The notes beneath the pieces were generated by a model. It saw only the letters and a program-made list of their open reading frames with translations, made no database searches and was not told the origin of the DNA. DNA of 64,000 nt from Laetmonice hystrix (lineage: Eukaryota). This document shows positions 1 through 64,000 of the stretch, piece by piece. Position 1 is the stretch's first letter. Every line of letters starts with the position of its first letter. Location of the stretch: positions 2,728,001-2,792,000 of the forward strand of contig OZ249439.1 in NCBI GenBank assembly GCA_965235115.1, in the 5' to 3' direction. The position numbers were made by a program, and so were the translations under genes.

Positions 1-5
1 GACAG
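1..5 (+). CDS. 3' end of an upstream exon of 4-TM gene 1 (probably the TM2 exon)
   Basis: The window opens GACAG|gtaagc, a consensus donor. It matches the paralog's TM2 exon end TAC CAG|gtaagt (35772), and phase 0 fits the next exon at 8965. Confidence 0.5.
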
Positions 6-422
6 GTAAGCGTTTACAGCAGTCGTTCGTTCCACAATCGATCTCGGGCAAACTTTCCCTTCTGTAGTACACCTTAGAGACAGTCAGCGTACAACGTTAT
101 ATAGTGCTCTTTGCTCTTCCTATAGTGCTGCCCCTATAATGTAAGCAGGTCACCCGGTGATGCTTCTATTCATAGGTGTGTCTTTGTGTGGCTGCCTTAA
201 ATGGATTTCCATTAGGCGTTGCCGGCTACAGAATTCTAACAGCTCGCGCGAACTGAGGGAGCCTGATCGAGAACAAAGGTTGTCGTTACGAGTAGAACGA
301 ATGGTAACATATAAACGGCAATGGTAAGAACACCCATTACTGAGGGTGCTAAGGAAACCTGCTATAGGTGAAGATCATCATCTTCACTAAGATCTTATCA
401 TTGATATTGATGACAACACTCT

Positions 423-518
423 CGTGTAGGTCGTGTAGCGTGTGTAGGTCGTGTAGCGTGTGTAGGTCGTGTAGCGTGTGTAGGTCGTGTAGCGTGTGTA
501 GGTCGTGTAGCGTGTGTA
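423..518. repeat. 18-bp tandem repeat x5
   Basis: gtaggtcgtgtagcgtgt. Confidence 0.9.
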
Positions 519-630
519 GAGGAAAGCCACATTGCTGGTTGTAAACGTGATCCTTTAACGTTTACAGATCGTATTATTTCACTAGCCTTGACTTATGGCG
601 AGTAAAGTTAGATCGTAGGCTCGTAGTCAG

Positions 631-692
631 GGGTGTGGGTGTGGGTGTGGGTGTGGGTGTGGGTGTGTGTGTGTGTGTGGGTGTGGGGGGGG
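631..692. repeat. (GGGTGT)n/(GT)n microsatellite
   Basis: Seen directly. Confidence 0.9.
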
Positions 693-1488
693 GGTCGGAC
701 CACTCATTTAAAAGGTCCACTTTTCCACCCAAACCACCCACCCCTGTGGAAGTCATGGGCAGGGACCTGGAGATAATGTGAAGAAATATGAAGAGTTATA
801 TTGTAGGGGATTGATAGTCTGAGATGGTTAACCATACATACATTCCATACATAAATCCCTGAAGATTTAGAGAGTAGAAAAATGTTGAGTACATTGAGTC
901 CAATTGGCGAACTCATTACAAACACTGACAAATCAACCCTTAACGAGGCCACTGGATGCCTCTTGTATTCGCCTCACTATCACCACACAAGTTCTTGAGA
1001 AAAAATCGAACAGACGCAGGTGGTGCACGCGTTCTCCTTAATGGCGTTTGTACCATTTCCGGTCTGAAATGTGACGTGTATCACGGTTATATTTTTGTGT
1101 GGCGGGGCTCTGCAGGCTCAGAAAATATCTTGAGGGGAATCATGTTGCAGCAGTTATTTAAGGAACATATTAATTATTTAAATTGCCTTGACACAGTACA
1201 GTTTGGGGCTGGTTGATAATGTGAGTGTGTAAATACCGATATGTTGGTTGGAGGTATTCTCAAGGCCACAGGTTATATTATTGATGTCTTCCCGAACTCT
1301 TGCAGACTTCTCGGCGCTAAGCTACGGTTCCCTGGCAGTGTACAGCATACATATAATCGTGTCCTTTGTCCTCCTGGCAGGGGCGAACTTGGTAAGTGTC
1401 TTTACCTCTAACAATTAGGCATGAGTATGTGGAGTGACTGCCAGCGTGACTTGTCTGTGTGCATGGTTTGGTTAGCACCGATAGTTGA

Positions 1489-3285
1489 TACGACCACCCC
1501 CACCCTTTCTCATGGGTCAGATTACAATACATACGACCAACCACCCTTTCCCATGGGCCAGATTACAGTACATACGACCAACCCCCCTTTCCCATGGGCC
1601 AGATTACAGTACATACGACCACCCCCCTTTCCCATAGGTCAGATTACAGTACATACGACCAACCCCCCTTTCCCATGGGCCAGATTACAGTACATACGAC
1701 CAACCCCCCTTTCCCATGGGTCAGATTACAGTACATACGACCAACCCCCCTTTTCCATGAGCCAGATTACAGTACATACGACCAACCCCCCTTTCCCATG
1801 GGTCAGATTACAGTACATACGACCAACCACCCTTTCCCATGGGTCAGATTACAGTACATACGACCAACCCCCCTTCCCCATGGGTCAGATTACAGTACAT
1901 ACGACCAACCCCCCTTTCCCATGGGTCAGATTACAGTACATACGACCACCCCCACCCTTTCCCATGGGTCAGATTACAGTACATATGACCAACCCCCCTG
2001 TCCCATGGGCCAGATTACAGTACATGTGACCAACCCCCCTGTCCCATGGGCCAGATTACAGTACATATGACCAACCCCCCCCCCTGTCCCATGGGCCAGA
2101 TTACAGTACATATGACCACCCCCCCTTTCCCATGGGTCAGATGACAGTACATACGACCACCCCCACCCTTTCCCATGGGTCAGATTACAGTACATACGAC
2201 CAACCCCCCTTTCCCATGGGCCAGATTACAGTACATATGACCACCCCCCTTTCCCATGGGTCAGATTACAGTACATACGACCAACCCCCCTTTCCCATGG
2301 GCCAGATTACAGTACATACGACCAACCCCCCTTTCCCATAGGTCAGATTACAGTACATACGACCACCCCCCTTTCCCATGGGTCAGATTACAGTACATAC
2401 GACCAACCCCCCTTTCCCATGGGTCAGATTACAGTACATACGACCAACCCCCCTTTCCCATGGGCCAGATTACAGTACATATGACCACCCCCCTTTCCCA
2501 TGGGTCAGATTACAGTACATACGACCAACCCCCCTTTCCCATGGGCCAGATTACAGTACATACGACCAACCCCCTTTCCCATGGGTCAGATTACAGTACA
2601 TACGACCACCCCCCTTTCCCATGGGTCAGATTACAGTACATACGACCAACCCCCCTTTCCCATGGGTCAGATTACAGTACATACGACCAACCCCCCTTTC
2701 CCATGGGCCAGATTACAGTACATACGACCAACCCCCCTTTCCCATGGGTCAGATTACAGTACATGCGACCACCCCCACCCTTTCCCATGGGTCAGATTAC
2801 AGTACATGCGACCAACCCCCTTTCCCATGGGCCAGATTACAGTACATACGACCAACCCCCCTTTCCTATGGGTCAGATTACAGTACATACGACCACCCCC
2901 ACCCTTTCCCATGGGTCAGATTACAGTACATACGACCAACCCCTTTCCCATGGGCCAGATTACAGTACATACGACCAACCCACCTTCCCATAGGTCAGAT
3001 TACAGTACATACGACCAACCCACCTTCCCATGGGTCAGATTACAGTACATACGACCAACCCCCCTTTCCCATGGGTCAGATTACAGTACATACGACCAAC
3101 CCCCCTTTCCCATGAGTCAGATTACAGTACATACGACCAACCCCCCTTTCCCATGGGTCAGATTACAGTACATACGACCAACCCCCCTTTCCCATGGGTC
3201 AGATTACAGTACATACGACCAACCCCCCTTTCCCATGGGCCAGATTACAGTACATACGACTCCCCCTTTACCCATGGGTCGGATT
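1489..3285. repeat. ~41-bp minisatellite, ~43 copies
   Basis: ttcccatgggtcagattacagtacatacgaccaaccccccct; explains ORFs 1421-3324. Confidence 0.95.
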
Positions 3286-3732
3286 AGGCTACAGCGAATT
3301 ACAAACCAACGCCAAAGTCAATGATCTTTGCCAGGGGTCGAAGTTAAACATTATGATGATAAATTACCGTTCCATTATGCACACGCCTGTTTTTTTTTTA
3401 AGATTAATGTTGACAAAAAGTATTGATTATTTTATGTCAGTACCATGCCATTAGTCTGGCATATTCACGTCGGTGGCCTTTGTATCACGACGCACGTTTT
3501 TGTAATCACTTCTTGTCCCATCCACGGTGGACGATCGTTAATTCGACAATGAAGACAGAGAATGAAGGATGTTTTTCGTGATCCCTCGTCCAGCTGCCCG
3601 GATGTAGGTGTGGAGTTATTGATATGGTACTTCCGGTTCGAAGATTCTTCTGACAGTAATCCACGATCAGGATGACGGGTTGTCACCCTCCACTCTATGG
3701 GCGATATACTGCTATAGATCAGGCCGCGGGAC

Positions 3733-4065
3733 ACGGTACGGGCCAGGGATCGGGGCTGGCGGTACGGGCCAGGGATCGGGGCCGGGGGGCGGGCCAGGGA
3801 TCGGGGCCGGGGGCGGGCGGTACGGGCCAGGGATCGGGGCCGGGGGCTGGCGGTACGGGCCAGGTATCGGGGCCGGGGGCTGGCGGTACGGACCAGAGAT
3901 CGGGGCCGGGGGAAGGGGCCGGGATCGGAGCCGGGGGACGAGGCCGGGATCGGGAGGGGGGGCTGGCGGTACGGGCCAGGGATCGGGGCCGGCGGTACGG
4001 GATCGGCGGGGGTTAATAAACGGCGGGAGGGAGAGGGAGAGGGAGAGGGAGAGGGAGAGGGAGAG
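3733..4065. repeat. GC-rich degenerate repeat plus (GGAGAG)n
   Basis: ggcggtacgggccagggatcggggcc units, then ggagag x6. Confidence 0.85.
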
Positions 4066-4899
4066 GTACGACTACCCGACTGAGTCGGTTGTTTTAATTG
4101 AATACCGGAATCTCCTTCACCCATGACGTGAATTCATGACCACCGTGACATAGGGCCCACCAACGTCATACGTCAAAACGGTAACCTCTGTCTTCCCGAA
4201 GGGACGCCGAGCCTCCGAGGGTGGTGGATGAACTATTGAAAAATGGCACCGACCATGACAGACTTCAAAGTGTTTAGGACTGATAACCCTTGGAGTTTCA
4301 GGGTTCAGACACCAAGGTTATAACGCCCCTGTGTTCATGTGAACTGCCCACCAAAGTCTTGCAGAGGTCTTCGGTAAAGAAGAGAGGAATCGACCTGACA
4401 TTGTAAAATGAGTCGGCGTCTACCCTCTGGGCCCAGCACGGCGCCGTTTTCTAACGTAATGGTTAAATTACCGCCCGACAACGACGGGGGGTTTTCAAGT
4501 GTACGCTTTAATTGTGTTTGCATGAGATTATCGTACATTAGTGCTATTAATACAGCTATGTCTGCTTGAGTTGTGGATTAATGGGTGTCTCACAGCCTGG
4601 CACTGTCGTCATCAGAGAGGCTAGTTAAAGGGATTTGTGAGACCAGCGAGTTCTGCGAACTGCTATAGCTTACCAGTCAGCCCCATTCCCACCCGAACAG
4701 TGCCAGTTTGTAGTCATTAAGGAAGTTTGGGGTCGATAACTGGATTATGAAAGCCAAGCTTAATGGCTTGAATTAATACACGATTGATCCAAGACAATCG
4801 TTGTAATTGGCAATAAAAGTAGGCGGGAGACGAGCAGCTTAGTGGAAGGCGAGTTTTCTCAGCATAACTCGATTGATAGCATTGGTACAATACGTCACG

Positions 4900-6630
4900 G
4901 TGAGAGTACCTACAATACGTGCTGGTACACCACGTCAGGGAGGCAGACTGAAGGCGTGATGGTGAGAGTACCTACAATACGTGCTGATACACCACGGCAG
5001 GGAGGCAGACTGAAGGCGTGATGGTGAGAGTACCTACAATACGTGCTGATACACCACGGCAGGGAGGCAGACTGAAGGCGTGATGGTGAGAGTACCTACA
5101 ATACGTTACCGCTGATACACCACGGCAGGGAGGCAGACTGAAGGCGTGATGGTGAGAGTACCTACAATACGTGCTGGTACACCACGGCAGGGAGGCAGAC
5201 TGAAGGCGTGATGGTGAGAGTACCTACAATACGTGCTGATACACCACGGCAGGGAGGCAGACTGAAGGCGTGATGGTGAGAGTACCTACAATACGTTACC
5301 GCTGATACACCACGGCAGGGAGGCAGACTGAAGGCGTGATGGTGAGAGTACCTACAATACGTTACCGCTGATACACCACGGCAGGGAGGCAGACTGAAGG
5401 CGTGATGGTGAGAGTACCTACAATACGTGCTGGTACACCACGGCAGGGAGGCAGACTGAAGGCGTGATGGTGAGAGTACCTACAATACGTGCTGATACAC
5501 CACGGCAGGGAGGCAGACTGAAGGCGTGATGGTGAGAGTACCTACAATACGTTACCGCTGATACACCACGGCAGGGAGGCAGACTGAAGGCGTGATGGTG
5601 AGAGTACCTACAATACGTTACCGCTGATACACCACGGCAGGGAGGGAGACTGAAGGCGTGATGGTGAGAGTACCTACAATACGTGCTGATACACCACGGC
5701 AGGGAGGCAGACTGAAGGCGTGATGGTGAGAGTACCTACAATACGTGCTGATACACCACGGCAGGGAGGGAGACTGAAGGCGTGATGGTGAGAGTACCTA
5801 CAATACGTGCTGATACACCACGGCAGGGAGGGAGACTGAAGGCGTGATGGTGAGAGTACCTACAATACGTGCTGATACACCACGGCAGGGAGGGAGACTG
5901 AAGGCGTGATGGTGAGAGTACCTACAATACGTTACCACTGATACACCACGGCAGGGAGGCAGACTGAAGGCGTGATGGTGAGAGTACCTACAATACGTTA
6001 CCACTGATACACCACGGCAGGGAGGCAGACTGAAGGCGTTATGGTGAGAGTACCTACAATACGTGCTGGTACACCACGGCAGGGAGGGAGACTGAAGGCG
6101 TGATGGTGAGAGTACCTACAATACGTGCTGGTACACCACGGCAGGGAGGGAGACTGAAGGCGTGATGGTGAGAGTACCTACAATACGTTACCACTGATAC
6201 ACCACGGCAGGGAGGGAGACTGAAGGCGTGATGGTGAGAGTACCTACAATACGTTACCACTGATACACCACGGCAGGGAGGGAGACTGAAGGCGTGATGG
6301 TGAGAGTACCTACAATACGTTACCGCTGATACACCACGGCAGGGAGGGAGACTGAAGGCGTGATGGTGAGAGTACCTACAATACGTTACCACTGATACAC
6401 CACGGCAGGGAGGGAGACTGAAGGCGTGATGGTGAGAGTACCTACAATACGTTACCACTGATACACCACGGCAGGGAGGGAGACTGAAGGCGTGATGGTG
6501 AGAGTACCTACAATACGTACCGCTGATACACCACGGCAGGGAGGCAGACTGAAGGCGTGATGGTGAGAGTACCTACAATACGTGATGATACACCACGGCA
6601 GGGAGGCAGACTCAAGGCGTGATGATGATA
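4900..6630. repeat. 62/66-bp minisatellite, ~27 copies
   Basis: gagagtacctacaatacgt(g/tacc)...ggcagggaggcagactgaaggcgtgatggt. Confidence 0.95.
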
Positions 6631-6834
6631 GTACCTTACACACAACTCAATCACGTAAACAATCGACTTGTTTGTCTCACGGCCCGGCTCGCTGAGCGCT
6701 GTCTGAATATTAATTACAATCTTCAATACATCACCAACTTAATAAGATTACACAACGATTGGAGCCACTCACGTGTGATCCACTCTCGTCCAATCACTAC
6801 TCACATCGTCCTCGCTCAGAAACAAAGGTGTTCA

Positions 6835-7515
6835 TCTGTTTATGAGACAGGGCATGGGGGTTATTTGGTTATGAGACAGGGCATGGGGGTTATTTGGTTA
6901 TGAGACAGGGCATGGGGGTTATTTGGTTATGAGACAGGGCATGGGGTTCATTTGTTTATGTGGCAGGGCATGGGGTTTATTTGTTTATGAGACAGGACAT
7001 GGGGTTCATTTGTTTATGAGACAGGGCATTGTGTTCATTTGTTTATGAGACAGGGCATGGGTTCATTTGTTTATGAGACAGGGCATGGGTTCATTTGTTT
7101 ATGTGACAGGGTATGGGTTCATTTGTTTATGAGACAGGGCATGGGGTTTAATTTTTTTATGTGGCAGGGCATGGGGTTCATTTGTTTATGAGACAGGGCA
7201 TGAGTTCATTTGTTTATGAGACAGGACATGAGTTCATTTGTTTATGAGACAGGACATGAGTTCATTTGTTTATGAGACAGGGCATGGGGTTCATTTGTTT
7301 ATGAGACAGGGCATGGGTTCATTTGTTTATGAGACAGGGCATGGGGTTCATTTGTTTATGAGACAGGGCATGGGGTTCATTTGTTTATGAGACAGGGCAT
7401 GGGGTTCATTTGTTTATGTGGCAGGGCATGGGGTTCATTTGTTTATGTGACAGGGCATGGGTTCATTTGTTTATGAGACATTGCCTGGTGTTCATTTGTT
7501 TATTAGACAGGGTAC
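6835..7515. repeat. 28-29-bp minisatellite
   Basis: ttatgagacagggcatggggttcatttgt. Confidence 0.92.
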
Positions 7516-8311
7516 CCGTGTAGTGTAACGCCATTGATCATCCTTCCCACTGTCCCCGAGTATAGCCGGACCAACTATCATTGATCAAATCTCGGTGTCA
7601 CTATAAAGCTCCCAATTCATAGATCGTATTTGATCTGAGTTAATTACTTCCGTAACGATTAACAAGACAAATATCTCCGTTCAGCGATAAGCACGACGTT
7701 ATATGATCCGCAATACGTCGGGCACAGAATGGGACATACATCATGTACGCCTCATTATTAGTCTCGTGATAAAACTATAGTCTGAGATAAAGCGTACATG
7801 AGACCAATTTACATTACAATGCCATGCACCGATCTCCTATTTAAGGAATACAGGCTTCATACTATTTTCCATATAGTTTTTGTTTCGTGATGCATGCGTT
7901 TTAGATAATAATAAAGTATGTGATGATTTGATATGTGCATATGTCATGAAAGCAGTGTATTTATGTGTAGAAAACATATTCACGCGACGGTTAATAAAGT
8001 GACAAAATGATAAGTGGAGCTTCCATGGAATCCGTAGGCCGGACTGTGGTATAGATTATATCAATATGATATCCAACTGTTTGCAGGGACAAAAACGCTT
8101 TGGCTAAGTGCATTATAAGAAGAGACACGTGTAGACCAAGTCAATGTTTGACTCGACCATCTCAGACGTCACTGTATATTTGTGGTCCGTGTACATGTGA
8201 CTGGTTCTCGCGAGATTGGAGAAATTCAGCACCTGGCTTAGGCCAGCCAATCAGAAGTCTGTTAGTTTACTTTACTCAAGTTGAGAATTTTTGAAAAACT
8301 GGGCTCAGGGC

Positions 8312-8530
8312 CCGAGTCGGATATCAACGAGATCATAGGGGTCCGTCTCAGAACCCCAGACCGAGTCGGATATCAACGAGATCATAGGGGTCCGTCTCAG
8401 AACCCCAGACCGAGTCGGATATAAACGCGATCATTGGGGTCCGTCTCAGAACCCCAGATCAAGTCGGATATAATCGCGATCATGGGGGGCCGTCTCAGAA
8501 CCCCAGATCAAGTCGGATATAAACGCGATT
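8312..8530. repeat. 49-bp tandem repeat, ~4.5 copies
   Basis: ccgagtcggatatcaacgagatcataggggtccgtctcagaaccccaga. Confidence 0.9.
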
Positions 8531-8553
8531 TGAGCATATATGTGTGTTTTATA

Positions 8554-8989
8554 TGGCACGTTGCTGAAGTCTGTGTTTGTGTGTTTGTGTGTAGGACCGG
8601 CGTGGCCCGTTCATACCGTTGCTGAAGTCTGTGTCTGTGTTTTTGTGTGTAGGACCGGCGTGGCACGTTCATACCGTTGCTGAAGCCTGTGTTTGTGTGT
8701 AGGACCGGCGTGGCACGTTCATACCGTTGCTGAAGTATGTGTTTGTGTGTTTGTGTGTAGGACCGGCGTGGCACGTTCATACCGTTGCTGAAGTCTGTGT
8801 TTGTGTGTAGGACCGGCGTGGCACGTTCATACCGTTGCTGAAGTCTGTGTTTGTGTGTAGGACCGGCGTGGCACGTTCATACCGTTGCTGAAGTCTGTGT
8901 GTTTGTGCGTAGGACCGGCGTGGCACGTTCATACCGTTGCTGAAGTCTGTGTGTTTGTGTGTAGGACCGGCGTGGCACGTTCATACCGT
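8554..8989 (+). repeat. 50-56-bp array spanning a splice acceptor, 8 copies
   Basis: gtgtgtag|gaccggcgtggcacgttcataccgt; the last copy is the start of exon 8965. Confidence 0.92.
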
Positions 8990-9072
8990 GGGTGGCGTGG
9001 ACGGTAGTCGTTATGTTCTACGAGGGCCTGGCTGTCATCCTCTATTTCTCCGCCTCCAAACACAAGCAAAAG
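8965..9072 (+). CDS. 4-TM gene 1 (LAPTM4/DUF7027-like), TM3 exon
   Basis: tgtgtgtag|GAC...AAG|gtacgt; 108 nt, phase 0-0; DRRGTFIPWVAWTVVVMFYEGLAVILYFSASKHKQK; aligns with the gene 2 exon DNKWLFGMWLVQTVV. Confidence 0.85.
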
Positions 9073-9334
9073 GTACGTACACAATTAGTGCTGACTTGTA
9101 AATGATATCGAATCCTTGCTGTGCTCTCACCCGTTTTATGTCTTTATAGCGAGTATAAAATTGTCGGCAAAGCGGCGACCTTTCATTCATTCACTCGGCG
9201 ACAAACGAAAACGAAAATGCCATTTCACATGTGGGATGTGTCGACATTATGGTTGGCATGACATCACAGCCGGCGTGATGAGCCGACTCGCACGCACCAC
9301 TAGTGTTCTCCTCATTAAAACGGTTGTTACATAT

Positions 9335-10754
9335 CTGTCGACATTATCTACAGAGTGTCGACATTATCTACAGAGGATTCCTTGGAGAGGCGCCACAGCG
9401 GAATGAGAGCTGAATTGTCGACATTATGTACATGTAACTACAGCGGATTACTTGGAGAGGCGCGACAGGGGAATGAGAGCTGAATTGTCGACATTATGTA
9501 CATGTAACTACAGCGGATTCCTTGGAGAGGCGCCACAGGGGAATGAGAGCTGAATTGTCGACATTATGTACATGTAACTACAGCGGATTCCTTGGAGAGG
9601 CGCCACAGGGGAATGAGAGCTGAATTGTCGACATTATGTACATGTAACTACAGCGGATTCCTTGGAGAGGCGCCACATGGGAATGAGAGCTGAATTGTCG
9701 ACATTATGTACATGTAACTACAGCGGATTCCTTGGAGAGGCGCCACAGCGGAATGAGAGCTGAATTGTCGACATTATGTACATGTAACTACAGCGGATTC
9801 CTTGGAGAGGCGCCACAGGGGAATGAGAGCTGAATTGTCGACATTATGTACATGTAACTACAGCGGATTCCTTGGAGAGGCGCCAGAGGGGAATGAGAGC
9901 TGAATTGTCGACATTATGTACAGGTAACTACAGAGGATTCCTTGGAGAGGCGCCACAGGGGAATGAGAGCTGAATTGTCGACATTATGTACATGTAACTA
10001 CAGCGGATTCCTTGGAGAGGCGCCACAGGGGAATGAGAGCTGAATTGTCGACATTATGTACGTGTAACTACAGCGGATTCCTTGGAGAGGCGCCACAGGG
10101 GAATGAGAGCTGTATTGTCGACATTATGTACATGTAACTATACAGCGGATTCCTTGGAGAGGCGCCACAGGGGAATGAGAGCTGAATTGTCGACATTATG
10201 TACATGTAACTACAGAGGATTCCTTGGAGAGGCGCGACAGGGGAATGAGAGCTGAATTGTCGACATTATGTACATGTAACTACAGAGGATTCCTTGGAGA
10301 GGCGCCACAGGGGAATGAGAGCTGAATTGTCGACATTATGTACAACTACAGCGGATTCCTTGGAGAGGCGCCACAGGGGAATGAGAGCTGTATTGTCGAC
10401 ATTATGTACATGTAACTACAGCGAATTCCTTGGAGAGGCGCCACAGGGGAATGAGAGCTGAATTGTCGACATTATGTACATGTAACTACAGCGGATTCCT
10501 TGGAGAGGCGCGACAGGGGAATGAGAGCTGAATTGTCGACATTATGTACATGTAACTATACAGCGGATTCCTTGGAGAGGCGCGACAGGGGAATGAGAGC
10601 TGAATTGTCGACATTATGTACATGTAACTACAGCGGATTCCTTGGAGAGGCGCCACAGGGGAATGAGAGCTGAATTGTCGACATTATGTACATGTAACTA
10701 CAGCGGATTCCTTGGAGAGGCGCCACAGGGGAATGAGAGCTGAATTGTCGACAT
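9335..10754. repeat. 70-bp minisatellite, ~20 copies
   Basis: tgaattgtcgacattatgtacatgtaactacagcggattccttggagaggcgccacaggggaatgagagc. Confidence 0.95.
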
Positions 10755-10817
10755 GGAAGTCCGAGGGAAAGGGTTGGCACATTATTGCAGAGGGGGGTTT
10801 GAGGGTTAAGGGCAATG

Positions 10818-11145
10818 ACAGGGGCAGAGACAGGGGCAGGGGCAGAGGCAGGGGCAGGGGCAGAGACAGGGGCAGAGGCAGAGCTAGGGGCAGAGGCAGG
10901 GGAAGGGGCAGGGGCAGAGCTAGGGGCAGAGCTAGGGACAGGGGCAGAGCTAGGGGCAGAGCTAGGGGCAGGGGCAGGGCCGGGGCAGGGGCAGAGCTAG
11001 GGGCAGAGCTAGGGGCAGAGCTAGGGGCAGGGGCAGGGGCAGGGGCAGGGGCAGGGGCAGAGCTAGGGGCAGAGGCAGGGGAAGGGGCAGGGGCAGAGCT
11101 AGGGGCAGAGGCAGGGGAAGGGGCAGGGGCAGAGCTAGGGGCAGG
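10818..11145. repeat. (GGGGCA)/(GAGCTA) G-rich repeat
   Basis: Seen directly; explains ORFs 10684-11247 and 10712-11176. Confidence 0.9.
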
Positions 11146-11475
11146 GATATGTTTTGCTACATGTTGGTACATGTAGATAATGATGAGAGCTCGAAGAGTG
11201 AGGAGGGGTGGGGTCGGACATATATATATCCAGGCTACCTGTACCATCTCACTTACAGGTCTGTAAACCTGTTCTTTATATTACTGTAACGGCTGGCGTT
11301 CATTGCTTTGATACAGGTTATAACAACAGCCTATCAGACCCAGGCATCCTCGATACTCTGCCATCCCGCCATTGATTTGTACGGTTGTACAATAGCAGAA
11401 GTCATTATAGTTTCACCGCTTTCCGACAGATGGCGGCAAGGGTCGTTCTGCATCCCGCCAGTCTCCGCCTGCTTC

Positions 11476-11612
11476 GATATTAACCAGTGTTTTTGCAGGA
11501 TTTTTGTAAGCCTGCTCCGATATTTTTAAACCAGTGTTTTTGTAGGATTTTTGTAAGCCTGCTCCGATATTAAACAGTGTTTTTGCAGGATTTATGTAAG
11601 CCTGGTCCGATA
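11476..11612. repeat. ~46-bp repeat x3
   Basis: aaccagtgtttttg(c/t)aggatttttgtaagcctgctccgatatt. Confidence 0.8.
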
Positions 11613-11647
11613 TTAATGACCCACTTATGTGTTTTTCTCTCTCTCAG

Positions 11648-11707
11648 GGTTTTCGGAGGTGGGATTTGTTCTGCTCACTTTTCTATGCCGGAAGAACAGC
11701 TATAAAT
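11648..11707 (+). CDS. 4-TM gene 1, 60-nt exon (start of TM4)
   Basis: ttttctctctctcag|GGT...AAT|gtaagt; GFRRWDLFCSLFYAGRTAIN; same length and phase as gene 2 exon 36901-36960 (ELPRWEIGILCYHSANVVIT). Confidence 0.85.
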
Positions 11708-11889
11708 GTAAGTAAAATTTAAGCTTGTTTTTATGATTTTAAAAGGTAATAAACATTTAGAAAAAGCTGTTGTGTGAAGAATATAGATGATATAGCAGAC
11801 TATTTGCATTTATCTTAAGAGGCAGCTCTTTCAAAGCAATCTGTAGATCTGTTTTTTCAGGCAGCCAGTTTCGGTGAGATCAGAATTGT

Positions 11890-12772
11890 ACCCCTTTCAA
11901 TAAACCCTCGGCCAGAGCTGGTGTTTGCCGGACTCACGCCCATGCCCCCTTTCAATAAACCCTCGGCTAGAGCTGGTGTTTGCCGGACTCACGCCCAGGC
12001 CCCCTTTCAATAAACCCTCGGCTAGAGCTGGTGTTTGCCGGACTCACGCCTAGGCCCCCTTTCAATAAACCCTCGGCTAGAGCTGGTGTTGCCGGACTCA
12101 CGCCCAGGAACGGCGGTTACCTTTCAATAAACCCTCGGCTAGAGATGGTGTTTGCCGGACTCACGCCCAGGCCCCCTTTCAATAAACCCTCGGCTAGAGC
12201 TGGTGTTTGCCGGACTCACGCCCAGGCCCCCTTTCAATAAACCCTCGGCTAGAGCTGGTGTTTGACGGACTCACGCCCAGGCCCCCTTTCAATAAACCCT
12301 CGGCTAGAGCTGGTGTTTGCCGGACTCACGCCCAGGCCCCCTTTCAATAAACCCTCGGCTAGAGCTGGTGTTTGCCGGACTCACGCCCAGGCCCCCTTTC
12401 AATAAACCCTCGGCTAGAGCTGGTGTTGCCGGACTCACGCCCAGGAACGGCGGTTACCTTTCAATAAACCCTCGGCTGGAGCTGGTGTTTGCTGGACTCA
12501 CGCCCAGGAACGGCGGTTACCTTTCAATAAACCCTCGGCTAGAGCTGGTGTTTGCCGGACTCACGCCCAGGCCCCCTTTCAATAAACCCTCGGCTAGAGC
12601 TGGTGTTTGCCGGACTCACGCCCAGGCCCCCTTTCAATAAACCCTCGGCTAGAGCTGGTGTTGCCGGACTCACGCCCAGGCCCCCTTTCAATAAACCCTC
12701 GGCTAGAGCTGGTGTTGCCGGACTCACGCCCAGGAACGGCGGTTACCTTTCAATAAACCCTCGGCTAGAGCT
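11890..12772. repeat. 55/61-bp minisatellite, ~16 copies, each with AATAAA
   Basis: ccccctttcaataaaccctcggctagagctggtgtttgccggactcacgcccagg. Confidence 0.95.
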
Positions 12773-14246
12773 AGAGCCCTCCCACTCCCTTCCAAAAAAG
12801 GAGTTTCTATATAAGAGTAAACACTCCCATCGGCCGGTCCCCCCCCGGCCGAGCGGTCAGCTGTAAGATTGGACGCGGTGGGCGCCCCCTGGCGGCGGGG
12901 TCTAAGGCCGTCTGAGGCCGGCCTCGATTCCGTCTTCCGCCTCCTGCTCCACCAGACATTTCCCACACTGGTCCGGCGGTCCTCAGGACAACTGAGGTTA
13001 CTCGGTACTTGACAGACGCCAGGGTGTTATAGGTGCCAGGATATAATATTCACGGTGCCATCGTCAGAGAGGAGATAATGGTTCTCAGCAATCTCATTCA
13101 CTTTGTCTATTCACATATATAGGTTTCAAGGAAACTCCCATGCGGGCGGAATGACCTAAATTTAACAAGCACTATTAACATAGTTTCCCTGTTCTGGTCT
13201 ATTTATGGACCACATAAGGGGAGAGGGTATTCTTACTATTACAGGTAGCTGGGGAAGTCTTCATGGCGGGTCCTCGCACAACAAACCTCTCTGTGTACAT
13301 GTATATTAATTATTATATATAATGATAAATTATATAATGAGTGAAGATGTGGTAAAAACTGCAGCAGAATTTATCTACACTTGTTATAGTAAACGGAAGG
13401 AATTTATTTATAATTAGCTATGTGTTTTAAGGCGCAGAATGATACTTAAGCACTGTTCCCTATTATTACGTTCATGTATACCTTGTCTGTGACTTATAAG
13501 CCCAGACTGGGCTGGGTATACAAAGTTTTAACTGATGTATACAAGTCACGTTAATAAAAATTTACCTACCTACCTACCTACCTGTATACGAGTAACATGG
13601 TTCAGCAACGTTTGACACCGATAAAATCTCCGTGTCACACGGGCCAGAAAGTTGGCGGCTGTTGGGGTTGTAATTTCGGGTTGCGTGGAGGCCATGGTTT
13701 TGAAAAGAAGCCTCAAAATCATGAAACTATCTGTGGGACAAAGAGGGGTCATCGCCTTATGAATCTGGCCAAAATAGTTAGGAGCAAATTATTTGTCACT
13801 AATTATTTCGCTTTGTAACATGTGCCAAGATATTGTAACCCCCAAGGTGAAACATGGATCTGTGAGGTTAAACAACCAGTTATCTCCAGGGTACGTGACA
13901 GGGTCCATTGGCATGGTCCGATACCCGTGCCGTCCTACTGTCGTATTAACTGGGCCCGGTGGGGATCGTACTACCTCACTGTTTACCTTCGCCAGACCAC
14001 CCACAGAGAGATCCCCCAACATAAACCGACGAAATTGTATAAAAAGTAAGTGAGCTAGGCTCCTGAATCGGCTGCTGGTCTGCCCTTGTGAAGTTCGTCA
14101 CTGACCAAGGTGGAGGCCACCGTTACATCGAAAATCTTTCCCAAAATCAACGACATGAACAAGTGACCCATATTTTTTATGCATATGGTTTGAAATGCCA
14201 GGGGGTTCGGCCCCCCTCAACATTAATTCCACATGCTTCATTGGGT

Positions 14247-17200
14247 CCTTATTTTGACCTGTCTATTTTCTGTTACAGATCTATTGTCTGATCCCCTTAT
14301 TTTGACCTGTCTATTTTCTGTTACAGATCTATTGTCTGATCCCCTTATTTTGACCTGTCTATTTTCTGTTACAGATCTATTGTCTGATCCCCTTATTTTG
14401 ACCTGTCTATTTTCTGTTACAGATCTATTATCTGATCCCCTTATTTTGACCTGTCTATTTTCTGTTACAGATCTATTGTCTGATCCCCTTATTTTGACCT
14501 GTCTATTTTCTGTTACAGATCTATTGTCTGATCCCCTTATTCTGACCTGTCTATTTTCTGTTACAGATCTATTGTCTGATCCCCTTATTTTGATATGTTT
14601 ATTACTGTTACAGATCTATTGTCTGATCCCCTTATTTTGATATGTTTATTACTGTTACAGATCTATTGTCTGATCCCTTTATTTTGACCTGTCTATTTTC
14701 TGTTTCAGATCTATTGTCTGATCCCCTTATTTTGATATGTTTATTACTGTTACAGATCTATTGTCTGATCCCCTTATTTTGATATGTTTATTACTGTTAC
14801 AGATCTATTGTCTGATCCCCTTATTTTGATATGTTTATTACTGTTACAGATCTATTGTCTGATCCCCTTATTTTGATATGTTTATTACTGTTTCAGATCT
14901 ATTGTCTGATCCCCTTATTTTGATATGTTTATTACTGTTACAGATCTATTGTCTGATCCCCTTATTTTGATATGTTTATTACTGTTACAGATCTATTGTC
15001 TGATCCCCTTATTTTGATATGTTTATTACTGTTACAGATCTATTGTCTGATCCCCTTATTTTGACCTGTCTATTTTCTGTTACAGATCTATTGTCTGATC
15101 CCCTTATTTTGATATGTTTATTACTGTTACAGATCTATTGTCTGATCCCCTTATTTTGATATGTTTATTTCTGTTACAGATCTATTGTCTGATCCCTTTA
15201 TTTTGATATGTTTATTACTGTTACAGATCTATTGTCTGATCCCCTTATTTTGATATGTTTATTACTGTTACAGATCTATTGTCTGATCCCCTTATTTTGA
15301 TATGTTTATTACTGTTACAGATCTATTGTCTGATCCCCTTATTTTGATATGTTTATTTCTGTTACAGATCTATTGTCTGATCCCTTTATTTTGATATGCC
15401 TATTTTCTGTTACAGATCTATTGTCTGATCCCCTTATTTTGACCTGTCTATTTTCTGTTACAGATTTATTGTCTGATCCCCTTATTTTGATATGCCTATT
15501 TTCTGTTACAGATCTATTATCTGATCCCCTTATTTTGACCTGTCTATTTTCTGTTACAGATTTATTGTCTGATCCCCTTATTTTGATATGCCTATTTTCT
15601 GTTACAGATCTATTGTCTGATCCCCTTATTTTGATATGTTTATTACTGTTACAGATCTATTGTCTGATCCCCTTATTTTGACCTGTCTATTTTCTGTTAC
15701 AGATCTATTGTCTGATCCCCTTATTTTGATATGTTTATTACTGTTACAGATCTATTGTCTGATCCCCTTATTTTGATATGTTTATTACTGTTACAGATCT
15801 ATTGTCTGATCCCTTTATTTTGATATGTTTATTACTGTTTCAGATCTATTGTCTGATCCCCTTATTTTGACCTGTCTATTTTCTGTTACAGATCTATTGT
15901 CTGATCCTCTTATTTTGATATGTTTATTACTGTTACAGATCTATTGTCTGATCCCCTTATTTTGACCTGTCTATTTTCTGTTACAGATCTATTGTCTGAT
16001 CCCCTTATTTTGACCTGTCTATTTGCTGTTAGAGATCGATTGTCTGGTCCCCTTATTTTGACCTGCCTATTTTCTGTTACAGATCTATTGTCTGATCCCC
16101 TTATTTTGACCTGTCTATTTGCTGTTACAGATCTATTGTCTGATCCCTTTATTTTGATATGTTTATTACTGTTACAGATCTATTGTCTGATCCCCTTATT
16201 TTGACCTGTCTATTTTCTGTTACAGATCTATTGTCTGATCCCCTTATTTTGACCTGTCTATTTTCTGTTACAGATCTATTGTCTGATCCCCTTATTTTGA
16301 CCTGTCTATTTTCTGTTACAGATCTATTGTCTGATCCCCTTATTTTGATATGTTTATTACTGTTACAGATCTATTGTCTGATCCCCTTATTTTGATATGT
16401 TTATTACTGTTACAGATCTATTGTCTGATCCCCTTCTTTTGATATGTTTATTACTGTTACAGATCTATTGTCTGATCGCCTTATTTTTGATATGTTTATT
16501 ACTGTTACATATCTATTGTCTGAACCCCTTATTTTGATATGTTTATTTTCTGTTACAGATCTATTGTCTGATCCCATTATTTTGATATGTTTATTACTGT
16601 TACATATCTATTGTCTGATCCCCTTATTTTGATATGTTTATTTTCTGTTACAGATCTATTGTCTGATCCCCTTATTTTGACCTGTCTATTTTCTGTTTCA
16701 GATCTATTGTCTGATCCCCTTATTTTGACCTGTCTATTTTCTGTTTCAGATCTATTGTCTGATCCCCTTATTTTGATATGTTTATTACTGTTACAGATCT
16801 ATTGTCTGATCCCTTTATTTTGATATGTTTATTACTGTTACAGATCTATTGTCTGATCCCTTTATTTTGATATGTTTATTACTGTTACAGATCTATTGTC
16901 TGATCCCTTTATTTTGACCTGTCTATTTTCTGTTACAGATCTATTGTCTGATCCCCTTATTTTGACCTGTCTATTTTCTGTTACAGATCTATTGTCTGAT
17001 CCCCTTATTTTGACCTGTCTATTTTCTGTTTCAGATCTATTGTCTGATCCCCTTATTTTGATATGTTTATTTCTGTTACAGATCTATTGTCTGATCCCCT
17101 TATTTTGATATGTTTATTTTCTGTTACAGATCTATTGTCTGATCCCCTTATTTTGACCTGCCTATTTTCTGTTACAGATCTATTGTCTGATCCCCTTATT

Positions 17201-18843
17201 TTGACCTGCCTATTTTCTGTTACAGATCTATTGTCTGATCCCCTTATTTTGACCTGTCTATTTTCTGTTACAGATCTATTGTCTGATCCCCTTATTTTGA
17301 TATGTTTATTACTGTTACAGATCTATTGTCTGATCCCCTTATTTTGATATGTTTATTACTGTTACAGATCTATTGTCTGATCCCCTTATTTTGATATGTT
17401 TATTACTGTTACAGATCTATTGTCTGATCCCCTTATTTTGATATGTTTATTACTGTTACAGATCTATTGTCTGATCCCCTTATTTTGATATGTTTATTAC
17501 TGTTACAGATCTATTGTCTAATCCCCTTATTTTGACCTGTCTATTTTCTGTTACATATCTATTGTCTGATCCCCTTATTTTGATATGTTTATTACTGTTA
17601 CAGATCTATTGTCTGATCCCTTTATTTTGACCTGTCTATTTTCTGTTACAGATCTATTGTCTGATCCCCTTATTTTGACCTGTCTATTTTCTGTTACAGA
17701 TCTATTGTCTGATCCCCTTATTTTGACCTGTCTATTTTCTGTTTCAGATCTATTGTCTGATCCCCTTATTTTGATATGTTTATTTCTGTTACAGATCTAT
17801 TGTCTGATCCCCTTATTTTGATATGTTTATTTTCTGTTACAGATCTATTGTCTGATCCCCTTATTTTGACCTGCCTATTTTCTGTTACAGATCTATTGTC
17901 TGATCCCCTTATTTTGACCTGCCTATTTTCTGTTACAGATCTATTGTCTGATCCCCTTATTTTGACCTGTCTATTTTCTGTTACAGATCTATTGTCTGAT
18001 CCCCTTATTTTGATATGTTTATTACTGTTACAGATCTATTGTCTGATCCCCTTATTTTGATATGTTTATTACTGTTACAGATCTATTGTCTGATCCCCTT
18101 ATTTTGACCTGCCCATTTTCTGTTACAGATCTATTGTCTGATCCCCTTATTTTGACCTGTCTATTTTCTGTTACAGATCTATTGTCTGATCCCCTTATTT
18201 TGACCTGCCCATTTTCTGTTACAGATCTATTGTCTAATCCCCTTATTTTGACCTGTCTATTTTCTGTTACAGATCTATTGTCTGATCCCTTTATTTTGAT
18301 ATGTTTATTTCTGTTACAGATCTATTGTCTGATCCCCTTATTTTGACCTGCCCATTTTCTGTTACAGATCTATTGTCTGATCCCCTTATTTTGACCTGTC
18401 TATTTTCTGTTACAGATCTATTGTCTGATCCCCTTATTTTGACCTGTCTATTTTCTGTTACAGATCTATTGTCTGATCCCCTTATTTTGACCTGTCTATT
18501 TTCTGTTACAGATCTATTGTCTGATCCCCTTATTTTGATATGTTTATTACTGTTACAGATCTATTGTCTGATCCCCTTATTTTGACCTGTCTATTTTCTG
18601 TTACAGATCTATTGTCTGATCCTCTTATTTTGATATGTTTATTACTGTTACAGATCTATTGTCTGATCCCCTTATTTTGACCTGTCTATTTTCTGTTACA
18701 GATCTATTGTCTGATCCCCTTATTTTGATATGTTTATTTCTGTTACAGATCTATTGTCTGATCCCCTTATTTTGACCTGTCTATTTTCTGTTACAGATCT
18801 ATTGTCTGATCCCCTTATTTTGATGTGTTTATTTCTGTTTCAG
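14247..18843 (+). repeat. 47/48-bp array spanning a splice acceptor, ~97 copies
   Basis: ttattttgacctgtctattttctgttacag|atctattgtctgatcccc and a 47-bp variant; ends at the acceptor of exon 18844. Confidence 0.95.
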
Positions 18844-18939
18844 ATTTATTGCCTTATATGTCTGACCTGTCGGTACCGAGCCCTCCGCCCTGCCATGCAG
18901 GAGACGCCGTGTACATATGTCTTTCCAAGCCCCGAGCAG
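18844..18939 (+). CDS. 4-TM gene 1, end of TM4 exon
   Basis: tttctgtttcag|ATT...CAG|gtcagt; 96 nt, phase 0-0; IYCLICLTCRYRALRPAMQETPCTYVFPSPEQ; matches gene 2 AYCVLCVVSQLQAL. Confidence 0.8.
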
Positions 18940-19008
18940 GTCAGTGACCCTAGCAGGTCATCGCCATGGTAACATTAGGCCTACCATGAAATTGGGTATA
19001 TAATTTAT

Positions 19009-19228
19009 GGTAACTTAAACCCCACAAAATTTGATTAGAAGTAAATTAATGGCAACCAAAATAATTGTCCCCCTTTTTTGGAATGACCCATATAGACATG
19101 CATATCACTATCCCTAGCCCTGACCTTATCCCTAACCCCTAACACCGGTCCCTAGACCTCCCAAAAACATATCCCTACGCCTGACCTTAACCCCAACCCC
19201 TACCCAAAATTTTTGCGGGAAAGTTACC
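19009..19228. mobile_element. MITE family with GGTAACTT...AAGTTACC ends, copy 1
   Basis: Short TIRs and internal cctaacc/ccttatcc motifs; homologous in inverse orientation to 33280-33452. Confidence 0.65.
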
Positions 19229-19294
19229 ATGAATTAATAACACGAAATTGTTATAAGTAGGTGATGTGGGTGATGTAGCTCTACGTGGTAGCTA

Positions 19295-19664
19295 CAGTCT
19301 GTCCGCGCTAACTTGAGTCAACTGCATATTCATGCAAGTTCAGCTTTTTTGACTGCCGGTTGCCGGCCAATGGGTGTAGGGGGGGGGGGGCACATGGTTT
19401 GACCACACTGGTTTGACAGGTCCCTCCCGTCCCCCATTGGCCGGTATTGGGTTACGTCAGCACTGGGCCAACCCCCACCGGTAATGAGACCCGGCTCATG
19501 TCGGGGAATGGCCGTGACGTCATCAAAATGAGCGATAACAGATGCTAACCCTAACCCTAACGTTACCTAACCCTCATTATCGCTCATTTGGTGACGTCAC
19601 GGCCATTCCCCGACTTGTGCCCGAGACCCCGTCTGGGCTCAAGTTAACTAACGGGGACAGACTG
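19295..19664. mobile_element. Tc1/mariner-like MITE with an internal hairpin
   Basis: TA|CAGTCTGTCC...GGACAGACTG|TA; ~38-bp internal inverted arms at 19500-19614 flank ctaacc repeats. Confidence 0.75.
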
Positions 19665-19774
19665 TAGGACTTAGAGAGTCGACGTTGTATAATGTTGTCT
19701 AAAGCAATCTTTATAACGTAGGCTTAAGCAGTTGTGACTTCGTTTATAATATTTGGCTCGTTCTACTTGCACAG

Positions 19775-20257
19775 TGTGAGCGCCGGCCCAGACTACAGAA
19801 AGATTTGATAACTATCATGGAATCTGCATTCAAACAGTCATCACAGAACGTAACAGCAAACACCCTCATCGTCATGCCATCACTACCTCCACCGCCATAT
19901 GCAAAAACACCGCCGCCTTACGGAGATCACGCGAAACATCGCGGTCGTCCTGAGACTTCGCGAGTAGTTGTTGAATACACACCGCGTGACACGTCTCACC
20001 AGGGGCGGAGAGGAACAGATGGTGCTCGACTGACAGACTTGAAACGAGGCGAAATCACATTTTTAAAGGAGCACCATAACTGTCAGTGCGATGGCTACCA
20101 CGAACGCCGGTCGGATACGAAACTGCGGCACGGGACTGTTGTCTGGGACGATAGTGACCCAGAAAACGATGATCGACAAGTTATATGTAATGACGCCACG
20201 ATATATCGAAACCCAATGATACATGACACAAATCGTACATACACTGCATCGGAATGA
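19775..20257 (+). CDS. 4-TM gene 1, terminal exon: cytosolic tail with two PPPY motifs
   Basis: ttctacttgcacag|TGT GAG is in frame with ORF 19805-20257; contains LPPPPYAKTPPPY; ends at TGA 20255-20257. Confidence 0.85.
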   Translation, partial: CERRPRLQKDLITIMESAFKQSSQNVTANTLIVMPSLPPPPYAKTPPPYGDHAKHRGRPETSRVVVEYTPRDTSHQGRRGTDGARLTDLKRGEITFLKEHHNCQCDGYHERRSDTKLRHGTVVWDDSDPENDDRQVICNDATIYRNPMIHDTNRTYTASE

Positions 20258-21741
20258 CGTGTAAATATTTGCCGTACATGGATTTTTTGTCATCATTTTC
20301 ATTCTGAGAACTTGTGACGTACGGTTATCTGTAATCATGCGGGTATTTTTGCCTTCCACATGAACCAGTTATCAGTTGCACCAGTATTTATCAGAGTCGG
20401 ATTGAAAGGAACCCCCAGTTGTAGCTAATCCATAGCGGATGATTAGGGTGTATTCTGTCTTATTCTGACAAAAACAAGTACAGACCTCATCAACGTCGTC
20501 ACAAATTTCATTAAAGGCTATAAACAGGCCACAAATCGATGGAGAATTCAGCGAGAAACCAAGTCATTAATTATACAACACCTGATATTGCTGTTACCTT
20601 AATGTCGCAGACGGTCACTTCGGTGGTCTTTTAGCATTTATTATCTCTCCATTAAATCATGATATATCTTACACAGAACGATTGTCACCACCACATAGTG
20701 CAGGGCCGTAGCAGAATGTAGAGAAATAAACTTTTCTTTCCATTTTGTTCTGGGTGGGAGAGTATGTACCCGACCCCGTAACATAGCTTTGCAGCTGCGG
20801 TGGTTGCAGGCACTTCGTTGCGCCCATACTTTCCTAAAAGCTAACTACACACCTGATGGCTAAATATATACTATAGATCGACAGGGCTCGATGTTTCATT
20901 CAGGCAGAGCTAGGCTACTGACATTTTTTCACACGTCAGTGAGTCGCAAAACAAAAGACCCAACAATAGAGCGTCTAACAATGGTTTGTCCCTGCGACTG
21001 GCACTCTTATTTGCATATCAAATAGGTATCAAGACATGGACACGTGACTGCAATGTGGAGAGGGAGCACACCTCGCGATTTTGCTGGGAGATTTTCAAAA
21101 TATCTGTTTATGTTCACTAAAACAAATTTTACAGACGTAAAATGTCTATCAAAATTTGCTTTTAATCTTTATGTAAGACCTGTAGTACTTGAATACTTTA
21201 AATTTCGGCGGAACTTTGTTTTTATCCTAGCATAACGTTAAGTGTATGTGCACACCCTTTCAGTGGTCCTCGACCTGGAGGGGGATATATAAAGCAATTA
21301 CCACCACTGTAGGAATGTAGGGAACAGCGAGGCACCGGTCTCCACGTTCGGTCGTAGTCTGGAAACAGACGCTGTTGAAAACCTGACAGTACGAAGAGTT
21401 CGGCTCGGTTGGTATGTGTCCACTTTGAGAGGTGAGGGTGTAACTCGGCGATAAGTGTGACACAACTCTTCTAAAGGGATGTAGCAATACAACCCGTACC
21501 CCGTCAGTGGGCTCAATCTGCGGCAAGGTTCCAAATCAGTTGTCTCTCAATGGGTTATCGTGTGTCTCCAGACGCCAGATCTTCGAACGGTATAGGACTT
21601 GGACCAAGCCTCAGTTCCCCCCTTTTTTAGATGCTCTCAATTTATAGTTACTCTCAGCTCGATACAAGTGATAGTAAAAAGTGTCCGGAGACACTCTAGC
21701 CCCAGAACTGATTTCTGCGTGATCATCTCAGGTGCCATCGG

Positions 21742-22130
21742 CAGGGGCGCCGGAAGCAAATTATTATTGGGGGGGGGGGGGGGGGCAAGAGAGCTGAAGC
21801 GAAAGTCATAGGCTACAACGTGTTTAGGTCAGAGGCCCTTCCCGAGAAAATTTTGAAAACTACACACCTTAAAACGCTTTTCTACACCATTTTGAGGCAG
21901 GATTTTTTATGATTTGAAGACGTGAATGAATAGGTTACAATGTGTTATTAGGACAATCGACCCAGTCTTTGAGGCACCCAAGTCATGGTTTCAACAGGCC
22001 TACTGTATGTGGAAAAACCTGCTTTTTTAAATTCATGATCACAGATTATTGGGGTGGGGGCGATGCCCCCCCCAACCAGATTATTGAGGGGGCGGTCGCC
22101 CCCTGCCCCCCCCCGCTTCTGGCGCCTATG
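21742..22130. mobile_element. hAT-type MITE
   Basis: 16-bp TIRs (caggggcgccggaagc / gcttctggcgcctatg) and a perfect 8-bp TSD gccatcgg at 21734-21741 and 22131-22138. Confidence 0.85.
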
Positions 22131-23217
22131 GCCATCGGTCGCTGGAATATCACAATACACAGACCCAAGCTTCTGTGCCCCGATTCTATGCGGCAGTCGA
22201 AGGATAAATCAAGTATAAATTGAAAACTATCATGATATGCATAGTATTATTTGTTGTGTATCGTGATACTGTCATATCGTGAAACGAGTCTATCGTTTCA
22301 GCCCTAATAAATCCCATGAGAGGGACGACGACCTAACTTTTTTTTTTTACAAAACGCGATATTCTTTAATCGATCTCTTGCAGACCGGCAGAAGATAATG
22401 CCGGTCGCTTGCTCTAGCTGAATACCCCAGACGCGCGCTGGCCACGGTAAAACTGCACTTCACACGGAAGGTCAATAGAAAACAACCACTCGTGCCATTT
22501 TATTGCCCAATAGAATAGGGTGTCTAAGTGGGTCAAGAGAAAACATGAGAAAACCCGAGAGGGTACCTGATGTGACTGAGGTTTTTTCGTTTCCAAGCGT
22601 TATTTAGTGAGTATTGCATGATAGCGCGATTTCGAGATGACGCTATGGTTTGGAAATATGCCATCCCCTAAGCTTCGAGCTTAGACTGAATGAAGGCGTC
22701 GATACTTTGCGTCATCACACTGTTATAACGCGAAACATTGACAAGATTTAGACCGGATGGCGAGGATTTCAATATGTTTTAATAATGTCCCTTTACGTAC
22801 TCTTTGACATGTGCACATTTGCCACTAGCTAGTAAAATGAATACAATACCGTCTGAACTAATCAATTAATCAATTAAAATATCCAACTTTGAATTATTGA
22901 AATGAACTAAGAATTTATAACACTAGAATATGCCCTCATCATTATCTGTTCCCAACATCTGGTCCTTAATCCCATTCTAATGACTATAAACAATTTTCAG
23001 ATATTGCATAAAATAAATAATTGCTAATAAGATTGTGTGGATGCATCTTTAAAGCTCATCAAACAGGATTTAATGGCTGACCCTACAAAGTGATCTCTTA
23101 ACTCTTATCTCAGGTCGGATTCGTAATGAGTGTTTCTCTTCCCAAGTATTCTATGTTATAAATCTCTGGGTCCCGTTATACGGAGACAACATTAGTGATA
23201 CATGGTCAGTCGGTGCG

Positions 23218-25291
23218 AACATTGGTGACATATAACAGGCCTGGTGGGATTGACAGAAACACGGTCCCAGTCTAACATTGGTGACATATAACAGGCCTGG
23301 TGGGATTCACAGAAACACGGTCCCAGTCTAACCTTAGTGACATATAACAGGCGTGGTGGGATCCACAGAAACACGGTCCCAGTCTAACATTGGTGACATA
23401 TAACAGGCCTGGTGGGATTCACAGAAACACAGCCCCAGTCTAACATTGATGACATATAACAGGCCTGGTGGGATTCACAGAAACACAGCCACAGTCTAAC
23501 ATTGGTGACATATAACAGGCCTGGTGGGATCCACAGAAACACGGTCCCAGTCTAACATTGGTGACATATAACAGGCCTGGTGGGATCCACAGAAACACGG
23601 TCCCAGTCTAACATTGGTGACATATAACAGGCCTGGTGGGATCCACAGAAACACGGTCCCAGTCTAACATTGGTGACATATAACAGGCCTGGTGGGATCC
23701 ATATAAACACAACCCCAGACTAACATTGGTGACATATAACAGGCCTGGTGGGATCCACATAAAGACAGCCCCAGTCTAACATTGGTGACATATAACAGGC
23801 CTGGTGGGATCCATAGAAACACAACCTCAGACTAACATTGGTGACATATAACAGGCCTGGTGGGATCCAGAGAAACACGACCCCAGACTAACATTGGTGA
23901 CATATAACAGGCCTGGTGGGATCCAGAGAAACACAGCCCCTGTCTAACATTGGTGACATATAACAGGCCTGGTGGGATCCACATAAAGACAGCCCCAGTC
24001 TAACATTGGTGACATATAACAGGCCTGGTGGGATTCATAGAAACACAACCTCAGACTAACATTGGTGACATATAACAGGCCTGGTGGGATCCACATAAAG
24101 ACAGCCCCTGTCTAACATTGGTGACATATAACAGGCCTGGTGGGATCCATAGAAACACAACCTCAGACTAACATTGGTGACATATAACAGGCCTGGTGGG
24201 ATCCACAGAAACACGACCCCAGTCTAACATTGGTGACATATAACAGGCCTGGTGGGATTCACAGAAACACAGCCCCAGTCTAACCTTAGTGACATATAAC
24301 AGGCCTGGTGGGATCCACAGAAACACGGTCCCAGTCTAACATTGGTGACATATAACGGGCCTGGTGGGATTCACAGAAACACAGCCCCAGTCTAACATTG
24401 GTGACATATAACGGGCCTGGTGGGATTCACAGAAACACAGTCCCAGTCTAACATTGGTGACATATAACAGGCCTGGTGGGATCCACAGAAACACGGTCCC
24501 AGTCTAACATTGGTGACATATAACGGGCCTGGTGGGATTCACAGAAACACAGCCCCAGTCTAACATTGGTGACATATAACAGGCCTGGTGGGATCCACAG
24601 AAACACGGTCCCAGTCTAACATTGGTGACATATAACAGGCCTTGTGGGATCCACAGAAACACGGTCCCAGTCTAACATTGGTGACATATAACAGGCCTGG
24701 TGGGATTCACAGAAACACGGTCCCAGTCTAACATTGGTGACATATAACAGACCTGGTGGGATCCACAGAAACACGGTCCTAGTCTAACATTGGTGACATA
24801 TAACAGACCTGGTGGGATCCACAGAAACACGGTCCCAGTCTAACATTGGTGACATATAACAGGCCTGGTGGGATTCACAGAAACACGGTCCCAGTCTAAC
24901 ATTGGTGACATATAACAGGCCTGGTGGGATCCACAGAAACACGGTCCCAGTCTAACATTGGTGACATATAACAGGCCTGGTGGGATCCACAGAAACACGG
25001 TCCCAGTCTAACATTGGTGACATATAACAGGCCTGGTGGGATCCATAGAAACACAACCTCAGACTCACATTGGTGACATATAACAGGCCTGGTGGGATCC
25101 ACAGAAACACAGCCCCTGTCTAACATTGGTGACATATAACAGGCCTGGTGGGATCCATAGAAACACAACCTCAGACTCACATTGGTGACATATAACAGGC
25201 CTGGTGGGATCCACAGAAACACGACCCCAGTCTAACATTGGTGACATATAACAGGCCTGGTGGGATCCACATAAACACGGTCCCAGTCTAA
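23218..25291. repeat. 56-bp intergenic minisatellite, ~37 copies
   Basis: cacagaaacacggtcccagtctaacattggtgacatataacaggcctggtgggatc. Confidence 0.95.
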
Positions 25292-26237
25292 ATGACAATT
25301 TAGAGTTTTCTTTGAGGAGCTGTCGTTAAACCATCCTTGCACACGAATACCCACTTCCGCTGCCAGTTTCTTCTCTTTTCGACTTTTTTTTTATTTCAGT
25401 TCACGAGGACGACTTGATTAGGGTACGCAGCCGTGACAAATTCAGGACAAAACATTGTGGAATCCTATAGATAAACACCTCTCCGATAGCAAAATGGTTT
25501 AAAAACGTGTTATCTATGTTACAATGTGCTAGTACAACGTTAGTTGACCTCTGTTGGGTTCTCTGGGTCTCGTTGGCCGACGTTTCTCTGGGTCTCGTTG
25601 GCCGACGTCCAAATCTCACATCCCGACGTTAAGACCGGACTAACCAAACGAACACAGACAAAGAACGGGACGGCTTGTCGGCCAAACCGTCGGGAAATAC
25701 TGGAAAAACTATGCTGAGTCGGTCTTTGTGGGGAGTGGGGTGAGGTGGGGTACGGTGGGGCGAGGGGGAGGGGAAAGGGAAGGCGCTGTCCCTGTGGGAA
25801 TGTCGGGAGAAAATTTTTGATTCCGTGGGGAGTTTTTTTCTGGGAAGATTCAGCAGTGCGTCGAAGATAGGCCATAGTAAGCAAAAATAGAAAACCATAT
25901 TGCGATATATTTGTATGAGCTCATATCTTAGGTAGGCCTACCTTATTGATGGGGAGGCAGAGGGACAGGGAGAGGGACAGGGAGAGGGACAGGGAGAGGG
26001 CCAAGCCGTGACCGTAAGACGCTCAGTCCAGGCATATTCCAGGGGTCTGTCTTACAAACGAAGATCCAGCAAAATCCCAGATCAGGGATTTCCCCGGTGT
26101 CTTATCCAAAAGTCCCTCCATTGGGGAGTGTCCACAGCGATGCCCCCAATATGGGGATGGCCCTGATTTGGGGAGTTCTTACTCAGACAGGCCTCTGGCC
26201 TCTCCGTCATCACACCCCGTCATTTACCCCTTCTCTC

Positions 26238-26255
26238 GTCACGTGACGTCCGCCC
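26238..26255 (+). promoter_or_regulatory. CLEAR-type E-box (GTCACGTGAC) plus GC box in the gene 2 proximal promoter
   Basis: GTCACGTGAC at 26238-26247 overlaps TGACGTC and is followed by CCGCCC, ~290 nt upstream of ATG 26529. Confidence 0.45.
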
Positions 26256-26528
26256 TGGCCCATCGATCGCCACGGTTTGCTGACGACGCTCACTAGAGGG
26301 CGCCACGAGTGGCCCAGCGTGTCGCCAGGTTTCACAGAGGCTTGGCACGGCGGCACGGCACGGCACGCCCAGGGCACGGCTCAGTCACCTTCCGCTATCA
26401 CAGCAGTCATGTTGGAGTAAGAATACATGACGGGGTACAGGTACGGATGGCGAGAAGGCGGGCAGACGGTGTATTTGAGGTGGTTGGACACTTGTCTCCG
26501 ACCAACTCGTGATCAGTCCTGACAGAAG

Positions 26529-26603
26529 ATGACGGTGATCAAGAGTTTCTGTATCTGCTGTAATCTCCGGAGTGGTTCCATGTTCGTGGCCGTCTATAGT
26601 TTG
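26529..26603 (+). CDS. 4-TM gene 2 (LAPTM4/DUF7027-like), first coding exon
   Basis: ATG...TTG|gtgagt; MTVIKSFCICCNLRSGSMFVAVYSL has the Cys-cluster/xRxG start of TM1 seen in LAPTM4-like proteins. Confidence 0.85.
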
Positions 26604-26718
26604 GTGAGTACAGGGCTCCCACAGCTTGTGAAGGGTCGTCAGGGATATAATCACCCCGGACATCATATACAACACCCAAAGGGTACAGGCTCTGGTTTAA
26701 ACTTACAATATGATCCCC

Positions 26719-27402
26719 ATGTTAGATACAGGGGTGATGTTAGATACAGGGGTGATGTTAGATACAGGGGTGATGTTAGATACAGGGGTGATGTTAGATA
26801 CATGGGTGATGTTAGATACAGGGGTGATGTTAGATACAGGGGTGATGTTAGATACAGGGGTGATGTTAGATACAGGGGTGATGTTAGATACAGGGGTGAT
26901 GTTAGATACAGGGGTGGTGTTAGATACAGGGGTGGTGTTAGATACAGGGGTGGTGTTAGATACAGGGGTGATGTTAGATACAGGGGTGATGTTAGATACA
27001 GGGGTGATGTTAGATACAGGGGTGATGTTAGATACAGGGGTGATGTTAGATACAGGGGTGATGTTAGATACAGGGGTGGTGTTAGATACAGGGGTGGTGT
27101 TAGATACAGGGGTGATGTTAGATACAGGGGTGATGTTAGATACAGGGGTGATGTTAGATACAGGGGTGATGTTAGATACAGGGGTGATGTTAGATACAGG
27201 GGTGGTGTTAGATACAGGGGTGATGTTAGATACAGGGGTGATGTTAGATACAGGGGTGATGTTAGATACAGGGGTGATGTTAGATACAGGGGTGATGTTA
27301 GATACAGGGGTGATGTTAGATACAGGGGTGATGTTAGATACAGGGGTGATGTTAGATACAGGGGTGGTGTTAGATACAGGGGTGATGTTAGATACAGGGT
27401 GA
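26719..27402. repeat. 18-bp minisatellite x38 in gene 2 intron 1
   Basis: gttagatacaggggtgat. Confidence 0.95.
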
Positions 27403-27970
27403 TGTATAAAAGAGCGAAGAAATAATTATAAACCGTTCAGAAATCATATTGAGATATCGAGTATAAGACGGAACTAGCTTCACTGGTGAGGATCGTACTA
27501 GGCAACGCAGCTAGTGGTCCACCTGGAGCAAATTAATAATTATATACGATCGATATAATCGCTTGGTGTAAACATGTTTGGTAATTTGACTTTCAAATGG
27601 GATTCCGGCCGTGAGGGCGTATCATCCGAAATAAAACATTGAGCACATTGTCCGTGCTACTTGAACTTACATGAACCTGTATACGGAAGTATGATGTACC
27701 TGCACAGTAATGTGCTACTTAAACTTTATACATGTACATGACTGTACATGTACATGTACATGGTACTCCGTCCATCCGACCCCATGCTGGGAGGACGACA
27801 CGTACGACCTAGTAACACGAATAACCAGAACAAATTAAACTATTTTACAAGAAAATGGTGTCCACAGGGGGAATTCCAACGAAACGAAAACCAAAAACAA
27901 TTTGGCGTTGGTTCTTCCATTCGGAAAGCGTCCCAGAGACCAACGATCCGAATCGAGCTGTTTCAGTGCG

Positions 27971-28169
27971 NNNNNNNNNNNNNNNNNNNNNNNNNNNNNN
28001 NNNNNNNNNNNNNNNNNNNNNNNNNNNNNNNNNNNNNNNNNNNNNNNNNNNNNNNNNNNNNNNNNNNNNNNNNNNNNNNNNNNNNNNNNNNNNNNNNNNN
28101 NNNNNNNNNNNNNNNNNNNNNNNNNNNNNNNNNNNNNNNNNNNNNNNNNNNNNNNNNNNNNNNNNNNNN
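27971..28169. other. Assembly gap (199 N)
   Basis: Run of N. Confidence 1.
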
Positions 28170-28428
28170 GGTTAGGTCAAGTCCTTTCACACCTGAACGG
28201 AACCATTCCTCTGTAATAATTATGTGAAATGATAAATTAAGTGAAGTACGATTGATCCATCTTTCTGGGTGGCACCGTTACAAATTCCTTCCTTTAAGTT
28301 GTGGCTCACGGTTTAATGGGTCACAAAGAGACAGTCTCTCTGATACTAGTAATAATACCAGAAAATGTGGCCAAAGCTCCCGTCAATATGGGCGAGAAAC
28401 GGGTTGTATTGAATAAATAATCGGCAAG

Positions 28429-28504
28429 CTCGGAACGATTTGTGTGGGTGTTGGTCACTATAGTTACGACAGGACAAATTACAGAGATGCTAAATACTTC
28501 GATG
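28429..28504 (+). CDS. Candidate exon 2 of gene 2 (end of TM1)
   Basis: aag|CTC...G|gtatcg; LGTICVGVGHYSYDRTNYRDAKYFD; phase 0 to 1 as required and completes TM1, but the acceptor lacks a pyrimidine tract. Confidence 0.35.
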
Positions 28505-29188
28505 GTATCGACGCATAGCCAGGTGCAGCATCGCCTTGCTCTAGTCCTGATAACTCTAGGGTTAAATGGGCCTACCCCTACCCGACGACTGCTGGAGTAT
28601 GAAGGTTCCTTCGTGACTGACAATACCAAGAATGTTGGGTTTTATCAGAGCGTATCTTTGAGGCAGTCAGAGTGGATAAAACTATGTGCGGATACGTGAC
28701 TTCTGACACAAGTGTCAGTCAGAGAGGTAAATACAATGTTATTGTTGGACCTAACCGTAGATGTTGGACATGAGGACAACTTGCGCATGTTGGTACGAAG
28801 TTTGGTACCGAGGCTGTAGCAATCGGGGCAAGGACAGGAGGGCCGCCCCCAAAGAGATTCTAGAAAAGGGGATCTTTTTGACAAACATAATCCATTTTAA
28901 GTTGATTGAAATATTCTAAAAAACTAACAAGATCTCGAGACAACCCCCGCACTGACCCCTGGCTGCCGATATCAAGATCTACTCAAGTACTCACGTAGGG
29001 TGTACTGTAGGTGAACGGTGGGAGTGTGGGACTCGTCATGTTCGTTATTGAGGGGTGTGGGTGTGGGTGGGGGTGGAGTGGGGTGGGGTACCGAGATGAC
29101 AGCGTCTTTATGTAAGCGTCGGACCGTCAAGGAAGTGGGTCGGTCTCCGTTCACTGACTACAGGCTGGTATAGTTATAATACAACAAT

Positions 29189-30085
29189 CCTCTTGTTATA
29201 CCAGGCCGTGAGGCAGGCAGTGTACCGATAGTGATAGTGTGCAGGGGGTGGAGAACTAGACCTACTCATCCTCTTGTTATACAAGGCCGTGAGGCAGTGT
29301 ACCGAGTCATATTGATAGTGTGCAGGGGGTGGAGAACTAGACCTACTCATCCTCTTGTTGTACCAGGCCGTGAGGCAGTGTACCGAGTCATATTGATAGT
29401 GTACAGGGGGTGGAGAACTGGACCTACTCATCCTCTTGTTATACCAGGCCGTGAGGCAGTGTACCGAGTCATATTGATAGTGTGCAGGGGGTGGAGAACT
29501 AGACCTACTCATCCTCTTGTTATACCAGGCCGTGAGGTAGGCAGTGTACCGAGTCATATTGATAGTGTGCAGGGGGTGGAGAACTAGACCTACTCATCCT
29601 CTTGTTATACCAGGCCGTGAGGCAGTGTACCGAGTCATATTGATAGTGTGCAGGGGGTGGAGAACTAGACCTACTCATCCTCTTGTTATACCAGGCCGTG
29701 AGGTAGTGTACCGAGTCATATTGATAGTGTGCAGGGGGTGGAGAACTAGACCTACTCATCCTCTTGTTATACCAGGCCGTGAGGTAGTGTACCGAGTCAT
29801 ATTGATAGTGTGCAGGGGGTGGAGAACTAGACCTACTCATCCTCTTGTTATACCAGGCCGTGAGGCAGTGTACCGAGTCATATTGATAGTGTGCAGGGGG
29901 TGGACAACTAGACCTACTCATCCTCTTGTTATACCAGGCCGTGAGGTAGGCAGTGTACCGAGTCATATTGATAGTGTGCAGGGGGTGGAGAACTAGACCT
30001 ACTCATCCTCTTGTTGTACCAGGCCGTGAGGCAGTGTACCGAGTCATATTGATAGTGTGCAGGGGGTGGACAACTAGACCTACTG
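29189..30085. repeat. 81-bp minisatellite, ~11 copies
   Basis: atcctcttgttataccaggccgtgaggcagtgtaccgagtcatattgatagtgtgcagggggtggagaactagacctactc. Confidence 0.93.
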
Positions 30086-30447
30086 TTCCTCCTTCCGTTT
30101 AACAAGGTGAAAACGAAATTAGAAATTTGTTTCGTTATGTGCAATCAACGAGCACCTCGTTTGTAACATATAATGTTCATGCACACACTTTGAACCCACG
30201 AGTTAGAAATCAATGACATTGATTCCCCCGCCGTGGGGGGGGGGGGGGGGGTAAGGGTACGGAGGAGGGTGGGGGTGGGGGTGGGGGGTGGGGTACGTTG
30301 ATCACATTCGCTGTGTATGGGTCCATGAGATATGAATGATTTATGGCTGGGGGACTATTTGTTTAGGTCATATGTCACACCCCAGTACTGCGGCATTCAT
30401 CATCGACCTAGATACCTCGATATTACACGCGCTCCGTGAATGAACCT

Positions 30448-30758
30448 GGAAGAAGTCTGTGTTACGACAGACAATGGATACGTCATAAAACCCTGTAAGA
30501 AGTCTGTGTTACGACAGACAATGGATACGACCACTACGTCATAAACCCCTGGAAGAAGTCTGTGTTACGACAGACAATGGATACGACCACTACGTCATAA
30601 ACGCCTGGAAGAAGTCTGTGTTACGACAGACAATGGATACGACCACTACGTCATAAACCCCTGGAAGAAGTCTGTGTTACGACAGACAATGGATACGACC
30701 ACTACGTCATAAACGCCTGGAAGAAGTCTGTGTTACGACAGACAATGGATATGACCAC
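30448..30758. repeat. 56-bp repeat, ~6 copies
   Basis: ctggaagaagtctgtgttacgacagacaatggatacgaccactacgtcataaaccc. Confidence 0.9.
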
Positions 30759-31907
30759 TTGACATATGTTAGAGCTCCTAGATAATCATTATCGTAACAT
30801 TACAAACCTATAATTATAATCTTGTTCGTTTTTAATAACTGTAATTTAAGCGGCTGCTTTTTATGGAGGGTGATTAATATAATGTGATACGTTTGCAATG
30901 AAAATATTAAGCCTCCTGTTCTAAATTGTATTCCTTCACTGCGAATTCTGGTGACATATCTGACATGAAGGTCACAGAAGGTCACAGATTGGTGCCAATT
31001 TCCCGGGCCAAGCGCGCTCTGCCGTGTCGTCTGCCCGAGCCTCGTTCTGATTATGTCACAACAAAACGCCCAACTCAGCAGTGTACCTCGCGTGAACGGT
31101 GTGTCCTCGCGTGACCTTCAGTGACCGGGCGAGATTTCCGGAATGGTCACGTGTTTCCGGGAACCATGTCTCGCGAGAATAATTAGAAAGTGACGTTACA
31201 TGTATCAGGGTAACAAAGGGATACTGATGTATGTTACCGCTGGATGAAAAGATAAAAGGCCAGTTATGCACAATAGGTTAACCTGATTCACTTGTATGAC
31301 TCCCAACAGTTCAACGATGCCTGGTAAAAGTTCATGTGTAAGTTAGTGCCATATTGGTGTTGTATTAATCAATGATACTCGTCAGCATGCAGGTGTAGCA
31401 TGGCAAACTCATGAATAAAACTGACAGGAGATTACAGACCCCCGTGGCCGGGGGTGGCGGGAACACCTGGTTACCTGAGGGGGTTATTGGGGAGGGTTGA
31501 GGGGGTTATTGGGGAGGGTTGACAGGGGGTGATGGAGGTGCCGTCTCATGTTTTCCTGACGTCACAGCCATAGCATGTGTTGGCTGAACATGTCACTCTT
31601 TACATGCTCCAATCGACAAAAGGACAAAGAGTGCCCCCACTGAGTTCATATCTCCCTGACTACATCGAGGGTAAATACCCCCACCCCCTCGCTTACCTCT
31701 ACAAGATGTCATACAAGAGGTCACAAGTTCACCCATTGCTTTGGTTGACCTTTCTCCAACAAAGGCTGCGTGTGGTGCAACGTTGTCATATTGTCATCGG
31801 AACGATGTTTCGGTTTGGAAATAAATGGAAACAAAAACTTTGATGTTCACGTTTTGAGCACTTTATTTTCAGTTACGTTCCATTCTGTATCATACACACA
31901 CACGATG

Positions 31908-32105
31908 CACTGACGGAGCCAGGATTTCACTGGGGGGGGGGGGGGGGGTGCAGGAAAGCAATTCATGATTGTTTGCATTACTAAAGCTTTTTTGTTGTAT
32001 GTAGGACTTCTGTGTCATAAGTTTCATCAAAATTATTTAAAAATGAGTATATAATTATGAATTATGGAAGCTAAGGGGGGCACGTGTCCCCTGGATCCGT
32101 CTATG
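31908..32105. mobile_element. Decayed hAT-like MITE
   Basis: cactgacggagccagg / cctggatccgtctatg imperfect TIRs with poly-G subtermini; no clear TSD. Confidence 0.45.
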
Positions 32106-33279
32106 ATGATGTATGTATCAGTAACGCTGATATGAAATGAAATGATAGTAATGATAACAAATTAAATCTTACCGCTCGACCAGATGAAAAAGTTCGCTGT
32201 GAATGAGTATAAACCCCTTGGCGAAATAATTCACCTGTTCCGGGTTGGGAACAGGTTCCTTCTGGATATATTATGTCGGCCGAGGGGTCTTCCCATGACG
32301 GTACAGGGGGTTCTCATGCACGTACCCTGACAGGGGCTGGGAACGGATTACCCCTACCTGCCCGCATTAGGCTGGCTGCCGGGCTGGCTGGCTGGGCGGC
32401 GTCTGGCAGCCCCTCTCTGGACATCTCCCAAGGCGGGCAGTTCACCATGCTCACAGACCAGACCGGGAATTCCAGGGGCGATGGCGTCAGGCCAGTGTGG
32501 CCGCCTCTCACTGACGGTCACCGACAGAGCCAGGCCTGCAGGACGGTCACTGAATGTACTTCAATGTTACTTGAATTTAAGGGCAATCTTTCCTTTCCTT
32601 TCCTTTCCTTCACTTGGTTCCTTGGTTGACTTAGTACTTTTGGTTGTCGCCTAACTAATACTAAACACAGCCATGACAGTAACGTATAGGAACAGAATAA
32701 CCATCTCATAGGCCTACTCATTGGAATATTGATGGCTTGCAAAATACCTTTTCCGTTAAAAAGTTAAAAGTAACACCAAAAGTTGTCTGTGCCCTAAAGG
32801 CGTCACCTTGTGTCTAAAAGACCTGTTAGGATGTGACAATTAGCGCTGAATGGCGTCACATCTTCGCCAACCTCGGGCCCACCTCGGGTCCACCTCGGGC
32901 CAAGCAAGATCAACGCTTTCACTTGCTTCCGGTATCTTACGATTTGTGTAAACTTTATACAAAAATAAATGTTATCTGGGGCGACACGCCAACTGACCCC
33001 GTTACAGGGGGAAGAAAATGCCGACAGGAATACTTCAAGTATAGACTAGGTGTGACCTTATATATAAGGCCTGCGATAGGTTATGGTTGTGAAGGACATA
33101 GCCTTTCATCATTGTATGCCTCCGAGAGTATTTTCGGAGTGGTCTAGGATATTTGCAAAGTACGGGATGCATCAACAACACCTGCAGCCCCCCCGGCCCC
33201 TTGGAGGGGTTCATCTCCCCCTCGTTCATCTCCTTCTCCTTGGTCCACCCCATGAGAGAGTTTCAGGTTATTCCCCCAT

Positions 33280-33452
33280 GGTAACTTCCAGTCCCAGACA
33301 AACTTTTTGGGTAAGGGTTAGGGTTAAGGTCAGGATTAGGGATAGGGATATTATGTCTTTGAGACGTGTAGGGACAGAGTTATATGAGTTAGGGATAAGG
33401 TCAGGGCTATGGATCTTTACTTCCGACAAAATTTCGTGGGTTTGAAGTTACC
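33280..33452. mobile_element. MITE family with GGTAACTT...AAGTTACC ends, copy 2 (inverted)
   Basis: Its reverse complement aligns with 19009-19228 (ccctgaccttatccctaa and cctgaccttaacc blocks). Confidence 0.65.
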
Positions 33453-33540
33453 ACGGGGGATACGGAGTTTCATCTCCGCCCCCTCCTCCTGCTCCTGCTC
33501 CTTCTCCTCCTACTCCACATCCTGTTCCTCCTCCTGGCAG

Positions 33541-33609
33541 GAAATATGACCGTGTGGAACGGTTTAACTCTCCTGCCTGGAACAAACCTATTGACTTCTC
33601 CCAACACCG
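33541..33609 (+). CDS. Gene 2 lumenal-loop exon
   Basis: Long pyrimidine tract ...cctcctggcag|GA AAT ATG ACC...ACC G|gtatct; phase 1-1; NMTVWNGLTLLPGTNLLTSPNT with an N-glycosylation sequon (NMT). Confidence 0.55.
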
Positions 33610-34357
33610 GTATCTGCCAGGTGCCAACCCGTTGTCTGTACCTGAATATAGGCCTAGATCTAGGCACATGTAAAAAATGGTATACAAACTCCTAGAGTAG
33701 GCGCATGGAATACACATGATATATATTTATGTACGTCTGGAGGCAGCAGGACTCTGATGTATAGGTAGTGAGCGCCAACCCGGCCAGGGGGCGCTGTCAA
33801 TCACTGCTCCAGTGTGCCCCGCTGGAGCCAATTGTATGCAAATCGTGGATTGTTCCCTGCTCAGAGTTTGAGAAGAGGTAGAAACACTAAACAATGAGAC
33901 ATTGATTGTAAACAGACGACAAAGGAATAATCTATTTTGAATATGATCTAACATAACTTAGATAGAATTCAGTTATTCTATGGGAGGACGCGATTGTTAT
34001 TATTGTGAATGCGCCTATCACGCTCTTACGATGATCATATAATGTGGGCAGTAACCAAAACAAAAACAAGCAAAAACAACAACAAACAAACACCCACCCA
34101 AAAACAAAAACAAAAAAAAACCAACCACAACATCTGGACGCCTTTTTACAGTGCTGCGTGTTCAGATTTAAGAGAGGCCTACTCTATCATCGATGACTGT
34201 CTTAGTATTCCTCAATGACTTTTGAAGGTCAGACGTTTCATGGGCACTGCATGACTGTCCCCGAGAGAGCCACTCTGTGTCCTGAAATGTTGGTTTCTGA
34301 TAGGAACTATGCTACTATTACAATAATCTGTCGCCTATTGATGCCGTCGTGTCGTAT

Positions 34358-35305
34358 TATGTGATCTGATCATTTCTGAATTCGTTAACTCCATGTTGAG
34401 ATGTCGCAATGTGTGATGCGATTATTTCTGAATTTGTTAACGCCATGTTGTGATGTCGTAATGTGTGATGCGATTATTTCTGAATTTGTTAACTCCATGT
34501 TGTGATGTCGTAATGTGTGATGTGATTATTCCTGAATTTGTTAACTCCGTGTTGTGATGTCGTAATGTGTGATGTGATTATTTCTGAATTCGTTAACTCC
34601 ATGTTGTGATGTCCTAATGTGTGATGCGATTATTTCTGATTTGTTAACTCCATGTCGTGATGTCGTAATGTGTGATGCGATTATTTCTGATTCGTTAACT
34701 CCATGTTGTGATGTCGTAATGTGTGATGTGATTATTTCTGAATTCGTTAACTCCATGTTGTGATGTCGTAATGTGTGATGCGATTATTTCTGATTTGTTA
34801 ACTCCATGTTGTGATGTCGTAATGTGTGATGTGATTATTTCTGAATCCGTTAACTCCATGTTGTGATGTCGTAATGTGTGATGCGATTATTTCTGAATTT
34901 GTTAACTCCATGTTATGATGTCGTAATGTGTGATCTGATTATTTCTGAATTTGTTAACTCCATGTTGTGATGTCGTAATGTGTGATGCGATTATTTCTGA
35001 TTTGTTAACTCCATGTTGTGATGTCGTAATGTGTGATGTGATTATTTCTGAATTCGTTAACTCCATGTTGAGATGTCGTAATGTGTGATGGGATTATTTC
35101 TGAATTTGTTAACTCCATGTTGTGATGTCGTAATGTGTGATGCGATTATTTCTGAATTTGTTAACTCCATATTGTGATGTTGTAATGTGTGATGTGATTA
35201 TTTCTGGTTTGTTAACTCCATGTCGTGATGTCGTAATGTGTGATCCATCATTTCTGATTTGTTAACTCCATGTCGTGATGTCGTAATGTGTGATGCGATT
35301 ATTTT
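34358..35305. repeat. 51/52-bp minisatellite, ~18 copies
   Basis: ttgttaactccatgttgtgatgtcgtaatgtgtgatgcgattatttctgaat. Confidence 0.93.
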
Positions 35306-35686
35306 TGACGCGTTGTTTTAATTGCAGTTGTCGTCTGCTTTCTACGTGGCGTTGCTGTTGATACGAAACGTTGGCTATCGATTCGTGGAGACATCTTCAT
35401 GTAAAGTATCCAGACATTATCCTCTACGACACTGCCAACAGTGGCTTTGTACGTTTGAGATCAAACCACAAGTTACAATAGATTCCCATTTACGTCATTT
35501 TTTTAGGTAAAAGATGGAATTATGGCAGATAGGCTTAAGGAGCATTTAGTTCTTTGAAAGGGAGGCTAGGACCTCCTGAATTACACGTCTCCCACTCGGG
35601 ATAACTCTAAGCTATACCTAACAATACTGCGGCCGTTGAAGGCTGATTTTGACGTCCATGTGACGTGTGACGTACTTCCGCTCCAG

Positions 35687-35772
35687 TTCACGCCGTTGTG
35701 ACGTATGGAACGTTTGGAGTGTTCGGTTTGCTGGCCATCATGGCTGTGGGGCTCATCGTCGGGGTTTACCAG
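35687..35772 (+). CDS. Gene 2 TM2 exon
   Basis: cttccgctccag|TT CAC...CAG|gtaagt; HAVVTYGTFGVFGLLAIMAVGLIVGVYQ. Confidence 0.85.
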
Positions 35773-36422
35773 GTAAGTCAGTTAGCGCCCTATCTCTGCC
35801 ACTACTCCCAGCTAAAATGATCGTTTACCTAGTGACCTAGATACATTTAGAAACCGGTTAATGTACTTGATCCCAATTATGTGGGTCATGTCGACCTAGT
35901 TACCGTGACCTGGTTTCTAGGGCTATGGGTGTAGGCCTACACGGTAGAATGGTTTACCCGTGTCCTGATTCAGGTGACAATAATGAGGTCACTGATCACG
36001 AAACTCATAGAAACATAGTGTCCCCATGTTGTGCGACTCCTACAGAACTGGGCTGTATGATATTCCTGGTAAAGTTACGACCACCATTATTAAGGCTTAA
36101 CCTTCTTTTCGGCAAAAGTGTCATTCCAGCATTTAATATGTGGCCTGGACGGAAGAGTCCAGGAACTGGTTTTACCATATCAGGAGTAGGATGGCGGGGG
36201 AAATTTATGGCCATTTTCTATCTAGGGCGCCAACTTGATGAGAAAGCTTTTCAAGGCCTGTTCACTATGTTTAACCTTCTTTAAATGGCGATTTATTATG
36301 TTCGCGAATGTATATAGCATGTTATACACGCACTAGAATATAAGGCAAAGGTCGTTGAGGACACCACTATAGGTCTCTGTTATGGTTTACATCTCTACCC
36401 TCATTGCCCCCCCCCCCCCCAG

Positions 36423-36602
36423 GACAACAAGTGGCTGTTCGGGATGTGGCTGGTTCAGACGGTGGTGGCCCATGTGTTCGCAACGGTGACCGTCGTGTGG
36501 CTAGTTGTCATCAACCTGAGGTCCACCGAGATGATGACCACTGTCCAGTCTGATATCAACGTCACCAGCGGCAGCGGCAGCGGCGCGGCTGTCACTCACG
36601 AG
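36423..36602 (+). CDS. Gene 2 TM3 exon
   Basis: poly-C-ag|GAC...GAG|gtcggt; 180 nt; DNKWLFGMWLVQTVVAHVFATVTVVWLVVINLRSTE...THE. Confidence 0.85.
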
Positions 36603-36900
36603 GTCGGTCACGCCCACCTCTTCATGCATAAAAAATAATAGTTAAAAAAATATATATATATAAAACACAACAACATTCAAACAAAACTAGACACTAAACT
36701 AGAAACAGGATACTCTCAGAAGATTTTGAGATATTGGCCATTAACACTGTATGTTATTCATAGTGCCATATACTCAATGACACTTCCATAGAGAGGCTAT
36801 ACCCAGCGTTCCAGCCTGAACTCCAGCTTTATAACCAAAGGATACACTGAATGAATGGTCTCTATACTGTCTATATTGTCAGTTTTTCTTGCCCCCACAG

Positions 36901-36960
36901 GAACTTCCACGATGGGAAATCGGAATACTTTGCTACCACTCGGCCAATGTCGTCATCACA
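36901..36960 (+). CDS. Gene 2 60-nt exon
   Basis: tttttcttgcccccacag|GAA...ACA|gtgagt; ELPRWEIGILCYHSANVVIT. Confidence 0.85.
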
Positions 36961-37328
36961 GTGAGTCGTCATATTTTATAAGGTCCGTCAGCTACATTGG
37001 CGGCCTCTAGTGGCAAGGAAATGAAGCTTGGCTATAATTGTCCATCAATTCTTTCTTTAAATGTATCTCAATGAATAAAACGCCAAGCCCAAGTTATGAT
37101 GACTAAGATTGAGGAAAACCTGTAGTTTAAAGTAGGCCTACACTACACGTGAAAATATCATATAGAGTATTATGAGGTTTATAGTGGCATGAATTCGTAC
37201 CAAATTAGGTGGACAGATTACATTATGAAGTTTCCATTGCCGCCAGGGGTGCAGAGCGGATTAACTAATCAACATGTCATTAAACACTAATTGTTCATTT
37301 AATGGCGTGAATATTCTTACATTGCCAG

Positions 37329-37409
37329 GCTTACTGCGTGTTGTGTGTCGTATCTCAGCTCCAGGCGTTACTCAGCGGCCACGGAACACAGCGCCACCGA
37401 CGGAGACAG
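37329..37409 (+). CDS. Gene 2 end of TM4 exon
   Basis: ttacattgccag|GCT TAC TGC...CAG|gtggaa; AYCVLCVVSQLQALLSGHGTQRHRRRQ; the donor is weak. Confidence 0.75.
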
Positions 37410-37618
37410 GTGGAAGCACCTTTTACATGATCCAGTGGGGCTACAGTAAACACTCTCGATCCTTAGAGTTTCTTCTTGATTATAGCAAAAATAAATTACA
37501 TCACATTACAAAACATTAGATGGTAATTTTAAACGATTCACATGCGTAATAGTGGTCGTCTATATTTGTTATATGGATTATGGTAGCTTTACAACATGTT
37601 GTCATTTTCTGTTCTCAG

Positions 37619-38977
37619 AGACGCCGCCGCCAGGTGGCACTCTTCTTCAGTGAAACGTCAGGAGACGCCACCGCCACAACAAACCCGTCCTCATCGGCTG
37701 GTAACGGGAACGGGAACGGGAACGGGAACGGGAACAACCGTCCGGGACAGATCGTCACTCCGCCGCCATACTGCGAGAAACCGCCTCCTTATAGCACGTT
37801 CCCACGAGGTCACGGGGTCGACCCCCCTCGGGACTATGACGAGGGGGGTGGTGACCCCCCAGCGGTTCCAAACGCTGCAAGGACGGCGACAAACGCTGAC
37901 CCCTCACCCTTAGACAACGTCACGTCAGCACAGAATGACCGGGAACCGGAAACGGGAATGTCGTCTGCGCACGCCAGAAACGACACGAACACAGACGCAC
38001 AGGAAGTGACGTTGATGTTTGGTACATCCGGGGCATCATACGCCACCATGCCACATCCTGGATTTACAAACACTGCTGAGGAAATACCGGCGGAAGTGGT
38101 GGGTCACAGCACTACGGGCCGACCTAACCGGTCCTTAGGTTTACAACTTACACCTAGAAACAGAGAATTTACCCCCACCTATACCCAGGTCAACCATAGA
38201 ATGCCGGAGGCACCTGCCACACGGCACGCGTCACGTGACAGACCACGTGATGCTAAACCATCACGTGACCCAGATTATGCTAGACATCGTGAGTTATCTC
38301 AGTCACGGGACCCAACCTATGTAAGAAATCGTGAGTTATCTCAATCACGGGACCCAACCTATGTAAGAAATCGTGAGTTATCTCAATCACGGGACCCAAC
38401 CTATGTAAGAAATCGTGAGTTATCTCAATCACGGGACCAAGCTTACGTCAGACATCGTGACTTATCTCCGTCACGTGACCAGGTGAACGTCAGGCATCCT
38501 GACCTATCTCCGTCACGTGACCAGGGAGTGAGCAGACGACGTGAGTTATCACCTATACGAAATCCCATCATCACAAAGTCACAGGATCTATCACCCCGTC
38601 CGTCCCAAGAACTCTCGCTCGAACGACCACGTGGTCGGGCACGTGACAGATCTCCCGAGAGACGACGAGATCTGTCACCGCTGAGAAATAAAAATCATCA
38701 AGCGGAGGAGATACGCCATCCTCTCGGTGGACTGCCGAGATCTCGCGATGATTCTGACGTTCTGCAATCCGCGTATGCCCGCCGGAACCCAGCGGGTCGA
38801 GACGAGAGGTTTGATACCACTGAATACAGTACAAACGGCGACCCGCGACGGTTGACTGACCTCCGCGCTCCGGTTCTCAGGTCTGACACCAGAGGTCGTG
38901 ATACCCGGCCTCCACGAGTCCGATCAGCCGACCTCAATCCGTACTCGACTGGAGCTCAAGGTCCTTATGTATATTAA
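37619..38977 (+). CDS. Gene 2 terminal exon: long disordered tail with PPPY-x3-PPPY and 14-aa repeats
   Basis: gtcattttctgttctcag|AGA is in frame with the 465-aa ORF 37580-38977; contains PPPYCEKPPPY, (GN)n and RELSQSRDPTYVRN repeats. Confidence 0.85.
   Translation, partial: RRRRQVALFFSETSGDATATTNPSSSAGNGNGNGNGNGNNRPGQIVTPPPYCEKPPPYSTFPRGHGVDPPRDYDEGGGDPPAVPNAARTATNADPSPLDNVTSAQNDREPETGMSSAHARNDTNTDAQEVTLMFGTSGASYATMPHPGFTNTAEEIPAEVVGHSTTGRPNRSLGLQLTPRNREFTPTYTQVNHRMPEAPATRHASRDRPRDAKPSRDPDYARHRELSQSRDPTYVRNRELSQSRDPTYVRNRELSQSRDPTYVRNRELSQSRDQAYVRHRDLSPSRDQVNVRHPDLSPSRDQGVSRRRELSPIRNPIITKSQDLSPRPSQELSLERPRGRARDRSPERRRDLSPLRNKNHQAEEIRHPLGGLPRSRDDSDVLQSAYARRNPAGRDERFDTTEYSTNGDPRRLTDLRAPVLRSDTRGRDTRPPRVRSADLNPYSTGAQGPYVY
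38285..38560 (+). repeat. 42-bp coding repeat (14 aa) in the gene 2 tail
   Basis: cgtgagttatctcaatcacgggacccaacctatgtaagaaat x3-4 plus degenerate copies. Confidence 0.9.
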
Positions 38978-40504
38978 CGATATTAGGGACTCTTACCCAA
39001 TATATAGTAAACTGACCTCAGAGATGGTGGGACCGTGGGAGTCAAGATCTCTGCTAACCTTACATGGGGGGGGGGGGGGGGGGGTCTCAAAGCTACAAGG
39101 TGAAGTTAGGTGTTGCCATATTAAACATTCCCCAGACGTCATCAACACAATGAGATCCATTCCGAGTTAGCAAACCTACCAAACCATGCAGCGAAGATGT
39201 TGAAATCCCATTGAAGGTAGACGTGTTTAGACATGTATATATTTGTTACCACATAGATGACAGCACTGTAGGAAGGGTGTGTGTGTGGGGGGGGGGGGGG
39301 GGGGGAGATAGTTGGCATTTTAAGGTACGGAACTTGGACAAATGGTTGACTGAGCACTAGGTGACCTCAATTGTCCATTGCGTAATCCATCATACGACAA
39401 ACATTATCATCATGAGGTGTAAATACACGTCGTACCTAAGAAGATATTTAAACATTATTTTGTAAATATATATATATATATATACAGCAACAAAATCTCC
39501 AACTATGCTCTAACTGATGCATTTGCTGAATATTATTTCAGCTATGAGATGCTTGTTTCCCAATGTAGTGGGACGAGATTGCATTTCTAAAGATTGTTAT
39601 ACCATTTGTTAAAAATTTAAAGTCCGATTACAAATGTTGGAGTTTAATAAAAACATATCAAAGTTCAAGGGACATCTATTAACATTGAACACACATGTAT
39701 TCCTTTACAACTTTCCTAATTAGGTAAAACTGATTACTTGAATTTGTCACTGTCACCCGTCACGTGACGTCGGACACTCAATGTCACATGATGTATGTTC
39801 AAGGTCATTGTAAGAAACATTGACCTGTGTCGACGGTTGTGACATCCAGAATGAAGGAACTGTTTCAGCATTGGTCGGATTATTTTCACCATGTACTTAC
39901 CCAGGACCAGGTGCATTGTCTCGGCACTGGCTGATTATCTCGCACAAAGTGTATCTTTCTTATTATAGGAGTATATCCTATTTAAATATGTATCCTAAAA
40001 TGTCTTGTTTATATCTTCTTTACACATATTTATAGATCTACGATAGCATTCTGTGCAGATCTACGCAAATCCTAGGTTGTATTAGGGAATAATTCGAGTG
40101 TAGTCTTATAAAACTGTGATGTGAACACAACACCAGACATGAGAATAATAATTGTCACCACCTACATACACGACTTTTGTCTTTTTCTTCCTACATTTCT
40201 TTACAGTTTATTGAGGATTATTTATTGATTATTTATTTATTCACACCAGAATTATTGGTTACACTGTGAAATGAAGATTCGTTCAAGCCAATGACTCAGA
40301 CGACCCACTGAAAGAATATCCGAGCAACAACGGTTAGGGACAACGGAAATATACCAACTGACTTTGTTATAACAGTTAAACCTACATCATTATGGGACAA
40401 GCTCATTTTTAAATCCTGCACATAGAATTTCAGCCCAGGGAACGAGGACAACCATCGAGCGTTTTAACAGTTATTTAACGTCGGAGGTTTAACACGTACA
40501 GTAA

Positions 40505-40995
40505 TTGACCTTCGTGGCAGATTGAAGGTCGAACAGTCGATCGGTTTGACCTTCGTGGCAGATTGAAGTTCGAACAGTCGATCGGTTTGACCTTCGTGGC
40601 AGATTGAAGGCCGAACAGTCGATCGGTTTGACCGTCGTGGCAGATTGAAGGTCGAACAGTCGATCGGTTTGACCTTCGTGGCAGATTGAAGGGCGAACAG
40701 TCGACCGGTTTGACCTTCGTGGCAGATTGAAGGGCGAACAGTCGATCGGTTTGACCTTCGTGGCAGATTGAAGGGCGAACAGTCGATCGGTTTGACCTTC
40801 GTGGCAGATTGAAGGGCGAACAGTCGATCGGTTTGACCTTCGTGGCAGATTGAAGGGCGAACAGTCGACCGGTTTGACCTTCGTGGCAGATTGAAGGGCG
40901 AACAGTCGATCGGTTTGACCTTCGTGGCAGATTGAAGGGCGAACAGTCGACCGGTTTGACCGTCGTGGCAGATTGAAGGTAGAACTGTCGACCAG
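40505..40995. repeat. 41-bp VNTR, 12 copies (2 copies in unit B at 53866-53945)
   Basis: gtggcagattgaagggcgaacagtcgatcggtttgaccttc. Confidence 0.93.
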
Positions 40996-42235
40996 TTTGA
41001 CAAATAAACGACACCACGAGTTCTCTGGTGACTGCTGACAATCACAGTCATCAGTTATAGTCGTGTTATCATCAGTAATATTACGTCAGGTCACCGTTTC
41101 GCGACAAGAGGCTCTTGCTAATAACTTGTTGTAGCTATAAAAATGTAGACATGGCCTCATTGGTTGAACCAGTTGAGGTGCTAAGTCATGCAGATCGAGT
41201 TTACCTGTCACATGCCGACTTATATGGGTCTAACTTCCGCGTTTGCAGGACAGAGTATTGTGGTGCAGATTTCGCGAACGAAGGAGGGACAAGTTTTTGT
41301 GTTAAACAAACGATACAGGTAAGTTTGAACGTTCATATCGTAATCCAGATACAGAAATGATGCCACTCAGCGGATAAAGTGGATTTACATTCAGATCAAA
41401 GTTCCAGTTGAGTTCATACAGTTTGCTTTGTTTTGCTATCCAATTAGTTCTCCCCCCTCCATTTTTTATAATGATTTTGATGGTATACCTCTCTGGGTGC
41501 TCCACCCAAGGAGTTGTGTTTTGCGCTCGCACCTGTATGTTGGAAATGGTCAAAGAGGACGCACTCGCGTAGTGCTGACCAGGCACGCGAGTCACTCGGC
41601 ACACGCTTTAACTGACTGTCGTCATGTCTCGGCTGTATGACGGAGGTCGCCATGTTGGGAGGTGGGGTGGGTGGGTGGCTAGGTCGGGACCACCGGCCCG
41701 GATGTGGACAACAAAACTCCCGCGGTGCCGCCGTGCCGAAAATGGAGACCGCCCCTGTGTCGGAATTTACAGAGTTAGAATGTCTGGTTTTCCTCCCAGT
41801 TGAAGAAGACACTGTTTTGTCTCCACGGTAGAAAATTCGAAAAGGATAGAGGTCTAGGTATGTTGAGAAATTAGATTTGAACTAGGGAGAAATTCGACTA
41901 TTTACTGCTCCTCTGTTCATGCGGGATGCCGCTTCAGGGGATTTAGCGCAAATCCTGGGGAATTGACCGCTTCATACATCCGGGGCCTGGTTCGCCTCCG
42001 GATATGACCTAGAAACAGCCACTCAGAAGCAGCGTCGGTGTTCCGACTGGCGCACGAGTGTGAAAGATAAAATCGCTCGCTCGCGTCCGTGGGGAAATCC
42101 CGCATAAATTCATCATGAGACTATTGCAGAGGGAAAGTCCACTAGACAGCATGACATCAGCTGCCAGGAATAGAAAGGAGCGCCTTGCTGCAATTTGGCA
42201 CTGTGTTCGTTTCGTAGCTATTAACAGCATGCCCT

Positions 42236-42513
42236 ATTATGCTGTTATTAGGAGAAGAGGGGTGGCGGCTGTGTGGTTTCAGACAGTAAATCATTATGCT
42301 GTTAGGGGGAAGAGGGGTGGTGGCTGTGTGGTTTCAGACAGTAAATCATTATGCTGTTAGGGGGAAGAGGGGTGGTGGCTGTGTGGTTTCAGACAGTAAA
42401 TCATTATGCTGTTATTAGGGGAAGAGGGGTGGTGGCTGTGTGGTTTCAGACAGTAAATCATTATGCTGTTATTAGGAGAAGAGGGGTGGTGGCTGTGTGG
42501 TTTCAGACAGTAA
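42236..42513. repeat. 55-58-bp VNTR, 5 copies (1 copy in unit B)
   Basis: attatgctgttattaggagaagaggggtggtggctgtgtggtttcagacagtaaatc. Confidence 0.9.
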
Positions 42514-44233
42514 ATCCTGTCTACTATTCCTGCCTTGCTGGATCGTCATGCACGAGAAACACTAAAAAGACAAAATGTTAACAGGAACTGTAATACTAAA
42601 CTTCCAAGGAAAAACAATTCTAACCTCACAACACACAATGCTTTAGGCCTACAAACAACATCTTCGCCTAACAAGGATATTTCAAAACAACCACAGATCT
42701 CCATACTCTAATTAGGTCATTTCGCCACACTAGTGCGTATCGAGACTTTTGTCAAGAGCCCAAGACATGTTTTTGTAGGGGACACGTTCAGTCAGTGCTT
42801 TTGCTTTATTATCCTTCGAGTTTCCAGGGCAGTGTGGCAGTGCCTTGGAATGGATTCTGTTTCTACGGGCTTGTTTAGGCCTGCACCAGGCTTTTTCAGG
42901 CCTTGCCTTGGTCTAACGGTGGGTCATTATATAGGACGGTCAGTACATGATCCGGTAATTACCCAATATCATCCAACACATCAACACGTTCTCCTTTAAA
43001 AATAGATATGATTCAAAATAACACTTGAAGGGAGTGTGGCGACCCTGACTATGGATGTCAGGGTCTGCGGGCACAGGCTCCGTGTACGTATAACTTACTT
43101 TTCGTTGTGTTCCTAGAAATCTTACCTGAATTGGAGATCGAGACGGTGTGGCTGGAGTGGGGGATAATGGACTTAAGGTCTTAAGTATAGGCAGAACAGT
43201 ATTATGGATGATATAGACAATATTATATTCAGCACTTTATGGTTCCTAACCCGTTGTGGTTGGCGAGTTACCTGACCATGTGTGTGTATTACAAGAGAAA
43301 ACTTACTAATGGATACTTACCAAAACACGGATGGGGAGGGATGCATGGGCTGTGGAGAGCGCCACTCCTTTGGAAGGCGAGTAAGTCAGACCAAACACAC
43401 ACCGCCGAGCAGCAGGGTCAATCCGGCGCAGCAAACAACACTGGGTAAGAAGGCCCGGCAGGGATCTATCAGTCGCCAGCCATAGCCGGCCCAGATATGC
43501 CAGAATGCGCTTCTTTGCCGCTGCACTTGGACGAATCTCTAGAAGAACCAGTGCTGCCAACTGCGCTTAATGCTGCTCCCACGTCTGCTGCTCGACTGCT
43601 GCTCGGGCGGGGGTGGTGTTGGCTGCCGTCCCATTGGAGAGGGTGGATCACTCTCGCCGATTCCAAGCCGTGCAGTCGGTCGTAAGGAAGGGCTGCAGCC
43701 AATAGGAATGGTGACCAATGGGAAATGTCCCCAACCCTGGCACTTCAAAGGGTGGCCAACAGGAGCAGCAGATCTCCGGGAGTGGTTGAAGACTGACGTC
43801 CCAGCCCTCGCCACGCAGTGGCCACGCCTACACACGGACGGTCTGGACGCTGCGGGTGGGAGGGGGCACTCCCACGGTCACCAAGGCCAAAATACTGACA
43901 TACAAAGTTTGGAATAAAATACACTAACTTACATTATTATATACACGAATAAACCTAGAATCGCCACGGGAGCTTCCATATCTAGGCATCAGTACAGTAT
44001 CAGGACCTTAGTCTAAAATGCATAATATTGCTTACAATATATAGTCAAACGCCAATCATTTAGTGTTCCAGATACCGTATACTGTATACTTGGGACGAAA
44101 GCTGGACTAGAGGTACGTGTATATATTGTACGTGATAGCTTGGCGCCTAGTGATTTTAATAGGCACGTATAGACAGCAGTTATATAACAGTTCTACTGAG
44201 GTTGTCACAAGTTTCATTTTTTTATTTTATTTA

Positions 44234-44264
<31 letters not shown>

Positions 44265-44488
44265 TATTTTATTTTTTTTATTTTGTCGTATTTAGCTTAT
44301 ACTGTAAACTTCTCATTGGCTTTTAACGTTTTGCCACCGGCTACAAAAGGATGTCAGCAACCATTAGGATCTCTCAGCGATGACTGTATAATTTCCTAAT
44401 TATTTATACGTTTTGTTTACTCATCCCCCCGTCCGGCACTCCCTAAATCAATCGTAATGTCTCTCGTTTCTCCACCTAATCTTCAGAA

Positions 44489-47259
44489 ATGTTGGCGGCA
44501 GTGGTAGCAGTTGTCGGTCTCCTCCTCATCTACCTGGCCCTCCATAAGCCGAGACCCAAGTTACCGCCAGGACCACCTGGGCTACCAATCTTGGGAAACA
44601 CTCACCAGCTCGACAAGAAAGCTCCCTATCTGACGATCACAGAATGGAGTGAGAAATATGGGAATGTTTTCACGTTTAAGAACTTCACTCAGAATGTCGT
44701 GGTTCTGAACGACTATAAGACGATTCATGAAGCACTGGTGGTTCGCTCCAGTGATTTCGCAGGTCGTGCCCCCAACTACCGTGCCTCGACGATGTTCAAG
44801 TACTGCTCAGACATCGTCTTCGCGGACTTCACACCCAAGTGGATCTACACCAAGAAACTGTCCATGACATCACTCAAGTCGTACGGGGATGGGCTCGCGA
44901 ACCTAGAGGAAATCTCACGGGATTTGATCTCCGACATGCTAAAGGACCTCGAGAAAAAGGCTGGTCATGGGACGCCGGTAGACATGAAGAGTACGGTCCA
45001 CGCGTGTACTGGAGGAATTGTTTCCTCCGTGGTGAGTTTGACCGTGGAGGAGTGAGTCAAGGAGGAGTGGCAATTTTCCGAAATTCTGACTTTACCTGTC
45101 ATCCTAATTGTTAAAGACCACATCGACAAAAAGCAATGATATCATTGGTCTCCCCTGGTTGCCCCCTCCAGCTCCACCTCTGTAACTTACTGAAGTGAAA
45201 AGGCGATGAACTGGCCGATTCCGATATGTCTTGATTTGATACATATTTTTCCCCCTTCATCAAACAAACTCCACATTGTTACATACTTTTCCCTCCAGCT
45301 CTGGGTATACAAACTCCACATTGGTACATACTTTTTCCTCCAGCTCTGGGGTCACAAACTCAAACCGGAGGAGCTCCGTGCCATCCTGGACGTTGAGAGA
45401 CTTTCATTGGAGTTCCTCGACCCAAACGGCCGTGCAGGAGAACTTGAAATGTTTCCATTTTTGCGATATTTGCCATCACAGAACAAGAAATTATTGTATG
45501 CAGTCCGAGATGCTTTTCATAACTGCTATCCAGCCAAGAATGAGGAGTCGAGGGTAGGCTTATGTTTTGTTGGATTATCTGTATATGTTTGTTTTTTGGT
45601 AGCTTTTTTTCACTGTATTTTAAAATGTCCCGCAAACTTATATCACGTATAGTGTAATAAGTCTGACCTTGGGAGAATTGTCGTCAATGTCATTATGAGA
45701 TATGAGAGTTGCAATGTCAGCTCTGTTCGTTCAGGCTCAGTGTGATGGCCGAGAGCCAGCTTGTATGATGGAGGCAATCATCACCCAGCAACAACGGGAG
45801 GTGAAGGAGAAAGGTCAACCGGTGCTAACTAAAGGTGATGTGGACGCCGTCAGCATAAACGTGATCGAGGCCGGTACGTACTGTGATGTCAGTGTGACGT
45901 CACGTCACACTTATCTTCTGCCAATGCTGCCTGTTCGAACTTTTTTGTAGTGCCCTTTTTGACCAGCAAGTGCCCTTTTAAATTGACGCTGTTTTTTTAT
46001 CGCCTGGCAAATGCCCCTCGTGAGCTCGCTTCAATAGTAGTTCCTATCCCTGTGCTTCCCTGGCCTAAAACAGTTAACGAGGAGATCACGTAATAAGAAA
46101 TTTGAAGAATGTGATTCAATGTTTCCGTAGGAACCTTAACCACCTCGACGACGATGAGTATCCTGACTGCAGTCTTGGTAAACAAACCTGAGATTCAGAC
46201 GAGGATGAGATCCGACATTCAAACAGTGATCGGGAACCGTTTACCCCGACTCAAGGACAGGTCATCTCTGCCGTACGTGGAGGCGTCCATCCTGGAGTCT
46301 CTCCGCTACTCGTCCATCCTTCCACTACTCATCCCGCACACTGCGACCACAGACACGACCATGGATGGATACGATATACCCAAGGGAACGATGGTATACA
46401 CCAACACAACCAGACCACTCTGAATCATAGCGCTAAGTTTCAACCAATAAAAAGTCTTGTATGAAAACGAGGCATTCAGCGACATGTTTTTTCAAAAGGG
46501 AAATGATTTTTCAGTGCGTGCTATCTTTAGATTGTTACGCGTAAAATTGTCCTTGCGTCTTGTAGTCTGATGCGTTTTATGTAGTACAGTTTCCGGCGAT
46601 GTGTCACGTAATATAAGCCATGTATGTGACCGCCAGGTGATGGTCAATGCCTGGAAACTCCACCACAGTGAGAAATACTGGGACGAGCCATGGGAGTTCC
46701 GTCCGGAGAGATTTCTGTCTGATGATGGCACACTGGTTCCTCCAGATCATATCAACAGGAAGAGGTAGGCAGGAAGTGGCCATAGATTTATTTTTTCACC
46801 GTGTAAAATTTTCCGTGCGATTTAAGGTGAAGTTGTACCAGGTTTATCTGTACCAGAGAGGATGACTCGAGGAACCATTCCATTTCCAATTACATGTATA
46901 TGTCTATTTGGAGATTACAAGAGCCTTAGCCAGAGAATCTGATGTGTTTTTTTATGTCTTTCTGAAGCGGCCTGACATGAATTCCTGGAGAGAATAACAT
47001 TACCGTTATAGCTGTGATGAGCGTCGTATAATCGGTTGTAATCTTCAGGTTGATGCCGTTTGGTGCCGGGAGACGGGTGTGTCTAGGCGAGGTGCTGGCC
47101 AGGAATCGTCTCTTCCTGCTTCTGGTCGCCATCATTCAGAGGTTTGTGATCCACCCGGAGTCGGAGGACAAGTTACCCGACTATGACCCCCGTGGGTACG
47201 ACACGGGGCTAGTTATCGCCCCCAAACCTTTCAACGTTCGACTTGTAACCATCGACTAG
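44489..47259 (+). CDS. Cytochrome P450, clan 2 (CYP17/CYP1-like), copy A, 497 aa
   Basis: Exons 44489-45031, 45344-45553, 45735-45873, 46131-46393, 46637-46764, 47049-47259; all GT-AG with consistent phases. Has an N-terminal TM anchor, PPGP hinge, I-helix AGTLTT, ESLR (ExxR), FRPERF and heme motif FGAGRRVCLG. Confidence 0.95.
45264..45361 (+). repeat. 45-bp acceptor-spanning repeat before CYP-A exon 2 (2 acceptors)
   Basis: ttttccctccag|ctctggg at 45299 and 45344. Confidence 0.88.
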
Positions 47260-48869
47260 CAAACTACCATCTTCTCTACCTGCTGACTAAAGCAGAGATT
47301 TCGTGTCGAGGAGAACTTCATATTATTCAGAGGACTTATTCCTTATAGAGGCTAATCTCGAGTATGCTGTAATGTTAAGAAAAAATGTTCTAACTCCCTG
47401 TGAGGCTACAGGCAGAGACGATGTATGACGACGATAAGTCTTCGTACTACATTAACGTCGTTTACCTACTACATTTTATAATTCTCATATCTACCAGATG
47501 GCTTTGATACATATCTTTTCTACATTGAACATGTCAACTTGACGAAGTCTGCACTGTATTAAACTGACATAATCACATTATAAACTGAGACAAGACGACC
47601 AGTTTTTCGACATTTTCCAGGAGCGTGAATACCCTGCTTGAGCTATGTTTGGGAGTAGAGGTTGCAATCGCAATGGGTTTCCCAGGTTTGTTTTGGTGGG
47701 AGACAACTCTACAGTGATCTGGAAAAACCTAGCAAGTCCACTTTGCCTCATTTTCAGAAAACTGGGACAAACAAACCATTCCTCCCATTGAGGTGATGCA
47801 AACGCTAGTTTTTTTTCAGGTCAATAACTATGAATTGTGTAGAGTTTTGATCACTTGTATAGGACTATATGAAAGGACAAAACCTAGTTAGTCCAAAAAT
47901 GAGACTAACTCAAATTGGGCAAAAACTCGACTTACTAGGTTTTTTCAAACTTTCGCCATTATAATGCGCTGCGGTTCGCTTCGTTTCCATTCACACTTGC
48001 GTCAAATTGCGAACTGAAGCGAAGCGTATTCTGGAATTGACGTCGGGTATTCGCTTCTAAAACGCATGAAATCGCTTCAATGCGCATTGGACCTCTAGTG
48101 AATGGTACGGATTCTGGAATGCACATCAATGCGCTTTAAAGCGCATTCTGGGGTCTAGTGTGAAAAGGACATTGGAGGGCGACAGGCGGGCGTCTTGACC
48201 CGCAACGAAAAGGAATGTCGGTCTGAATCGTTTTTTTTCAATTTGTTGTTTTGTTTAGAAAACGAATGTTCATCACTCTTAACGTTCACCGCGTAAAAGT
48301 GGAAAATTAAATACGACTCCAATAATAGAAGCGGTATATACGTAAGCCCTCCCAAGTACCCAATAAAAGTCCACTGTACAGTATGAGTGTTTTTATTAAT
48401 AATTGACCATATTTATCCAACTCCACCGCCTTGTTTTCTTTAGTAAACGACTTAGGATTCTATACCGATACAATCAGGTTTCAGATTAAAGCTTCGTGTT
48501 AGTGTGATTGCTAACATGAGCCCCTGAACTGTCTTGAATTTATCACCGTCACCCGTCACGTGACGTCGGACACTCAATGTCACATGATGTATGTTCAAGG
48601 TCATTGTAAGAAACATTGACCTGTGTCGACGGTTGTGACATCCAGAATGAAGGAACTGTTTCAGCATTGGTCGGATACTATACTACAGTCTGCCATATGG
48701 AGATTTAAACAGATCTCTATTTTCGGAATACCACTCAGCAGCGGGAGATCTCTTGCCTGTTAGGGTCAGCGTGTGGAACCCAATACATTTAGTGTGACTT
48801 CTGACGGTGCCACCACCTGCAAAACAGCTAAGTGAAGCCCCTATTCTCTATGAACTGGAGACACTAATA

Positions 48870-49248
48870 AACACTGATTACAGGCATATATTTATATATA
48901 TTACCTGAGACTGTCCTGTTGGGCTCCTAATTTACAGTACTCTTGTATCACGGGAGACTGTAGGCCTATTGTATCACGGGAGACTGTATTATAGGGTGTC
49001 TGAGTAACACTGATTACAGGCATATATTTATATATATATTATCTGAGACTGTCCTGTTGGGCTCATAATTTACAGTACTCTTGTATCACGGGAGACTGTA
49101 GGCCTATTGTATCACGGGAGACTGTACTATAGGGTGTCTGAGAAACACTGATTACAGGCATATATTTATATATATATTATCTGAGACTGTCCTGTTGGGC
49201 TCATAATTTACAGTACTCTTGTATCACGGGAGACTGTAGGCCTATTAT
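48870..49248 (+). repeat. ~137-bp monomers x ~2.8 in the LINE 5' UTR
   Basis: aacactgattacaggcatat starts at 48870, 49007 and 49144. Confidence 0.85.
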
Positions 49249-49292
49249 AGTGTTTATTTGATTACAATAATTGTAAGTTACACACTATAATT

Positions 49293-49946
49293 GTGAGCAA
49301 CAAGCGGGCTATGAAAATACTGTTAGCCATGGACTCTAGGGGCAGGGGGCTTCAGGAGCAGATTGATTTATTGACCAAGGAAACAGTTCACATCTCTGTT
49401 AACCCTGGAGCCGGACTGGCTAGGATTTTCGAGACAGCGTCACAGCTGCTTCTGAACTGTCCCTACGATACTGTCTGCATCTGTGGTGGCATATGTGACA
49501 TGACACAGCGTGATAGAGCAACTCGAAGGGTCACCTTACCACAGGGAACTCCGGATCAGTACACTGAGAGACTCAGAGACCTTATAGAGCAAGGAGTTGC
49601 AAGGATTCGAAAAATCAAACCCGACACTAGAATCATTGTTTTGCCACTATTCGGTGTGGACATTAATACTTACAGTTCTCTTCCTGGAACTGCAGATGAT
49701 CAGATTAGGATGAATCACACAATCACAGCCGTTAACAGGATGATTGCATCGTTCAATGATCAAAGTAAACTCTCCACACCGAATGTTGTGACACTAATTC
49801 ACCACAATAAAGGCCGCAATCGATGGTCCCACCGTTATAAATATTTGTATGATGGCTGCCATATGGGCCATGAGGCTCTCAAATATTTTGCAAAACAGTT
49901 GGTTAAATCTCTAAGAATTGGTATCAAAGAAAATGACTCCGACTAA
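49293..49946 (+). CDS. LINE ORF1, SGNH/GDSL esterase-like
   Basis: 217-aa ORF (first ATG 49311) with MDSRG (block I-like), GGICD (block III-like) and DGCH (block V DxxH). Confidence 0.75.
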   Translation: MSNKRAMKILLAMDSRGRGLQEQIDLLTKETVHISVNPGAGLARIFETASQLLLNCPYDTVCICGGICDMTQRDRATRRVTLPQGTPDQYTERLRDLIEQGVARIRKIKPDTRIIVLPLFGVDINTYSSLPGTADDQIRMNHTITAVNRMIASFNDQSKLSTPNVVTLIHHNKGRNRWSHRYKYLYDGCHMGHEALKYFAKQLVKSLRIGIKENDSD

Positions 49947-50160
49947 GATTACCAACCTCATAGCTCCTGCTTCTTATCCAGTACTATGTCTACTCTACAA
50001 GATTGCTGTTTGTCATTATCACACTTATCATCATCAGTATTCATCCACTTTCACATAGGTCGATTGAGCTTACCTAAGTTTGGTACGATGTCATCGAAGC
50101 AATATTGGTTACTGCTACTGTTGTATATAGCTGTGTTGATACCTCTTACAATTTTATCAT

Positions 50161-53010
50161 ATGGTTAACTTGAAGGATCTTGTTAATGCTAAAGGCTTTA
50201 AGGTGGTACATATAAACTCAAGAAGTTTATTAAACAAATTTCCGGAGATAAAATCAAAGTATGATACATTTGAGGTTATTATAATAACCGAATCTTGGTT
50301 GTCTGAAGATGTACCTGACTCAGCGTTGTCATTTGAAGGGTACAATCTGATTAGGCAGGACCGTTCTTCGTTCAGGAACAAAAAAGGTGGAGGCATATGT
50401 TGTTTTGTAAAAGATAATATACCTTATAGACTGAGTGGACACAATATTTCGGGAGCCACTCCTGATTATGAAGTGTTAGCAATTGAGTTACACCCGGTTA
50501 ATATGAAGAGGATAAACTTACTGTCTGTATATAGGCCCCCTGAGGGAAAGCAACAAGTACTTATTGACCACCTAACTGAAGCATTGAATAACTTGAATCG
50601 AGAACGTGCCGAGATAGTAATAATGGGTGATTATAATATAAACTATAACGATATGAGGGTTATACGTAGATTAAAAATACAAGGCTTTGAAAAGAGATTT
50701 GGTCTTAAGCAAGTCATAAATGAGGACACACGAATTTCTTCTACATCTAGCTCAAAAATTGATTTAATTTTCACAGATATAAATTATATTCAAGCATCTG
50801 GTGTGATACAGGAATATATAAGTGATCACCTCCCTATTTACTTAATTAAGAAAAAACAGCGAGAATCTATAAAGAAAAAAGAGGTGTGGGGACGATCTTA
50901 TAAACAATATAATCCGAGAGTTTTCTGCAACCTAGTAGATACAATGGATTGGTTTGAATTTGATGTTAGCAATGACCCGGAAGTATCTTGGCAGATATTT
51001 AATAGTAATGTTACCAAAGCTCTTGATTATACTTGCCCTGTAATTAAAATGATGATCCCTGAAAAAAAAGCTGAATGGATTAATAACGATATTCTTGAAT
51101 TAATGCGTGATAGAGATGCATTTTATGCTAGAGCTAGAAGGACTCAGAATGAGGATGCATGGAATATTGCTAGATTCCTCAGAAATAGAGTGAATAGTGC
51201 TATTGCAAATTATAAAGCTGAGAAGATTAAAGATGAACTACGCAGGAATTATAATAATCCTAAACGATTTTGGCAGAAAATTCGCGAGGTACTACCAGAG
51301 TCGAAGTGTACTGTTATTAATACCCTGTATGATCCTGACAAAAATGCTACTATTGATAAGGATAGGTTGCCCGACTACATAAATAAATACTTCTCAAGTA
51401 TTGGCAGTACCTTGGCTCAAAAGCATTTAGCACGCTACCCCAATTATAATATACAAGCCTATGAGCGCAATGGTAACTTGCGTGGTCTGAATAATTTAAC
51501 AAAAAATATAACTATGGAAGAATTGTTACCAATCATTCGGATGATTGACATTAAGAAATCATCAGCCTTGGGCATTAAAAGCATGGTATATAAAGATGCG
51601 TTTTTACATCTACCCAATAAGCTATGTAAAATCTTCAATGCATCCATTCAAAGTGAATCCTTTCCTGATAGTTGGAAGTGCAGCACTGTTGTACCATTGC
51701 CAAAAAAACCCAGTGTTACCGAGGCTGTAGACTTAAGACCAATCTCGTTGCTGCCTCTGCCAGGCAAAATACTTGAAAGAATTGTTAGTAAGCGATTAAG
51801 CAAATTTCTCGAACTAAATGAAATTTTGTCTGAAAAACAACATGGTTTCCGTACAGGAAAATCGACCTTAAGCGCTATTACAGCATTACTTGACAATATC
51901 TATAACAATTTGAACAACTCTCAGTCAACGTATGTGATTTATTTAGATCTTAAAAAAGCCTTTGACTCTGTTTCACATACCACACTATTAAGCAAGCTAA
52001 CTGAGATAGGCTTACCAGAGAAATTGAGAAATTGGTTTAGCAGCTATCTAGCAAATCGGTATCAAAGGGTTATACTTGATGGGAATGTATCTTCATTCAG
52101 AGATATCGAATACGGAGTACCACAAGGCTCCGTATTAGGGCCAATTTTGTTCTCAATTTACATAAACAATCTACCTCATATTATTAAGGATGGTCTACAT
52201 ATGTTTGCCGATGACACAGTCTTATTTGGTACGGATCCTGTAGTATTGCAGGAAAACCTAACAGCTACTTATGACTGGTGTTGTAGGAATACTTTAACTC
52301 TAAATACGAAAAAGACCCAGTGGATGGTCTTTGGCTCGGGCAATGTTAACAATACAGCCAGTTTCAACATCGGCGGTGAGATGCTTGAACGAGTTGATTG
52401 TTATAAATACTTGGGGCTCTATGTCGATAATAGACTAACCTTTCATGATCATCGGACTAAGTTAATAAACCAGTTGAATTTGAAGTTAAATTACTTTGCC
52501 AAGATAAGGAAATTTTTAACTGTCAATGCAGCACTCAATATATATAAAGCCACGATGCTGCCTTTATTGGACTATGCTGATTTGGTGTATGAGCAGAATA
52601 TCAAATATGCTAATAAACAAGTACAGAAGATACAAAACAGAGCCCTGAGATTAATCTACAATCAACACTTGATTCCTTATGATCAAAGATTATCAACGAA
52701 AGCACTTCATGAAAATGCCAAAATATGTAGACTGGAGTGCCGCCGAGAAAAACATTTGTTAACTCATGCATATGATCTTGCTTCTAAACCAGATAACCTT
52801 GATCTTAGGCAAATACCAACAAGATCACGTGAAGGTAAACGTCTCCGTCTACCTAAGATTAAGAATACAAGATATTATAGAAGTATATACTACAGAGCTG
52901 CTGAATCGTGGAATAGATTAACTCCTTCAATGACATTAGTCAATAGGAAATGCAAATTTAAACGGCTGTTGGATGATCTATTAAACAATACATATACAGA
53001 GAATGGTTAA
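50161..53010 (+). CDS. LINE ORF2, AP endonuclease + reverse transcriptase (949 aa)
   Basis: APE motifs HINSRSL, ITESWL, YRPP, GDYN and SDH; RT motifs QHGFR, LDLKKAFD, GVPQGSVLGP, FADDT and YKYLG; no stops. Confidence 0.95.
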   Translation: MVNLKDLVNAKGFKVVHINSRSLLNKFPEIKSKYDTFEVIIITESWLSEDVPDSALSFEGYNLIRQDRSSFRNKKGGGICCFVKDNIPYRLSGHNISGATPDYEVLAIELHPVNMKRINLLSVYRPPEGKQQVLIDHLTEALNNLNRERAEIVIMGDYNINYNDMRVIRRLKIQGFEKRFGLKQVINEDTRISSTSSSKIDLIFTDINYIQASGVIQEYISDHLPIYLIKKKQRESIKKKEVWGRSYKQYNPRVFCNLVDTMDWFEFDVSNDPEVSWQIFNSNVTKALDYTCPVIKMMIPEKKAEWINNDILELMRDRDAFYARARRTQNEDAWNIARFLRNRVNSAIANYKAEKIKDELRRNYNNPKRFWQKIREVLPESKCTVINTLYDPDKNATIDKDRLPDYINKYFSSIGSTLAQKHLARYPNYNIQAYERNGNLRGLNNLTKNITMEELLPIIRMIDIKKSSALGIKSMVYKDAFLHLPNKLCKIFNASIQSESFPDSWKCSTVVPLPKKPSVTEAVDLRPISLLPLPGKILERIVSKRLSKFLELNEILSEKQHGFRTGKSTLSAITALLDNIYNNLNNSQSTYVIYLDLKKAFDSVSHTTLLSKLTEIGLPEKLRNWFSSYLANRYQRVILDGNVSSFRDIEYGVPQGSVLGPILFSIYINNLPHIIKDGLHMFADDTVLFGTDPVVLQENLTATYDWCCRNTLTLNTKKTQWMVFGSGNVNNTASFNIGGEMLERVDCYKYLGLYVDNRLTFHDHRTKLINQLNLKLNYFAKIRKFLTVNAALNIYKATMLPLLDYADLVYEQNIKYANKQVQKIQNRALRLIYNQHLIPYDQRLSTKALHENAKICRLECRREKHLLTHAYDLASKPDNLDLRQIPTRSREGKRLRLPKIKNTRYYRSIYYRAAESWNRLTPSMTLVNRKCKFKRLLDDLLNNTYTENG

Positions 53011-54448
53011 CACCGTGTTACGTGAGTGGTATATAGCTTCGATGTACAAATACAAATATACAGTTTGTATCCGCAGAATAATTATATGGAGTTTGAAATT
53101 TTACCATCTCATTCCATCATTATTTCATTTTCAACAATGATCTTGGATTCCAGCGAAGGTAGCCGTATTCTCTATGTATTATCTGTAGTGTGATTTAGTG
53201 GGAGGGGGTGGAAGACCAGTCATTGACTGAACCCCAATTCCCAAAATAAAAATTATCAAAAAAAAAAAAAAAAAAAAATTATTTTCACCATGTACTTACC
53301 CAGGACCAGGTGAACTGTCTCGGCACTGGCTGATTATCTCGCACAAAGTGTATCTTTCTTATTATAGGAGTATATCCTATTTAAATACGTATCCTAAAAT
53401 GTCTTGTTTATATCTTCTTCACACATATTTATGGACCTACGATAGCATTCTGTGCAGATCTACGCAAATCCTAGGTTGTATTAGGGAGTAATTCGAATGA
53501 AGTCTTATAAAACTGTGACGTGAACACATCACCAGACATGAGAATAATAATTATTGTCATCACCTACATACACGACTTTTGTCTTCTTCTTCCTACATTT
53601 CTTTACAGTTTATTGAGGATTATTTATTGATTATTTATTTATTCACACCAGAATTATTGGTTACACTGTGAAATGAAGATTCGTTCAAGCCAATGACTCA
53701 GACGACCCACTGAATATCCGAGCAAAAACGGTTAGGGCAACAGATCATCGTTGTGGTACAAGCTCATTTTTAAATCATACACATAGGATTTCAGCCCAGG
53801 GAACGAGGACAACCATCACGCGTTTTAACAGTTATTTAACGTCGGAGGTTTAACACGTACAGTAATTGACCTTCGTGGCAGATTGAAGGGCGAACAGTCG
53901 ATCGGTTTGACCTTCGTGGCAGATTGAAGGTAGAACTGTCGACCTGTTTGACAAATAAACGACAACACGAGTTCTCTGGTGACTGGTGACAAGTCACAGT
54001 CATTAGTTATAGTCTTGTTATCATCAGTGATATCACGTCAGGCGAGATTTGTTGAGGCAGAGTTTACTTGTCTCATTCCGACCTATATGGGTCTGATCTC
54101 TGCCTATAAAGGACAGAGTATTGTGGCGCAGATTTCGAAGGAGGGACAAGAGTTTGTGTTTAACAAACGATACAGGTAAGTGTTGACGTTCATATCGTAA
54201 TCCAGGTACGGAAATGATGCCATTCAGCAGATAAAGTGGATTTACATTCAGATCAAAGTTCCAGGTGAGTTTAGACAGTTTGCTTTGTTTCGATATCCAA
54301 TTAGTTACCCTCCCCCATTTTTATAATGATTTTGATGGTATACCTCTCTGGGTGCTCCACCCAAGGAGTTGGGTTTTGCGCTCGCACCTGTTGGAAATGG
54401 TCAAAGAGGACGCACTCGCGTAGTGCTGACCAGGCGAACGAGTCACTC

Positions 54449-54757
54449 AATTTTTTTATTTTTAATTTTGTTGACGTTTACGTGATCCCACCTATCATGG
54501 AAATAGATTCACAACAAAGGAAATTAAAATTGTTCAAGGATAACGGCACAAATGAGGCTCTCTCAGAAGGCCTGTGGAGACCCTGGCACGCCCCACCATA
54601 GGAAATGGCTCTATCTCGGTGCGCACCGAGATAGGTTTCAAATACTGCACACAAACTAATAGAAGGTTTATCAGGCCAATGGTATCGGTAGGAATCTGTT
54701 CTAGTACTATGTGCACAATGTATGATAGGAGAAATGCCATTTTGTGCGAGACGAATA
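54449..54757 (-). mobile_element. Unit-B-specific ~310-bp insertion, probably an antisense retroposed fragment
   Basis: Absent at the matching unit A site (~41597); T-rich left end could be a minus-strand A tail; 24-bp perfect palindrome at 54611-54634. Confidence 0.5.
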
Positions 54758-55259
54758 GCACCTTTAACTGACAGTCGTCATGTCTCGGCTGTATGGCGGA
54801 GGTCGCCATGTAATCCAACATGTAACGGGGTGAGAGCGGTGTAGGTCTCTGTAAGAAAAGCACGAAACGCGATGTTTTGCAAGGACTCTAAGAGATAATT
54901 CCTACCACGAACGTTGGATGAACCCTCGGTGGATCTGGTCATATGGCGCTTTTGGTGATGAGTGCTGTAGATCAGTGGTTTTTGTGTCACATTTGAGGTG
55001 GGATCCCTGTGAGTTTTGGTTTACGCTTCCATGACCAGGGACTAGGACTCACATTGTACAGCGTAGTACTGGATCATGCGCTTGTAGGAATTGATCTCAC
55101 TTCATTGGACTTCACCCTGCCCAGGTATGTTGGCTGAAAACGCCACCCCGAATGTACTACAGGTACCCGCCCAAGCTTGGCGTCGCCCATCTACGACGAA
55201 GATTAATAAAAAGAAGGTAACTGAGTTGAAGGACACTTTGAAATCAGTATTAGGGTGAA

Positions 55260-55952
55260 TTGTCTGCCTACAAGCCTGGTGAAGGGCAGGCTCCGGAAAC
55301 TGGCAGGAATGTCGCTGAGATGCTGGACATGATATTGTTGGAGGTACGGGCCCTTCGTGCTGAGAGGGACGGAATGGTGGTGGAGGTGAACCAGCTAAAG
55401 AAAGCGCAGAAGTATTTTCAGGAGCACCAGGTGAAGATGACGGACACTCTCTCGCAGCAACAGAGATTCTTAGAAGAGATTAACGCACGTGACCGTGCCA
55501 GAAATGTTGTCATTACTGGCCTCAGTGAATCAGAGCCACTTGGAGTCGCAGAGTCAGACGACGCAAAATGCGGATGTATTCTGGAGGTAGTGGGTTGTGC
55601 TGGGATGCCTGTGACGTGCTAGCGTGTGGGGAAGAAGAAGGAGGGGCAGCATCGACCGCTTATCGTGAAGACCCCTTCGGCCGACGAAAGAGAGAGGATC
55701 CTATCTAATACTGCCAGGCTTAAGGACGCAGGAGGGATATACAGGAGGGTATTTGTGAAAAAAGATGTCCACCCAGCTGTGAGGCGAGAGTGGTTGCGCC
55801 TGACAAACGCAGAGAAAGCTGAGAAGGAGAAGCCTGAGAATGTGGGATGCAATATCAGACTGGACACCCAACGACGGGTTTTGATGCGTGATGATGTCAT
55901 TATAGATGGATGGTCTCCATCGTATTTCCAGCCAAAGGTCCAAAGCAACTAA
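55260..55952 (+). pseudogene. Disrupted LINE ORF1 (in-frame TAG at 55620-55622)
   Basis: ORFs 55260-55622 and 55626-55952 share a frame; coiled-coil region followed by RVGKKKEGQHRPLIVK...RVFVKKD, typical of LINE ORF1 C-termini. Confidence 0.7.
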
Positions 55953-56896
55953 AAATTGGATACTGGAATTTAAGAGGGATTAGGAAGAAGATCGAGTCCA
56001 ATGTTGCACTGGAATGGATTATGCAGCATGACTTGGTGTGCCTAAGTGAGACATGGTCTGATAAACCCTTTCATGTACCCGGTTTTGATGTCAGACATAG
56101 CAGGAATACGAGCATAAATCGTGGTGGCGTAGCTCTACTGATAAGGTATTATTTGGTTAATTTTGTGACATACGTTGACACACAGTCTCAGGACCACGTG
56201 TGGTGGAGATTGTCGTTTTTGCCTAATGTTTTGTTCTGTGGTTGTTATGTGCCACCCTCAGACTTATGCTATTATAATGACGATGTGTTAGCTGGAATAC
56301 AAGGTCGATGCCCTGATAAAGACCCTGATTATTTTGTTATCGGAAGTGACCTTAATGCCAGATGTGGGGCAGCAGTGAACAGTTTGGTGAGTGATAAGCC
56401 CTTACTCTCATATGAAGGTATCCAGGTTAATATTCCTCGCCCGAATAACACTGGTAAGAAACTTCTGCAGTTGTGCAAAGATTGTGATATATTAATATTG
56501 AATCATCTTAAAGTAAGCAATTCGCATTTCCAAGGTGCCCTGTCATTCCACAGAAGATCCAATTGGATTTCGGAGTTGGATTTGTGTTTGATGTCAAATG
56601 ATATTGTCAATTCAGTGTCTTACTTTAAGGTAGATCAAAGACTGTGCTTCCCATCAGATCATGCGCCTGTTTCTGTGTGGTTTTGTGTGGACGCTCTCGG
56701 TCCTGGCGATATTGGGGCTCTCACTGCCCGCTCGCGTATGCTCGGCCAGCAGTGTGTTCCCTCCCAGCAATTAAAGTCAGGGTGTAAACGTCCTGTGAGG
56801 TACTCTCAGATTGACCAAGATCAATTTATATATCAATTGGCCCAGTGTGATATACCGAATATGTGCGATAGCGGTGGTGAAACAATGGTAGGTCTT
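55910..56896 (+). pseudogene. Truncated LINE ORF2: AP endonuclease domain only
   Basis: IGYWNLRG, CLSETW, GGVALL, YVPP, SDLNAR, NNTGKKLL and SDHAP; homology is cut where the sequence rejoins unit A at 56897. Confidence 0.8.
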
Positions 56897-57353
56897 CCAG
56901 TTGAAGAAGAGACTGTTTTGTCTCCACTGTAGAAAATTCGAGAAGGATACAGGTCTAGGTATGTTAAGAAATGAGATTTGAACTAGGCCTAGATCTATGT
57001 GCCTGTGCTTTGGGGAAATTCGACCATTTACTGCTCCTCTGTTCATGCGCGATGCCGCTTCAGGGGGTTTAGCACAAATCCTGGGGAATTGACCGCTTAC
57101 ATATGAAGCCTGGTTCGCCTCCGGATATGACCTAGAAACAGCCACTCAGAAGCAGCGTCGGTGTTCCGACTGGCGCACGAGTGTGAAAGATGAAATCGCT
57201 CGCTCGCGTCCTGGAGAAATCCCGCATAATGAGACTATTACAGAGGGGAAGTCCACTAGACAGCATGACATCAGCTGCCAGGAATAGAAAGGAGCGCCTT
57301 GCTGCAATTTGGCACTGTGTTCGTTTTGTAGCTATTAACAGCATGCCCTATAA

Positions 57354-57703
57354 AGGCCTGTACCCACTAGTGCGTTTTACCGCTGCGGTATGTGGAAAAT
57401 CGCGACGCACGACGCAGAGATTGGTACAACTGAATTTCATAGAATGGTTTCCATTTGAGCGATGCGGCAAAAATACCTGATTGACCCTGCCGCGGCCGAC
57501 GCACAGCGGAAAAAGCCGTTGAAAAAATAGCATTTGAAGCGATTAACCGCGGCGGGACGTGACACCTGAAAGGGAGTGAATGATGACCGGTATGCGTTTT
57601 TCTGCCTCAGTGGGAACAGGTTACCTAATCAGGGCCGCCGCGATTTCCCGTCGCGGGAAATCGCGGCGTTTGTGTCTGAGTGACAAAACGCCCTAGTGGG
57701 TCT
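57354..57703. mobile_element. MITE (PIF/Harbinger-like), unit B only
   Basis: TIR acccactag(t/g)gcgtttt; flanks TAA-AGG...TCT-TTA; empty site gccctaTTAtg in unit A at 42231. Confidence 0.75.
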
Positions 57704-58817
57704 TTATGATGTTAGGGGGAAGAGGGGTGGTGGCTGTGTGGTTTCAGACAGTAAATCCTGCCTACTATTCCTGCCTTGCTGGATCGTCATGCACTAGAAA
57801 CACTAAAAAGACAAAATGTTAACAGGACCTGTAATACTAAACTTCCAAAGAAAAACAATTCTAACCTCACAACACACAATCCTTTAGGCCTACAAACAAC
57901 ATCTTCACCTAACAAGGATATTTCAAAACAACCACAGATCTCCCTACTCTAATTAGGTCATTTCGCCACACTAGTGCGTATCGAGACTTTTGTCAAGAGC
58001 CCAAGACATGTTTTTGTAGGGGACACGTTCAGTCAGTGCTTTTGCATTATCCTTCGAGTTTCCAGGGCAGTGTGGCAGTGCCTTGGAATGGATTCTGTTT
58101 CTACGGGCTTGTTTAGGCCTGCACCAGGCTTTTTCAGGTCTAACGGTGGGTCATTATATAGGACGGTCAATACACGATCCGGTAATTACCCAATATCATC
58201 CAACGCATCAACACGTTCTCCTTTAAAAATAGATATGATTCAAAATAACACTTGAAGGGAGTGTGGCGACCCTGACTATGGATGTCAGGGTCTGCGGGCA
58301 CAGGCTCCGTGTACGTATAACTTACTTCTCGTTGTGTTCCTAGAGATCATACCTGAATTGGGGATCGAGACGGTGTGGCTGGAGTGGGGGATAATGGACT
58401 TAAGGTCTTAAGTATAGGCAGAAGGAAAGTGATACGCAAAACAGTATTATGGATGATATAGACAATATTATATTCAGCACTTTATGGTTCCTAACCCGTT
58501 GTGGTTGGCGAGTTACCTGACCATGTGTGTGTATTACAAGAGAAAACTTACTAATGGATACTTACCAAAACACGGATGGGGAGGGATGCATGGGTTGTGG
58601 AGAACGCCACTCCTTTGGAAGGCGAGTAAGTCACACCAAACACACACCGCCGAGCAGCAGGGTCAATCTGGCGCAGGAGATACAGCACTGGGTAAGAAGG
58701 CCCGGCAGGGATCTATCAGTCGCCAGCCGCAGCCGGCCCAGATATGCCAGAATGCGCTTCTTTGCCGCTGGACTTGGACGAATCTCTAGAAGAACCAGTG
58801 CTGCCAACTGCGCTTAA

Positions 58818-59283
58818 AGGCCTGTGACCACTTGAGCGGTATGCCGCGCGTCTTAACGCCGCGTGATACGCACAGTGAAACACGCGGCGGAATACGCGGC
58901 GGCAATGCTTGTCCACTTTGGCGTGAAATTGCAGGCGCATACGGTCACTGATCATCATATCTTATCATATAGGCTTGGGTTTTTCTCCACTTCTGTGATC
59001 AGATATGCTCAGTTGTTCGGTCGTCCGCCTTTCGAGACATCTTGGTGAATGGCCAGGTGCAATTCAGTGCCAACGCTTCACAAAACACGCGGCTTAATAC
59101 GCGCAATAAATAGATTTTCTTTACCGAGCGTATCACGTGGCGGTGGGAGTGCGTGTTTTTTTGCCGCCATGCTCAGGTGGACACTCCTGCATTGGAATCT
59201 GTTGTTCTTTTACTAGGCGTTTTACCGCCGCGTATCATGCGGCGTTATGACGCGCGGCATACCGCTCAAGTGGACACAGGCCT
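58818..59283. mobile_element. MITE with 54-bp TIRs (PIF/Harbinger- or Kolobok-like), unit B only
   Basis: aggcctgtgaccacttgagcggtatgccgcgcg... and its reverse complement differ at 3 of 54 positions; empty site gcgctTAAtgctg in unit A at 43565. Confidence 0.88.
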
Positions 59284-60020
59284 TTATGCTGCTCCCACGT
59301 CTGCTGCTCGACTGCTGCTCGGGCGGGGGTGGTGTTGGCTGCCGTCCCATTGGAGAGGGTGGATCACTCTCGCCGATTCCAAGCCGTGCAGCCGGTCTTA
59401 AGGAAGGGCTGCAGCCAATAGGAATGGTGACCAATAGGAAATGTCCCCAACCCTGGCACTTCAAAGGGTGGCCAACAGGAGATCAGATCTCCAGGAGTGG
59501 TTGAAGACTGACGTCCCAGCCCTCGCCACGCAGTGGCCACGCCCACACACGGACGGTCTGGACGCTGCGGGTGGGAGTGGGCACTCCCACGGTCACCAAG
59601 GCCAAAATACTGACATACAAAGTTTGGAATAAAATACACTTACTTACTAACGGTTCCGGATACCGTATACTGTATACTTGGGACGAAAGCTGGACTAGAG
59701 GTACGTGTATATATTGTACGTGATAGCTTGGCGCCTAGTGATTTTAATAGGCACGTATAGACAGCAGTTATATAACAGTTCTACTGAGGTTGTCACAAGT
59801 TTCATTTTTTTATTTTGTCGTATTTAGCTTACTGTAAACTTCTCATTGGCTTTTAACGTTTTGCCACCGGCTACAAAAGGATGTCAGCAACCATTAGGAT
59901 CTCGCAGCGATGACTGTATAATTTCCTAATTATTTATACGTTTTGTTTACCCCCCCCCCCCCATCCGGCACTCCCTAAATCAATCGTAATGTCTCTCGTT
60001 TCTCCAGCTAACCTTCAGAA

Positions 60021-62748
60021 ATGTTGGCGGCAGTGGTAGCAGTTGTCGGTCTCCTCCTCATCTACCTGGCCCTCCGTAAGCCGAGACCCAAGTTGCCGCC
60101 AGGACCACCTGGGCTACCAATCTTGGGAAACACTCACCAGCTCGACAAGAAAGCTCCCTATCTGACGATCACAGAATGGAGTGAGAAATATGGGGATGTT
60201 TTCACGTTTAAGAACTTCACTCAGAATGTCGTGGTTCTGAACGACTATAAGACGATTCATGAAGCACTGGTGGTTCGCTCCAGTGATTTCGCAGGTCGTG
60301 CCCCCAACTACCGTGCCTCGACAATTTTCAAGTACTGCTCAGACATCGTCTTCGCGGACTTCACACCCAAGTGGATCTACACCAAGAAACTGTCCATGAC
60401 ATCGCTCAAGTCGTACGGGGATGGGCTCGCAAACCTAGAGGAAATCTCACTGGATTTGATCTCCGACATGCTGAAGGAACTGGAGAAAAAGGCTGGTCAT
60501 GGGACGCCAGTAGACATGAAGAGTACGGTCCACGCGTGTACTGGAGGAATTGTTTCCTCCGTGGTGAGTCTGACCATGGAGGAGTTAGTCAAGTCAACCC
60601 CAAGGGAAGCCCAAATAGTGTTTACTGCCTTGGCAATTTTCCGAAATTCTGACTTTACTTGTCATCTTAATTCTTAAAGACCACATCGACAAAAAGGAAT
60701 GATATCATTGGTCTCCCCTGGTTGCCCCCCCCCCCCCAGCTCCACCTCTGTAACTTACTGAAGTGAAAAGGCGATGAACTGACCGATTCCAATATGTCTT
60801 TGGGTATACAAACTCCACATTGTTACATACTTTTCCTCCAGCTCTGGGTATACAAACTCCACATTGTTACATACTTTTCCCTCCAGCTCTGGGTATACAA
60901 ACTCCACATTGTTACATACTTTTCCCTCCAGCTCTGGGGTCACAAACTCAAGCCGGAGGAGCTCCGTGTCATCCTCGACGTTGAGAGACTTTCCCTGGAG
61001 TTCCTAGACCCAAACGGCCGTGCAGGAGAACTTGAAATGTTTCCATTTTTGCGATATTTGCCATCACAGAACAAGAAATTATTATATGCCGTTCGAGATG
61101 CTTTTCATAAGTGCCACCCAGCCAAGAATGAGCAGTCGAGGGTAGGCTTATGTTTTGTTGGATTATCCCTATGTTTTTGGTAGCTTTTTTCACTATATTT
61201 TAAAATGTCCCACAAACTTACATTACGTATAATGTAATATAAGTCTGACCTTGGGAGAATTGTCGTCAATGTCATTACGAGATATGAGAGCAATGTCAGC
61301 TGTGTTCGTTCAGGCTCAGTGTGACGGACGAGAGCCAGTTTGTATGATGGAAGCGATCATCGCACAGCAACAACGGGGGATGATGGATAAAGGTCAACCG
61401 GTGCTAACTAAAGGTGATGTGGACGCCATCAGCATAAACGTGATCGAGGCAGGTACGTACTGTGACGTCAGTGTGACGTCACGTCACTTGCCGTCACGTC
61501 ACTCATTCAGTGGAAGGTGCACATGTAGGTCCGGAGTGATCTTTTTGACCAGCAAGTGCCCTTTTAAATTGACGCTGTTTTTATATCGCCTGACAAATGC
61601 CCATCGGGAGCTCTCTTCAATAGTAATTCCTATCGCTAAAACAGTTAGCGAGGAGATCACGTAATAAGAAATTTGAAGAATGTGATTCAATGTTTCCGTA
61701 GGAACCATGACCACCTCGACGACGATGAGTGTCCTGACTGCGGTCTTGGTAAACAAACCTGAGATTCAGACGAGGATGAGATCCGACATTCAAACAGTGA
61801 TCGGAAACCGTCTACCCCGACTCAAGGACAGGTCATCTCTGCCGTACGTGGAGGCGTCCATCCTGGAGTCTCTCCGCTACTCGTCCATCCTTCCACTACT
61901 CATCCCGCACACTGCGACCACAGACACGACCATGGATGGATACGATATACCCAAGGGAACGATGGTATACACCAACACAACCAGACCACTCTGAATCATA
62001 GCGCTAAGTTTCAACCAATAAAAAGTCTTGTATGAAAACGAGGCATTCAGCGACATGTTTTTTCAAAAGGGAAATGATTTTTCAGTGCGTGCTATCTTTA
62101 GATTGTTACGCGTAAAATTGTCCTTGCGTCTTGTAGTCTGATGCGTTTTATGTAGTACAGTTTCCGGCGATGTGTCACGTAATATAAGCCATGTATGTGA
62201 CCGCCAGGTGATGGTCAATGCCTGGAAACTCCACCACAGTGAGAAATACTGGGACGAGCCATGGGAGTTCCGTCCGGAGAGATTTCTGTCTGATGATGGC
62301 ACACTGGTTCCTCCAGATCATATCAACAGGAAGAGGTAGGCAGGAAGTGGCCATAGATTTATTTTTTCACCGTGTAAAATTTTCCATGCGATTTAAGGTG
62401 AAGTTGTACCAGGTTTATCTGTACCAGAGAGGATGACTCGAGGAACCATTCCATTTCCAATTACATGTATATGTCTATTTGGAGATTCCAAGAGCCTTAG
62501 CTGTGATGAGCGTCGTATAATCGGTTGTAATCTTCAGGTTGATGCCGTTTGGTGCCGGGAGACGGGTGTGTCTAGGCGAGGTGCTGGCCAGGAATCGTCT
62601 CTTCCTGCTTCTGGTCGCCATCATACAGAGGTTTGTGATCCACCCGGAGTCGGAGGACAAGTTACCCGACTGTGACCCCCGTGGGTACGACACGGGCCTA
62701 GTTATCGCCCCCAAACCCTTCAACGTTCGACTTGTAACCATCGACTAG
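60021..62748 (+). CDS. Cytochrome P450, clan 2 (CYP17/CYP1-like), copy B, 497 aa
   Basis: Exons 60021-60563, 60932-61141, 61314-61452, 61702-61964, 62208-62335, 62538-62748; exon lengths identical to copy A and the same motifs (AGTMTT, ESLR, PERF, FGAGRRVCLG). Confidence 0.95.
60800..60949 (+). repeat. 45-bp acceptor-spanning repeat before CYP-B exon 2 (3 acceptors)
   Basis: Acceptors at 60842, 60887 and 60932. Confidence 0.9.
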
Positions 62749-64000
62749 CAAACTACCATCTTCTCTACCTGCTGACTGAAGCAGAGATTTCGTGTAGAGG
62801 AGAACTCCATATTATTCAGAGGACTTATTCCTTATAGAGGCTAATCTCGAGTATGCTGTAATGTTAAGAAAAAATGTTCTAACTCCCTGTGAGGCTACAG
62901 GCAGAGACGATGTATGACGACGATAGGTCTTCGTACTACATTAACGTCCTTTACCTACTACATTTTATAATTCTCATATCTGCCAGATGGCTTTGATACA
63001 TATCTTTTCTACATGGAACATGTCAACTTGACGAAGTCTGCACTGTATTAAACTGACACAATCACATTATAAACTGAGACAAGACGACGAGTTTTTCGAC
63101 ATTTTCCAGGAGCGTGAATACCCTGCTTGAGCTATGTTTGAGAGTAGAGGTTGCAATGGCAATGGGTTTCCCAGGTTTGTTTTGGTGGGAGACAACTCTA
63201 CAGTGATCTGGAAAAACCTAGCAAGTCCACTTTGCCTCATTTTCAGAAAACTGGGACAAACAAACCATTCCTCCCATTGAGGTGATGCAAACGCTAGTTT
63301 TTTTTTCAGGTCAATAACTATGAATTGTGTAGAGTTTTGATCACTTGTATAGGACTATATGAAAGGACAAAACCTAGTTAGTCCAAAAATTGGACAAAAA
63401 CTCGACTTACTAGGTTTTTTCAAACTTTCGCCATTATAATGCGCTTCCGTTCGCTTCGTTTCCATTCACACTTGCGTCAAATTGCGAACTGAAGCGAAGC
63501 GTATTCTGGAATTGACGTCGGGTATTCGCTTCTAAAACGCATGAAATCGCTTCAATGCGCATTGGACCTCTAGTGAATGGTACGGATTCTGGAATGCACA
63601 TCAATGTGCTTTAAAGCGCATTCTGGGGTCTAGTGTGAAAAGGACATTAGAGGGCGACAGGCGGGCGTCTTGAGCCGGAACGAAAAGGAATGTCGGTCTG
63701 AATCGTTTTTTTCAATTTGTTGTTTTGTTTAGAAAACGAATGTTCATCACTCTTAACGTTCACCGCGTAAAAGTGGAAAATTAAATACGACTCCAATAAT
63801 AGAAGCGATATATACGTAAGCCCTCCCAAGTACCCAATAAAAGTCTACTGCACAGTATGAGTGTTTTTATTAATAATTGACCATATTTATCCAACTCCAC
63901 CGCCTTGTTTTCTTCAGTAAACGACTTAGGATTCTATACCGATACAATCAGGTTTCAGATTAAAGCTTCGTGTTAGTGTGATTGCTAACATGAGCCCCTG

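What the first reader, a model, noticed from the sequence alone, without database searches (positions are those of the whole stretch)
8554..60949. Recurrent mechanism: tandem amplification centred on intron-exon acceptor junctions in unrelated genes
Seen: three unrelated units (50 bp at 8.6 kb, 47/48 bp at 14-19 kb, 45 bp at 45.3 and 60.8 kb) each consist of acceptor plus exon start, and only the 3'-most copy continues into the exon. Inference: either pyrimidine-tract junctions are slippage or recombination hotspots and the decoys are tolerated, or this lineage favours the last acceptor of a run. I know of no description of this as a system, but cannot search the literature.
Basis: partly seen in the sequence, partly recalled or inferred. 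Interest (0 to 1): 0.8.

Follow-up and report, generated by a model that had tools for sequence, protein, structure and literature searches.

The report
Minisatellites that copy splice junctions ("mirages")
Three intron minisatellites in this window really do repeat a splice acceptor plus the first bases of the exon. This is the known "mirage" kind of boundary-spanning repeat, it hits splice donors just as often in this genome, and it is no commoner than the very high repeat density predicts.

Summary
Three unrelated arrays have units made of an intron 3' end plus an exon start: 50-58 bp x8 at 8.6 kb, 47/48 bp x97 at 14.2-18.9 kb, and 45 bp at 45.3 and 60.8 kb. Only the last copy joins the exon, which is simple geometry. 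The 45.3 and 60.8 kb arrays are one event, inherited by at least four tandem P450 paralogues.

A spliced RNA contig joins P450 exon 1 to the last acceptor (60932) and skips both decoys.

The acceptor-specific mechanism is not supported:
- I verified donor-type arrays in the same genome: a DEAD_2 helicase exon, an Ig exon and a P450 exon 3.
- In a sample chosen only by Pfam domain (88 acceptors, 93 donors) I found 1 acceptor event and 2 donor events.

The phenomenon is already described: "mirages" in amphioxus (Adh3, globins, TnC, PGBD5) and the human F7 intron 7 VNTR. New here are the lineage (a spiralian, not a chordate) and the scale (96 decoy acceptors).

Earlier follow-ups of this scan reached the same reading on other DNA of this genome. 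It is a tolerated by-product of a minisatellite-rich genome and a useful natural test of splice-site choice.

The parts
8554..8964 (+). Array 1: a truncated 5' copy (8554-8594), then 7 full decoy units of 50-58 bp. Each unit is 25 nt of exon start (GACCGGCGTGGCACGTTCATACCGT) plus TGCTGAAGTC plus a TG-rich tract ending in TAG.
   Evidence: TRF; copy listing. Unit length varies with the TG tract. The units are not multiples of 3, so use of one decoy would shift the frame.
8965..9072 (+). Exon A, 36 codons (DRRGTFIPWVAW...SKHKQK), donor GTACGT at 9073.
   Evidence: P0121 of another species is 81% identical over residues 1-36, and the similarity is bounded by the predicted splice sites. Weak MARVEL match, E 0.004, below cut-off. 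No paralogue in the genome.
14247..18843 (+). Array 2: 96 decoy units of 47 or 48 bp, partly alternating as a 95-bp higher-order repeat. Each unit has a TTGAT/TTGAC branch-like site, a pyrimidine tract, CAG and the exon-like start ATCTATTG.
   Evidence: TRF. Among 93 split segments (3 of them double units), 90 end in AG and 3 in AT, and 92 of 93 carry an in-frame stop (I-Y-C-L-I-P-L-F-stop).
18844..18939 (+). Putative exon B, 32 codons (IYCLICLTCRYRAL...PSPEQ), donor GTCAGT.
   Evidence: Open frame with AG and GT signals. Four differences from the decoy exon part are all synonymous third positions. No homologue found, so exon status is inferred.
44489..45031 (+). P450 copy 1, exon 1 (181 codons), donor GTGAGT at 45032.
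   Evidence: PF00067 E 4.7e-21; sequence.
45264..45343 (+). Array 3, copy 1: one intact decoy unit (exon-like start at 45299) plus the real intron end. A decayed older copy lies just upstream (about 45233-45263). The unit is 25 nt of intron (GTTAC at -18, pyrimidine tract, CAG) plus about 20 nt of exon start, bracketed by the 8-nt direct repeat ACAAACTC.
   Evidence: TRF. The 45-nt unit is in frame and stop-free (LWVYKLHIGTYFFLQ).
45344..45553 (+). P450 copy 1, exon 2 (70 codons, LWGHKLKPEEL...).
   Evidence: tblastn map. The exon 1/exon 2 join (VSSV-LWGHKL) fits the usual P450 ...ICSI-VFGKRF region; that comparison is from my own knowledge of P450 sequences, not a tool result.
60801..60931 (+). 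Array 3, copy 2: two decoy units (exon-like starts at 60842 and 60887) plus the real intron end.
   Evidence: TRF.
60932..61141 (+). P450 copy 2, exon 2. Its start is the acceptor actually used in RNA.
   Evidence: Spliced contig of run X4: joint 60563 to 60932, GT..AG, skipping 368 nt. The DNA run X1 has no such joint.
39879..48526 (+). Segmental duplication, first copy. It pairs with 53278-64000 at 88-99% identity and carries P450 copy 1.
   Evidence: blastn of the window against itself. Further copies lie at C4:2.795-2.826 Mb.
53278..64000 (+). Segmental duplication, second copy, carrying P450 copy 2.

Best explanation
These are boundary-spanning minisatellites ('mirages'). In a genome where about 30% of this window is minisatellite, short tandem duplications of 45-60 bp arise almost anywhere, probably by replication slippage or unequal exchange between short direct repeats.

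When the duplicated piece straddles an intron/exon junction, the result has a fixed shape. For an acceptor, all copies but the last lie in the intron as decoys. For a donor, all copies but the first do. One intact exon always remains.

Such arrays survive, and expand by unequal crossing-over, because the spliceosome keeps pairing the exon-proximal site: the last acceptor or the first donor. Most mis-spliced products would carry a frameshift or stop and be degraded.

The arrays are tolerated by-products, not devices, and acceptors are not a preferred target.

Shown: the anatomy, both junction types, a frequency equal to chance placement, and use of the last acceptor in the P450 RNA.
Inferred: slippage as the birth step, exon definition as the reason the proximal site wins, and decay of mis-spliced RNA.
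For: Anatomy and repeat density:
- Arrays and unit anatomy.
- Minisatellites cover 31% of the window, and the one-unit 'edge zone' of all arrays is 2.3% of it.

Signs of ordinary minisatellite birth and turnover:
- The 8-nt direct repeat ACAAACTC brackets the 45-bp unit.
- Array 2 has a 95-bp higher-order structure.
- Copy number differs among paralogues (2.2, 3.3, 2.7, 3.3), and the oldest copy has decayed, with CAG changed to CAT in L031.

Donor-type arrays verified in the same genome:
- L033: 66 bp x10.3, made of the last 40 nt of a DEAD_2 exon plus GTAAC and intron.
- L038: 65 bp x3, made of the last 25 nt of an Ig exon plus GTGGGC and intron.
- L017 and L021: the exon 3 donor is repeated.

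Unbiased sample: 88 acceptors and 93 donors gave 1 and 2 independent events, against 1.64 and 1.84 expected under random placement.

Splicing: the RNA contig splices exon 1 to the last acceptor.

Literature:
- Mirages span both 5' and 3' boundaries and do not disturb splicing (PMC3087553; PMC3902484).
- In F7 IVS7 only the most upstream of identical donors is used (PMC1557585).
Against: - The unbiased sample is small: three events in all. A two-fold acceptor or donor bias could not be seen.
- Three independent acceptor events in one 64-kb window is more than the roughly 0.5-0.7 expected for 20-30 acceptors (P about 0.01-0.03, my estimate). The window was picked after the fact from several hundred.
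- RNA evidence is one assembled contig at one locus. It is 97.7% alike, so it may come from a near paralogue or allele, and contigs cannot exclude minor decoy use.
- Exon B is not independently verified.
- Slippage at microhomology is inferred from sequence only.
Confidence: 0.8

Rival explanations
1. Acceptor junctions are mutational hotspots. Pyrimidine tracts promote slippage or recombination, so arrays arise preferentially at 3' splice sites.
For: Three independent acceptor-type arrays and no recognised donor-type array in this window. Array 1 has a TG-microsatellite-like tract whose length varies between copies.
Against: - Donor-type arrays without any pyrimidine tract are at least as frequent in the unbiased sample: 2 donor events against 1 acceptor event.
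- 26 of the 29 larger arrays in the window have no recognised link to an acceptor (the window's exon map is incomplete).
- Observed counts match random placement.
- Earlier notes of this scan list many donor arrays in this genome. These are unverified leads, of which I checked one.
Confidence: 0.08
2. The decoy arrays are functional. They might tune splicing efficiency or kinetics, act as a sink for U2AF/U2, or in the P450 genes supply in-frame alternative acceptors that add 15 or 30 residues.
For: The 45-nt P450 decoys are in frame and stop-free, and the array is retained in all four paralogues examined.
Against: - The assembled transcript uses only the last acceptor.
- The oldest decoy has lost its AG in one paralogue type, and copy number drifts between paralogues.
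- A 15-residue insert would fall inside a conserved P450 core segment (my own knowledge of P450 structure).
- Units of arrays 1 and 2 shift the frame or carry stops.
- Frequency equals chance placement.
Confidence: 0.07
3. Assembly artefact: the arrays, or their copy numbers, are errors of assembling repetitive reads.
For: Long arrays of near-identical 48-bp units are hard to size. The window holds an assembly gap at 27971-28169.
Against: - The 45-bp array recurs with its own variants in four separately assembled paralogues.
- Contigs of DNA run X1 (same sample as the assembly, so not independent) cover the P450 copy 2 region.
- Variant units form an ordered higher-order pattern.
- The same architecture is documented and re-sequenced in amphioxus (PMC3902484).
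- Only the exact copy number of array 2 is open to doubt.
Confidence: 0.03

Closest known systems
[quoted passage not shown] 2002; PMC3087553; PMC3902484)
   Same: The tandem unit is part intron and part exon and includes the splice site. They occur in unrelated genes. Copy number is unstable. Many copies keep AG/GT signals. Regular splicing is undisturbed. BflGb6 is exactly the acceptor type: 3' end of the intron plus 5' part of exon 2.
   Different: The lineage is different: the nearest named relatives of this genome's proteins are annelid, nemertean, mollusc and brachiopod at 60-65% identity. Units here are shorter than the globin ones (45-58 bp against 150-160 bp). One array is far longer, with 96 decoys against 3-6. 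Allelic or somatic instability was not tested here.
Human F7 intron 7 37-bp VNTR (PMC1557585)
   Same: A minisatellite whose boundary element spans an exon/intron junction, so the authentic splice site is followed by identical pseudo-sites that stay silent. The exon-proximal site is chosen.
   Different: F7 is donor-type. The window's arrays are the mirror image at acceptors, while L033 and L038 in this genome are the direct counterparts. The selection rule has been tested by mutagenesis for F7 only.
Intron creation from tandem arrays or internal duplications (Rogers 1989; Zhuo et al. 2007; Gao and Lynch 2009; human internal tandem repeats in segmental duplications, PMC2812944)
   Same: Tandem repeats that carry splice signals and lie at exon/intron boundaries can remodel gene structure.
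   Different: No new intron or exon is seen here. All extra copies lie inside a pre-existing intron, and the mRNA is unchanged at the one locus tested.
NAGNAG tandem acceptors
   Same: Adjacent duplicated acceptor AGs with a choice between them.
   Different: NAGNAG sites are 3 nt apart, share one branch point and tract, and are routinely used in alternation. Here each unit is 45-58 nt and looks self-contained, with its own tract, AG and a branch-like motif.

Membership tests
Mirage (boundary-spanning minisatellite) | Head-to-tail tandem array of minisatellite-size units | tested here: met
   TRF: periods 45-58 bp, 2.2 to 96.8 copies, 89-96% matches.
Mirage (boundary-spanning minisatellite) | The unit contains both intronic and exonic sequence of one real exon/intron boundary, including the splice signal | tested here: met
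   Met for the P450 exon (RNA joint; Pfam; units) and for exon A (cross-species boundaries). For exon B the exon itself is only inferred.
Mirage (boundary-spanning minisatellite) | The authentic site is still used and mRNA splicing is not disturbed | tested here: met
   Tested at the P450 locus only. The spliced contig joins 60563 to 60932 and skips the decoys at 60842 and 60887. Minor decoy use is not excluded. Arrays 1 and 2 were not tested.
Mirage (boundary-spanning minisatellite) | Length instability (allelic or somatic copy-number variation) | tested here: inconclusive
   Copy number differs among four paralogues (2.2, 3.3, 2.7, 3.3), which shows turnover. Alleles and somatic variation were not examined.
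Mirage (boundary-spanning minisatellite) | Occurs at both 5' and 3' exon boundaries | tested here: met
   Acceptor type: the window arrays and L034. Donor type: L033, L038, L017 and L021.
Recursive-splicing (ratchet) sites | A 3' splice site immediately followed by a regenerated 5' splice site (AG|GTAAGT) | tested here: not met
   Decoy junctions read TAG|GACCGG, CAG|ATCTAT and CAG|CTCTGG, with no GT after the AG.
NAGNAG tandem acceptors | Two acceptor AGs 3 nt apart sharing one branch point and pyrimidine tract | tested here: not met
   Acceptors are 44-58 nt apart, each with its own tract.
   88 acceptors and 93 donors chosen by Pfam only gave 1 and 2 independent events, against 1.64 and 1.84 expected by random placement. 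The sample is small.

The most novel reading that the evidence does not exclude
The exon-proximal copy may win strictly and genome-wide: the last of up to 97 identical acceptors and the first of many identical donors. That would point to a general, direction-independent rule of splice-site pairing, an acceptor-side counterpart of the oriented scanning shown for F7 donors. Such a rule might be especially robust in this lineage and might be what lets it carry such a minisatellite load. A modest acceptor preference in array birth, and occasional use of the in-frame P450 decoys to make proteins 15 or 30 residues longer, are also not excluded by the small sample.
Probability: 0.15. Interest if true: 0.65.

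Novelty: new member of a known kind. Interest (0 to 1): 0.35.

Why it matters
Choice among identical, adjacent splice sites is a classic problem. It has been dissected for donors in one human gene (F7) but hardly at all for acceptors.

This genome offers many natural constructs of both kinds, including one with 96 apparently complete decoy acceptors ahead of a putative exon. A chromosome-scale assembly and at least one transcriptome run are available.

The finding also shows that mirages are not a cephalochordate oddity. They appear wherever minisatellite birth is frequent. That matters for gene annotation, because decoy sites can mislead gene predictors, and for models of intron gain from tandem duplications.

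As a claim of a new acceptor-centred mechanism, it does not hold.

Tried and rejected
RNA and sequencing runs:
- Both run searches listed no run on record as RNA. X4 turned out to be transcriptome-like only when laid.
- Only one read-laying run was allowed, so arrays 1 and 2 have no RNA test.

Gene identity of exons A and B:
- Pfam gave only a sub-threshold MARVEL match for exon A and nothing for exon B or neighbouring open frames.
- The protein atlas gave nothing usable.
- Neither exon has a paralogue in the genome.
- The open frames at 19703-20254 and 37553-38974, which both carry PPPY motifs, are not significantly similar.
- The word-based protein search found nothing for exon B.
- The relative's contig that carries the exon A homologue could not be read, so presence of the array in that species is unknown.

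Genome sampling:
- The fn3 loci could not be cut out for the same reason. This capped the survey at 88 and 93 junctions.

Discarded analyses:
- GA-rich arrays just inside introns of L006 and L012 looked donor-linked by coordinates. They begin 20-30 nt after the donor and are plain simple repeats.
- My motif-based screen for acceptor-type geometry missed known cases and was dropped.

Literature:
- Canestro et al. 2002 (PMC117041) and Zhuo et al. 2007 (PMC1783408) are not held and are cited only through papers that describe them.
- Searches for work on duplicated 3' splice sites found nothing directly relevant.
Full report
**What is in the sequence**

The window is eukaryotic and extraordinarily rich in minisatellites. 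TRF lists about 29 larger arrays, or 44 counting short ones, covering 31% of the 64 kb.
- 50-58 bp at 8554-8989.
- 47/48 bp at 14247-18851, 96.8 copies, partly organised as a 95-bp dimer.
- 45 bp at 45264-45361 and 60801-60949.

Splitting the arrays copy by copy shows that every unit ends in a pyrimidine- or TG-rich tract plus AG, followed by the first bases of the downstream open frame.
- Array 1: 7 full decoys and a truncated first copy. The real exon starts at 8965.
- Array 2: 96 decoys. The real exon starts at 18844.
- Array 3: one decoy at 45299 (real 45344) in copy 1, and decoys at 60842 and 60887 (real 60932) in copy 2.

The assembly gap at 27971-28169 is 9 kb from the nearest of these arrays. 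Nothing below depends on continuity across it.

**Are the 'exons' exons?**

The 45-bp unit sits in intron 1 of a six-exon cytochrome P450 gene.
- Exon 1 is 44489-45031 (PF00067, E 5e-21). Exon 4 also matches PF00067 (E 3e-27).
- Run X4 was not recorded as RNA but behaves as a transcriptome: 59 M letters and exon-only coverage. It contains a 1,636-nt contig that lies on copy 2 with five intron-sized joints.
- The first joint runs from 60563 to 60932 with GT..AG ends. That is the last acceptor.
- The DNA run X1 shows no such joints.

Exon A (8965-9072) is supported across species. An exhaustive phmmer search found P0121, a 54-residue product from another species' assembly. It is 81% identical over all 36 residues. 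The similarity begins exactly at my acceptor (...VFQ|DRRGTF) and ends exactly at my donor (KQK|V).

Exon B (18844-18939) has no homologue or paralogue. Its only support beyond AG and GT is this:
- The decoy version of its first five codons (ATC TAT TGT CTG ATC) differs from the real one (ATT TAT TGC CTT ATA) at four positions.
- All four are third-codon and synonymous.

I treat exon B as probable, not shown.

**How many events?**

The regions 39.9-48.5 kb and 53.3-64.0 kb are a tandem segmental duplication at 88-99% identity, separated by a non-LTR retrotransposon. The P450 cluster continues beyond the window.

Two further copies that I fetched carry the same 45-bp array in the same phase: L031 with 2.7 copies and L032 with 3.3. 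So the 45.3 and 60.8 kb arrays are one old event inherited by at least four genes.

Turnover has followed. One gene type keeps two decoys. The other keeps one decoy plus a decayed oldest copy in which CAG has become CAT (L031). The window therefore holds three independent acceptor-type events.

**Why 'only the last copy continues into the exon' says nothing about mechanism**

A tandem duplication of a segment that straddles an acceptor must leave every copy but the last inside the intron. The mirror holds for donors, where only the first copy is attached. The pattern is geometry.

**Is it acceptor-specific?**

No. I verified donor-type arrays in the same genome.
- L033 (C4:21.50 Mb) is 66 bp x10.3. 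Its unit is the last 40 nt of an exon (...ACPYYGTRVSIPMAQ; DEAD_2, PF06733, E 8e-7, above cut-off) plus 26 nt of intron starting GTAAC. The first copy is joined to the exon.
- Two unbiased samples followed, both chosen only by Pfam domain.
  - Sample 1: I mapped the six exons of the window's P450 onto all P450 loci returned by the family search. That gave 64 acceptors and 63 donors.
  - Sample 2: I built an HMM from I-set exons and found 40 exon-limited Ig exons in a titin-like gene and others. That gave 24 acceptors and 30 donors that could be assessed.
- Spanning arrays in these samples were:
  - The P450 exon 2 acceptor: four paralogous junctions, one event.
  - The P450 exon 3 donor in L017 and L021 (ACAA|GTGAGT... 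repeated): one event.
  - An Ig exon donor in L038: 65 bp x3, the last 25 nt of ...TTCTLTVQ plus GTGGGC and 40 nt of intron.
- The total is 1 acceptor event and 2 donor events.

**Is it more than chance?**

A junction can only sit in the outermost unit of an array. The sum of unit lengths is 2.3% of the window and 1.6-2.5% of the other array-bearing loci.

Randomly re-placing the same arrays within their loci gives 0.97 + 0.67 = 1.64 spanned acceptors and 0.92 + 0.92 = 1.84 spanned donors. I observed 1 and 2 independent events. Counting the four paralogous acceptor junctions separately gives P = 0.015 for the P450 acceptors, but they are not independent.

For the window itself I estimate 0.5-0.7 expected acceptor events for 20-30 acceptors, against 3 seen. 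That is P about 0.01-0.03, and the window was flagged after the fact among several hundred scanned.

**How the arrays arise and persist**

This part is inferred from sequence.
- The 45-bp unit is bracketed by an 8-nt direct repeat, ACAAACTC. One copy lies in the intron and one in the exon, where it encodes H-K-L. This is the substrate expected for slippage between non-contiguous repeats.
- Array 1 begins and ends in GGCACGTT / GGCGTGG-type repeats. Its unit length varies with a TG tract.
- Array 2 has two unit variants in a higher-order pattern, the signature of unequal exchange.

Each unit looks like a complete 3' splice site: a branch-like TTGAT/TTGAC or GTTAC at about -18 to -24, a tract, and AG. 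Decoys are barely degraded; in array 2, 90 of 93 split segments (3 of them double units) still end in AG. There is no sign that selection has disarmed them.

Mis-splicing to a decoy would shift the frame in array 1, whose units are 50, 52 or 58 nt. It would meet a stop in array 2 (92 of 93 units). It would insert 15 or 30 in-frame residues in the P450.

The simplest reason the exon-proximal site wins on both sides is exon definition: the acceptor and donor that flank the intact exon are paired. This is inference. The only experimental precedent I could read is F7, where the most upstream of identical donors is selected (PMC1557585).

**What is known**

I found the literature before consulting the scan's notes.
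- Ebner et al. [quoted passage not shown]
  - BflGb6 has the 3' end of an intron plus the 5' part of exon 2, in 3-6 copies.
  - BflGb9 has a 3' exon boundary.
  - They note that both boundaries can be duplicated and that many copies keep AG/GT.
  - They report that RT-PCR shows regular splicing.
  - They note that the term comes from the Adh3 study of Canestro et al. 2002.
- The PGBD5 paper adds TnC and PGBD5.
- Human internal tandem repeats at exon-intron boundaries are discussed in PMC2812944.
- I found no genome-wide count in the held library.

This genome is not a lancelet. A full-length single-exon P450 from it is closest, among named proteins, to annelid, nemertean, mollusc and brachiopod proteins at 60-65% identity.

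Earlier notes of this scan on other DNA of this genome list many acceptor and donor arrays, and one follow-up already called them mirages. I used two of those places as leads and checked them myself.

**Verdict**

The feature is real and the observation accurate. The interpretation as a new acceptor-centred mechanism is not supported.

It is a new member of a known kind. It is notable for the lineage and for an array of 96 decoy acceptors, and it is useful as a natural experiment on splice-site choice.

Noticed in passing
window 49251-53007 (+): An apparently intact non-LTR retrotransposon sits between the two P450 copies. ORF1 has a weak GDSL/SGNH-lipase-like match. A 956-aa ORF2 has endonuclease (PF14529, PF03372) and reverse transcriptase (PF00078, E 1e-42) domains.
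   Followed up: partly
window 39879-48526 and 53278-64000; L031, L032; C4:2.795-2.826 Mb: A tandem cluster of at least six six-exon P450 genes has grown by duplication of a two-gene unit. The two gene types alternate: type A is the 45-kb copy and L031, type B is the 60.8-kb copy and L032.
   Followed up: partly
window 40505-41001, against 53866-53952, L031 776-862 and 8541-8627, L032 5644-5730: A 41-bp minisatellite upstream of the P450 genes has 12 copies in one paralogous segment and only 2.1 in the four others. This is an expansion private to one copy.
   Followed up: no
window 38260-38525 (+), inside open frame 37553-38974: A 42-bp array is in frame and encodes SRDPTYVRNRELSQ about five times within a 474-codon open frame rich in R, D, S and P, with PPPY motifs. 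It looks like a coding repeat, not a junction duplication. The frame has no Pfam match.
   Followed up: partly
L023 2454-2558 and L024 2450-2554: A 52-bp x2 duplication overlaps the end of the last P450 exon (tblastn match ends at 2483 and 2479), so it spans the stop-codon region rather than a splice junction.
   Followed up: no
L034 489-907 (C4:28.78 Mb): An acceptor-type array of 86 bp x5 has a last copy that runs into an open frame (ALFDNESSLYTRTAFRYEIEKHNNG...) ending at a GTAAGT donor near 1031. The geometry is verified, but the exon has no Pfam match on its own.
   Followed up: partly
L006 2566-2756 and L012 2473-2609 (gene orientation): GA-rich simple repeats begin 20-30 nt downstream of the donor of the large P450 exon in two paralogues on C20. 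They are not junction duplications.
   Followed up: yes
window 1488-3286, 4899-6636, 9361-10754, 23218-25291 and others: Many further long minisatellites (41-70 bp units, 20-44 copies) fill this subtelomere-proximal region, 2.7 Mb from the end of a 40.6-Mb chromosome. Their relation to exons on either strand was not resolved for lack of an exon map.
   Followed up: no
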